The notes under the pieces: generated by a model
What the model saw: the letters and a program-made list of their open reading frames with translations, nothing else
Database searches by the model: none
What the model was told of the DNA's origin: nothing
Position numbers and translations under genes: made by a program
Source: Rhizophagus irregularis
Lineage: Eukaryota
Assembly (NCBI RefSeq): GCF_026210795.1
Contig: NC_089432.1
Coordinates: 5,270,001-5,334,000 of the forward strand
Direction of reading: 5' to 3'
DNA length: 64,000 nucleotides
Shown here: positions 1 to 64,000 of the stretch, piece by piece
How positions within the stretch are numbered: position 1 is the first letter of the stretch
Layout of the letters: every line of letters starts with the position of its first letter

Positions 1-3000
1 ATTATAAATACATTTTCTAATATCAATACGGATGTTAAGTCTTGCTTACAAGAACTTGCAAGTTGTCAAGTAGATAAATTGTCGATTTTCAAAACTGAAG
101 CTCAACTTTCAAATCGGGTAAGTTAAAGCAATGATTTAATAAGTTAATACATGCTTTCTTAGGTAACTTATTATAACTCCATATTTATAGGTAAAACACT
201 TCTGGTCAGAATCAACCGATCAAATGTTAATTCTTCAATGTGATTTAACTACCGTTAATACTGGATGTATTAAACTAGCCAAATTCATTATTGAACAATT
301 TCGAAATGAATATATATCAAAGAGAGATCAAATGGAACGGGAAATGCCTACGAAACATGCATGTATCATTCTTCATATTCATCGAGATCAAGAATCCACT
401 TTTACATCTTTTAATTTCATGTGCGGTTGGAAACAAATGACTATTGAAACATTATCAGGAAGTGACGTTCCTACATCAGGTCTCCTAGATGAATCGTTAA
501 CTCGTATTGTTAATTCAACTTATCCATTCGAAAAAATTTTACAACAAGAACTCTTATGGTGTTTATCGTGTATGAAATATCCATCGAACGACGAGTCAAT
601 CAATTATATAAAGTAAGCGATATTATTTATTTGTATGATATTTAATAATTATATTTATTAAGAATTTTTTTGCATTAAATTATTTTTTAGGACATTAAAC
701 GAAAAAATTCTAAAACATCCAAATTTTATTGAATGTTTGAAAAAAAGAGTCCTTGTATGGGTTGAAGAGAATTCTACAAGTGACTGGCAATATAAGATAG
801 CATCAAATAAACAAAATTTATATCCATACCCTTCATTTTCTGCAGCATTACAAGCTCACGTTAGAACACTTTTTAGAGAACCGATAGCGCGGATTTTATA
901 CGCTTTAGAAAGATTATCGGCGATAAAAACATTTTTCTATGTTTCTGATCAAACAAAGTCAAAAAAAGGAAACTATGAGAAATTACTTAAATTTTGGGAA
1001 CAAATTTTTATGGATAACAAAATTGTCAAAATTGATGATATACCAAATCCAAAACCTGATGGATATAATATGCCGGCGGAAAGTTTACTCGATCTTGAAT
1101 TTCCTTTTTCATTTTATTATATGAAACAAATTGATAGTTTTAAAAGACATTATGAAGAAGAAATATTGATATTACAAAGGGATGATGACAAAATTGACGA
1201 CGAAACTAATGAACTTTACGATTATGTGATTGAAGATCATTTAAAAGAGTTTAAAAATAATCTTCTTACGTCGATTCCGCAATTAAAAAATTCACCTCTT
1301 GAATGGGAATGGGCTTCCGAATTATATTTTAAAGATTTTGTAACCGTTATTGTGTCAAAAGATGGAGAGACAAAGAATAAAAAAATGTTAACAATAATTT
1401 TAAGATTACTCATCGGTACCGATAAAGTGCGTCAACCAATTTTCCTTCACTCATATTGGTGGAGGAATGCTAACGAAGTTTTAGCTCTATTACAATTAGC
1501 TCAAATGTCTCCCATAATAATTAAAAATATTGAAATTCAAGGAAATGCTATTATTAGAGGAAGTTTGGAAAAATATCTAGTTAAAGAAGTGACAAAACTA
1601 ATGTTACAGCGAATTTGTGGAAATTTTGAAGTCGCAGAAAATGCTCATTTGATCGATAAATGGCAGCATGATGTTACAAAAGTATTATCTCTCGTTAATA
1701 AAATAACTAGAGCAAAGAATTTACCAGATCTTCAATTGTTACGTATTGTAAACGATCTAGTTGCAGCAAAGACCATTCCTTTAGATAGCATTAAAGAAAT
1801 TGTTCAACTTGGATTAAGTTTAGACGAGCAAGAAGTTCTTTCCGAAGAATTTATCAACACCGTATTTGATAAGCTGGATAAACTAGAACAAAATGAGAAA
1901 AATATAATTCCAAAAAGAACATTTATCATGAGATGCCTTGCATTGATTCCTATCAAATCAGATACTCTACTAAGTTTTTATAAAAAATTATTCTCGAATG
2001 AACCTTTTCCATTAATGGGTGCAATCATTGAAAGGATATTTATTAAAGAAGACGTAGAAAATGAGGGCATTTTCTTTACGATACTTACAGATTTCGAAGA
2101 AGCTGTAAGACAATCTGCTCGGTTAAATCTTATTAATAAATGTTTAGGAGATTTGGATACAAACATGGCTACTTTATGTTGTGATACCATTGAACAAAGC
2201 TTCTTCATGAATGAGAAATTGGAAAATTTCGCGGCTTTTTTTGGACCGGCTCTTGAAGCTTTATATAAACAAGGAAGACCACCGTTACAAAAAATAGTTT
2301 CTATTGCATTCCTTAAAGAATTCGTTCGTCGATTCTGGGATAGTTTTCTTCCGAAAGATAAAAATAATCCCCTTGTATTTGACAGAGCAGATGAAAACAA
2401 TTTTAATAATGAAATAATTAATCAAATCAATAATATTTTGACTTTTTCTCATCCTTTGATTCATTCACTTAAAATTTATTTTTTAAGAGATTTATGTCGG
2501 AGAGGTTTTTCAATTGATGACATTAAAAGATTTTGTGAAGCTCAAAAAAATTTTTTACCGTGGCTTAGGACTTTCAACTGGGAAGATATTAATGAAAATC
2601 GGTTATCTTTTAATCCATATTGTAATATGCCCGAATATAATGAAACAGAAAACAGCTTTATGGCCTTCTATAGTGTAGGAAATAAGGCACCTTTCCAAAC
2701 ATATATCCAAGGAGTAAAGCAGAATATGACTATAACAGCAAAATTATCTTTCATGGGACTCTTATTTGTACGTCTTCATGCTTTAAGAGCTTCAAGAGAA
2801 TGGCGACATTCAGAAGTGCAATCGGCTGATTTCTTGACTAAAGAACTTACCGGAATAAACTTATCGAATTCATTTAAAACAATTGCAACAAATATCTTAT
2901 CGAATAAGCAACCTTTACTTCAAATTGTCAATCCAGAGATTAATAATACCGATTTGTTTATAAAATCTGTTATCTCACATATTTTCGCATTCCATGCATT

Positions 3001-5670
3001 GGTTGAACCGAATTCATCTCAACTTGCAATGTATCTACACAATCTACAAAATTGTCAGAATATGTTTATTTTAACGTGTATGTCCGACGTGGTATCAATG
3101 GTGTTAAATGCAATTCCTGAAGTCAAGACGAGATATGCCTGCAAATGCGGATGTATATATATAGTTGGAGAATGTGGCAATGTTGTTCAAACTGGTAAAT
3201 GTCCAAATTGTGGAAGTACAATTGGTGGAGCGAATTATAATAAACCAGAAGCTGGGAATACTAGACTTGATGCTGGTCCGGTTCACCAAATAGCAGTAAA
3301 TGATCAATCAGGGTATATTGGAGAAACAGTTAATCAAGATCTGTATCATTCCGTCAGATCTCTTCCTCCTACATCGTATCGTATGCTACATTTAATTATT
3401 CATGTTCTTATTGGAGCGTCTGCACCTCAACCTGCCCTTGCCTTTCTTCAAAAAAATAATAAAGTCGCTTTAGATTCTGAAAAATATTGTATGGATCATA
3501 TTCAAAATGACTGGGACATTCTCAAGAAACTTCTTAATTGTTCAGATGCGGTATGTTTAAAATTTTTTTTTTTTTCTGTTGTTATACCTGTCCAATTAGT
3601 AAAATGAATAAAATTATTAACCAAAAAAATATCTATGATTTAACTAGAATTTGGCGTTAGCGTTCCATTCACTAATTTCTTTAATGATGGAAAAACCTTT
3701 GCCGAATCAGCAAATAAATACATCTGCTGAACGCACGAATTGGGAAACAATGTTCCATAATAATTATATTGCACCACTAACTAAAAATATAAACGAGACA
3801 GCAACCAATTATCGTATGAAATTAGACGAAGCTCTAACTAAAAATAAAAAAGGTAACTTAATTGAATGTGAAATTAATCAGACTTTGGTTATGGATAAAC
3901 AATATCGAAGTGAGAATTTACCAAATTTATGGAGAACGATTGGAATAATTAATTTCGATAGTTTTCGTGCTTATTATATGAGTGATTTGACAAGGAGAAA
4001 CGACGACCATCCATTTCTCTCTGTATTTTTCAAACATTCTAAACAAATAGAATTACTCAAACATCTTTTACCTATCGTAAAATTTGTTCAAATTTTGAAT
4101 GCCAAACTTGGATATCAATTAACAAGGCAAACGGCAAAAGATATGAATTTCAGACAATTTATAGAAAAGGAATCCAATGATGGTAGAAATGAAGAAATTT
4201 TCAATAATTTGAATACCGCTTTTAATGATTTTAAACTTGGTTGGAATACAGTAATACCTTTCGTAAATCGATATCAATGTCATGAACTTCCCAATGAAAA
4301 ACCAGTCATGGGTTATAGTCTTCCAGTTATTTTTGGTTTAGTGGAACCGAAAGATGCAGGAATTTTCTTATGCGCTATTTTAGATTATTTGGTTGACTTG
4401 CAAAACCAGTTCTTACAAGAAGTTATAGTAATTCCACCTGGAACTTGTAAATCTCTCAAGTTTTTAGATGAAATCACATTTGATATCGAACTAGCAATTT
4501 CGAAAACAGAACCAGTTATACCCAATGGATATTGCTTTCAATCTCTACGTCTTGATCATGTTCGTTCTGGAAATATTATAAATTTTGTTTGGGATGATGA
4601 GATTCTTGCATATAGTCAAAGAAATTTAGCAATTGCAAGAGGAGAAGATATTGTGTATGATTTGACAAAAATTGAAGCGGAATTGGCAAATATTCTAGTT
4701 TTCGAGAAAGTTTATATAGAAACTCTACCAGATTCCCAATTATATCTTGAAACTTTCCCGTATCACATGGAGCTATTTCAAGGATGTATGAGAAGAATTC
4801 TTAGTGATATTAAGAATCAAATAACCCAAGAGCCAATCCCGATCGAAAAAATGAATCCATTAGGTTTTTCTATAAATTCCCGTTTAGAATACGCTTCAAA
4901 ATCGACTATAGATAACTCGTCAGAAATTTTGTCATCATTGGAAATACTTCTATGTTTCGTCAAGCGTACAGCAGTTGGAGATGGAGACAGACCCATTAAG
5001 GATTTTGTCTTACAATGGATGAAACTATCATCATTGTATGAACATAGAGAATTCTCTAAAATTTTAGATATTGATTTAAGACTTAAACACTTGGTGTCCT
5101 TATATGAGCTCGTCGAAGAACAAGTTGCCGATGTTAAAATTAAATATATTCACGAAAAATATCAGGAAAAACTTTCAACGGATATGGAGGCGGCAATAAT
5201 GGAATCTTTAGGTTTTAAGCAGCAAACTACAACGAAAAAAGTTATACCAGCAGAGGCATTCGCTTTAGCTTTAAAACGATTCATGCTACGATTCTTAACT
5301 TTAGAAAGTCAAAAGGAAACGGATTCATTAAGCATTTATTTACAAGATGGTTCATTAAATTTTTGGCCTTCAACAGTTCCAGAGGAACTTATTGATGAAT
5401 TGTTTCCAGAAAATTTATTTGTAGCTAATACATATGATGCTTATAAATTCACAGTGAAAAAGATTGAGGTAAGAAAATTTATAATATATATTTTTATATA
5501 TTTAAATAATATTAATCTAAAAAAAAATTTCTAATTACTTAAATGAAAAAACATGTATATGTCGCTAAAAATAGAATCAATGATTTAACAAATCTAAATC
5601 AAACGGAACCTACCGCCAGTAGAATGCTTCAAGAAAATCAAGAAAGGGCCGACAAAAATTTGATATGTAG
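1..5670 (+). CDS. RNF213: RNF213/mysterin-like giant AAA+/E3 ligase, copy A (3' part; 5' end upstream of window; multi-exon; last exon appears damaged)
   Basis: ORFs 224-616, 737-3607 and 3651-5534 are near-identical to exons of copies B and C and are separated by GT-AG introns. RZ-finger-like motif YACKCGCIYIVGECG..CPNCGSTIGG at about 3131-3241. Terminal-exon homolog at about 5543-5670. Confidence 0.85.
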
Positions 5671-6085
5671 AAACTCTTTTTCTTGTTATTCGATTTTTTA
5701 AATTTATAGTATATATTAGTGTTGCGTGCCGTAATAGTTATGAAAGAGTTGGAAGGTTGTGACAACGTTTTGCCGTAATTTTCCAACCAGTTGTAATTGT
5801 AATTGGTGCAAGATTTAATCCTAGTTTTATTTATTAATATTGATTTAGATATTTTAATAATTTTTTTGTATCACACGAACATTTTTAATAAAAATTCTTA
5901 GGTAAAAGTATTAAATATTAAAATTATAGTTTACTATTTACCATTTAATACTGAAAAATTTATTCATAAATAATTATATACAAATGTGTATATCTAGATT
6001 CATCACCATATTCCTCTCTTTCATTATTATTAAAATGAGCATTAGGGTGAAAAATTGGAGATGGGAAATCAAAAATATTCAACTC

Positions 6086-6492
6086 GTCGGTGCTCGGGCG
6101 TCCTTATCTTACGGGGGGGGTACAATCTTAACGTACTCCTGGCGGCCCGAGCTTAGAAGCACGTGCGTTAATTCCGGCCAGTTCCGTACGTTAACATCGT
6201 ACGCCCCAGTGTACGTTAAGGAACCCCGGGTCTTTTTCCGTTAAATCACGTGACTTATTTAATTCTGGTCAGAATTAAATGATCGGCATATAAAATATCC
6301 TTTTTTGGAATAAAGCGAGATTTAAACATCACAGGTCTAAATTTACCCAAAAAATCAAATCATATCGGCTGATTAGAAAAGCCTCCCATAATTTTATACG
6401 CTAATGACAATAAGTAACCCATCAGTTATATAATGAACCCATCAATTGAGCTTAAATATTAATTGGCTTGATTTTTCCAATCAGCCGATATG
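6086..6492. repeat. GC-rich cluster of inverted repeats/palindromes (probable transposon end or relic)
   Basis: gctcgggc (6092-6099) pairs with gcccgagc (6145-6152) around an inner ggggtac/gtactcc hairpin. atttaattctg-gt-cagaattaaat palindrome at 6257-6280. catatcggctgatt (6361-6374) pairs with aatcagccgatatg (6479-6492). Confidence 0.5.
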
Positions 6493-8299
6493 TAACAAAA
6501 AAAAAAGTTATAACGAGAAAAAGTTCTTATATAAAAAAAAATTACGTAAAAAAAATGGGTTAGTCTATAAAAAAAAATACAACCGACCCGAGTCACCCGA
6601 CCTTCTCAGGATCGATAATCTAACCAAAAAGGATATGTATAATTCTCTAATTATATAATTAATAACAAATCTAATTTCGGTAATAATAGCGATGATCTGC
6701 AATTCGGAATTCATACCTGAACTTACTTTAATAATTTAGAAAATAAAGAGCGAAAAAAATCTTACGCTAACATGGAATAGATTAGGCACAAGCGGAAAAT
6801 ACATTACACAATTCAAAACTATTTATACATGCTAAACTAAACGTTACGGTTACACGTTGTATTTTTTTAGTTATATAGATTTTGCTTTGGGTTTTTTTCA
6901 TATATCATATGATTTTTATTATATAATTCCCTTCTCTAGTATTATGTAGTTTCTCACAATTGTGCGATTTTTGCCATTAATTAACCTGACGATTGGTAAT
7001 TAAATTAATAAAAATATGTACAATAGAGTAATGAATGGAATCACAAAATTATTTTTTACCAACAATTGTTTACTAGTAAAAGAATCTTTTTGTTCTAACT
7101 ATAAGAAATAGCAATTGAGAGTATGAAGCTTTCATCTATAATGTTGTTTCAATCAATAACAAATTTTTTTAAATAATATGCTTGTTCAGTCAAAATAAAT
7201 TTATTTTTATATTCCTTCAATCAAACTCTGTAGTCTTTAAGGAATAATCGTTAATTAGATTACTAAAAATATATTTATGAATTAACCGTTTACTTGAGGA
7301 GTATTCGAATTGGTATTTAGTCTTTTTTCGTGTTTCTTTTCTTTTCAGGATTGTTGAGAAAATATTGTATTGTACAACTGAAGAAATATAATCCCAAGTT
7401 ACCATTTATTTTATTTTATTTCATTTTTTTTTTACATTTTTCTTTTATTTAGTCAAATATGGCTGGAAAAAACAAAAATAAAATTAATCTAGTATTTATT
7501 AAAAAGACGAATACGTTATCGTTTCCCTATAAAAAAAGTTGTCCAAACACTGTTCAGTTTTTTGTTCGGAAAATTAACTCCGTTTACTTGACATTTATTG
7601 GACATTTATCATGATATTGTACGTTTTTTATGTAGTCGAAATTTCTCAATCTCTGCATCTTGTATTAAATTGTAACAAATATTGTATAATAACGTGCATG
7701 TGTTCGGAAAATTGAATATTTATAAGACAAACATTTTTATAGGGATATGTATTAGTTTTTCGTTCGTAATGTATTTACCGTATGTTACAATAAACTCCCG
7801 AATTTATCCGGAAGCAACTACTGCGCCAACGTTGCACTATACTATTAATTCTAAATTTTATATACTCTCATCAAATAATTCGATAGATTTTTTTGTACCG
7901 AAATGTTGATCATATCCTGGAATGCATTAGATCATTGACAATCATTTGTTAAAATGGAAAATTTGTGAAAATTTGTGCATTTTTATGGATTAGATTTTTG
8001 CATTAAGTCCAAATTTGGTCTCAACTAATTGATTGAAAAGGAAATAACTTCCCATTTTTGTTTTACCTTTTCTCTTTTCGTAAAAAAAGACTCTTTTTTT
8101 TGTCAAAAAAAAATTTTATAAAAATAAAAATGGAAAGACACTTTCCATTTTTGATTTATCTTCTCTTTTTCATAAAAACATTTTTTTTTGTTAAAAAAAA
8201 TCCAAAAAAAAAATTTACAAAAATAATATAATTAATATAAATTAATTTGAATTGGGTTTTTTATAGTTAAGACCCGATTGATTGGCAAGTCATGTTGTA

Positions 8300-9260
8300 C
8301 ATCATCTAACTAATCGGAATTTTTTTTTTTTTGGTTTTTTTCTTTTTTTTAAAAATTTTTCATTTTTTTTCCTCTTTCTTTTTTTTTCATTTTTTCTCCA
8401 TTTAGATTTGGTTTTTTTTCCAAAACTGATAATTATTATTATTTTTTTTTTATTTTTTGATCTTTTTTTTTAGACCGATTTCTTTCTTTTATTTTTCCCC
8501 AATTTTTTTTCTTTTTCTTTTCAAGTTTTTTTTATTTTTTCTTTCCTTTTCCTTTTCGGTTCTCTATTTTTCTTTTGTCCCTCCTCGCAAATTTTTTTTT
8601 TAGTTTTTTTCGAACCTTTTCTTTTTTCAGGTTGGCTTTGGCTTTTTTTCCAATCTGAAAAAATTTTTTCATCTCTTCTTTTTTCGGGTTGGCTTTTTTT
8701 TAAACCGAATTTTTCACCATTAGGTTTGGATCGGGTGATCAGATCGGTGCCGCAGGCAACGGTAGCACCTTTTTTTGTTTCTTTTTTTCTTATTGTAAAT
8801 TTAGGATTTTTTTTTTACTAATACTTTTTACCCTTAATTTTTTTTTTTTTAACACAGACTTTATTAGTATTGAACCAATTACATTGTAATCAAACCCATA
8901 TTCACCATATATACATATAGTTTGTCAACAAAGTATCTATTTTCTATTAAATTTATACTAAATAAGATCTAGCTAATATGAAACTTGTAATTACTAAAAT
9001 TATTTTATATAAATTTCATTTCCAGTCCTATTCCGAACTTTAAAAAAATAATTTTTTCAACCCATTTTTTTTTTATTTGTTTTTTTTTCAATCCATTTTT
9101 TTTACCAATTTTCAGTTTTTTTTTAAACTGATTTTTTAAATTTTTTCATTTTTTCTTTTAAAAAACAAAATTTTTCAGGTTTTCTGACTTACCCTTTCCT
9201 TTTTGGGGTTGTTTTTTCTAAAACCAAAATTATTTTTCAAATATTTTTAATTTTCCTTTA
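8300..9260. repeat. T-rich low-complexity tract
   Basis: Long poly-T runs interrupted by single bases; no credible ORF. Confidence 0.7.
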
Positions 9261-9365
9261 TAACATATCAGAATTATCATCCAACACTTCATTATAACTA
9301 AATATTGTTATTACAAATTTCTTGCAGGACATCTATAAATTAAAAAGGATGATTAGCTTTCGCTA

Positions 9366-9940
9366 AGTACTCTATTTAAGAATTTCATCCCGCCATCTGG
9401 TAGTGACGTGAGGCAGTATCCTTCTAAAGTATCAAGTAACATAACGAAGCAGTTCGGATCTTCTTCCTATATATTAGTGTCGATATTTTCACCGTCCGTT
9501 CCTGAAAACTGCACAATAAAAGGTATAGCTACAAGTATCTGTTTGAAAGAACTTACAAAAACACAGCTTTAGGTTATTGTATCCTTTCACTGACATCTCT
9601 CCTGGACACACAAAAGATTTGTTATCATCCAGAAATTCTGAAAACAGAGAAGGACGTTCACAGTAAAACTGTGGCCACGAAGCGCTTCCAGTTCTCTGAA
9701 TCCAAAAGTCCTCAATGAGAACAAATCAATTGCATGAGTCAAAGTTGAGGAAGAAACATAACTATTCCTCATTGCGGAATAGTAGACCTCAACACTGAGA
9801 AGATCTTATTCGTATCTCAGCCAGGTCCGTCAGTTAACAGAGTTATCATAGTTAAACCTGCCAGCTCACAAGGTTGCCATAACTTCCTTGATCATTGCAT
9901 CCACTTGTTCACCTTCACCAGATAGCTTTACAAAAACAGT
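9366..9940 (-). pseudogene. Degenerate coding relic of unknown family
   Basis: Higher-GC island. The minus strand reads as protein-like sequence (KLSGEGEQVDAMIKEVMATL*AGRFNYDNSVN*RTWLRYE*DLLSVEVYYSAMRNS..., then a frameshift into CERPSLFSEFLDDNKSFVCPG...) broken by TGA/TAA stops. Confidence 0.3.
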
Positions 9941-9959
9941 TCAACATACCTTTGGCCAA

Positions 9960-10750
9960 AAGAAGACCTAATAAAGAGAAGAGAGAAGATAGACCTAAAA
10001 AAAAAGATGAAAAATCTAAAGCAAAAAAAAAGATGACAAAACAAAAGAAAAAAGATAATGAAGTGAAAAAAAGACGATGAAACAAAAAAAAGGATGACGA
10101 AATGAAAGAAAAAAGATAATGAAGCAAAAAAAAGATGACAAAATGAAAAAAAAGATGACAAAATGAAAAAAAGAGATGACAAAATGAAAAAAAGGATGAC
10201 AAATGAAAAAAAATGATGACAAAATGGAAAAAAAGGATGACAAAACGAAAAAAGGATGACGATATGAAAAAAAGGACGACGAAACGAAAAAAAAGGAAAA
10301 AAAAGAACAACGAAACAAAAAAAAAGGACAACAAAAATGAAAAAAAAGGACAACAAAATGAAAAAAAGGACAAAAAAATGAAAAAAGGACAACAAAACGA
10401 AAAAAAAGGACAACGAAATGAAAAAAAGGACAACGAAACGAAAAAAAAGGACAACGAAATGAAAAAGAAGGACAACAAAATGAAAAAAAGGGGTCTAAAA
10501 GAAGACCTAATAAGAGAAAACCTAGACAGAGAAAAGATAGTCCTAAAAAAAAGATGAAAAAAAAATATGATAAAACCACACAAAAACCCAACCCATACTC
10601 TCTAAAGGAAGACGTAAAGAAAAGGGCCTAAGAGATAGAAGACCTAATAAAGAAAAGCCTAGGCAGAGAGTTGAAAAAAAAGACGACAAAAGTGTATATT
10701 GTGTATATATAATATTGTTAGCTGACGAAAAAAGATGATGAAAAAAAAAA
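9960..10750. repeat. A-rich degenerate minisatellite (about 19-21 bp unit, aaaaaaaggaY(g/a)acRaaaYg)
   Basis: Many tandem units such as aaaaaaagatgacaaaatg and aaaaaaaggacaacgaaacg. The gaagacctaata motif recurs at about 9962, 10501 and 10638. Confidence 0.85.
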
Positions 10751-11189
10751 GGATATTGAGGGTATATAAATACTTTTTCGAATACACAGTGACTAATAAT
10801 AAGATAGTTAGGAAGTATAGTATCTTGCATAATACAATTGTTTGACAATACAATTGTTTTGACTATACAGTTATCTGGGTTTGAAAAAAAAACTGGAAAT
10901 AAAAAAAATAATAATAAAAAGCCTCGGCAAACACGATATACTGCGGCTGATCACATCATCCAATTTGTCATCAGTATAACGTGATAATAGTCTCGTATGT
11001 TACACGTTGATTATCAATTGATATCTTCTTGATATTCTCACGGGTGGTGTTTATTTAAAAAGATAGGTAAAAAGTCTATCAATATTGGAATAAAAAGTCT
11101 ATCATCATTAGTCAAATAAGTATATTAAAGGCTTTATGGTATGGATACCGTGAAATGAATCAGTTATTTCACGGAGTCACTGGAATATC

Positions 11190-11552
11190 ATGATTTTCAC
11201 GGATTTAAGAGGAACAACAAAAGAAACAAATGAAAAAAGAGGAACTACTATCATTTATCCCATTAAACTGTTAAAAGATGAAAAAGAAAATTATACTTTT
11301 GTTCATAATCCTGAAACCAGTCATTATCGTACTCGTGGAATTGGAATTGGAATTTCAGGTATATGTAGATTTGTAGAATATTCTGATGATAGTGAAAGTT
11401 CCGATCCAAGAATTTATGTGACTGATAACAAATGTTTTGTTTTAAAGAAATTCGTAAGATTGAATTTTCATGGTATACATAATTTTAATTGTAATGACGG
11501 TTTTCAATTAAGTAGGAAATTTAATTATCCAAATGTATCAGACGTAAATTAG
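11190..11552 (+). CDS. Hypothetical protein or gene fragment (120 aa)
   Basis: ATG-initiated ORF with non-repetitive, protein-like composition; no family recognised. Confidence 0.3.
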   Translation: MIFTDLRGTTKETNEKRGTTIIYPIKLLKDEKENYTFVHNPETSHYRTRGIGIGISGICRFVEYSDDSESSDPRIYVTDNKCFVLKKFVRLNFHGIHNFNCNDGFQLSRKFNYPNVSDVN

Positions 11553-12716
11553 ATTCATTAGGTTCTTCAGAAATATCTGAAAATACTTTCTGGTTGAGCA
11601 ATATAAAAATAATGTACAATTGCTTGAAGGTAATAATCAAATTTTTTTTCAAGAGTTTATCGTCACATTATAATCATTAATTTTTTTTTTTTGATCTTTT
11701 AGTTTACGGTCTAGCAAAAATGAAATTGGAAACTATCACAAAAAGAGTCGAAAATAGTCAAAATAAACTTACAAGAAAATATAATAGAAATATTTTCTCA
11801 ATTAGTAAGAACAAATTATACCTTTGCTTTACATGAGGAATTCAATCTGTCAAGTGAGTAGCAAATTCACGTTTCACGTATTCAATAAATAAAAAATTAT
11901 TATGGTTTACTTTCTTTTAAAGGACACTTTTCTTTTATTAAACAGCTTCTTCAGTACTTTTTGGCACTGATTTTATAAAATTTATTTATTTTATTTATTT
12001 TTTTTTCTAAATTACTTTTAACATAATTGAACACTAACATTCATGATTTTTTTCTTAAGAATTTATCTTTACAGCGCTTATCTACAACTGAATTAGAAGA
12101 AATATGAAAAAAGAATGAACAACTAATATATAATTATTTCTGTTGTTATAGGATTACAATGAGAAAGAAATCTATACCATTACCAATTGATACTTAATAA
12201 ATTTATTTTATACAAGAATAATTTTTTAATTTAGAACATTATTACAAAACAAGATCATTATTAATATATTATTAAACGATATTAAATTTTAAGTGATTTA
12301 TTCATAAATTTTCATCCACAATTTATTTGGTTTTCCATTAACATAAACTCTCTCGACCTATTCTTAACAAACATATCATAAACATCTATTTAATTAAAAA
12401 TAACAAAAAAAATTAAAAACTAAAAAATATCTTTTATAAATTACACCTGATTTGTCTTTACCAGGGTTAGATTATAAGGGATACGATAGAAAATTTGAAT
12501 CTCCAAAAGTGTAAATGATGAGTATTCAATATTTTAAGTACATCTTTCTGAGATGAATTTTTTTAATCCTCAAAAATTAAAATAAGATGAATTAAATTCT
12601 ATCCATATTAAGGATGCCAATGGTCGGTTTCGGTTTACAGCTGTTTTCATAAGACCTGAATCCGATCTGCCGATCTGGTATTTTTAGCCGGGCACGTGAT
12701 CCTGATTTGATAGTTT

Positions 12717-15700
12717 CTAGGGGTTAGATAAATAAACGGGGGGCCAACTCATAGGTTACACAGACTGATCAATAATAACCAGAACTGTCGCCATATGTAA
12801 TTTTATAAGTAACCTTATTAAAATATGATCGTACCCCATGTTTAAGATGAAAAATCAATTGATAATCATTATAATCCATGAAAAAATAATAATTGATCGG
12901 TAATAAAGAAACGCGAAACTATCTGAAAATATAATTTTTTGTCAAAGTTTCATGTTTATTTACTTTAAAAAACTTGATCGGCGGTTTAATACATCTAAAA
13001 TACATAGAAAATTTCGCTACAACTTGAAAATGGTAGGCATTAAAGGTTAGAAAAGCACAACTTTTATATTTTTTAAATAATATTAACATTTTTTATTAAA
13101 AAGTTTCAAAAAAAACGCGCAATTAATATAAACGAGAATAGTATTGATTTGCCAATACCAAAGCAGCAAAAAAAAGCAGAAGCATTACAAGAACTTGTAC
13201 ATACTAAGCCTAACCTTAAAGGAAAAATGGTATATTTTTTTCCAACATTAGATAAATATTTTGAAGGTGTGCTTATGTATGAAATAAAGGATAAGAAAGC
13301 ATATGTATATAGCGTCAAAGATAATCGCAAATTTGACACATTTTCCAAATGGATAGATTATTTGGGAAACCGAGGATATTTTAAAGGACGTAGGTCTGCT
13401 ACAGCAACCATTTTTTTGGAAGCAAATCCTACAAGTCCGTCAATTGCATCTATTTTATCTACATCAAATTCATTATATTGGAAAACATCATTGTTAATAA
13501 ACACTACAGATATTCTTTCATCAATTCAAGAAAAAGTTAAACCGGGAGGAGAGTTTTCTGGAACTGCAATACGAAAAATTAGTGAAGGTCTTGAACTTCA
13601 TTTTTTCAAAGAAGAAAAATCAGAAAAAAAGCTATTGATTCTAACTAAGAGTGGTTTATATAGATATGAAGTTTATATATTTGATCAAATAGTAAAAGAA
13701 AAATATCTTCCTTTTCCAACCAAAGAAATGAAAAGAACTCTTGATGAAATAATTAATTTTATTAGATATGTTTTTTCTGTTAGTATTTGTTATGGACAAA
13801 GTACTGCTGGTAATTAATTATTATTTTTTATTTTTTATTTATTTATATACGTAAATTTTATTTGATAATTTTTATTCAAAGGTTTTGAACAAGTAACACA
13901 TATTCGGGGTACTCAACTAGTTAGCAATAATAAAGATCATACTCCTTTTGCTTTAATGGAACGGATTGGTCAACCTGATGAGGTATATAGAAGAATAGAT
14001 TGTATACTTGTAATAACAGAAAAAAATATATGCAAAAATTGTGCAAAATTACGAAAAACTTTACAAAGAATTCAACAAAGAATTTTGTCTGGAACAAACT
14101 CAATAAAAGTAACACATGCATCAAAAGAAACTCTTATAAAAAAGGTTAGCCAACAGAGAAAGATTATTAAAGAACAAAATAATATAATTATTGATTTAAA
14201 AGATCATTTAAAAGAAAAAATTGAAAGGGAAGAAGAAGAAGCATCAGGTGAAATTGCAAATATTGTTCATACTGTTACTAAAGGTATTATTAACAAAGAT
14301 ATAGATATTTCTGCTTTTCATCCTATTTTTCAAGAACTTATTCGTATTCAAACTGAAAAACCAAATGGAACAAGATATCATCCAATGTAAGGTTAATTAA
14401 GATGATATTAAATATATATCTTATATTTTTAATTTTTTAGGTTTTTACGTTGGGCTATATCTGTATATAGTAGATCAGGTCATGCAGCTTATAATGCAAT
14501 GAAAACAATTATGCGTTTACCATCAATTTCAACACTTAAAAGTTATATTAACGAAAGTGAACAAAAATCAGGCTGGCAAGATAAAATTGCTAATCAAATA
14601 TTGGCTAATTTGACAATAAATAAAATTTGGGGATATGGAAGAGTGGGATTTTTTTCTCATGATTCTTTTAAAATTCAAAAAGGTAAAAATTATTATTATT
14701 TTTAAATTTTTTCAATAATTTATATTTAATTATTTAATTTGATTGTAAAACATCTAAAAATAGGTCTTCTTTGGAGTCAACGTAAAAATTGTTATGTTGG
14801 TTATTTGGATTTTGAAAATGAAATGCAAGAGTATGAGATGTTTGCTATGCAATGTAAACAAGAAATAGAATCAATATCAATAGAAGATAATTCTACATCA
14901 AGTAATAAACAAAAATTTGGACTTGCAACCCAAGTTCATCAAATTGTTTGGCATTCAATAACACATAATTTTGCATTTCCCATATCTTATTATGGTATTA
15001 ATAATATATCAGTACATAGTTTAAATACATTACTTTTTAATCTTGCAGCAAAATTAGAGTGTATAGGTATATATACATGTGGATCAATTTGTGATGGAGC
15101 AGGAGAAAATAGAATTCATATTAAAAGTTTTGATTGGTATGCATCAAAATGGACTTGTGGTGATATTGTAGAAGTTAATTTTAATAAAGATAAAACATCT
15201 TTTTATGCAGCAAAAATTATAAATAGTAATTTTGAAAAAACAAAATTTACTGTATGTCAACTTGATTGTAATAATCCTAAAAATATTGAAATTGAACGAA
15301 ATTTTATTCGTCCACCAATGCCTTCAAAATTGAAATGGAATGTCAATGAAATATGCGAATTTAGAAATCCAGATGATAATAAATGGTACTTAGGAAAAAT
15401 TATTGAGTTTGATCCAGTTGAAACAACATTATCTGTAGAAATTATAGAAGGAATATATGCAAAAAAGGGATGGAAAGTTTTTAGTTATCATATTAGTAAG
15501 TTTCTTAGACCTGTTTATAATAATCAAGAAATTTTATTAAATTATAAAACAATCAATCCTATTACAAGAGAAGAGTGGTTTTTTATTAGTGATCCAACAC
15601 ATGTTTTTAAAAAACTTAGAAACAACATATCAAAAAGTCATACAGGTGAAAAAAATGCAAGAGAAATAATGTTTAATAAAAAGGAAATTAGTTGGAAACA

Positions 15701-18285
15701 TATAAAAGGTGTATATGAATATACAAATAAACATGCAACTGCTAAAGCTACCAAACTTACAAAATGACATATATGGCTTACTTCATGGAGTAAGATGCGT
15801 GTTGATCTTGCTGAGCATACATTATCAAAAGAAGTTGAAGATGCACTAGCAACTATTAAAGAACTTAAAAATATATCAGAAGGAACAAGAGTAAGTAATT
15901 ATTAATTTATAATAATTAATTTCTTTAAAAAAAACTAATAATAATAATTTATTTTAAGGATTATATCAAATATTCACGAAAGTATCGTGAAATAATGCAT
16001 AGTAAAATTAATTTTCAATCTTTAGAAGATCCACGTATCAATACTTTAAAACAAATTCGTGATTGGTTTATATGTGGTGATAAACAAAAGACAGAATCTA
16101 AAGAGTGGATTTCATCACAATGCCAATTTGATTTGGTTTTATCTATCAATGGTTTTATTGGAATGCTTACATATATTTTAAATAAATATCCAAGTGCAAT
16201 GATTCAAGCAAAAAGGATTTCACAAGATATGCTTGAGGGACTTTTTGGTACAATCCGAGAACTTGGTGGAGACTCTTCCACCCAAACACTTAAATCTTAT
16301 GGACATGCCTTAAACAAATATCAAATTACAATGTTAGTTTCGTCAGAAATAAAGAGTGTTAATTATGGCAAAACAGATAGTACTGGAACTGGTATTACTA
16401 CTTTAGTAAGAAGCAAGGTATGCATATGTTATAAATTATATTATTATTACATCTTTATAAATTAAAATATTTTATTTACAATTAGAGATTATCGAAAAGA
16501 TAAACAAAAAACAACAAATAATGAAGAAAATAATTACATTTATCAAAAACATTTGGTTCGTTTGGCACAAATATCATCTCTTTCTCACAATGTGTTTAAA
16601 AATCTTCTTACAGATGATTTAATTATGGGGAAAATCAAGTTTCCATTAGGACCATACCATAAAAATGTTGATCAGGAAAATATTAGAATTTTTCGCCTAC
16701 AGAGTGAACGCCACCAACTTATAGAAACCATCCTTTATCAGGATTCTATTGATAAATTACTACAAAAGTGGCAAGATATTATTAAAAATATCGCTTGTAA
16801 AGCAATTCTTAAAAAAACAGGAATTCAATGGTTAGCTACTTGGAGCTCTTACCTTGAAAATTGTCTAAATAATTTTAAATGCTCAGGAGTCTGGTATCAA
16901 GATTTTCTTATTGCGTCCAATTTAAATGATTCTTCAACTAAAAGGCTCATTGCATACTTGCTTTTACAAGAGGTTATTAAAATTACCTTTAGTGAAAAAA
17001 CAGTATCAAATATCTCACAAACTCATTTAGCAGCAGACAATAATTTAAAACCAGAAAAAATTATTGTCTTGGAATCATCTGAGGCATCAAAATTTTCCTA
17101 CATCATTGGGTGGATTGTTTATAAGTTAACAAAGAATGACAATATAACAAAATCGCGTCCTGAATTTGAAGCAATTAAAACTCACCTTATGACTCTAAAT
17201 TCAGAACAAGTTGTTTATGAACAGGATGTTCGATCTCAAACAACAAATGTGATTCCCGGTCTGAAGTTTTTAGAATTTATGTATAAAATAGAATCATTAG
17301 TGTTATTATTATTTGAAAAGCATACGGAATTTGGACCCAATATTCTTCAATATATACACAATAGCTTATTATGTAACTTACCATTGTTAGAAAATTTTAA
17401 CACACTCATCAATATCTCTACTCAGATGCTTTCCACGTGTGACTCTATAAATATAACAAAATACGAGTTAAAAGATGATGCTAGAGAATTTCTTTATGAA
17501 AGAATTATTATTATTTATATGAAGAGTAGACAAAAATCCTGGCGAAAATTCAATGATCTCATCCCGAAAAAGGAACCTCAAGCCTTAGGGAAAATCTTAA
17601 AGCTATGCGTAATGATACTGAAAATAACATACCTACTTTAATAAAAAAGTCCAACTTACCAAAAGATCCTATGCTTGGTTTGGTGCAACTTCAAATCTGG
17701 GCACAGTTGGATGGTGCTGAAGGATTATTCTCAAAATTGTTTCTAGTGAGTGAGTTACAATGGTTACTTTGGGCATTTGGAGATAATATAAATAACAAAA
17801 GAAAAAAGAGTTTAATACCTTTAATTTTAGAACACCTGAAAAAGGGTACTTCTTTTTCCAAAGAAGCTATATCAAAGGGTCAAATATTTACAGTTTGAAT
17901 TATAGAATAGTTGTTAATGAAGTCTATTATCCAAATATTTGGTATATAAATAAAAAATAACATTAAAACGGTGCTTAAAGTAAATTGCTACAGTAAATTA
18001 GCTTATTCCAAGGAAAAAAATAACAATTTACAAAAGCTATAGTGACTCAATTGAAATAAAACAACTTTTCCTATATAGACCTAACTTGAGTAATCTTAGT
18101 TTTTAAGATCGGCTGCTTTTCTATGAATGCGCGTCGAAAAAAAATTAAAAAAAAGTAAAAATTTGCGCAATTTTATAGTAGATTTCGATTGTGTAACCAA
18201 TTTATGGTGGCGACAGTTCTGGTTATTATTGATCAGTCTGTGTAACCTATGAGTTGGCCCCCCCGTTTATTTATCTAACCCCTAG
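12717..18285 (+). mobile_element. P-element-superfamily DNA transposon, 5,569 bp
   Basis: 77/78-bp TIRs starting CTAGGGGTTAGATAAATAAACGG (12717-12793 and 18208-18285), differing by one base in a G/C run. 7-bp TSD atagttt at 12710-12716 and 18286-18292. Encodes a P-type transposase. Confidence 0.92.
13030..17898 (+). pseudogene. P-element/THAP9-like transposase, multi-exon, with internal tandem Agenet/Tudor-like domains; disrupted
   Basis: ATG at 13030, then a GT-AG intron to in-frame 13104. Motifs RLPSISTLKSY, SHDSFKIQKG, GYLDF, ICDGAGENR, FISDPTHVFKKLRNN, ISWKHI, SKMRVDLA, RISQDMLEGLFGTIRELGG and YIIGWIVYKL are typical of P transposases. In-frame TGA at 15765-15767 and a 1-bp frameshift near 17565. 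Confidence 0.88.
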
Positions 18286-18961
18286 ATAGTTTGATTTGTA
18301 AAATAAATAACTGAACCGGATCGGTGGGTCAGCGGTCGGGTTCAAAAATTTATTTTGTCCCAGGTCTTATGAAAACAGCTGTAAAACTGCAGTTTTCAAC
18401 CAAAACCAAACCGACCACAAAACCGACCGATAAAACTGAACTACAAAACCGATTGCAAAACGACTGTAAAACCGAATAAAATAATGACATAAAGTATTAA
18501 CTATAATTTTTTGTAATAATATTCGCAATTTTTTTACAACAATAACGCCGATGTTGTGATTTTTCAGAGAAACGAAAAATCACGCAATCAACGAGTAAAT
18601 TTGGATAATTTCAAAAATGAGAATACTATACACAAAAACACTAAAATCATAGTTTTTAATGATATTCTCAATAAACAATGAAATCATTTTTTTTTTCGGA
18701 ATATATTAAAAATTTACAATTAACCTATCGGTTTTTTGATCGGTTTTTTATATATAAAACCAACGGTTAACCGGTCGGTCTTGGACTGAAACCGAACTGA
18801 TAACCGAACTGGTAAAAACTGGTTATGATCGGTTATAACCAAACTTTTGGCATCCTTAATCCATATTGCCTTGGATCTCAAATTATTTTAAAAAATTTAC
18901 TCTAAAATAAATGATCAATTCCTTGTTGCAGATCATTAAAACAATCCCTTCCCACTTAACA

Positions 18962-20407
18962 ATGTCTTGGCAAGAAAATGTTAATGATGATTATGAAAAA
19001 TTATTTGAAGCTGACGAAGGATATGACGTTATTATTTATGCCGGTGAAAATGAAAATGTTAAAGAACTACATGCGTATTCAAATATTTTACGTATCAGGT
19101 CTCAATATTTTCATACAGCACTTTCTGATAAATGTGCAAAGAAAAAGGATGGAAATTTTATTTTAGAAAAACCAAACATTTCTCCAATTATTTTTAAAAT
19201 TATTTTAAGGTAATAAATATATCGTATCTATAAATGTGCTGTATATACTACTGCCTATATACTGTTAAACACTTAATTAATATCTTTCAAAAAATTCTTA
19301 AGATTTTATTTATTGTGGAAAAATTGATTTCACAAAAATTAGAGGTACCCGAATTATTGAAGTTGTTAATAGCAGTTGATGAACTTAGTATTCAATCTCT
19401 AATCCTCATATCGAGGAATATTTAATTAAACATCAATACGAGTTTTTACAACAAAATCCTATAGGAATCCTTGAAACAATTTATCAATATGAAACTTTTA
19501 CAAGTTTATTGGATTATTGTCTTAATAAAATTTGTGAAGAACCTGAAATATTATTTAATACTGACAAGTTTATCAACTTAAAAACACCTATAATTGAATT
19601 GCTTATAAAACAGGATGATTTATGGTTAAAAGAAATTGAAATATGGGATAACTTATTGAAATGGACTTTTGCACAAACTCCTAATATTTCAAAAGATGTC
19701 ACTAAATGGAACAAAGAGGAAGTTACAATTATGGAAAGAACTCTTCATAGATCAGAAGATTTTCATGATAAAGTATTTCCTTATAAAGAAATATTGCCAA
19801 AAGATTTAATTAATAACCTTTTTACAATTTATTTAGTACCAAATAGAAAAACAAATATTAAAATGATTCAGTTATTGTTGATTTTCAACATTTTGCATTA
19901 TTTGCCAGTTGGATTGATAAGAAAAATGGCAATTATTTAAGAAATACTCACTATAATTTCTATCGTTCTAGTAGCGATGGTAATACTATTGCAAAATTTC
20001 ATGAAAAAACTGATAATAAAGGAGCTAATATCGTCGTTGCAAAAATTAAAAATACAAATCAAATAATTGGAGGATATAATCCATTGGATTGGAGTATGTT
20101 TAATAATCGTATGAGTTTTAGAATTACAGCTGATAGTTTTATATTTTCATTTAAAGATTACAAAAATACTGATACAGGGAAGATTGGAAGAGTGATTAAA
20201 AAGGAATATGCTATATCTAGTTCTTATGGTCCAATTTTTGGTTCAAGTCATATAATAGCCAGTTGTTGCGATATAGAGCTGCGTTCAAATGGTAGCAAAT
20301 GGAGTTCATATCCAAATTGTTATCCTGATATTGATATCCCAATAAATTATGAGACTGAAGATTATAAAGTATTTCAAGTTGTTAAAAGAATTAAAAAACA
20401 ATTATAA
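18962..20407 (+). pseudogene. BTB/POZ-BACK-TLDc protein pseudogene
   Basis: BTB motif YDVIIYAGENENVKELHAYSNILRIRSQYF. BACK-like segment EIEIWDNLLKW. TLDc motifs KFHEK.DNKGANIVVAKIKNTNQIIGGYNPLDW, DSFIFSF and YGPIFG. Several frameshifts/deletions near 19305-19420 and 19860-19960. Confidence 0.85.
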
Positions 20408-21097
20408 ATTTACGTGTTGTAAATTAATATTCTAAGAAACCATTTTTCTAAATAAAAATATGTATTTTTTAGATTAAATTGCCGTGGGTAAGCCACATGA
20501 AAATAATATTACTCACTTATAAATAAATTTGTTGTTCACTTATTATACTGTAATTACATTTTGATATTCTAAACCTATATTTACTACTAAATATACTGAA
20601 TATTTAATAATTAAATGATCATAAAATTATTTTAGCGACTAGGTTTGAGATTGAACTTAGTTCAAAGATCCCAGCTTTATACAATGATGTTTTCAATTAT
20701 AATATTTCTGAATACTTGAACTTTCAAGAATTATTGCGATATTTCAATTTCTCCAAACATTTTAAAAATGTTTCAAGGTAATAAATATAGTTCTCGATTG
20801 TAATTATGTAAATAGATTACTTGGGTTATAATACTTTATTCAATCTTTAACCTTGTTAAAAGAGACTCATTTAATTTTAGATATATTGTTCAAAATTTTA
20901 AATTTGCAAAATTTGCAATAAAATTTATAATATTTCGCTAATTTTGACAATATGAGGTTTTAGATGATGATGTATGTTACATTATTATATGCAAGGACGG
21001 ATGCTTGTTGATAACTGCTATTTTTAAAATATCCTTGATTTTATGTATTAAACAAACAACTAAAGTTTAGAGAATTTAGAGTAAAATTCAATTTAAG

Positions 21098-21403
21098 CTA
21101 TTTAAAAATCAATTTGGTCATGTCTTCCAAAACATTTTGTACAACATCTACTAGTATAAGAAATACGAGTAACGATATTAATCTTGTACCAAACACCCGG
21201 TAAATAAGATAAAATAAACCCAAGTAAATAAAAATCAATAAAATTATAATTAAACCATAAATTGTAGCTCGGTAGGGATTAAGGTAAAATTGCCGAAAGA
21301 AATAGTATAAAAAAGGTAACAAAATTGACGTTATGCCAATATTATTAACCACCATAAAAAAAAACCCGAGTAAACTTGTGATGAGCGCACTAAATAACAA
21401 CAA
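21098..21403 (-). CDS. Possible small membrane protein (101 aa, about 3 hydrophobic segments)
   Basis: Hydrophobic ORF from the ORF track; the start codon is non-ATG and no family was recognised. Confidence 0.25.
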   Translation of the reverse strand: MLLFSALITSLLGFFFMVVNNIGITSILLPFLYYFFRQFYLNPYRATIYGLIIILLIFIYLGLFYLIYRVFGTRLISLLVFLILVDVVQNVLEDMTKLIFK

Positions 21404-22241
21404 CCAGGAGCCCTTTTTTTCACGTTTACATGAAAATTGAAATTGTTCTTACAAACAATAGAAATCTTTTCATCAGAGTCCACATGAACTTTTCAAAATT
21501 AAAATTTAAAACAAGAGTAAAATGTACCTACATTTCAATCCCGATCGAAGAATTAAATTAGAAAATATTTCCGTATTCAGAACGCTCTCTAAAAAAATAA
21601 AGGTACATTTTCCTGGGCGCTTTCTGGACAAAAAAAAAAAAATTCTTTTGTGTGTGTATTTTGACTATTTTCTGCTCAAAAACGCCTAAAAGATGATCTT
21701 TTATGTTTGTAATAATCAATATGGCAATTACACGGAAAGACCAAGTAGCTCAAGAAATTCAGTGATTGTTTCTATATTATTTTTTTCTTTTCATATAATA
21801 ATAATAATATTGCATAAATGAAAATTTGAATTATCTATTTATAGGATAATAGTTATTATTAAAAATATATTTACAGTATATCCTAATGTTTAAATTTGCC
21901 TGAGAAATCTTTAACGTTATTATTAATATAGTCAAACTTTTCAGCTTACTTACATTTGCCGGTGGATATCTGAATTTCATCCGACTTTCATTTTCTCTAT
22001 TGGACATTTTTACAGATCTCAGGTTGGTGTAATCAAATCAAAATAAAAATGTGATGGGTTTGAAGTAAAGTTCGCGCAAAAAAAAAAGCTTTTGGTTGAA
22101 GCTTTTGTCGCGTCGATGATTGTAATTCTATACATTCTGTTAAAATTCTTTTTCTATTTATGTAATAAAAGTGTAAAGTAAATTTTGTTTATTCCTATTT
22201 ATCATTTACATGTGATGTATGTATAGTAAAACACTTTAATA

Positions 22242-22329
22242 CAGTTAATTCTCTCTAAGTGCACATTAAATGCGCATTTTTCAAATTTTCATCATGGTCC
22301 TAAGGAGGGTGCACTTAGAGAGTTGACTG
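22242..22329. mobile_element. Tiny pogo/Tc1-like MITE (88 bp)
   Basis: Imperfect TIRs cagttaattctctctaagtgcac and gtgcacttagagagttgactg, each flanked by TA. Confidence 0.7.
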
Positions 22330-24062
22330 TATAATTATTAATTATTTAGGACCGTTGTAGATGTTATACAAAGATACCTTTTTTTCAAAAATAAAAATAA
22401 TTTATAATAATAATAAACCAGTTGATTTCTTTTCCTTTTATTTATTTTTTTTTTATTTTAGTAACGCATTTCTTTATTAATATAAAAAATATATAAAAAA
22501 TAATATAGATTACATATTATCGCCGTTTTCAAAATGGTGCGATCTTCAACCATGTGGACCCGAAGATACCTTTAGCTAAACATTCTATCTAAGAACTAAA
22601 TCTATATTACAACTAAGGTCCAAATGCGCTCTAACTATTTCACCAAATCTACTTAAACTCCCAAAGAAAAAATAATAAAATAAAATCCTATATAAAATAA
22701 TAGAAGCAAATAAAAAAATTATAAATTAGACGGAACAAGATTTATATCTATCCAAACATATATAAAAATTTTGTTCTAAACTATGTCTAAGCTATTTATG
22801 ATCCTCAGTTTATGAATCGTTTCGTTGTAATGTAATTCTACCAATCAATTCACGTCACTTTCAGAATCTCAACTATTAATAGTATCCATCCTAACGTATT
22901 ACAAAACAAAAATCAATATATCCAATCTCATATATGAAATCCCAAATTCACTTTCACTACGTCGAAATACGCTTGCATCTTGCAACGCTTCTACAGTATA
23001 AAAGAAGAAACATCGAACTCTGAGTGAAAAAATATATTTTTAAATCATGAATGGATTCTATTATTCTATTACCAGACTCATACTTGAATAATTAATTAGT
23101 AATTCTTTTGATTGAAATATCGAACAAACTAGTTTATATGATTATATTCTAAAATATTTTGATATTAAGACAGAGCCTCGAAATGTATACCGATACAAAA
23201 AGATCAGAAAAAATCTTACATTATCTATATGTGTCGGAATTATGATAATTTCAGTTAGCGTTTAAGAAAGGTAATAGCGGCATTATCTAAAAAAAGAGAA
23301 TTTTATATGATTTTTTGGCTGTTGTATGTATAAACTTCTTACGCACATGTAAGGTTAGACTTAACTTACCATGATTATTTAAAGAAAGGAAGTCGACAAA
23401 GAAATTTATTTTTGCTACAAATATAATAAAATTTCAAAACCAGCTTATTTACACTCATCCCTTACTATATTGTGGTGTGGGGTGTAGTTTTAGATTAAAT
23501 ATTCGAATACCATTAATATTCACCTGATTTATGTCCTGATATTTCTTTCTTCTTCATCAAATATACCATTGTGAAAGCGGAGATAATTCATTATTAATTA
23601 TTAAAGTAAATATTGGAGAAATAGTTTCATGCACGATAAATTATAATTCAACAGATGGAAACTGAGTTACTTTTGTGAAAAGGAAGTACAATACTGTATT
23701 CGATTTAAATTTAAAAATTTTAAAGTTCTCTAAATGATTACTTGAAGACTTGAATAAATTAATAAAATTAATAAATCATTTCATTTTACTTGTATACACA
23801 AATTCAGAATTATTATTTCGTGGGATCTACTATCTTGGAGTAATATAATAATACATTTATGATACGCGTTTAAAAAATTAATATATAACTCAAACATGTT
23901 TGCTATTTACTCTTTAATTATTATAAATCTTGGAGAATTAATCTAGTTTTTTTGTAAACTGATGTCATATATAAATAAATAATTTGACGCACCAGTGACT
24001 CAATCTTCTTCTTTACTACTTCTCACCCTTTTTGCACTCTATTATTCCTGAAAAAAAAAAGA

Positions 24063-24200
24063 ATGACAAAATTAAATAATGATATTCTTTATAAAATTTT
24101 TTCAAATAATTTATAAAAAATCTCTACATTCTTGTTTGTTAGTAGTTAACAAGCTTTGGTATGAAGTCATAACTCCAATTTCATGGAATTATAAAAAATA
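24063..24200 (+). pseudogene. F-box protein N-terminal relic
   Basis: MTKLNNDILYKIF...SLHSCLLV..NKLWYEVITPISW with frameshifts, resembling the N-terminal F-box motif common in Glomeromycotina. Confidence 0.55.
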
Positions 24201-24533
24201 TGTTTGAGAATTCATAATTCAATTAATTTTTAAAAGATGAAAATAACTTCATCTATAAAAATTTTTAGTTTAGACTAACTGCGTTAATTTTATGAAATTT
24301 CAGAAAAAATTCTAGTGTATAAAAAAGGAAAAAAAGGTACTTAAAAAAAAAATTTCGGTTTATAAGAATAAATTTCCCAGTTTATAAAGAATCGAAAAAA
24401 AATAAAACCCGAAAAAACATTTAAAAAAAAAATAATTAAAAGTAAAAAAAGTCCGACCTTTTGCGATGCAATCTGCTGCGTCCATTTGCATCGCCAAAAG
24501 AAAATCTATCAGAATGTACACATGATTTCGATA

Positions 24534-24843
24534 CATCACGGCGGATTTATGAAATACCCTAAATTTGTCCGTCATGTCAAATTAAATAAATATTTGACAG
24601 TCTTTTAGTCACCAAATTTCCCAAATTTATTAGTGAACAGTCAAAAATGAGCCCTAAAAAATTTTTTTGTACCCCAAATCTTGCGTCTAACCAATTTTTC
24701 CGTTACCTAACCAATTTTTCCAGTGTTAAAGGTGCGTCATATTTGACATTTTTTAGGAAAAAAGCTTAATGTTTCTATAAGTCAATTTTAATTCCCGAGG
24801 GCGCAGCAGGGTTTTTGCCAAATTTCATAAATCCGCCGCAATG
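24534..24843. mobile_element. MITE-like insertion (310 bp)
   Basis: TIRs catcacggcggatttatgaaat and atttcataaatccgccgcaatg. The paralogous spacer shows the empty site (cacatgactccgac|aaccaatc, about 44971-44992). No clear TSD. Confidence 0.7.
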
Positions 24844-26600
24844 AACCAATCAATTTATTCAAAAGCATTTTTTATCTATTTGCTATTATTTAATGACACT
24901 TAGTATCTACATAAAATTATCAATATATTATGAAAATAGGCCTAAATAATCCAAAAATACATGATAATTGACCATATTATTTTAGAATATTTTTGCTATG
25001 TAGTTTTTTTTACTATGAAACATTCATTGTTGTATAAAATTATTTAATATTCTGCTTTTTATTAGTTACATTTAACCCTGATAACAATCTATATTTATTT
25101 TTTTCATCTGTTACGCTTATACGCAGTAATAAATATAGCGATGATAAAGCGCCTATCCCATTTTCAATTGGTATGGGCGTTTATGCGATTACTTTTTTTG
25201 AACCTTCTAAAAGGAAAGGAAATTAATACTCCAAGTTTTCTTTTAAGTGAGGATACGGTAAAATTGAATATAATACTCCGATTCGTAGAAATAAAATTAC
25301 GATAATATTTTTTTAAAAGAATTCCTATAATATATGTGATACGGTAAGTAAGCAATTTATTTTGTAATATCAGAATAAAACCGTTGTTTGATAAAAAAGG
25401 AAGTAAATGAATAAAATAATCTGTGAAAAACTAATAACCAAATATATAAATTTTTTCTTCATTTAGATGGATAAGATACTCCATTCTCATCAGTATGGGT
25501 GTAGCAAGCATATTTAGAGGGAATGACATGATATTTTTTTTTTCTACTTAAATTCATATTTTGAAAATTTAGTAATATCTAGTAGAAAGTCTTGAATTTA
25601 AAGTCACATGATCAATTTTAGTTACATGTTCAGCGACTAAACCATAACGAGCCTATAATGAACGCTGGAAGATCTGATTTTAATCCAAATTTATTGAATG
25701 GATTACGTAGTGAATTTGTTATATTTTAAAGTTACCGTATTTATTATCAATTGATAATTTAGTTAATTAATAAGTTTGTTAAAATAGAAATAATGAATAA
25801 TCCAACTAATATTAAATATTAAATCATACATTCCGTACTGTAAATAGTAAACCGTGTCATACACTCTTGATTTTGGTTATAAATAATCGTTCACAATATA
25901 AAATACTAAAAGGATTTCCTATAGTCGCTAATCTATAGTAATGGCGATAATTTAGTATAATAATAAGATTGATTAAAATCCGATTATTTTAGTCGAATCC
26001 AAAGATAAATTCGTTTCGATGTCAAAGGAGAACTTAAAGAAAACGTCATCTATTTTAAGATTAATTAATTGTTTTGATAGTTTTTTTCTGTTTCATAACT
26101 CCATTGATTTTGGTAAATCAAAATGTCGATGGTGATAATCAAAATCTATTTTTTATTTATTTTTTTTATAAGTAATTATTTTTAACTTTTAACAATTAAA
26201 ATTTTCTTTAATTCTTTAATGGATATATTTAGATTGATTTAACCGATTAACCAAAAATGTGAATGTACCACATGGTGATTCAACAATTCAGTTTTTTTTT
26301 TTTGAACTATTGATCCTTTTTTTTCTTTTATTCTTGAACCAAAAAGTATTTCATTCTATAAAATTGGTATGAATGAAAAGTTTAATTGTTAAAATGGATA
26401 ACCATTCTTTCTTAGAACATTCAATCGGTATAATAAAAAGCGATCGTCGATTTTTCATTTTCATTTTTTTTTTATTATTTCAAAAAAAAATATATATAAA
26501 TATTATCAATTATTTAGAAATTTTTTTTTTTTTCCTTATGACTGAGACTAAAATTTTATTTGCTTTATCAACGATTTTTTAACGAATTAATTTGTTTAGT

Positions 26601-29600
26601 ATGGAACACGATGACACCAGCGACTCCCAGGACAAGTTTGATAATCATAAAGATGATAACTTTTCATCTTCAGTAGGATACAAGAGAAAGTCATATTATA
26701 GAGTACAAAGAGATGAAATAACTCGTTATTCAAAAAATCAAGTCAGTAATGTCTCAAACTCTATTTATACCGTGAGAAACCGAAGAAAATTTGAAATTAC
26801 AGATGATAAAAATGACAATATCAGCAACACCCAGATAAAGGATAATTATGAAAAAAGTGACTTTTCTTCTTCTGGGTGTGTTAATAAGAAGAAAGAGCCC
26901 AAGTTTTATGGGGGACAAATAGACGAAATCACTCGATATCCGAAAAATAAAAATAGTCAAAATCTACCTATGTACGAAGGCAACCGAAAGAAATTAGACA
27001 ATATGGGAGACTCCTCCATGGATGAGAATGATGATTATGAAGAACAAATAGATGAAACCACTCGATATCTGAAAAATAAAGATCGTCAAAATCTACCTAT
27101 GTACGGAGGTAACCGAAGGAAATTAGGCAATATGAACGACTCCTCCCAGGATGAGAATGATGATTATGAAGAACAAATAGATGAAACCTCCCGATATCAG
27201 AAAAATAATAATAGTCAAAATCTACCTATGCATAACGGTAACAAAAAGAATTTGGATAACACAAGTGATTCCTCCCAGGATGATTATGATGAACAAGCAG
27301 ATGAAACTACTAGATATCCAATTAATCAAAATAACAAAAATAAGTCTATGCATGGAGGTAACCGAAAAAAACTAGGCAATATGAACGACTCCTCCCAGGA
27401 TGAGAATGATGACCATGAAGAACAAATAGATGAAACCACTCGATATCCGAAAAATAGAAATAGTCAAAATCTACCTATGCACGGAGGTAACCGAAAAAAA
27501 TTAGGCAATATGAACGACTCCTCCCAGGATGGGAATGATGATTATGAAGAACAAATAGATGAAACAGCTAGATATCCAAAAAATAAAAATAACCAAAATC
27601 AGTCTAAGCATAGAGATTACCGCAGGAAATTAGACAATATGGGTGGTTCTTCCCAGGATGAGAATGATGATTATGAAGTACAAATAGATGAAATCACTCG
27701 ATATCTGAAAAATAAAAATAGTCAAAATCTACCTATGTACGCAGGTAACCAAAGGAAATTAGACAATATGAACGACTCCTCCCAGGATGAGAATGATGAT
27801 TATGAAGAACAAATTGATGAAACTACTAGATATCCAAAAGATAAAAACAATCAAAATCTGTCTATGCATGGAGGTAACCAAAAGAAGTTAGATAACAATA
27901 GTGACTCCTCCCAAGATGAGAATGATGAATATAAAGAGAGTGACTTTTTATCTTCAGGTCATGCTAATAAGAAAAAAGAACGGGAGCTTTATTATGAAGA
28001 ACAAATAGATGAGACCACTAGATATTCAAAAAATAAAAATAATCAAAATCTATTTATACAAAGCGATAATCGAAGGAAATTAGATGATAACAATGTTTGC
28101 GATTCCCAAAATAGTCAAAATTTAACTAGAGATAATAGAGATAATTATAGCGGTAATAGTCAAGGAAAAAATCGGAAACCAAATAATAGTAGTTCCATAT
28201 GGCCTAACTTGACTACCATGCCTGGCATGATTAATAGATGGATGCCTGGTAGTAGCAAAGACGAAGATGAGATCAAAGTTATTTTCCATGTTCATTTTCC
28301 GGAAGGTATTGATAAAGTTGGAAACCCTGTAGTTCTTGGTAATGTAAAAGAATTAGGATCTTGGAAAAGTCCTATTGTAAAACTTAGTCCACAAAATCGA
28401 ACATATTGGCGATCCAGTCCAGTTATTATATCATTATCTTCTGTAAGAGGCGAAATTCAATATAAATATGCTATTCACACACCAAAACCTGTTTTTCGCG
28501 GAAAAGAAAAAATTGAATTTGAAGGGGTTAATTACGGAGACAATCGCATATTAAATATTAAGAGAAATGACCAATTTGATATTTTCAAAAGCAATCATCA
28601 ATTACCTCGTTTATCTTATATACACGACTTTGCATTTGTGGATTACATTTATAATTCTATAAATGCTGACAACCTTAAAGCTAAAGTTATGGAATACCAA
28701 CACTTATTAACTCTTCACAATGATTATACAAACCGTGCGTCAAATCTCGATTTCATTGCCGATCGCATTGATGTAGAAAACAAAGATAAACGACTTTTCT
28801 TATGTTTTCTCTTAGGACATTATACTTCAAGAAGACGAGGTTCACTTTATGAATTACAGAATAAATTTCAATCTGGTTTGTTGCTTGATGCACTTGAAGA
28901 CTATAAACAAGATACTTTACCTTCAAACATCAAAAATCAGATGTCTAGTGCCATTATAATTTTAATTCAGCATAATGCTTTTCAGATGCAATTTGATTGG
29001 CTCATTATTTTTACAATTGCATCTGAAGTTGACCCTAATTTTTCTTTCATTGACCATTTAAAATCTTTAAAATATTCTAATGACAAATTAGTAAAATTTA
29101 TTCAAGGAATTGAAATTATCAAATCTTATATTGATGGCATTGAACCTGAATTCTATATTAAGGTTGCGAAGGTAAATTTTAATATAATTATTGTGTCAAT
29201 TTTACTTACAATATATCTTTTTTAAAAAAAAATTATTTCTTTACAGTGGTTAATTCAATTGTGTCACAATTTGGATCATCTTTTTGTACTTTGGAATGAT
29301 ATTCTCTTACATAGCAGCGAACTTGACAAAAGTATTTTTAAGTACTTTATTGAACAAATTCGAGAAAGTATCTCTTGTGATGATGCTGTTGCTTTAGAAA
29401 ATAATTTTAAAAGACTCAAAAGAGATTATCGTCAAGATGTATCTGAAGTTTTCCGGTCTCGTACATTATTTTTACTTGAAGGTTCAAACAGAGATTGGAC
29501 AAATGAAAATATCACTGCTATTAACAACCTTCTTCATGAGGATAACCTAAACTGGGGCAGAGAGGAAGTTATTCGATCATTAGATTTAACATCTCAGTCA

Positions 29601-32600
29601 AATACCTTGGAATTATTAAATATATTTCCTGTAATTTTAGATAATTGGTTTCGTAATAATTTTTCCGACACTAAAGAAAAAAAGATACCAAAAATATGCA
29701 TGACTTGGTTTAAAAATCTTTTAAACAAACTTGACACGGGTACAAGCACAAGAAATAGAAAAGAAAACAACATTGTGTTTTCAGTATTTTTACATTTAGA
29801 ACGCTTATACCCATTGCTTGGTAATCGAAAAAATGTTTGGCAAAGTTTAACAACTACTGCTATTGATAGAGTTAGAGTATGCTCGGAATCTCAAATATTT
29901 GGCGCGACAAAGTTTATAGTACAGATAAAAGAACAAGATATTAGAACGTTATTTTTAGATTTGATAAACGAAATGCTGAATAAGGCCGTACAACAAATTG
30001 ATGATCAACTAATAAATAAAATTTATACAATATGCAATTGCAAAGGAAAGACTTTGGAAGTCCCAAACACGTAAGTTCTTTAAAAAATTTGATCTTTTTG
30101 TTAAATACAATTTACTTATATATAAATATATATTTATTTATTTATTAATTTATAATTATTAGAGTGAGCGAAGAAATTTTGTATCATATCATTACTAGAT
30201 TACAAAACCAATCATCCGCATCTGATCCTTCGGAACATCATTTAAATATTCTAAGAGCAAGTCAATTTTGGAGCATTATATTACGTTCTACTGGAAATGT
30301 TACAAAACTTCATTCAAATCCATTTGTTCAACGTGTTAAAAAGTCTATCAATGACCTTGGCGGATTACTCCGTGAAAAGAAGATTGATATACAATTGTTA
30401 CAACAACTCTTAGAGTTTTCTGATGAAATATTATTTCGACACTTCGATGCAGCTGTTTCTAAAAAGAAAGCCATAGTTGATGTGATTGTATCTCGAGATG
30501 AAATTGCAGAACTTAGAAAGCTTTGTGGCAACTTTCAACTTCAACTTGATATACTTTTCAAGTTTTATAACGAATTTTGTCCAATTTCTCAAGTAACAGA
30601 TGTGGATGATTACATTCAAGACGTAAAGAAACATATGGCCAGTTCAAATAAAGTGACGTTGAGAGAAGTGTTATCACCAGATTATTGGGCGTTCCATGAA
30701 AAAACTTTGATCATTTCAAGACGTTGCTACAAATATATTCAATCTCGATCTTTTCGAAATATTTTTGAAGATTGTATCAAGAAAGACACTGCCGCAACAA
30801 ATGTAGACTACATAGCGCAAAAATTAATACCAGCTGTTTTTAAAGAATACGATACTTACTGTGAACAATTTAAGAAATGGGAAAAACTCGAAGTTTCATA
30901 TGCATCTTTGTTCTGGCATAATGTTACAGATATTAATATGGAACTTGATTTAATGGGTTATAAAGGCTATAAGAACCAAGAGTTTCTACAAACCATTAAC
31001 CATCTTTCAAAAATTCCTCATTGGATTAACCGACTTGAGGAGTTAGACACAGTTGTAAAGCTTTTTAAAATAGCACAAGATGATTGGTTAATTAAATCAC
31101 TTAAATTTTTAAGTGACGGACATTTGAAACTCAATCAAATAAATGGGTTTTTCAATTATCTTAATGAAAATATTTCCAATGTTGATCAAGAATGTTGGAA
31201 GTTGATAAAAGAGCTATCAAATGCTGATGGTTTTATAAGTTTTTTAGAAGAAATTGCCGAACACGATATTAAAGATTTGATAAATGATGAGGATGACCAT
31301 TCGGATGAAAGATTGGTTCAAGAGGATACAGTTTCATCACTTATTCAAGTCAAGCAAATTTTATTGCCATTTATGAATAAGAATAAAAAAGATGATATCG
31401 CTAGTTTTTTAGCTTCACTATCAAATATTATAAAAAAGAATCCTACTTTAGAGGAGAAGATTGCATTATGTAACGGTTGTCATATAGCGTTACGAAATAT
31501 ATATAAGAACATTCCAGATCGTGGCGAAGTAACTAAGGAAAAAATCAAAAATGCCGTACTTAATGGGAGTTATACTTTTGGAAGTGATGAAAAAGATGAC
31601 AAGTGTTTTGTTTTATTAAATTATACCTCTAGAACTTCTAAATCAAAGGTGTTGATGACATATAATATGAATGAAATTTTGGATTTACGTGAACGAGCCA
31701 GCCTTTTAATTGCAAAACGGCCAAAACCTAAGATAAGCGTCAACAATAAAGATGAGGAAATTTCTAAAAAAAATATTTTGGATGAATTTACTGTCCAAGT
31801 CGATATTGCGCAAGAAATTATCAAAGTAGTATCCGTGTTAATGCAATTGGGACATTTTGATTACAAAATGTTCGAATATGAATTAATGGGAACAGATAAA
31901 ATGAAAGATTATTTAAAATTCTTAAAGAATGAGCTCAAAAACTGGTAAATATATTATTTTCCCTTCCTTCAGAGCATAATATATAAATGAAAGATTATAA
32001 CAAACTTCATTTCTTACCAATTGCAGGCAAACAATAGTTGATCACGCACAAGAACAGTGTTATTATTTAACATTCTTCCCTGCTCGTCATATTTTAGCAT
32101 TCTATGATTATTTCACATCGGAAAAACCAGATAAAGAAAATGAAGAAGAATGTAAAACATTGGTTAGATTTGTGAACAACAAAGCTAAATTACCATCTCG
32201 TAAGGATATTCAAGGAATTTCACGTGGATCTAAAGATTATCGCAAGATTCTATGCGAGATTGGAAATGAATTAGAAAAAATTTTTAAAAGTATTCCAAAA
32301 CAATCACGCGGCGGACTTAAAGCTGCTGAGGTTTCCGGACAACGCACAACGCTGAATATTATTAAAAAGGGTAAATTATTTATTGCTGCTTGTGCTGACA
32401 AAACAAGAGTTCCAAACATTATTATGTCATTATATGTCAATAATGGGAATTATCCAGAACCGTGGCAACTCTTAATATGTACTACTTCAACTACTATGGA
32501 GGAATTGACTATCTTCATAAAAAGAAGTTTCTTTGCATCAAACAATGGATATGAAAATCACTTATTTTGTATTGCAAATTTAGAATTATTAGACTTTGAA

Positions 32601-35600
32601 CTACAATATTATTTAGTTAATCAAATTAGATCAATGCGAGATCAAAAAGATTTTCTTCTAGCGCTTATTTGTTACAGAGAAAATGGAATTCAACATTACA
32701 TTTTGGATCAATTTTCTTCAGATGTCGTTGAAACCAACGGATTAAATAATGAATCTATGAGAGGAATTTATAAGGAATTGTGTAAGAATGTTATATGTAT
32801 TTCTTCCGACTTATCGGGACAAGGCAAAACTGAATGGATTAAAGAAGTTAGTTTCAATAAAAAGAGATTCCCACGTAGCTTTTTAATAAGCGATGATATG
32901 GAATTTGGCAGACTTGTACGTCAATTTAAAGAATGTAAACTCCAACCAATAGAAAGTTTACATATCAATATAGTATCATCTAACTTTCCTAGAGACGTCA
33001 ATATGTTTTTATTTGAATTATTAACTTTGGGTATAGTCTCTACTAATGTTAATATAGCTTACCTACCTCTTTCAGAAACACCTATATATATATTTATCGA
33101 AATAGCTTCAACTACTGAACAATATTTACTTAATTCTCTTCCTATGGCAGGATATTTATTGTCCAAACATTTAACTTGGGATATTGAAAGTTTGAAGATC
33201 TCTCAAGAAATTACTAGTCCAATTCAGATTACTTGTAATTATTTGAATTTATTAGATTTTGATGAGATAGATGCAAAAGAAATCCTTTTCCGGACAGATA
33301 ATGCAATTAAAGAACCGTTACCAGTGGAACGTTGTCAAAACCTTATTAAGAAATATTTTTTTAACGAAAACAACAAAGATATTTCCTCATTTAGATTTGT
33401 TGAAATATTTGTTAATGTTCTAGCAGATCAATTAGTTCGATTTTCATCAAGTTTATTCTTTACAGTAGATAATCTGAGATTAATGGTAAAAGAAACTACT
33501 AATATTAGAAAACTCATATTAAAAACATTAGTGGATGGTTCAAAAGATTTTGCAACTAGATCTATTAAAACAAAAGAGGCACAGTTGGAATCTACAAATG
33601 CTGAAGATGAAAACATTCGTCTTGGTACAATTGTTCAATGGGACGACTCAAATCATCTTATAGTATTTTTCAATTCTCAAACTCCTGATACAATAACTAC
33701 CTTATATCGTGACAGAACTAAAATTCACGAAAATGTTAAGACTTTATTAAAAAGTCAAGTAATTGGAGATAAAACAAAATGGGAGTTAGATGATTATAAT
33801 TCGATGTCTACATATGCTCTATTTATGAAATTGGAATATTTAGCGCGAAAATCGACGGAAAAATTAAATATTCCTGAATACGCTTTATCTAGTGATAACC
33901 TAATAAAAATGGCCTTAATTCTTTTAAGAGCACGTGCGAATATTCCAGTTATAGTTTGTGGTGAAGCAGGCTGTGGCAAGGTGATTATGTTTTGTTGTTA
34001 TTTATTTTCATTATCACTTTTTTTAAATATTCTACTTGAATTTTATATCTTTTATAGACAAGTTTGATTACCTATTTAGCTATGATGGTTGAAGTTCAAT
34101 TCCAGGCTCTTAATCTTCATGCCGGAATTGATGAAAAAACTATTATGATGTTTATGGATAATTCTTTGGAAAAAGCAGAAAAAGGCGAGATTTGGCTATT
34201 CTTTGATGAGATCAATACTTGCAATTATATAGGTCTACTTGCTGATTTAATATCTCATCGAATGTTCAATGGAAAATTAATACACCCAAATATTCGTTTA
34301 TTCTCTGCCTGCAATCCCTACCGCCTTCGTACAAAATCCCAAAGTGTGGCTGGTTTAACAAATAGGGTTAAAAAATTTGAAGAACGAAGTAATCTTGTTT
34401 ATCAAGTCAAACCACTTCCTGATCAAATTTTAGATTATGTTTGGGACTATGGTATTCTAAAACCAAAAGATGAATATAGATATATTCAAATTATGGTAGA
34501 AAAAGAACTGAAAAATTTAGCACATCCCGTATTTGCGGAACTTTTATTTGCTTCTCAAAATTTTATTCGAAAAGTTGAAGAACCATATAATGTGAGTCTA
34601 CGTGATGTCAAGCGAGCTATAAGATTGGTGGTATTCTTTTATAAATCTCTTCAAAATCGTCCTGCTTACAGAAATGGACATGTATATCCACCACCTGGAA
34701 ATCCAACCATATTGACTAGATCTTATGTTCTAGCACTTAGTATTTGTTATCATTCTCGATTATATGAACAAGATTTACGTAGACAATATCGTTATGAAAT
34801 GGGACAAATATTACACAATCACAAAGCATTTGTAGGAGAAAATATGATTGCTAAAATTATTCGTGAAGAACAGGAGGATTATATTAAGAGGATGCGATGT
34901 CCACCTAATACAGCATATAACGAAGCTTTATTAGAAAATGTTTTAGTTATGATCGTATGCATCTTGACAAGAATCCCTCTGTTCCTTATAGGAGCACCAG
35001 GCTCTTCAAAATCTTTATCAATTCGTCTTATAAGCTCAAATTTACGTGGAACCGATTCATATGATAAATATTTTAGGGAATTACCACAGATTAATTTAAT
35101 TCCACATCAAGGTTCTTCATCTTCAACTTCTGATGGTATTATCAAAGTTTTTGATAAAGCGAATAGGTTTCAGGAAACAACTTCCACTCAATTTCCTGTT
35201 ATTAGTGTTGTTTTACTTGATGAAGGTAGTTTCGTTTATATTTAATATATTACTAAGTTTTTCGCATTATTTATTATTTATAATATTTTCTGTTTGTCAT
35301 AATTTTCTTTTTTCATGTGTCATTCTATAGTTGGTTTGGCTGAAACAAGTCCTTACAATCCATTAAATGTGCTTCACTCTTTGCTTGAACCAAGTTATCC
35401 AGCCACAGGGCCAACTGTTTCAGTGATAGGAATATCTAATTGGCGCTTAGATAACAGTAAAAGTAGTCGTGCACTGCTTGTTCAGAGGTACATTTTAAAT
35501 AACAATCGTTGTATTATTTACAATTTTATTATATACACTTATAATTTTTCTTACGTTTTTTTGCAGACCACAATTTGATTTGGATGATTTAGTTGATACA

Positions 35601-38600
35601 GCTGAACATTTATTAAAAAAAAGAGTTATGAGATCTCAAAGGGTGGCTTTAAGACCTTTTGCTAAAGCATATTTGAATTATGAAAAACATGGACAATCTT
35701 TGCCTAATTTCCACGGTCTTCGTGATTATTATGCGTTGATTAAGCGACTTTCATTATGTGAAATGACTCCAGAGAATATTCAAATAGCATTAGCTCATAA
35801 TTTTGGAGGAACAGAGAATCATGTCAAATTATGTGAAAAGTATTTTGGATATGTTCTAAAGATATTTAATAATTATAGGCCATGGTTATATAAACAAATT
35901 CCAATTGAACAATTAATCGCCTCAAATTTAGATGATTCTGATGCACGTCATTTAATGGTTATCGGTAAAAGTGATTCAATTGTAAATTTATTGACTTATC
36001 AGTTAAGAATGAGAGACTTGGATCCTGTTGTTATTTTAGGATCTCAATTTCCCGATGATCGTGATGATTATTATTATAATGTTTTGAGGAGAATCATGGT
36101 AATAATTTATAAGAAATATTCTTTCTTTATCCATATTATGTATAAACATAATTTTATGATTTTAGATGTGCGTTGAAACTGGTAGACCATTGATTCTAAC
36201 AGACTTGGAAATAATTTATGGTAATTCTTTTTTTATCTGTCAACTTAAGTGTAATACTTATTTATATTAAATGATTTTTTATATTTCAATAGGGAGTCTT
36301 TATAATTTATGGAATCAAAATTATATCGCTGTGGGAAGTGAAGATAATGTCAAATACTTTACAAGAGTTGCACTTGGAGCATATGCTAATCCTATGCTGT
36401 AAGTAAATTTATTAAATATATCGTATATATTTATTATTTTATTTTAAGTATTTTAAATAATAATGAATTTTAGTTACGTTTCTCCGAATTTTAAATGTAT
36501 TCTTGCCATGGATGAGAAGAATATGGCTTCAGCTGATCCTTCACTTCTTAATAGGTTTGAAAAGCAAAAACTGTCAATAAATGACACTCTTAATGATAAA
36601 CAAAAATTACTTGTTGAAAATTTAGGTGATTGGGCAAGAAAAATGTCAACTTTGATTGGAGTTAATCCAATAACTCAATTACGTAATAAATTCACCCAGA
36701 AGAATCTATTCATTGGATTTGATGATGAAACCTTACAAAGTTTAATTATTGACATCACAAAGAATAATCCAGAAGCAGATAATGATGAAATTTTAGAAAA
36801 ATGCAAGGAATGTTTAATTGCAACAGCATCCTTTGACGGAGTTGTAAGAGCCGAACAATCAGCTTTAGAAAGAGACGAAGTTGATCGATGGAAGCAGGTT
36901 TATTTCCGAAAACAGCATCACAATAGTCTTTATGATTATTTTGCTAATCAAAAAGATGCGTTATCAGATCCTAATGGACATTTAGTGATTATAAATACAT
37001 TTTCTAATATCAATACGGATGTTAAATCTTGTTTACAAGAACTTGCAAGTTGTCAAGTAGATAAATTGTCGATTTTCAAAACTGAAGCTCAGCTTTCAAA
37101 TCGGGTTAGTCAAAGCAATAATTTAATAAGTTAATACATGCTTTCTTAGGTAACTTATTACAACTCCATACTTATAGGTAAAACACTTCTGGTCAGAATC
37201 AACCGATCAAATGTTAATTCTTCAATGTGATTTAACTACCGTTAATACTGGATGTATTAAACTAGCCAAATTCATTATTGAACAATTTCGAAATGAATAT
37301 ATATCAAAGAGAGATCAAATGGAGCGGGAAATGCCTACGAAGCATGCATGTATCATTCTTCATATTCATCGAGATCAGGAATCCACTTTTACATCTTTTA
37401 ATTTCATGTGCGGTTGGAAACAAATGACTATTGAAACATTATCAGGAAATGACGTTCCTACATCAGGTCTCCTAAATGGATCGTTAACTCGTATTGTTAA
37501 TTCTATTTATCCATTCGAAAAAATTTTACAACAAGAACTCTTATGGTGTTTATCGTGTATGAAATATCCATCGAACGACAAGTCAATCAATCATAGAAAG
37601 TAAGTGACATTGTTTATTTTTATGATATTTAATAATTACATTTATTAAGAATTTTTTTTTTTGCGTAAAATTATTTTTTAGGACATTAAACGAAAATATT
37701 CTAAAATATCCATATTTTATTGAATGTTTGAAAAAAAGAGTTCTTGAATGGGTTGAAGAAAATTCTACAAGTGACTGGCAATATAAGATAGCATCAAATA
37801 AACAAAATTTATATCCATACCCTTCATTTTCTGCAGCACAAGAAGCTCACGTTAGAACACTTTTTAGAAAACCGATAGCGCGGATTTTATGCGCTTTAGA
37901 AAGGTTATCGGCGATAAAAACATTTTTCTATGTTTCTGATCAAACAAAGTCAAACAAAGTAAACTATGAGAAATTACTTAAATTTTGGGAACAAATTTTT
38001 ATGGATAACAAAATTGTCAAAATTGATGATATACCAAATCCAAAACCTGATGGATATAATATGCCGGCGGAAAGTTTACTCGATCTTGAATTTCCTTTTT
38101 CATTTTATTATATGAAACAAATTGATAGTTTTAAAAGACATTATGAAGAAGAAATATTGATATTACAAAGGGATGATGACAAAATTGACGACGAAACCAA
38201 TGAACTTTACGATTATGTGATTGAAGATCATTTGAAAGGTTTCAAAAATAACCTTTTTACGTCAATTACGCAATTAAAAGATTCCCCTCTTGAATGGGAA
38301 TGGGCTTCAGAACTATATTTTAATGACTTTGTTACTGTTATTGCATCAAAAGATGCAAAAGATGGTGAGAAAAAAAATAAAAAAATGTTAGCATATATCT
38401 TAAAGTTACTTATTGGTGCTGATAAAATACGACAACCAATTTCCGTCCACGCATATTGGTGGAAAAATGCTAACGAAGTTTTGGCTCAATTACAATTAGT
38501 TCAAATGTCTCCAATAATTATTAAAAATATTGAAATTCAAGGAAATTCTATTGTAAGAGGAAGTCTAGAAAAATATCTAGTTAAAGAAGTGACTAAACTA

Positions 38601-41600
38601 ATGTTACAGCGAATTTGTGGAAATTTTGAAGGCGCAGAAAATGCTCATTTGATCGATAAATGGCAACATGATGTTACAAAAGTATTATCTCTTGTTAATA
38701 AGATAACACGAGCAAAGAATTTACCGGATTTTCAGTTGTTACGTATTGTAAACGATCTAGTTGCGACGAAAACAATTCCTTTAGAAAGTATTAGAGAAAT
38801 TGTTCAACTTGGATTAAGTTTAGACGAGCAAGAAGTTCTCTCTGAGAAATTTATCAACGCTGTATTTGGTAAGCTAGATAAACTAGAACAAAATGAGAAA
38901 AATATAATTCCAAAAAGAACATTTATCATGAGATGCCTTGCGTTGATTCCTATCGAATCAGATGTTCTACTAAGTTTTTATAAAAAATTATTCTCAAATG
39001 AACCTTTTCCATTAATGGGTGCAATCATTGAAAGGATATTTATTAAAGAGAACGTAGAAAATGAGGGCATATTCTTTACAATACTTACAGATTTCGAAGA
39101 AGCTGTAAGACAATCTGCTCGGTTAAATCTTATTAATAAATGTTTAGGAGATTTGGATACAAACATGGCTACTTTATGTTGTGATACCATTGAACAAAGT
39201 TTCTTTATGAATAAGAAATTGGAAAATTTAGCAGCTTTTTTTGGACTGGCTCTTGAAGCTTTACATAAACAAGGAAGACCATCATTACAAAAAATAACTT
39301 CAGTTGCGTTGCTTAAAGAATTCGTTCGCCGATTCTGGGATAGTTTTCTTCCGAAAGATCCTCTTGTATTTGACAAAGCAGATCAAAACAATTTTGATAA
39401 TGAAATAATTAATCAAATCAATAATATTTTGACTTTTTCTCATCCTTTGATTCATTCTCTTAAAATTTATTTTTTAAGAGATTTATGTCGGAGAGGTTTT
39501 TCAATTGATGACATTAAAAGATTTTGTGAAGCTCAAAAAAATTTTTTACCGTGGCTTAAGACTTTCAACTGGGAAGATATTAATGAAAATCGGTTATCTT
39601 TTAATCCATATTGTAATATGCCTGAATATAATGAAACAGAAGACAGTTTTATAACCTTCTATAGTATAGGAAATAAAGCACCTTTCCAAACATTTGTACA
39701 AAAAATGAAGCAAAATATGACTACAACAGCAAAATTATCTTTCATGGGACTCTTATTTGTACGGCTTCATGCTTTAAGAGCTTCAAGAGAATGGCGACAT
39801 TCAGAAGTGCAATCAGCTGATTTATTAACCAAAGAACTTGCTGGAATGAACATATCGAATGTATTTAAAAGAATTGCAACAAATATCTTGTCGAATAACC
39901 AACCTTTACTTCGAATTTACAATTCAGGAATTGATAATACCGAGTTGATTTTAAAATCTGTTATTGCACATATTATCGCTTATCATGCGTCTCTTGAACC
40001 GAATTCATCTCCACTTGCAACGTATTTACACAATCTACAAAATTGTCAGAACTCGTTTATATTAACATGTGTTTGTGACCAACAATCTGCAGATTTTAAT
40101 TTAATTTTGAACGCCATGGGCACAAGTTTTTATTCCTGTATTTGCGGTTATAGATACTTCATTGGAGAATGTGGCAAACCTGTGGCTACTGGTAGTTGCC
40201 CGGATTGTGGAAAAATGATCGGTGGATCTGATCATGTACCAGTAGCTGGAAACAATAGCATTCAAATTCAACCTCTTGCTATAAATTTTAAAGCAGGATA
40301 CATTGGTGAACTAGTCAATCAAAATATGAATGTTATCGTCAGAAGTCTACGACCTGTAGCATATCGTATTTTGCATTTAATTGTTCATGCTCTTATTGGA
40401 GCATCTGAACCTCCAACTGCCCTTGCTTTCCTTCGAAAAAATAATCAAACTGCTACTGATTCTGAAACATATTGTATGAACCATATTCGAAATGATTGGG
40501 AAATTCTGAAGAGACTCCTTTATTGCTCAGATGATGTATATATCTTTTTATTATTATTATTATTTTCTTTATAATCTATTTAATAAAATAGCTAACTAAA
40601 ACAAAATTTTATTATCTTAATCAGAATTTGGCGTTGATATTCCATTCTCTAATTTCCTTAATGATGGAAAGACCTCCCATTCCGAATCAAACGACATATC
40701 CTGAACGCATAAACTGGGAGACATCATTTCAAGATAAATATGTTACACCTCTAACTACGAATATAACGGCGACGGCAACTAATTATCGTATGAAGTTAAA
40801 CGAAGCTCTAACAAAAAATAAAAAAAATAACATAATTGAATGTGAAATTAATCAGACTTTAGTTATGGATAAACAATATCGAAGTGAGAATTTACCAAAT
40901 TTATGGAGAACGATTGGAATAATTAATTTCGATAGTTTTCGTGCTTATTATATGAGCGATTTGACAAGGATCAACGACTATCCATTTCTCTCTGTATTTT
41001 TCAAACATTCTAAACAAATAGAATTACTCAAATATCTTTTACCTATCATAAAATTTGTTCAAATTTTGAATGCCAAACTTGGATATCAATTATTAAGACA
41101 AACGGCAAAAAATATGAATTTTAGACAATTTATAGAAAAGGAATCCAATGATGGTAGAAATGAAGAAATTTTCAATAATTTGAATACCGCTTTTAATGAT
41201 TTTAAACTTGGTTGGAATACAGTAATACCTTTTGTAAATCGATATCAATGTCATGAACTTCCCAATGAAAAACCAGTCATGGGTTATAATCTTCCAGTTA
41301 TTTTTGGTTTAGTGGAACCGAGAGATGCAGGAATTTTCTTATGCGCTATTTTAGATTATTTGGTTGACTTGCAAAACCAGTTCCTACAAGAAGTTATATT
41401 AATTCCACCTGGAACTTGTAAATCTCTCAAGTTTTTAGATGAAATTACATTTGATATCGAACTAGCAATTTTGAAAACAGAACCAGTTATACCCAATGGA
41501 TATTGCCTTCAATCTCTACGCCTTGATCATGTTCGTTCTGGAAATATTATAAATTTTGCTTGGAATGATGAGATTCTTGCATATAGTCAAAGAAATTTAG

Positions 41601-42657
41601 CAATTGCAAGAGGAGAAGATATTATATATGATCTGACAAAGATTGAAACGGAATTGGCAAATATTCTAGTTTTCGAGAAAGTTTATATAGAAACTCTACC
41701 AGATTCACAATTATATCTTGAAACTTTCCCGTATCACATGGAGCTATTTCAAGGATGTATGAGAATTCTTAGTGATATTAAGAACTTAATAACCCAAGAG
41801 CCTATCCCAATCGAAAAAATGAATTCATTAGGCTTTTCTAAAAATTCCCGTTTAGAATACGCTTCAAAATCAACTATAGGTAACTCGTCAGAAATTTTGT
41901 CATCATTGGAAATACTTCTATGTTTCGTCAAGCGTACAGCAGTTGGAAATGGCGACAGATCCATTAAGGAATTTGTTTTACAATGGATGAAACTATCATC
42001 ATTATATGAACATAGAGAATTCTCTAAAATTTTAGACATTGATTTAAGACTTAAACATTTGGTGTCCTTATATGAGCTCGTCGAAGAACAAGTTGCCGAT
42101 GTTAAAATTAAATATATTCATGAAAAATATCAGGAAAAACTTTCAACGGATATGGAGGTTGCAATAACGGAATCTATAGGTTTTGAGCAGAAAACTACAA
42201 CGAAAAAAGTTATACAAGCAGAAACATTCGCATTAGCTTTAAAACGATTCATGTTACGATTTTTAACTTTAGAGAATCAAAAAGAAACGGATCCATTAAA
42301 AATTTATTTACAAGATGGTTCATTAAATTTTTGGCCTTCAACAGTTCCAGAGGAACTTGTTGATGAATTGTTTCCAGAAAATTTATTGGTAGCTAATACA
42401 TATAATGCTTATACATTCACAATGAAAAAGATTGAGGTAAGAAAATTTATAAACATATATTTAAATTTTAATTATTTTTAAATTAAAATAATAATTTTGT
42501 ATATTAATAATTTCTTAAGCAAACGATGAAAAAACAAGTATATGTCGCTAAAAATAGAATCAATGATCTAACAAACCTAAACCAAACGGAACCTACAGAT
42601 AGTATAAATACGTCAAGAAGACCAAGAAATGGCCGACTTAAATTTGATGCGATGTAG
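26601..42657 (+). CDS. RNF213: RNF213/mysterin-like giant AAA+ ATPase / RZ-finger E3 ligase, copy B (complete, about 14 exons, about 5,000 aa)
   Basis: ATG at 26601, matching the copy C start context. CBM20-like domain at about 28272-28560. Walker motifs SGQGKT, GEAGCGK|TS, WLFFDEIN, GAPGSSKS and VVLLDE|VGLAE, plus LRDYY, GSQFPDD and LLNRFEK, all matching RNF213 AAA modules. RZ finger at 40128-40235. Final exon 42520-42657 ends ..KFDAM*. Confidence 0.92.
26910..27930 (+). repeat. Coding tandem repeat, 129-bp (43-aa) unit, about 8 tandem copies plus 1 detached
   Basis: Unit EEQIDETTRYPKNKNSQNLPMHGGNRRKLGNMNDSSQDENDDY; 129-bp period between 27039 and 27168. Confidence 0.9.
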
Positions 42658-44361
42658 AAACTCTTTTTCTTGTTATCCGACTATTTAAATTCGTAGTATA
42701 TATATATAGTATCTTTATTGTTATTTTATATAAATCATCAAATTATCAGAAATATATTAGATGTTTAAATTTGCCTGAGAAATCTTTAACGTTATTATTA
42801 ATAAAATTTATTATTACGACAAATGTCCGGATGGTCGTCCGGCAAAAATGTCATTCTTGATATCTATCTAATTAAAAAAATTGTCATATTTATAAATAAT
42901 TTGAATTGTGTAACATTGAAAAGTGTGATATTCTTGCGCCCGATCTATTTCGTATTTATCATATCATAATTAAGAAAATCTTTAAACTGATACATTTCCG
43001 GTTAATTAAAATTTTAACTGGATTTTTTTTTATTCTAATAAATTAATACTAACAAAAAAAAGTATATTAATTGCGCTCTCTTAGTTACCACAACAACTAA
43101 CCATTTCTATTAGATAGACAATAATAATTTTTTTTTTATTTTCGGATTTTACCGTAAAAACTGAAACTACCTTTTAATCTTTTTTATTAATTTTTTTTAT
43201 CCCTTCGGTTAACTTTAACCAAAATTTTTACTTATTCTTTTTTTATTATATTTTTATTGGATCGGAATTTATCAAAGTTTTTGGTTAACCCAAAAGAATA
43301 TTAATTATATAGATACATAACAATATTTACCTGCATATTAATTTATTTAAAAATTTATATTTTATTACTCTCATAATCTAATTATTAATCAAAGTGAGCT
43401 TCTAATTGTGACTAAAAATTTAATATTATATAGTAATACTACTACTCCCGGGGACAACTGCTAGTATGAAAATAAAATAAATATATGCATATTTTTAAAT
43501 AATGTCGGGGCGGAAAGCTATTACAATTCTTAAACGCTAACTGAAGTTATCATAATTCTGGCACGTATAGATAATAGTAAATCTTTTTGTATACATTTCG
43601 GGACTAGACTAGTATGTTTCCATTCCCATTTTTCACAAAATAATTTATTTTGCTACAGAATTATAATAAAATTTCAAAAACAGTTTAAGCTTATTTACAC
43701 TCATTCCTTACTAGATTGTGGTGGTGGCGGTCTGGCGGAGTGTATTTTAATTTTCAATTAAATATTTGAATACCATCTAATTTATACCTAATTTTGACCT
43801 GATATTTCTTTCTTTTTCATCAGATATACTATTGTGCAAGCGAAGATAATTAATTAATTATTATTTTCATTCTATTATTAAATATAAGATCTGAATTATC
43901 ATAGATTTGGCTGATATTATAAGTAAATATTGAGAAAATAGTTTCATGCACGATAAATTATAAATAAATGCAAGTACATTTTTGTTTCATCAGATGGAAA
44001 CTGAATTACTTTTGTGAAAAAGGAAGTACAATACTGTAAATTTAAATTTTGAAGATAAAAAGTTGTCTAAAAAACCGAAAGCTTGAATAAATCAATAAAT
44101 CATTTCATTTTACTTCCGTACACAAATTCAGAATATTATTTCGTGGATCTATCTCAAAATTCTTTATAGATACGCGTTTAAAAATTAGTATATATAACTC
44201 AAACATATATGGTTGCGATAAATTCAGTATAATTCGGCATTTACTCTTTAATTTTAACTGATGTCATATAAATAATTTGACGCAATAGATAAATTAATGA
44301 CAATCTTCTTCAGTGACACTCTTCTTCTTTACAACTTCTCATTTATTCCTGAAAATAAAAA

Positions 44362-44510
44362 ATGTAAAAATTAAATAATGATCTTTATAAAATTTTTCAA
44401 AATTTACGTGACTTAATCAAATAATGTAAGAAATTATAAAAATCTCTACATTTTTGTTTGTTAGTTGGTATGAAGTCATGATGATTTCAATTTTAAGGAG
44501 TTATCCTTAT
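44362..44510 (+). pseudogene. F-box relic, paralog of 24063-24200
   Basis: atgtaaaaattaaataatgat...tctctacatttttgtttgttag...tggtatgaagtcat; more degraded, with an early stop. Confidence 0.45.
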
Positions 44511-45201
44511 AAATATGCTTATAAAGTGTAACTGATAATTCAATTAAATATTTGAAAGATGAAAATATCATAAAAGCAAATATCTATGAAGAAATTTATA
44601 AGTGAATGTTCATCTATAAAAAGTTTTCGTTTAGACTAGCTGTAACCTGTTGCGTTGCAGAAGGATTAATTTACGAATTTCAGAAAAAATTTCAGTCTAA
44701 GAAATGGAAAAAAAGTACTTTAAAAAAAAAAAGTTCGGTCTATAAGAAGCATATTTTTTTCAATTTCCGAGTTTATAAGAATTGAGATATATATATTAAA
44801 AGTAACCGGATAGCTTTAACGATGCAATCTGCTGCGTCCAATTGCATCGTTCTGAATAGCCAAAAGTGAAATATGATGACTAATAAGTAATAAGACAAAT
44901 TAAACCTTTTCGTTAATTAAAAATATCAACAACGGAACAATGAAAATCTCAGATTGGCTATCAAAATGTACACATGACTCCGACAACCAATCGAATTATT
45001 TAAAAGCAAATTTACAACACATAAGCTATATTATTTAATGACACTTGTCTACATAAAATTATCACATAATTTACAGGATTTTATGAAAACAAGAAAAAAA
45101 ATAAAAAAAAGGGGAACCGAAAAAAATCAGATCGGTTCGAAAGAAAAAAAAAAAAAAATTTCCGATTATTAACCGGAATTGGATTAGAAATACGTGCCTT
45201 A

Positions 45202-45973
45202 CAGCTGTTCGGGACAAAGTAAAATTTTGAACCCGACATCCGGTCTGGCATGTCGGATGTCGGATTGTCACGTAATATACGATAATAGTTAAAATAGTTA
45301 AACGATATAATTCATTGATTCATAATTTCATATCATATTTATATTTATTTTTCCAAATATAAATATAAATATATATATATATATATGTCTCAGACTAAAT
45401 CTTTAACTTATAGTCCTAATATTTGCTCGATATGTTTAGTTTGTATAACTTGCTTGTGCAAGAAGTGGAAATAATTGTATTTGTGCACCCCAAGACTATT
45501 ATAAAAAATCAAGAGGATCTCTTCGCAAACCAATTACAAAAATAATGGATATATAAAATATAAGAAAGCAATAGATTATGCCTTTCTTACATGGTTTAAA
45601 GCTAATGTACCTATTATTACCTATTATACTTAAAGTTCCTGAGAGTTTAGATTTTGTTAACATATGCAAAAGCTGCATCAACAAATATGAAATCAAAACA
45701 ACAAAAACAAATATAAATATTTAATATCTTTGAAACCGCGAAGGTTAGTCCGATAGTTATATCAGAAGATAAAATCAATGTAGATTAGATGATCAAGAAA
45801 TGAATAATCTTATTCCAAAACTCATATCTAAGGACGAAAATCCAAAGAAAGGTTAGTTGTTCAAAGTAAAATCTTGATTCACGTGACAATCCGACATCCG
45901 AGTGATCCGACATACTAGACCGGATGTCGGGTTCAAAATTTTACTTTTGTCCCGAATAATACGAAAACAGCTA
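45202..45973. mobile_element. Tc1/mariner-type non-autonomous element (about 770 bp)
   Basis: Long imperfect TIRs: ttcgggacaaagtaaaattttgaacccgacatccggtct from 45208, with its reverse complement ending at 45956. Outer termini TA|cagctg and cagcta|TA. The right end resembles 18336-18383. Not seen in the paralogous spacer upstream of B. Confidence 0.75.
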
Positions 45974-47417
45974 TAACTCCACCCCTGCCTGAGAACGAGG
46001 GCTCTTCAGTCAAAGACCAAAGGTTTAGATGGACAATCAGCAGGAAACTGTATAAGTGAATTATATAGGATCCTCAGAGGCCATACGCTGACAAACGTTA
46101 CGGTTACTTAGTTTATATAGATAGATAATAGAATGTCTTGAATATAAAGCCACATGATCAATTTTAGTTACATAATTGATCAGCGACTAAACCATAACGA
46201 GCCTATAATGAACGCTGGAAGATCTGATTTTAATTGAATGGATTACGTAGTGAATTTGTTATATTTTAAAGTTACCGTATTTATATCAATTGATAATTTA
46301 GTTAATTAATAAGTTTGTTAAAATAGAAATAATGAATAATCCATACTAATATTAAATATTAAACCATACATTCCGTACTGTGCGCCATACACTCTTGATT
46401 TTGGTTATAAATAAAATTATTATTAATTGACCTAATGGTCAGATAAATAACAACTACATTAAATTGTACTTTAATTTGGAGTGCCTCAACTTTATGTGTA
46501 ATAATACTTTTTTATGTGTAATAATCCATCACTTCCTAATTAATTCAACTTTTGGGTCGGTTTGTTTACACTCATGCTTATGCTTATCATTATACTTGTT
46601 GTGATGCTTATTGATAAATTCTTTAACAGTACATAATCGTTCACAATATATATACTGTATATATATACTATGTAATAGCTAGTAATCTATTAGCAATGGC
46701 GATATTATAGTAAACTATAGTTCGCCTTTTGACATCAAAACGAATTCACCTTGGACTGATTCTAATTAACCTTTTTTGTTTTAGATTAGTTTTCCTAACT
46801 CATTGATTTGGTTTAATTTCATATCGATGGTGATAATCAGAATCTGTATTTTATAAATAATCATTTTTAACGTTTAATGATTATATAAAAAAATAAAATT
46901 TTCTTTGAAGATTGTTTTTGATTGCCTTTAACGATTAACCAAAAATGTGAATGTACAACGTGTTGATTCAACGATTTAGTCGATTCATCCTAATTTGCAC
47001 GTAAATCAATTTTGCACTTTATTTTATTTTATTTTATTTTTTTTTGCTTTTTCGATTTCATAAAAATTAATAATAAAAAAAAACCTTATTTTTACTCCAG
47101 TTAAATTTTTTTTTTTATTATTTTCAAACTAAAAAGTATGAATTTAATTTAAGTTACATTCTATAAAATTGGTATGAATGAAGAGTTTATTTGTTAAAAT
47201 GGATAACCATTCTTTCTTAAAAAAATTCAATCAGTATAATAAAAAGCAATTGTCGATTTTTCATTTTCTTTTTTATTTCAAAAAAAAAAAAAAATTATCA
47301 ATTATTTGAATTATTTGAAAATTTTTTCTTTTTCCTTGCTTGTGACTGAAATTAAAATTTTATTTTATTTTATTTTCTTTTATATCCCCGATTTTTTAAC
47401 GAATTAATTTATTTAAT

Positions 47418-50400
47418 ATGGAACAAGAAGTAAATATAAGAAATGAGGATGATACCGTATCCAATAATGATGAAGAAGAGTCATTAATAGATTCTTCTTT
47501 ACAAGTTCCACGTTCCGGTGTAGAAAAAAATTTATTTGCAAATAAAGTAAGAGATATGATGAACAATGGATATTCCTTTGGTAATGATAAAATAGAAATA
47601 GTAGATGAGTCGATTGACACAATTCATAATAATAATGTACGTAATTCTGATATCGATGAACATAATGATACCTCTAATTCCGAAGATGATGATACCAGCA
47701 ACTCTCAGGTCAAGAATTATGATTATCATGAAGATATCATTCCATCTACATCAGGTCACAATCGTATTGATAAGGAAAAGGAATTTGAATCTAATTATAG
47801 AGAACAAAAGGATGAATTTACTCGTCGTCCAAAAAATAAAGATAGTGATGATGATTCAGCAAATGAAGAGATCAAGATGCCAATTTCAAAATCTCGCTAC
47901 GCTGTGAGAAATCGACGAGAGACGTCAGATGATGCCAATGGCAATGACGATAACGATTATGATGACAATATTAGCGACTCTCAGGTCAAGAATTATGATT
48001 ATCGTGAAGATGTCATTCCATCTACATCAGGACACAATCGTATTGATAAGAAAAAGAAATTTGAATCTAATTATAGAGAACAAAAGAATGAATTTACTCG
48101 TCGTCCAAATTATCAAGATAGTCGTGATGATTCAAATCCTCGTTATGTTGTGAAAAATAGAAAGAAATTTGAAATGTCAGATGATGTCAATGACAATGTC
48201 GATAACGATTATGATGACAATATCGGCGATAATCGGGTCAAGGGCGATGATTATTATGAAGATGTCATTCCATCTTCATCAGGACATAATCGTATTGATA
48301 AGAAAAAGGAATTTGAATCTAATTATAGAAAACAAAAGGATGAATTTACTCGCCGTCAAAAAAATCAAGACGGTAGTGATGATTCAACAGATGAAAAGAT
48401 TAAGAAGCAAATTTCAAAATCTCGTTACGCTGTGGAAAACCGAGAGATGTCAGATGATGAAAATGAAAACGATAATGATGATGAAGAGCCTGAGTTTTAT
48501 GGAGAACAAATGGATGAAACCACTCGATATCCAAAACATAAAAATGGCCAAAATTTATCTATACATGCCGGTAATCAAAAGAAATTAGACAATACAAGTG
48601 ACTCCTCTCAAGATGAAAATGATAATTATGAAGAACAAATAGATGAAACTACTCGATATCCAAAAAATAAAAACAATCAAAGTCTATCTATACATGGCGG
48701 TAACCAAAAAAAATTAGATAACACGAGTGACTCCCAGGACGAGAATGATGATTATGAAGAACAAGCGGATGAAACTAATAGTTATCCATATAATAAAAAT
48801 GGCCAAAAACTATCTACGCATGACAGTAACCGAAAGAAATTAGACAACATAAGCGATTCATCACAGGATGAGAATGATGATTATGAAGAACAAATGGATG
48901 AAACTACTGAATATCCAAATAATAAAAATAGTCAAAATTTGCCTATACACGGAGGTAACCGAAGAAAATTAGGCAATATAAGTGACTCCTCGCAGGATGA
49001 GAATGATGATTATGAAGAACAAATGGATGAAACTACTGAATATCCAAAAGATAAAAACAATCAAAATCTGTCTATGCATAGACACGGAGGTAACCGAAGA
49101 AAATTAGGCAATATAAGTGACTCCTCGCAGGATGAGAATGATGATTATGAAGAACAAATAGATGAAACTACTAGATATCCAAAAGATAAAAACAATCAAA
49201 ATCTGTCTATGCATAGAGGTATCCAAAAGAAATTAGATAACACGAGCGACCCCTCCCAGGGCGAGAATGATGATTATGAAGAACAAGTGGATGAAACTAA
49301 TAAATATCCGTATAATAAAAATGGTCAAAATCTATCTACGCATGACAGTAACCGAAAGAAATTAGATAACATGAACGATTCCTCACAGGATGAGAATGAT
49401 GATTATGAAGGTGATTATGAAGAACAAACGGATGAAACTACTGAATATCCAAATAATAAAAATAGCCAAAATTTGCCTATACATGGAGGTGACCGAAGAA
49501 AATTAGGCAATATAATCAATATAAGTGACTCGCAGGATGAGAATGATGATTATGAAGAACAAATAGATGAAACTGCTAGATATCCAAAAGATAAAAACAA
49601 TCAAACTCTGTCTATGCATGGAGGTAACCAAAAGAAGTTAGATAACATGAGTTACTCCTCCAAAGATGAGAATGATGAATATAAAGATAGTGACTTTTTA
49701 CCTTCAGGTCATGTTAATAAAAATAATCAAAATCTATTTATTCAAGGCGATAATCGAAGGAAATTAGATGATAACAATGTTAACGATTCCCAAAATAGTC
49801 AAAATTTAACTAGAGATAATGAAGATAATTATAGCGGCAATAGTCAAGAAAAAAATCGGAAACCAAATAATAGTAGTTCCATATGGCCTAACTTGACTAC
49901 CATGCCTGGCATTATTAATAGATTGATGCCTGGTAGTAGCAAAGACGAGGATGAGATCAAAGTTATTTTCCATGTTCATTTTCCGGAAGGTATTGATAAA
50001 GTTGGAAACCCCGTAGTTCTTGGCAATGTAAAAGAATTAGGATCTTGGAAAAGTCCTATTATAAAGCTTAGTCCGCAAAAAAATCGAACATATTGGCGAT
50101 CCAGTCCAGTTATTATATCATCATCTTCTGTAAGAGGCGAAATTCAATATAAATATGCTATTCATGTACCCGCCAAAACTTTATACGGTCTTGGAAGATT
50201 TGGGAGAGAAGAAATTATATTTGAAGGAAATGGTGATAGAGATAATCGCATGTTGAATATTGAGAGAAATAATCAATTTGATATTTTCATAAACAATAAT
50301 CAATTACCTCGTTTATATCCTAATACTATACGTGATTTTGCTTTTGTGGATTACATTTATAATTCTATAAATGCTGACAACCTTAAAGCTAAAGTTATGG

Positions 50401-53400
50401 AATACCAACACTTATTAATTCTTCACAATGATTATACAATCCGTGCGTCAAATCTCGATTTCATTGCCGATCGCATTGATGTAAAAAACAAAGACAAACG
50501 ACTTTTCTTATGTTTTCTCTTAGGACATTATAATACTTCAAGAAGACGAGGTTCATTTTATGAATTACAGAATAAATTTCAATCTGGTTTGTTGCTTGAT
50601 GCACTTGAAGGCTATAAACAAGATACTTTACCTTCAAACACTAAAAACCAGATGTCTAGTGCCATCATAACTTTAGTTCAGCATAATGCTTTTCAGATGC
50701 AATTTAATTGGCTCATTATTTTTACAATTGCATCTGAAGTTGACCCTAATTTTTCTTTCATTGACCATTTAAAATCTTTAAAATATTCTAATGACAAATT
50801 AGTAAAATTCATTCAAGGAATTGAAATTATCAAATCTTATATTGATGGCACTGAACCTGAATTCTATATTAAGATTGCGAAGGTAAATTTTAATATAATT
50901 ATTGTGTCAATTTTACTTACAATAAATCTTTTTTTTTAAAAAAAAATATTTCTTTTATAGTGGTTAATTCAATTATGTCATAATATGGATCACCTTTTTG
51001 TACTTTGGAATGATATTCTCTCACATAGCAGCGAACTTGACAAAAGTATTTTTAAGCACTTTATTGAACAAATTCGAGAAAGTAGCTCTCATGATGATGC
51101 TGCTGCTTTAGAAAATCATTTTAAAAGACTCCCAAGAGATTATCGACAAGATGTATCTGAAGTTTTCCGGTCTCGTACATTATTTTTACTTGAAGTTTCG
51201 AACAGAGATTGGACAAAGGAAAATATCACTGCTATTAAAAACCTTCTTCATGAGGATAACCTAAACTGGGGCAGAGAGGAAGTTATTCGATTATTAGATT
51301 TAACATCTCGATCAAATACCTTGGAATTATTAAATATATTTCCTGAAATTTTAGATAATTGGTTTCGTAATAATTTTTCCGACACTAAAGAGAACAAGAT
51401 ACCGACAACCTGTGTGGCTTGGTTTAAAAATCTTTTAATCAAACTTGACACGGGTACGAGCACAAAAAATAGAAAAGAAAATAACATTGTGTTTTCGGTA
51501 TTTTTACATTTAGAACACATATACCCTTTGCTTGGTCATCGAAAAAATGTTTGGCAAAGCTTGACAACCAGTGCTATCGAAAGAGTTAGAGTATGTTCGG
51601 AATCTCAAATATTTGGCGCTACAAAATTTATAGTACAGATAAAAGAACAAGATATTAGAACGTTATTTTTAGATATGATAAAAGAAATGCTGAATAAGGC
51701 CGTACGACAAATTGATGATCAACTAATAAATAAAATTTATACAATATGCAATTGCAAAGGAAAGAATTTGGAAGTCCCAAACAAGTAAGTTCTTTAAAAA
51801 ATTTGATCTTTTTGTTAAATACAATTACTTATATATAATATATATTTATTTATTTTTTTATCAATTTATAATTATCAGGGTGAGCGAAGAAATTTTGTAT
51901 CATATCATTACTAGGTTACAAAACCAATCATCCGCATCTGATCCTTCGGAATATCATTTAAATATTCTAAGAGCAAGTCAATTTTGGAGTATTATATTAC
52001 GTTCTACTGGAAATGTTACGAAACTTCATTCAAATCCATTTGTTCAGCGTGTTAAAATGTCAATCAATAAACTTGGTGAATTACTACGTGAAAAGACAAT
52101 TGATATGCAATTGTTACAACAACTCTTAGACTTTTCTGATGAAAGATTATTTCAACATTTTGATGCAGCTGTTTCTGAAAAGAAAGCCATAGTTGATGTG
52201 ATTGTATCTCAAGATGAAATTGAAGAAATTAGAAAACTTTGTGGCAACTTTCAACTTCAGCTTGATATACTTTTCAAGTTTTATAACGAATTTTGTCCAA
52301 TTTCTCAAGTAACAGATGTGGATGATTACATTCAAGACGTAAAGAAACATATGGCAAGCTCAAATAAAGTGATGTTGAGAGAAGTGTTATCGCAAGATTA
52401 TTGGGCGTTCCATGAAAAAACTTTGTTCATTTCAAGACGTTGCTACAAATATATTCAATCTCGATTTTTTCGAAATATCTTTGAACGTTATGTCCAGGAA
52501 GATACTGCTGCAACAAAAGTAGAGTACATAGCGCAAAGATTAATGCCAGAAGTTTTTAAAAAATATGATACATACTGTGAACAATTTAAAGAATGGGAAA
52601 AGCTCAAATGTTCAGATGCATCTTTATTCTGGAACAATGTTACAGATGTAAATGCGGAGCTTGATTTAATGGAGGTTTATAAAGAACATAAAAATCAAAA
52701 ATTAATACAAACCCTTGACCATCTTTCAAAAATTTCTCTCTGGACTAAACGACTTGTGGAATTAGAGAAAGTTGTAAACCTTTTTAAAATACTACGTAGT
52801 GAGAATGATTGGCTAAATAAATCACTTGAATTTTTAAAAGACAATTCTAAGAAACTTAGCCAAGTTAATAGTTTTTTTAATTGTCTTAATAATAATATTT
52901 CCAATGCTAATCAAGAATGTTGGAAGTTGATAAAAGAGCTATCAAATGCTGATGGTTTTATAAGTTTTTTAGAAGAAATTGTCGAACACGATATTAAAAA
53001 TTTGATAAATGGTGTGGATGACCATTCAGATGAAAGATTGGTTCAAGAAGATACAGTTTCATCACTTATTCAAGTCAAGCAAATTTTATTGCCATTTATG
53101 AATAAGAATAAAAGAGATGATATTGCTAGTTTTTTAGCTTCACTATCAAATATTATAAAAAAGAATCCTACTTTAGGGGAGAAGATTGCATTATGTAACA
53201 GTTGTCATATGGCGTTACGAAATATATATAAGAACATTTCAGATCGTGGCGAAGTAACTAAGGAAAAAATCAAAAATGCCGTACTTAATGGGAGTTATAC
53301 TTTTGGACGTGATGAAAAAGAAGACAAGTGTTTAGTTTTGTTAAAATATACTTCTAGAACTTCTAAATCAGAGATGTTAATGACATATAATATGAATGAA

Positions 53401-56400
53401 ATCTTGGATTTACGTGGACGAGCCCTTTTAATTGCAAAACCTAAGATAAGCGTAAACGATAAAGATGAGGAAATTTCAAAAAATATTTTGAATGAATTTA
53501 CTGTCCAAGTCGATATTGCGCAAGAAATAATCAAAGTAGTATCCGTATTAATGCAATTGGGACATTTTGATTACAGAAAGTTTGAATATGAATTAATGGG
53601 AACAGATAGAATGAAAGATTATTTAAAATTTTTAAAGAATGAGCTCAAAAACTGGTAAGTAATTATTTATACTCCCTTCATTCATTTTTCACAAGAAAGA
53701 TTTTAACGAACTACGTTTCTACCAATTCTAGGCAAAATATAATAGATCGCGCACAAGAACAGTGTTATTATTTAACATTCTTCCCTGCTCGTCATATTTT
53801 GGCATTCCATGATTATTTCACATCAGAAAAATTAGATGAAGAAAATGAAGAAGAATGTAAAACATTGGTTAGATTTGTGAACAACAAAGCTAAATTACCA
53901 TCTCGTAAAGATATCCAAGGAATTTCACGTGGATCTAAAGATTATCGTAAGATTCTATGCGAGATTGGAAATGAATTAGAAAAAATTTTTAAAAAAATTC
54001 CAAAACAATCACGCGGTGGACTTAAAGCTGTTGGAGCTACCGGACAACGCGCAACGTTGGATATAGTTAAAAAGGGTAAATTATTTATTGCAGCTTGCGT
54101 TGACAAAACAAGAGTTCCAAACATTATTATGTCATTATATGTCAATAATGGAAATTATCCAGAACCGTGGCAACTCTTAATATGTACTACTTCAACTACG
54201 ATGGAGGAATTAACTATCTTCATAAAAAGAAGTTTCTTTGCATCAAAAAATGGATATGAAAATCACTTATTTTGTATTGCAAATTTAGAATTATTAGACT
54301 TTGAATTACAATATGATTTAGTTAATCAAATTAGATCAATGCGAGATCAAAAAGATTTTCTTCTAGCGCTTATTTGTTACAGAGAAAATGGAATTCATCA
54401 TCACATTTTAGATCAATTTTCTTCAGATGTCGTGACTGATGGATTAAACAATGAAGCTATGAGGGAAATTTATAGGGAATTGTGTCAGAATGTTATTCGT
54501 GTTACTTCCGACTTATCGGGACAAGGCAAAACTGAATGGATTAAAGAGGATAGTTTCAATAAAAAGAGATTCCCACGTAGCTTTTTAATAAGCGATGATA
54601 TGGAATTTGGCAGACTTGTACGTCAATTTAAAGAATATAAACTCCGAACTGCAGAAAGTTTACATATCAATATAGTATCATCTAACTACCCCGGAGACGT
54701 CAATATGTTTTTATTTGAATTATTAACTTTGGGTATAGTCTCTACTAATGTGGATATAGCTTGCCTACCTCTTTCAGAAACGCCCACGTATATATTTATT
54801 GAAATAGCTTCAACTACTGAACAGTATTTACTTAATTCTCTTCCTATGACAGGATATTTATTGTCCAAACATTTAACTTGGGATATTAAAAGTTTGAAGG
54901 CCTCTCAAGATATTACAAGTCAAATTCAGATTACTTGTAATTATTTGAATTTATTAGATCTTAATAAGATAGATACAAAAGAAATCCTTTTCCGGACGGA
55001 TGATGCAATTAAACCGTTACCAGTGGAACGTTGTCAAAATCTTATTGAGAAATATTTCTTTAACGAAAACAACAAAGACATTTCCTCATTTAGATTTGTT
55101 GAAATATTTGTTAATGTTCTAGCAGATCAATTAGTTCGATTTTCATCAAGTTTATTCTTTACAGTAGATAATCTGAGATTAATGGTAAAAGAAACTACTA
55201 ATATTAGAAAACTTATATTAAAAACATTAATGGATGGTTCAAAAGATTTTGCAACTAGATCTATCAAAACAAGAGAGGCACAGTTGGAATCTACAAATGC
55301 TGAAGATGAAAACGCTCGTCTTGGTACAATTGTTCAATGGGACGACTCAAATCATCTTTTAGTATTTTTCAATTCTCAAACTCCCGATACAATATCTGCC
55401 TTATATCGTGACAGAACTAAAGTTCACGAAAATGTTAAGACTTTATTAAAAAGTCAAGTAATTGGAGATATAACAAAATGGGAGTTAGATGATTATAATT
55501 CGATGTCTACAGATGCTCTATTTATGAAATTGGAATATTTAGCGCGAAAATCGACGGAAAAATTAAATATTCCTGAATACGCTTTATCTGGTGATAACCT
55601 AATAAAGATGGCCTTAATTCTTTTAAGAGCACGTGCGAATATCCCAGTTATAGTTTGTGGTGAAGCAGGCTGTGGCAAGGTGATTATATTTCGTTGTTAT
55701 TTATTTTCGTTATCACTTTTTTTTAAATATTTTACTTCAATATTATATCTCTTATAGACAAGTTTAATTGCCTACTTGGCTTTGATGGTTGAAGTTCAAT
55801 TCCAGTCTCTTAACCTTCATGCCGGAATTGATGAAAAAACTATTATGATGTTTATGAACGATTCTTTAGAGAAAGCAGAAAAAGGCGAGATTTGGCTATT
55901 CTTTGATGAGATCAATACTTGCAATTATATAGGTTTACTAGCTGATTTAATATCTCATCGAGTGCTTAATGGAAAACTAATACACCCAAATATTCGTTTG
56001 TTCTCCGCCTGTAATCCATACCGCCTTCGTATAAAATCCCAAAGTGAGGCTGGTTTAACAAATAGGGTTAAAAAATTTGAAGAACGAAGCAACCTTGTTT
56101 ATCAAGTCAAACCACTTCCTGATCAAATTTTAGATTATGTTTGGGACTATGGTATTTTAAAATCAAAAGATGAACGTAGATATATTCAAATTATGGTAGA
56201 AAAAGAACTGAAAAATTTAGCACATCCCGTATTTGCGGAACTTTTATTTGCTTCTCAAAATTTTATTCGAAAAGTTGAAGAACCATATAGTGTGAGTCTA
56301 CGTGATGTCAAGCGAGCTATAAGATTGGTGATATTTTTTTATAAATCTCTTCATAATCGTCCTGCTTACAGATATGGACATGTATATCCACCGCCTGGAA

Positions 56401-59400
56401 ATCCAACCATATTGACTAGGTCTTATGTTCTAGCACTTAGTCTTTGTTATCATTCTCGGTTATATGAACAAGATTTACGTAGACAATATCGCTTTGAAAT
56501 GGGACAAATATTACGCAATCATAATGCATTTGTAGGAGAAAATATGTTTTCTAAAATTATTCGTGAAGAACAAGAAGATTATATTAAGAGGATGCAATGT
56601 CCACCTAATACAGCATATAACGAAGCTTTATTAGAAAATGTTTTAGTTATGATCGTATGCATTTTGACAAAAATCCCTCTGTTCCTTATAGGAGCACCAG
56701 GCTCTTCAAAATCTTTAGCAATTCGTCTTATAAGCTCAAATTTACGTGGAGCCGATTCATATGATGAATATTTCAGAAATTTACCACAGATTTATTTAAT
56801 TCCACATCAAGGTTCTTCGTCTTCAACTTCTGATGGTATTATCAAAGTTTTTGATAAGGCGAATAGGTTTCAGGAAACAACTTCCACTCAATTTCCTGTT
56901 ATTAGTGTTGTTTTACTTGATGAAGGTAGTTTCATTTATATTTATTAAACTATCATGTTTTTATTTATTATTTATAATATTTTCTGTCTGTCATAATTTT
57001 TCTTTTTTTTGTGTCATCTTATACTAGTTGGCTTGGCTGAAACAAGTCCTTGCAATCCATTAAAAGTACTTCATTCTTTGCTTGAGCCAAGTTATCCAGC
57101 TACAGTGCCAACTGTTTCAGTGATAGGAATATCTAATTGGCGCTTAGATAACAGTAAAAGTAGTCGTGCACTACTTGTTCAGAGGTACATCTAAATAACA
57201 ATCATTGTATAATTTACAATTTTACGTACACTTATAATAATTTTCTTACGTTTTTTGCAGACCACAATTTGATTTAGATGATTTAGTTGATACAGCTGAG
57301 CGTTTATTAAATAAAAGAGTCATGGTTTTTCAAAGAGGGGCTTTAAAACCTTTAGCTGAAGCATATTCCAATTATGAAAAATATGGACAATCTTTGCCTA
57401 ATTTCCACGGTCTTCGTGATTATTATGCGCTGGTTAAGCGACTTTCATTATATGAAATGACTCCAAAGAATATTCAAATGGCACTAGCCCGTAATTTTGG
57501 GGGGACAGAAAACCACGTTAAATTATGTAAAAAGTATTTTGGAAATGTTCTAAAGATGTTTAATAATCATAAGTCATGGTTATATAAACAAATACCAATT
57601 GAACAATTAATCGCTTCAAATTTAGATGATTCTGATGCACGTCACTTAATGGTTATCGGTAAAAGTGATTCAATTGTGAATTTGTTGACTTATCAGTTAA
57701 GAATGAGAGACTTGGATCCTGTTGTTATTTTAGGATCTCAATTTCCCGATGATCGTGATGATTATTATTATAGCGTTTTGAGGAGAATTATGGTAATAAT
57801 CTATAAGAAATATTCTTTCTTTATCCATATATATATAAAAACATAATTTTATAATTTTAGATGTGCGTTGAAGCAGGCAGACCATTGATTCTAACAGATT
57901 TGGAAATGATTTATGGTAATTCTTTTATTTGTTATCTTAAGTATAATAATTATATTAAATAATTTTTTATAATTTAATAGGGAGTCTTTATGATTTATGG
58001 AATCAAAATTATATCGTTGTGGGAAGTAAAGAAAATGTCAAATACTTTACGAGGGTTGCACTTGGAGCATATGCAAATCCTATGCTGTAAGTAAACCTAT
58101 TAAATTTATTGTATATATATTTTTTATTTTATTTTGAAGTATTTTAAATAATAATGAATTTTAGTTACGTTTCGCCGAATTTTAAATGTATTCTTGTCAT
58201 GGATGAGAAAAATGTGGCTTCAGCTGATCCTCCACTTCTTAATCGGTTTGAAAAGCAAAAAATGTCAATTAATGACACTCTTAATAATAAACAAAAGTTA
58301 CTTGTTGAAAATTTAGGTGATTGGACAAGAAAAATGTCGACTCTGATTGGAGTTACTCAATTACGTAATAAATTCACCCAGAAAAATCTATTCATTGGAT
58401 TTGATAAAGATGAAACCTTACAAAGTCTAATTATTGACATCACAAAGAATAATCCAGAAGCAGATAATGATGAAATTTTAGAAAAATGCAAGGAATGTTT
58501 AATCGCAACAGCATCTTCTGACGGAGTTGTAAGAGCCGAACAATCAGCTTTAGAAAAAGATGAAGTTGATCGATGGAAACAGGTTTATTTCCGCAAACAG
58601 CATCACAATAGTCTTTATGATTATTTTTCTAATCAAGAAGATGCGTTATCAGATCCTAATGGACATTTAGTGATTATAAATACATTTTCTAATATCAATA
58701 CGGATGTTAAGTCTTGTTTACAAGAACTTGCAAGTTGTCAAGTAGATAAATTGTCGATTTTCAAAACTGAAGCTCAACTTTCAAATCGGGTAAGTTAAAG
58801 CAACGATTTAATAAGTTAATACATGCTTTCTTAGGTAACTTATTATAACTCCATACTTATAGGTAAAACATTTCTGGTCAGAATCAACCGATCAAATGTT
58901 AATTATCCAATGTGATTTAACTACCGTTAATACTGGATGTATTAAACTAGCCAAATTCATTATTGAACAATTTCGAAATGAATATATATCAAAGAGAGAT
59001 CAAATGGAGCGGGATATGCCTACGAAGCATGCATGTATCATTCTTCATATTCATCGAGATCAGGAATCCACTTTTACATCTTTTAATTTCATGTGCGGTT
59101 GGAAACAAATGACTATTGAAACATTATCAGGAAGTGGCGTTCCTACATCAGGTCTCCTAGATGGATCTTTAACTCGTATTGTTAATTCTACTTATCCATT
59201 CGAGAAAATTTTACAACAAGAACTCTTATGGTGTTTATCATGTATGAAATATCCATCGAACGACAAGTCAATCAATCATATAAAGTAAGTGACGTATAAA
59301 TAGTAATTATACTATATTTTAACATATATGTGTTGTTATGTTGTTATGTTGTTATTTAAATATTTTTTGAATAACCTTTTTTTAGGATATTGAACGAAAA

Positions 59401-62400
59401 AATTCTAAAGTATCCAAGTTTTATTAAATGTTTGAAAAAAAGAACTTTTGAATGGATTGAGGAAAAATCTACAAGTAACTGGCAATATAAAATCGCATCA
59501 AATAAACAAGATTTGTACCCATATCCTTCATTTTCTGCAGCACTACAGGCTCACGTTAGAATACTGCTTAGGAAACCGATAACTCAAATTTTATGTGCCT
59601 TAGAAAGATTATCGGCAATAAAAACATTTTTCTATGTTTCGGATCAAACGAAGTCAAAAAAAGGGAACTATGAAAAGTTACTTAAATTTTGGAAACAAAT
59701 TTATATGGATAACAAAATTATCAAAATTGATGATATACCAAATCCAAAACCTGATGGATATAATATGCTGGCAGGAAGTTTACTCGATCTTGAATTTCCT
59801 TTTTCATTTTATTATATGAAACAAATTGATAGTTTTAAAAGACATTATGAAGAAGAAATAACAATATTACAAAAGGATAATGGCAAAATTGATGCCAAAA
59901 CCAATGAACTTTGCGATTATGTGATTGAGGATCATTTAAAAGATTTCAAAAATAAGCTTTTTATGTCAATTCCGCAATTAAAAAATTCACCTCTTGAATG
60001 GGAATGGGCTTCCGAATTATATTTTAATGATTTTGTAACCGTTATTGTGTCAAAAGATGGTGAGACAAAGAATAAAAAAATGTTAACAATAATTTTAAGA
60101 TTACTCATCGGTACCGATAAAGTGCGTCAACCAATTTTCCTTCACTCATATTGGTGGAGGAATGCTAACGAAGTTTTAGCTCTATTACAATTAGCTCAAA
60201 TGTCTCCCATAATAATTAAAAATATTGAAATTCAAGGAAATGCTATTATTAGAGGAAGTTTAGAAAAATATCTAGTTAAAGAAGTGACAAAACTAATGTT
60301 ACAGCGTATTTGTGGAAATTTTGAAGGCGCAGAAAATGCTCATTTGATCGATAAATGGCAGCATGATGTTACAAAAGTATTATATCTCGTTAATAAAATA
60401 ATTAGAGCAAAGAATTTACCAGATCTTCAGTTGTTACGTATTGTAAACGATCTAGTTGCAGCAAAGACCATTCCTTTAGATAGCATTAAAGAAATTGTTC
60501 AACTTGGATTAAGTTTAGACGAGCAAGAAGTTCTCTCCGAGAAATTTATCAACACTGTATTTGATAAGCTAGATAAACTAGAACAAAATGAAAAAAATAT
60601 AATTCCAAAAAGATCATTTATCATGAGATGCCTTGCATTGATTCCTATCGAATCAGATGTTCTACTAAGTTTTTATAAAAAATTATTCTCGAATGAACCT
60701 TTTCCATTAATGGGCGCAATCATTGAAAGGATATTTATTAAAGAAGACGTAGAAAATGAGGACATATTCTTTACGATACTTACAGATTTCGAAGAAGCTG
60801 TAAGACAATCTTCTCGGTTAAATCTTATTAATAAATGTTTAGGAGATTTAAATACAAACATGGCTACTTTATGCTGTGATACCATTGAACAAAGCTTCTT
60901 CATGAATGAGAAATTGGAAAATTTAGCAGCTTTTTTTGGACCAGCTCTCGAAATTTTATATAAACAAAGAAGGCCATCATTACAAAAAATAACTTCTATT
61001 GCGTTGCTTAAAGAATTCGTTCGCCGATTCTGGGATAGCTTTCTTCAGAAGAATAAAAATAGTCCTATTGTATATAACAAAGCGGGAGGATACAATTTTA
61101 ATAGCAACGAATTAATTAATCAGATTAACAATACTATGACTTTATCTTATCCTTTGATTCATTCTCTTAAAATTTACTTTTTAAGAGATTTACGTCGAAG
61201 AGGGTTTTCGATTGATGATATTAGACGATTTTGCGAGGCTCAAAAGAATATTTTGCCGTGGTTTAGAACTCTCGATTGGGGGGATGTCAAAGGAAATAGA
61301 TTGCCTTTTAATCCATATTGTAATATACCCGAATATAATGAAGCAGAAGACAGTTTTATGACCTTCTATAATTTAGGAAATAAAGCACCTTTCCAAACAT
61401 TTGTACAAAAAATGAAACAAAATATGACCTCAACAGCAAAATTATCTTTAATGGGACTCTTATTTGTACGTCTTCATGCTTTAAGGGCTTCAAGAGAATG
61501 GCGACATTCAGATGTGCATTCAGCTGATTTCTTAACCAAAGAACTTGCTGGAATGAACTTATCGAATTCATTTAAAAGGATTGCAACAAATATCTTGTCG
61601 AATAACCAACCTTTACTTCGAATTTACAATTCAAGAATTGATAATACCGAGTTGATTTTAAAATCTGTTATTGCACATATTATCGCTTATCATGCGTCGC
61701 TTGAACCGAATTCATCTCCACTTGCAATGTATTTACACAATCTACAAAATTGTCAGAACTCGTTTATATTAACATGTTTTTGTGACCAGCAATCTGCGGA
61801 TTTTAATTTAATGTTGAACGCCATGAAGGGTTCAAGTTTTTATTCCTGTATTTGCGGTTACAGATACTTCGTTGGAGAATGTGGCAGACCTACGGCTACT
61901 GGTAGTTGCCCGAATTGTGGAAAAACGATCGGTGGAATTAAACATCAACCAGTAGCTGGAAACAATAGAACTCAAATTCAACCTCTTGCGATAAATTATA
62001 AAGCAGGATACATTGGTGAACTAGTCAATCAAAATATGAATGTTATCGTCAGAAGTCTACGACCTGTAGCATATCGTATTTTGCATTTAATTGTTCATGC
62101 TCTTATTGGAGCATCTGAACCTCCAACTGCCCTTGCTTTCCTTCGAAAAAATAATCAAACTGCTACTGATTCTGAAACATATTGTATTAACCATATTCGA
62201 AATGATTGGGAAATTCTGAAGAAACTTCTTTATTGCTCAGATGATGTATATATCTTTTTTTATTATTATTATTATTTTCTTTATAATCTTATTTAATAAA
62301 ATAGCTAACTAAAACAAAATTTTATTATCTTAATCAGAATTTGGCGTTAATATTCCATTCTCTAATTTCCTTAATGATGGAAAGACCTCCCATTCCGAAT

Positions 62401-64000
62401 CAAACGACATATCCTGAACGCATAAACTGGGAGACATCATTTCAAGATAATTATGTTACACCTCTTACTGAGAATATAACGAAAACGGCAACTAATTATC
62501 GTATGAAGCTAAGCGAAGCTCTAACCAAAAATAAAAAAAATAACTTAATTGAATGTGAAATTAATCAGACTTTAGTTATGGATAAGCAATATCGAAATGA
62601 AACTTTACCAAATTTATGGAGAACAATTGGAACAACCAATTTTGATAGTTTCCACGCTTATTATATGAGTAACTTGACAAGAAACAACGATCATCCATTT
62701 CTCTCTGTCTTTTTCAAATATTCAAAGCAGTTAGAATTACTTAAACATCTTTTACCTATTGTAAAATTTGCTCAACTTCTGAATAACAAACTTGGATATC
62801 AATTAACCAGACAAACGGCAAAAGATATGAAATTCATACAATTTATAAAAGAGGAATCCAATGATGGTAGAAATAAAGAAATTTTCAATAATTTGAATAC
62901 CGCTTTTAATGATTTTAAACTTGGTTGGAATACAGTAATACCTTTCGTAAATCGATATCAATGTCATGAACTTCCCAATGAAAAACCAGTCATAGGTTAT
63001 AATCTTCCAGTTATTTATGGTTTAGTGGAACCGAAAGATGCAGGAATTTTCTTATGCGCTATTTTAGATTATTTAATTGACTTGCAAAACCAGTTCTTAC
63101 AAGAAGTTATAGTAATTTCACCTGGAACTTGTAAATCTCTCAAGTTTTTAGATGAAATTACATTTGATATCGAACTAGCAATTTCGAAAACAGAACCAGT
63201 TATACCCAATGGATATTGCCTTCAATCTCTACGCCTTGATCATGTTCGTTCAGGAAATATTATAAATTTTGTTTGGGATGATGAGATTCTTACATATAGT
63301 CAAAGAAATTTAGCAATTGCAAGAGGAGAAGATATTGTGTATGATTTGACAAAAATTGAAGCGGAATTGGCAAACATTTTAGTTTTCGAGAAAGTTTATA
63401 TAGAAACTCTACCAGATTCACAACTATATCTAGAATGTTACCCGTATCACATGGAATTATTTCAAGGATATATGAGAATTCTTAGTGATATTAAGAATCA
63501 AATAACCCAAGAGCCAATCCCGATCGAAAAAATGAATTCATTAGGCTTTTCTGAAAATTCCGGTTTAGAATATGCTTCAAAATCGACTATAGATAACTCA
63601 TCAGAAATTTTGTCATCATTGGAAATACTTCTATGTTTCGTCAAGCGTACAGCAGTTGGAAATGGCGACAGATCTATTAAAGATTTTGTTTTACAATGGA
63701 TGAAACTATCATCATTGTATGAACATAGAGAATTCTCTAAAATTTTAGATATTGATTTAAGACTTAAACACTTGGTGTCATTATATGAACTCGTCGAAGA
63801 ACAAGTTGCCGATATTAAAATTAAATATATTCATGAAAAATATCAGGAAAAACTTTCAACGGATATGGAGGCGGCAATAATGGAATCTTTAGGTTTTGAG
63901 CAGCAAACGACAACGAAAAAAGTTATACAAGCAGAAACATTCGCATTAGCTTTAAAACGATTTATGTTACGATTTTTAACTTTAGAGGATCAAAAAGAAA
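47418..64000 (+). CDS. RNF213: RNF213/mysterin-like giant AAA+ ATPase / RZ-finger E3 ligase, copy C (3' end beyond window)
   Basis: Same exon series as copy B. CBM20-like domain at about 49956-50262, Walker motifs intact, RZ finger at 61838-61945. The penultimate exon from about 62338 is open to the window end and is absent from the ORF track. Confidence 0.92.
47695..48450 (+). repeat. Coding repeat type 2, three copies of an about 80-90-aa unit (copy C)
   Basis: SQVKNYDY.ED.IPSTSGHNRIDK.KEFESNYREQKDEFTRR.. occurs three times; copy B has only degenerate traces. Confidence 0.85.
48500..49680 (+). repeat. Coding tandem repeat, about 43-aa unit, 9 copies (copy C)
   Basis: EEQ.DET..YP..KN.QNL..HGGN..KL.N.SDSSQDENDDY repeated nine times with small in-frame indels. 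Confidence 0.9.

What the first reader, a model, noticed from the sequence alone, without database searches (positions are those of the whole stretch)
1..64000. Tandem array of giant RING-less RNF213-like genes: candidate cell-autonomous immune locus in a fungus
Seen: at least three head-to-tail genes (complete copy B about 5,000 aa) with repeat-CBM20-stalk-AAA+-RZ architecture and no C3HC4 RING visible in the E3 exon. Established: mammalian RNF213 is a single-copy pathogen sensor that ubiquitylates bacterial LPS through its RZ finger independently of its RING, and it also associates with lipid droplets. AM fungi are coenocytic, lipid-rich and can carry endobacteria and viruses. Inference: an amplified, diversifying cluster suggests a ubiquitin-based surveillance system against intracellular microbes, organised like an NLR cluster.
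Basis: partly seen in the sequence, partly recalled or inferred. Interest (0 to 1): 0.85.

Follow-up and report, generated by a model that had tools for sequence, protein, structure and literature searches.

The report
Amplified, shuffling fungal RNF213 ligase family
A mycorrhizal fungus carries three neighbouring giant genes related to the human antimicrobial ubiquitin ligase RNF213; they lack its RING finger, belong to a large family whose members swap parts, and likely tag intracellular microbes, a role that is untested.

Summary
Largely confirmed. Three same-strand RNF213-family genes lie in a Rhizophagus-type genome: A (3' third), B (complete, 14 exons, 5,001 aa, identical to database protein P0060) and C (5,200 aa read); none has an internal stop. 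CBM20 fold, AAA3/4 Walker motifs and RZ finger with catalytic Cys are present; no RING. Corrections: only B and C are adjacent (A and B are 21 kb apart, with a transposon and a BTB-TLDc gene between); RING absence is shared with protist homologues, so it is not a fungal oddity. New here: the family is amplified across Glomeromycota (10 locus tags in R. clarus, 9 in G. cerebriforme, lower bounds); paralogues are mosaics; the RZ segment is the most divergent part between A and B/C (49-52% identity, Tyr versus His at the general base); 25 Rhizophagus relatives lack the whole E3 core, with tails shuffled onto different motors. C-type spliced transcripts exist. Against immunity: dN/dS about 0.33 overall, no positive selection shown, no substrate or infection data. 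The scan earlier found RING-less RNF213 relatives in Jimgerdemannia and protists on other DNA.

The parts
1..5468 (+). Copy A, 3' third (late AAA6/hinge, E3, RZ, CTD): exons 1-117, 191-612, 691-3550, 3648-5468; last short exon uncertain
   Evidence: 1,740 aa without stop; splice sites mapped from B
3128..3262 (+). RZ finger of A: CxC..CxxC, catalytic Cys kept, Tyr in place of the general-base His
   Evidence: PF20173 E 1.4e-12; alignment
12717..18285 (+). P-type DNA transposon between A and B: about 77-bp terminal inverted repeats, 7-bp target duplication ATAGTTT
   Evidence: PF21787 E 4.8e-10
18911..20404 (+). Unrelated BTB-BACK-TLDc gene between A and B
   Evidence: Pfam BTB E 4.8e-6, TLD E 3.6e-13
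23396..26600 (+). Upstream region of B, homologous to 43635-47428 upstream of C (part of the duplicated unit)
   Evidence: blastn 65-88% in blocks
26601..42657 (+). Copy B, complete gene, 14 exons, 5,001 aa
   Evidence: splice model; identical to P0060
26915..27937 (+). B N-terminal 129-bp (43-aa) tandem repeat, 8 copies, N/D/S/K-rich, probably disordered
   Evidence: no Pfam match
28269..28583 (+). CBM20-fold domain of B (aa about 557-661)
   Evidence: PF00686 E 1.1e-4, just under cut-off; model pLDDT 89, top 9 Foldseek rows are glucoamylases and the GPCPD1 CBM20
33951..35487 (+). AAA3/AAA4 active sites of B: Walker A K2377 and K2695, Walker B E2428 and E2766
   Evidence: human RNF213 E 2e-44; motifs
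37682..40535 (+). E3 exon of B (E3 back, shell, core); helical, no RING
   Evidence: model pLDDT 80; 8 of 8 Foldseek rows with E<=0.001 are RNF213; VIA Z 15.1, rmsd 20.3, 648 aligned to 9jwg
40137..40235 (+). RZ finger of B: C4220, C4222, C4240, C4243 (likely zinc), C4231 nucleophile, H4252 general base
   Evidence: PF20173 E 1.4e-17; alignment to mouse RZ
40625..42436 (+). End of E3 core and C-terminal domain (E2 dock in mammals)
   Evidence: profile match to RNF213 C-terminus E 1e-19, gappy; this exon alone gives no match
47418..64000 (+). Copy C, 13 exons in view, 5,200 aa without stop, cut by the window end
   Evidence: near-identical to P0059; C-type letters in RNA reads
47924..49687 (+). 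C N-terminal repeats: 252-bp x1.8 and 129-bp x9.1
61814..61969 (+). RZ finger of C, Cys/His type
   Evidence: PF20173 E 1.6e-18

Best explanation
These are three intact-reading members of an amplified, recombining family of RING-less RNF213-type giant proteins, predicted to be ATP-gated ubiquitin ligases that likely survey the fungal cytoplasm for foreign or damaged surfaces such as endobacteria or viral factories. Shown: domain order, homology to RNF213 along stalk, motor and E3 module, intact Walker motifs, RZ finger with catalytic Cys, no RING, amplification, mosaic paralogues, spliced C-type transcripts. Inferred from mammalian RNF213: ATP binding in the AAA core switches on the E3; E2~Ub docks on the CTD; ubiquitin passes to the RZ Cys and then to a lipid, glycan or protein, marking it for autophagy. 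Inferred from the variation: CBM20/stalk variants set what is recognised, RZ variants (His or Tyr base) set what is modified or how fast, and unequal crossing-over or gene conversion reshuffles these halves; the relatives without an E3 core would be decoys or regulators.
For: Homology: AAA exon E 2e-44 and RZ exon E 6e-13 to RNF213; profile E 1e-297; folds. Mammalian mechanism from passages of PMC11549300 and PMC12075652. Amplification: 113 of 113 named rows among the 120 listed (of 1,320 hits) are Glomeromycota; 10 RclHR1_ and 9 C1645_ locus tags over. Among 11 close paralogues the two most variable of 89 windows cover the RZ finger and its next loop; CBM20 is fifth. A versus B/C: RZ segment 49-52% identical with dS 0.9, against 89-93% and dS 0.1-0.2 in the flanks: an old cassette kept inside homogenised backbones. 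Mosaics: P0005 matches C then P0003. 25 E3-core-less proteins are one side of a branch on the CTD tree (SH-aLRT 100) but need 6 changes on the AAA tree, which rejects their monophyly (p-AU 3e-43). RNF213 expansion is reported in symbiotic bivalves (PMC9993606 passage). Immune-type genes respond to endobacteria in Gigaspora (PMC10197012 passage; RNF213 not mentioned there).
Against: dN/dS 0.31-0.35 over whole genes; CBM20 0.60 (CI 0.32-1.43) and B-C RZ 1.04 (CI 0.36-5.06) are not distinguishable from relaxed constraint. In 17 more distant Rhizophagus/Glomus paralogues the RZ windows (0.59, 0.54) are only slightly below the median 0.65. The second zinc ligand of mammals (His4509) is absent in all aligned fungal fingers (CxC instead), and A has Tyr for the general base, whose loss cuts mouse activity. 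The RZ part of the model has low confidence (pLDDT about 40-60). AM fungal genomes inflate many families and are transposon-rich (recalled, not checked; a transposon sits inside this array). P0008, the cleanest tail swap, is a singleton and could be a misassembly. Expression of A and B specifically is not shown. No substrate, localisation or infection data.
Confidence: 0.5

Rival explanations
1. Active RZ ligases with a housekeeping job (lipid droplet, glycogen or organelle quality control), multiplied by the general birth-and-death gene inflation of AM fungal genomes; the mosaicism is a by-product of tandem repeats.
For: Purifying selection overall. The CBM20 fold matches starch/glycogen-binding domains. 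RNF213 is linked to lipid droplets (abstract listing). A transposon and an unrelated gene lie in the array.
Against: Neutral inflation does not predict old RZ types (dS 0.9) kept inside homogenised genes, nor a ligase-less class present in three Rhizophagus species that mostly also lacks the AAA4 Walker B Glu (20 of 28, against 65 of 75 core-bearing forms keeping it).
Confidence: 0.3
2. Self/non-self recognition between nuclei or strains at hyphal fusion: diverged cassettes act like incompatibility alleles and the ligase marks incoming nuclei, organelles or selfish elements.
For: Deeply diverged RZ types among close paralogues and strain-variable mosaics resemble fungal incompatibility loci (recalled).
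Against: No known incompatibility domain in A, B or C; the variants are paralogues as much as alleles; no precedent for RNF213.
Confidence: 0.12
3. Mostly redundant copies drifting towards loss; only one or two per genome matter.
For: Many database relatives are partial or lack catalytic residues (RZ Cys in 71 of 87); A's last acceptor is altered.
Against: All three copies read open over 1,740-5,200 codons with dN/dS near 0.33; C-type spliced RNA.
Confidence: 0.08

Closest known systems
Mammalian RNF213 / mysterin (PDB 6TAX, 7OIK, 8S24, 9JWG)
   Same: CBM20 - stalk - dynein-like AAA+ core with two active sites - E3 module with RZ finger (catalytic Cys) - CTD; about 5,000 aa; variable CBM20/stalk.
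   Different: No RING (about 190 residues shorter across that span); RZ zinc site CxC..CxxC instead of CxxxH..CxxC; general base His or Tyr; repeat-rich N-terminus; many paralogues instead of one; a class without the E3 core.
RING-less RNF213-like proteins of Endogonales and protists (Jimgerdemannia P0041, Endogone P0147, Naegleria P0216, Andalucia P0254)
   Same: No RING motif; CxC-type RZ finger; Endogonales forms lie next to the Glomeromycota on the AAA tree.
   Different: No comparable radiation seen in my hits (copy numbers there not measured); no core-less clade among them.
Fungal and plant NLR gene clusters (recalled as an analogy)
   Same: Clustered, mosaic paralogues; exchange of sensor and effector halves; catalytically reduced members.
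   Different: No NACHT/NB-ARC or repeat sensor domain; output would be ubiquitin, not cell-death signalling; positive selection not shown here.
ZNFX1
   Same: Shares the RZ finger with Cys/His dyad (PMC12075652 passage).
   Different: RNA helicase scaffold; otherwise unrelated.

Membership tests
RNF213/mysterin family | Dynein-like AAA+ core homologous to RNF213 | tested here: met
   E 2e-44 for the AAA3/4 exon; profile E 1e-297 from stalk to AAA6; only RNF213 chains hit
RNF213/mysterin family | Walker A and B in AAA3 and AAA4 (human K2426, E2488, K2775, E2845) | tested here: met
   B K2377, E2428, K2695, E2766 and the same in C; A's part lies outside the window
RNF213/mysterin family | N-terminal CBM20 domain | tested here: met
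   Pfam just under cut-off; predicted fold matches CBM20 structures; sugar binding not tested
RNF213/mysterin family | RZ finger with catalytic Cys (human C4516) | tested here: met
   PF20173 above cut-off in A, B, C; Cys aligned
RNF213/mysterin family | RZ zinc ligands C-H-C-C as in mammals | tested here: inconclusive
   His4509 position is Tyr/Phe/Met/other; a new Cys (CxC) is conserved in 76 of 87 and likely replaces it; model too uncertain there
RNF213/mysterin family | General-base His (human H4537) | tested here: inconclusive
   His in B and C, Tyr in A; His 47, Tyr 33 of 87 aligned
RNF213/mysterin family | C-terminal domain homologous to the E2-docking CTD | tested here: met
   profile match to the chain end, E 1e-19, gappy; single-sequence search negative
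Vertebrate-type (RING-bearing) RNF213 | C3HC4 RING inserted in the E3 shell | tested here: not met
   No Pfam RING outside the RZ; no motif in 134 of 134 sequences; helical model; 898 vs 1,089 residues between anchors. Not filed as vertebrate-type
RNF213/mysterin family | ATP-dependent transthiolation and ubiquitylation of LPS or pathogen surfaces | not testable with these tools
   needs biochemistry
NLR-like immune gene cluster (analogy) | Clustering and recombination among paralogues | tested here: met
   adjacent locus tags RclHR1_05780008/9 and OCT59_017131/4
NLR-like immune gene cluster (analogy) | Positive or balancing selection on recognition surfaces | tested here: inconclusive
   only three coding sequences; dN/dS below or near 1; old RZ types suggest, but do not show, balancing selection

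The most novel reading that the evidence does not exclude
Arbuscular mycorrhizal fungi have turned the single RNF213 gene into a diversified receptor repertoire: ten or more giant ligases per genome that recombine CBM20/stalk sensors, motors and alternative tails (His-type RZ, Tyr-type RZ, or a ligase-less, hydrolysis-impaired decoy tail) to police endobacteria and viruses; a ubiquitin-based arm of fungal immunity, with the RING being a later animal add-on.
Probability: 0.35. Interest if true: 0.85.

Novelty: new variant of a known kind. Interest (0 to 1): 0.62.

Why it matters
A review of fungal immunity has no mention of RNF213 or ubiquitin (PMC10197012, term counts). If these genes mark intracellular microbes, AM fungi have an xenophagy-type defence that could decide which endobacteria they keep. 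Independently of that, nature supplies RING-less, Tyr-base and core-less RNF213 variants, which bear directly on open questions about human RNF213: what the RING is for, what the CBM20 binds and how ATP hydrolysis gates the ligase.

Tried and rejected
No genome is held, so paralogues were counted from database names only. A RING hidden in introns: rejected, introns are 67-105 nt. Weak Pfam rows (ARM_TANGO6, RnlA_DBD, bpMoxR, MerR_1, zf-RING_4) rejected as below cut-off or lying on known motifs. Residue-level alignment across the RING site failed: the E3 profile matched RNF213 only from the E3 core onward, so RING absence rests on motif scans, the model and length accounting. No vertebrate RNF213 sequence entered the session, so there is no tree with vertebrates. 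My regex class counts were faulty (greedy match) and were replaced by column counts. On the CTD tree the outgroup was not one side of a branch and long branches met, so rooting is unsure; only the split is used. Three 'no-core' rows (P0019, P0033, P0045) were left out of the clade tests as separate deletions or misclassified. No listed indexed holder is on record as RNA. A second read lay on copy C gave no result, so copy-level junction counts for C are missing. Positive selection: not shown. PMC5520026 not held; PMC11134847 passages did not cover these families. Atlas recognition score was low (1305), used only as a lead. Look-ups of earlier findings by place and by 'Rhizophagus' words were empty.
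Full report
Observation. The window (29% GC) holds three + strand copies of one giant gene, 88-92% identical in DNA. Copy B splices over 13 GT-AG introns to 5,001 aa with no internal stop, and this model is identical to database protein P0060. The same splice sites are present in C (5,200 aa, cut by the window end) and A (1,740 aa, cut by the window start), both without stops. B and C are 4.8 kb apart and share about 3 kb of upstream sequence. A and B are about 21 kb apart: homology to B's 3' flank stops at 5716 and resumes at 21822, and the 16 kb between holds a P-type transposon (12717-18285) and a BTB-BACK-TLDc gene. The closest named relatives are Rhizophagus irregularis proteins, so the source is that species or a near relative; no genome is held.

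What the protein is. The AAA3/4 exon matches human RNF213 at E 2e-44 and the E3 exon at E 6e-13, with no other significant PDB match; a 23-sequence profile matches at E 1e-297 from stalk to AAA6 and a 16-sequence E3 profile reaches the C-terminus, with large gaps; the CTD exon alone finds nothing. The N-terminal domain folds confidently (pLDDT 89) and its nine best structural rows are glucoamylases and a human CBM20. The E3 exon model (pLDDT 80) has RNF213 as all 8 Foldseek rows at E<=0.001 and as the only VIA row above Z 8 (Z 15.1, rmsd 20.3, 648 aligned). The four Walker residues needed in human RNF213 (PMC11549300, passages) are present in B and C. The RZ finger keeps the catalytic Cys in A, B and C; its zinc site reads CxC..CxxC rather than CxxxH..CxxC; the general-base His (activity drops when mutated: PMC12075652, passages; also bioRxiv 10.1101/2021.05.10.443411, passages) is His in B and C and Tyr in A. 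Over 87 aligned E3 cores out of 151 proteins examined, the catalytic column is Cys in 71 and the base column His in 47, Tyr in 33; 40 have four Cys plus Cys/His and 25 four Cys plus Cys/Tyr.

The RING. No RING is found by Pfam in the three E3 exons or by motif in 134 of 134 window and first-search proteins, nor in any library representative of 2,500 aa or more. The model is helical throughout the shell. Between two alignment anchors that bracket human H4014, B has 898 residues and human 1,089. I could not align the RING site residue by residue. RING-less relatives include Endogone, Naegleria, Andalucia and a starfish protein, while atlas clusters with a RING are chordate or mollusc (a lead only). 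RING absence is therefore likely the old state, and since mammalian pathogen ubiquitylation does not need the RING, it says little about function.

The family. A search with the AAA core gave 1,320 long proteins; of the 120 listed, 113 carry names and all 113 are Glomeromycota. Distinct locus tags over number 10 for one R. clarus annotation, 9 for Glomus cerebriforme, 6 for Diversispora epigaea and 5 for one Gigaspora rosea annotation; these are lower bounds, and some may be split models. Adjacent tags show other clusters. No Dikarya name appeared in the three searches, but lists were truncated or word-limited, so absence is not shown. The window's genes sit in a recent Rhizophagus subclade.

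How the copies vary. Pairwise dN/dS is 0.34 (B-C), 0.35 (B-A) and 0.31 (C-A) (Nei-Gojobori, no correction for the transition bias). By domain, the AAA core is 0.29, CBM20 0.60 (CI 0.32-1.43) and the B-C RZ segment 1.04 (CI 0.36-5.06): purifying selection overall, no proof of positive selection. The striking feature is patchiness. A differs from B and C in the RZ segment at 49-52% identity and dS about 0.9, against 89-93% and dS 0.1-0.2 on either side. Among 11 close paralogues the RZ windows are the two most variable of 89; among 17 more distant ones the CBM20/stalk is the most variable long region and the RZ is unremarkable. Database paralogues are mosaics of A-, C- and P0003-type segments.

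A ligase-less class. Of 103 Glomeromycota/Endogonales proteins on the AAA tree, 28 keep E3 shell and CTD but lack the roughly 400-aa E3 core with the RZ finger; three of these are separate deletions or misclassified and were dropped. The other 25, all Rhizophagus, are one side of a branch on the CTD tree, yet are scattered on the AAA tree, which rejects their monophyly (52 rows, p-AU 3e-43). P0055 (core-less) and P0009 (RZ-bearing) are about 90% identical through the motor and about 43% in the tail, and both clusters have members in several assemblies; P0070/P0008 is a sharper case but P0008 is a singleton. Only 8 of 28 core-less proteins keep the AAA4 Walker B Glu, against 65 of 75 core-bearing ones. 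None of this class lies in the window.

Expression. On B's region (28100-44000), two polyA runs and one probable RNA run of the same species label laid 1,743, 1,699 and 842 reads of about 11 million each; 39, 49 and 12 reads skip the predicted intron 35488-35566, absent from the DNA contigs. Of the 40 variant positions printed (of 771), 36 carry copy C's letter, so a C-type gene is transcribed and spliced in that strain. Expression of A or B themselves is not shown.

Mechanism and rivals. By homology these are ATP-gated transthiolating ligases. I favour intracellular surveillance (0.5) because old catalytic cassettes and a conserved ligase-less class are being shuffled onto variable sensor/motor halves, and because the one characterised relative is antimicrobial; RNF213 expansion was also noted in symbiotic bivalves (PMC9993606, passage). 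Housekeeping plus general gene inflation in AM fungi (the inflation is recalled, not checked) remains strong (0.3); allorecognition (0.12) and decay (0.08) are weaker.

Novelty. The proteins are in databases under automatic names such as 'RZ-type domain-containing protein'. Ten literature searches listed no paper on fungal RNF213; 'RNF213' with 'mycorrhiz' gave one review, seen as a listing only. Subscription papers and supplements were not covered. Earlier notes of this scan report RING-less relatives in Jimgerdemannia and protists, so that part is a repeat; amplification, mosaicism, His/Tyr RZ types and the core-less class were not in the notes returned. Verdict: a real new variant of a known kind, function untested; interest 0.62.

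Noticed in passing
window 12717-18285: P-type DNA transposon with near-perfect terminal inverted repeats (about 77 bp) and 7-bp target duplication; multi-exon transposase 13077-16462 and a second unassigned ORF region 16466-17895; flanked by an outer 25-bp inverted pair (12634-12658, 18361-18385), perhaps an older small element.
   Followed up: partly
window 18911-20404: BTB-BACK-TLDc gene; reading frames shift near 19862-19937 (intron or frameshift not resolved).
   Followed up: no
window 8300-10600: Long T-rich then A-rich low-complexity tracts with a 20-bp repeat array (10018-10490); origin unknown.
   Followed up: no
window 5469-5760: Copy A lacks B's acceptor for the last short exon; the close relative P0006 ends with a different tail matching an acceptor at 5709 that runs into the inserted DNA.
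   Followed up: partly
P0012, P0014, P0061, P0103: Protein kinase domains annotated in the same chain as RNF213-like parts in four AM fungal species; true fusions or merged gene models.
   Followed up: no
P0154 (Asterias rubens) and similar representatives: Starfish protein 48% identical to the fungal AAA3/4 (closer than human RNF213), with neither RING nor RZ motif: animals seem to have a second RNF213-like lineage.
   Followed up: partly
window 40360 and 35617 (loose ends): Many RNA reads from other paralogues align only partly, so several family members are transcribed.
   Followed up: no

What the first reader, a model, noticed from the sequence alone, without database searches (positions are those of the whole stretch)
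15150..15518. Tandem Agenet/Tudor-like chromatin-reader domains inserted inside a P-element transposase
Seen: between the catalytic-region motif CDGAGENR and FISDPTH, normally a short linker, lies about 120 aa with two similar units: WTCGDIVEVNF...FYAAKII....KFTV....IEIERNFIRPPMP and WNVNEICEFRNPDDNKWYLGKIIE....LSVE....FLRPVY. Established: the pattern GDxVEV...W(W/Y)xAxI...xLRP is the Agenet/Tudor (Royal family) signature, and this family often binds methylated Lys/Arg. Inference: a DNA transposase with a built-in histone-mark reader could steer insertion to particular chromatin, like chromovirus integrase chromodomains. I know of no described P-element example. This copy sits inside two older MITEs, consistent with such targeting.
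Basis: partly seen in the sequence, partly recalled or inferred. Interest (0 to 1): 0.82.

Follow-up and report, generated by a model that had tools for sequence, protein, structure and literature searches.

The report
Fungal P transposase carrying Tudor barrels
A jumping-gene family of mycorrhizal fungi has about 125 extra amino acids inside its cutting enzyme, predicted to fold as two Tudor barrels like those of plant histone readers, and these likely help it grip the chromatin it inserts into, although the usual methyl-lysine pocket appears to be missing.

Summary
A 5,569-bp P-type element (77/78-bp inverted ends, 7-bp target duplication) encodes a transposase with about 125 extra residues after its second catalytic Asp. 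The predicted fold is a tandem Agenet/Tudor pair: best match plant AGDP1/ADCP1 (Foldseek E 4.8e-7; Z 10.9). The insert stays in spliced contigs, occurs across Glomeromycota including Paraglomus, and is under purifying selection (dN/dS 0.48, CI 0.35-0.67). The methyl-mark reading is not supported: 0 of 34 two-barrel sequences keep a full aromatic cage in either barrel, and net charge centres on zero. A second surprise: the N-terminus has no THAP signature and is predicted to fold like the RAMA DNA-binding domain of MPND/CcrM (Z 9.7). Best reading: a cage-less Tudor pair that tethers the transpososome to target chromatin (inferred, 0.45). Flanks of the few mapped copies hint at CACGTG-bearing sites rather than heterochromatin. 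Databases auto-label some members 'Agenet'; four literature searches found no description. This copy is broken. An earlier scan note describes a Tudor-tailed retrotransposon integrase on other DNA, not this family.

The parts
12717..18285 (+). Whole P-type DNA transposon, 5,569 bp
   Evidence: Inverted ends and target duplication
12717..12793 (+). Left terminal inverted repeat, 77 bp, starts CTAGGGG
   Evidence: the same end in metagenome loci
18208..18285 (-). Right terminal inverted repeat, 78 bp (one extra G)
12710..12716 (+). Target-site duplication ATAGTTT, left copy
   Evidence: empty-site junction in runs X3 and X1 (loose end behind 12716)
18286..18292 (+). Target-site duplication ATAGTTT, right copy
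13030..17898 (+). Intron-containing transposase gene; ATG at 13030, first intron 13033-13103
   Evidence: Spliced contigs; tblastn of full-length relatives
13173..13478 (+). N-terminal domain with predicted RAMA-like fold, where THAP sits in animal P transposases
   Evidence: Model residues 24-125 match MPND 7ydt Z 9.7, rmsd 2.8, 89 of 92 aligned; CcrM 6pbd Z 8.4. Foldseek, Pfam and the Atlas gave no clear hit
13482..13787 (+). Second N-terminal domain, RWD/UBC-like arrangement, assignment uncertain
   Evidence: Best Z 7.9 (Mediator subunit), E2/RWD rows at Z 5-7; within the range the tool calls a common arrangement
14649..14669 (+). FFSHDSF, first catalytic Asp motif (inferred equivalent of D230)
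   Evidence: PF21787 covers this region in relatives
15090..15110 (+). CDGAGEN, second catalytic Asp motif (inferred equivalent of D303)
15150..15314 (+). Tudor/Agenet barrel 1
   Evidence: Matches TDRD3 Tudor, Z 10.4, rmsd 1.9, 60 aligned
15336..15512 (+). Tudor/Agenet barrel 2, with invariant Trp at 15471
   Evidence: Matches SMN Tudor, Z 8.9, rmsd 1.7, 57 aligned; Trp in 34 of 34
15582..15602 (+). FISDPTH motif, start of the GTP-binding-type insertion domain
   Evidence: Aligns to Drosophila 335-341 in relative P0006; PF21788 in relatives
15765..15767 (+). Premature TGA stop in this copy
   Evidence: relatives read through here
16220..16240 (+). SQDMLEG, catalytic Glu motif (equivalent of D528/E531)
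17557..17641 (+). Frame change near 17562 in this copy
   Evidence: other runs carry one more base here
12638..18381 (.). Inner host element: 21-bp inverted ends starting CAGCTG, flanked by TA; 168 bp without the P element
12610..18858 (.). Outer host element: ends AAGGATGCCAA, 9-bp duplication ATCCATATT (12601-12609, 18859-18867)

Best explanation
This is a copy of a Glomeromycota P-element family whose transposase carries, inside its catalytic domain, a predicted tandem Agenet/Tudor pair that likely tethers the enzyme to target chromatin without using a classical methyl-lysine cage. Shown: element anatomy, in-frame insert, retention in spliced contigs, spread through the fungal group, purifying selection. 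Predicted: the two-barrel fold, and a RAMA-like fold at the N-terminus in place of THAP. Inferred: the RAMA-like domain binds DNA (element ends or target), the RNase H core cuts and joins with a 7-bp stagger, and the barrels, hanging from the loop after the helix that follows the second catalytic Asp, contact nucleosomal DNA, an unmodified or differently read histone surface, or a chromatin-bound host protein, biasing where the element lands.
For: Fold: best matches are AGDP1/ADCP1 tandem Agenet (E 4.8e-7, TM 0.63; Z 10.9, rmsd 3.2, 127 aligned). Of 29 library hits to the insert, the non-transposase ones are mostly multi-Tudor repeat proteins (P0048, P0063, P0065, P0070, P0072). Expressed in the coding exon: contig 11 of X6 runs 14848-17954 with two GT..AG introns removed and the insert kept; spliced contigs of X8 and X12 also keep it. 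Conserved: 35 of 52 proteins that hold both flanking motifs have a two-barrel-length segment, including Paraglomus P0143. Selected: dN/dS 0.48 (bootstrap 0.35-0.67) over 10 copies, against 0.18 and 0.15 for the flanking core. Non-random landing: 5 of 12 distinct element ends have the flank RTNNNAY (background 2.6%), and 4 of 9 ends or sites with 60 or more flanking bases have CACGTG within 63 bases (background 1.2 per 100 hundred-base windows). Position: in retroviral integrases the helix after the second Asp touches target DNA (recalled, no call).
Against: No binding was measured. Tudor and SH3-like barrels do many jobs, and a shared fold shows no function. The barrels are much less constrained than the core. 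Four proteins (three Entrophospora, one unnamed) have only barrel 1, and 13 of 52 have shorter segments of 24-157 residues, not checked at DNA level. The barrels are neither clearly basic nor acidic (net -5 to +6). The CACGTG signal was noticed after the fact, rests on 9 flanks, and two contigs (L003, L020) have unmatched duplications and may be collapsed assemblies. One X8 contig joint skips 14957-15576, but with non-canonical AT..AG ends and only 26 bases on one side.
Confidence: 0.45

Rival explanations
1. The barrels read a methylated lysine or arginine, through an atypical pocket.
For: Closest solved folds are H3K9me2 readers. Barrel 2 keeps Tyr or His at cage site 2 in 34 of 34 and has an invariant Trp on strand 4, which could lie beside it. 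Barrel 1 of the window's clade often has Phe plus Tyr/His at sites 1 and 2.
Against: 0 of 34 have three cage aromatics in either barrel; site 3 is aromatic in 0 of 34 in both; site 1 of barrel 2 is Ser/Asn/Cys in 34 of 34. AGDP1 needs Y122, W127, F144, E149 and a large acidic surface (PMC6208443, passages). Mapping was by sequence alignment and aligned ranges, not by coordinates.
Confidence: 0.2
2. The barrels serve transpososome assembly: they bind the element's own ends or another subunit and have no say in target choice.
For: SH3-like barrels bind donor DNA and bridge subunits in integrases (recalled). The family lacks a THAP signature and has long 77-bp ends that may need extra contacts. 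The linker PMPxK and W70/N73/C76/E77 are more conserved than the cage sites.
Against: The closest fold is the chromatin-type tandem Agenet arrangement; barrel 2 can be absent in apparently full-length Entrophospora proteins (P0013).
Confidence: 0.22
3. The insert is a captured host fragment kept only because it must fold without disturbing the catalytic core.
For: dN/dS near 0.5, cage lost, one-barrel and hybrid half-barrel forms exist (P0058, P0184).
Against: Kept in clades only about 35-45% identical in the insert, from Paraglomus to Rhizophagus. No verified insert-free member was seen; P0042 has a 24-residue segment, shorter than the Drosophila spacing and possibly a gene-model error.
Confidence: 0.13

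Closest known systems
Drosophila P element transposase and THAP9
   Same: Split RNase H domain, GTP-binding-type insertion domain, D-D-E spacing, D(2)H motif (Pfam PF21787/21788/21789; 6p5a E 0.0012); terminal inverted repeats; palindromic target flank.
   Different: About 125 extra residues between the second Asp and the D(2)H motif; no THAP signature, RAMA-like fold instead; about 1,370 residues; 77-bp ends and a 7-bp duplication against 31 and 8 bp (PMC7776569, passages); F443/D444/N447 of the GTP site do not align to like residues.
Plant tandem Agenet readers AGDP1/ADCP1 and AGDP3; FMRP/FXR tandem Agenet
   Same: Predicted two-barrel fold and arrangement (Z 9.5-10.9).
   Different: Aromatic cage and acidic peptide surface not conserved by sequence mapping; sits inside an enzyme core.
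Chromovirus integrase chromodomain (Ty3/gypsy)
   Same: A chromatin-reader-type fold fused to a DDE enzyme, proposed to steer insertion (PMC12477314, passages).
   Different: Retrotransposon, C-terminal appendage, chromodomain, tested in the literature; here a DNA transposon, an internal Tudor pair, untested.
RAMA domain of MPND and CcrM
   Same: Predicted fold of the N-terminal 100 residues (Z 9.7 and 8.4).
   Different: Sequence identity 6-11%; no Pfam RAMA hit in 41 members. MPND RAMA binds dsDNA without sequence or 6mA preference in one study (PMC9963953, passages), while another reported 6mA binding (PMC6591016, search listing only, and as cited).

Membership tests
P superfamily of DNA transposons | RNase H-like DDE core split by a GTP-binding-type insertion domain | tested here: met
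   PF21787, PF21788, PF21789 in order in full-length relatives; 6p5a alignment
P superfamily of DNA transposons | Terminal inverted repeats and 7-8 bp target duplication (7-bp class recalled) | tested here: met
   77/78-bp ends, ATAGTTT duplicated, empty site seen
P superfamily of DNA transposons | N-terminal THAP C2CH zinc finger (typical of animal members) | tested here: not met
   No THAP pattern in the first 200 residues of 7 of 7 proteins checked; no THAP Pfam hit; RAMA-like fold predicted
P superfamily of DNA transposons | GTP as cofactor | not testable with these tools
   D528, V401 and S409 equivalents align, F443/D444/N447 do not
Tudor/Agenet (Royal family) fold | Strongly bent antiparallel beta-barrel of about 55-60 residues, here twice | tested here: met
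   Model pLDDT 84.5; rmsd 1.7-1.9 to single Tudors; all 10 PDB profile hits are Tudor proteins, E 0.03-1.4
Methyl-lysine/arginine reading Tudor/Agenet domains | Aromatic cage of three or more residues at conserved sites | tested here: not met
   0 of 34 in either barrel by sequence mapping; coordinates not inspected, so an atypical pocket is not excluded
Methyl-lysine/arginine reading Tudor/Agenet domains | Acidic peptide-binding surface as in AGDP1 | tested here: inconclusive
   Net charge -5 to +6; barrel 2 mildly acidic; no surface map made
Methyl-lysine/arginine reading Tudor/Agenet domains | Measured methyl-dependent binding | not testable with these tools
   Needs peptide arrays or ITC
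RAMA domain | MPND/CcrM C-terminal fold | tested here: met
   Top two rows of 48,161 chains, Z 9.7 and 8.4, 89 residues aligned
RAMA domain | Sequence profile match | tested here: inconclusive
   No hit in Pfam, PDB profile search or Foldseek at E<=0.001

The most novel reading that the evidence does not exclude
A cut-and-paste transposase that replaced THAP with a RAMA domain and grafted a tandem Agenet pair into its catalytic core, so that it reads both a DNA state (such as 6mA at ApT in active genes) and a nucleosome state to choose landing sites near CACGTG-bearing open chromatin: built-in epigenetic targeting in a DNA transposon, and a possible insertion tool for a fungal group that lacks one.
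Probability: 0.2. Interest if true: 0.85.

Novelty: new variant of a known kind. Interest (0 to 1): 0.62.

Why it matters
Built-in chromatin-reader domains are well known in retrotransposon integrases, but my searches found none described inside a P-type transposase. This family gives a natural test of whether a DNA transposase can steer insertion with its own Tudor module, with one-barrel variants as ready controls. It also shows that the loop after the second catalytic Asp tolerates a 125-residue domain, a graft site for targeting modules. A 2017 fungal survey counted only 11 P elements with a transposase (PMC5751038, passages), so this many-membered family in crop symbionts appears under-described.

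Tried and rejected
No whole genome was held, so copy number and genome-wide insertion sites were not measured. Pfam and phmmer against PDB with the single window sequence gave no Tudor hit. Full-length profiles found no PDB match, so the D303 region was never aligned directly to 6p5a. An attempt to obtain an AGDP1 alignment through P0064 gave only unrelated VHL hits. The Atlas gave Tudor/Agenet clusters for the insert at 0.91 but with low recognition, weak evidence, and nothing for the N-terminus. The viral fold library gave only poor matches, TM 0.45 or less in the rows shown. The wide structural search of the insert model never ran, so non-Tudor SH3-like folds missed by Foldseek were not compared. 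No run was on record as an RNA holder, and poly(A) run X19 had no reads over the insert; neither bears on expression. Spliced contigs show transcription of this or near-identical copies, not level or strand. No non-Glomeromycota relative appeared among named hits, but 54 of 174 hits were not listed and the search is word-limited, so the origin of the insert is open. Literature: Agenet + P element + transposase, Tudor + transposase + Rhizophagus, Tudor + chromodomain + DNA transposon and DDE transposase + Tudor + Repbase each returned 0 papers; Repbase Reports and subscription journals are not covered and no supplements were read. No complex prediction was sent: methylated peptides cannot be modelled there. 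Heterochromatin targeting from the MITE nesting was considered and judged unsupported.

Full report
Source and element. The nearest protein is 99% identical to a Rhizophagus irregularis gene model, and all 44 hits are from Glomeromycota. The finding lies in a 5,569-bp element, 12717-18285, with 77/78-bp inverted ends starting CTAGGGG and the 7-mer ATAGTTT on both sides. Contigs in runs X3 and X1 go from the left flank straight into the sequence behind the right duplication. That fixes the duplication at 7 bp and shows an empty version of this site or of a sister host repeat.

Gene. Spliced contigs give the first intron at 13033-13103 and further joints near 13808, 14386, 14676, 15890 and 16415. 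Full-length relatives have about 1,370 residues and carry the three Pfam P-transposase models in order; P0006 aligns to Drosophila transposase 335-562 (E 0.0012). This copy has a TGA at 15765 and a frame change near 17562, so it is probably inactive. L001 shows no stop in any matched segment.

The insert is real. The second catalytic Asp motif and the D(2)H motif are 166 residues apart against 36 in Drosophila; the equivalence of the first is inferred from motif and Pfam position. An alignment of 21 stretches folds with mean pLDDT 84.5 into two strand barrels. Foldseek ranks plant ADCP1/AGDP1/AGDP3 tandem Agenet domains in its first 8 rows, best E 4.8e-7. A second aligner gives Z 10.9 for AGDP1 AGD34, Z 10.4 for barrel 1 on TDRD3 and Z 8.9 for barrel 2 on SMN. 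Sequence evidence agrees but is weak alone: all 10 PDB profile hits are Tudor proteins at E 0.03-1.4, and most non-family hits among 29 library matches are Tudor-repeat proteins.

It is translated and kept. Contig 11 of X6 covers 14848-17954 with two introns removed and the insert present; that contig has a one-base addition inside the insert. Spliced contigs of X8 (to 15478) and X12 (15071-15890) also keep it. One X8 joint skips 14957-15576, with AT..AG ends and 26 bases on its short side; I do not count it as splicing. Of 197 stored proteins, 52 hold both flanking motifs: 35 have a segment of 160 or more residues (34 distinct), 4 have barrel 1 only, and 13 have 24-157 residues, which may be gene-model errors or deletions. 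These searches favour insert-bearing hits. In a tree of 42 catalytic cores (5 short-segment rows named out in advance and others under a length cut-off left out, midpoint root), the one-barrel rows nest among two-barrel clades and the Paraglomus/Gigaspora/Dentiscutata clade has two barrels, so two barrels is likely the older state. Over 10 close copies dN/dS is 0.48 (codon bootstrap 0.35-0.67) in the barrels, 0.18 and 0.15 in the flanking core (L011 dropped for a frame break, and five more distant or broken loci not used; pairs are not independent; a first pass with L011 gave similar values).

It is probably not a classical methyl reader. AGDP1 holds H3K9me2 in Y122, W127, F144 and E149 of its second barrel on a large acidic surface (PMC6208443, passages). 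HMMER alignments to SPF30 and TDRD3 place Ser/Asn, Tyr/His and Ile of barrel 2 on the three cage sites (which Tudor residues form the cage is recalled). Across 34 distinct sequences the three sites are aromatic in 23, 10 and 0 for barrel 1 and in 0, 23 and 0 for barrel 2; none has all three; net charge runs from -5 to +6. One Trp in barrel 2 is invariant (34 of 34) and could form an atypical pocket with the Tyr/His. I could not inspect coordinates.

A second module. The N-terminus has no THAP pattern in 7 of 7 proteins checked. Its model (pLDDT 82.8) matches mouse MPND at Z 9.7 over 89 of 92 residues and the C-terminal domain of CcrM at Z 8.4, the top two of 48,161 chains. Both are RAMA domains (PMC9963953, passages). 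Foldseek, Pfam, the Atlas and a PDB profile did not find it, so the assignment rests on one method. The motif F-x-x-W-x-x-x-L...F-K-G...S-A...T-I-F-L is nearly invariant in 40 relatives. RAMA was proposed as a 6mA sensor, but MPND RAMA bound dsDNA regardless of 6mA in the structural study (PMC11037411, passage). R. irregularis has low 6mA, symmetric at ApT, mostly in genes and promoters (PMC8298701, passages; PMC11258239, passages).

Where copies land. From the window and 27 metagenome loci, 12 distinct ends have a full 7-base flank: 5 match RTNNNAY (background 2.6%) and 7 match xTxxxAx (12%). Four of 9 ends or sites with 60 or more flanking bases have CACGTG 24-63 bases from the end, against 7 sites in 58 kb of the rest of the window. 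The sample is small, the pattern was seen after the fact, and L003 and L020 may be collapsed assemblies. It fits promoter-like or repeat-end sites, as Drosophila P prefers promoters and open chromatin (PMC7776569, passages), better than it fits heterochromatin.

Mechanism. Most likely the RAMA-like domain supplies DNA binding in place of THAP, the core cuts and joins with a 7-bp stagger, and the cage-less Tudor pair contacts target chromatin (0.45). Rivals: assembly or donor-end role (0.22), atypical methyl reading (0.2), tolerated passenger (0.13). All functional steps are inferred.

Novelty. UniRef and JGI auto-label some members 'Agenet domain', so the domain call exists in databases. Four full-text searches found no paper on it. 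The main texts of a fungal DNA-transposon survey (PMC5751038), a R. irregularis transposon study (PMC8647823), a THAP9 ortholog study (PMC10824691) and a targeting review (PMC12477314) have no 'Tudor'; I saw passages only and no supplements. An earlier scan note reports a Tudor-like tail on a BEL/Pao integrase in another genome, an unchecked parallel. Verdict: new variant of a known kind, interest 0.62.

Noticed in passing
window 13173-13478: N-terminal domain of the same transposase has a predicted RAMA (MPND/CcrM) fold instead of THAP; conserved through the family.
   Followed up: partly
window 12693; L003 both ends; L017:3673: CACGTG lies 24-63 bases outside the element end in 4 of 9 usable flanks; near-matches in L021 and in loose ends of runs X19 and X1.
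   Followed up: partly
window 1-5534, 26583-42481, 47400-64000: Three tandem copies, about 21-22 kb apart where adjacent, of a very large gene with a CBM20-like stretch, 129-nt repeats and an RZ-type zinc finger; resembles RNF213/mysterin (recalled).
   Followed up: no
window 18911-20407: BTB plus TLDc gene directly downstream of the outer host element.
   Followed up: no
P0058, P0184: Proteins with a single hybrid barrel made of the start of barrel 1 and the end of barrel 2; recombination or gene-model error.
   Followed up: no
L020:1-90 and L021 3' end: Two different family members have the same repeat sequence several hundred bases outside their ends.
   Followed up: no
window 16659-17954: Run X12 has GT..AG-type joints on the opposite strand (CT..AC) over the 3' part of the element and high depth there, possibly antisense or related-gene transcripts.
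   Followed up: no
window 45216-45976: Another inverted-repeat element related (82% over 51 bases) to the inner host element.
   Followed up: no
P0040, P0041, P0160: Gene models that fuse pieces of this transposase to glyoxal oxidase-type, BTB/BACK or DUF659 domains by their Pfam accessions (names of accessions recalled); probably adjacent genes merged by annotation.
   Followed up: no
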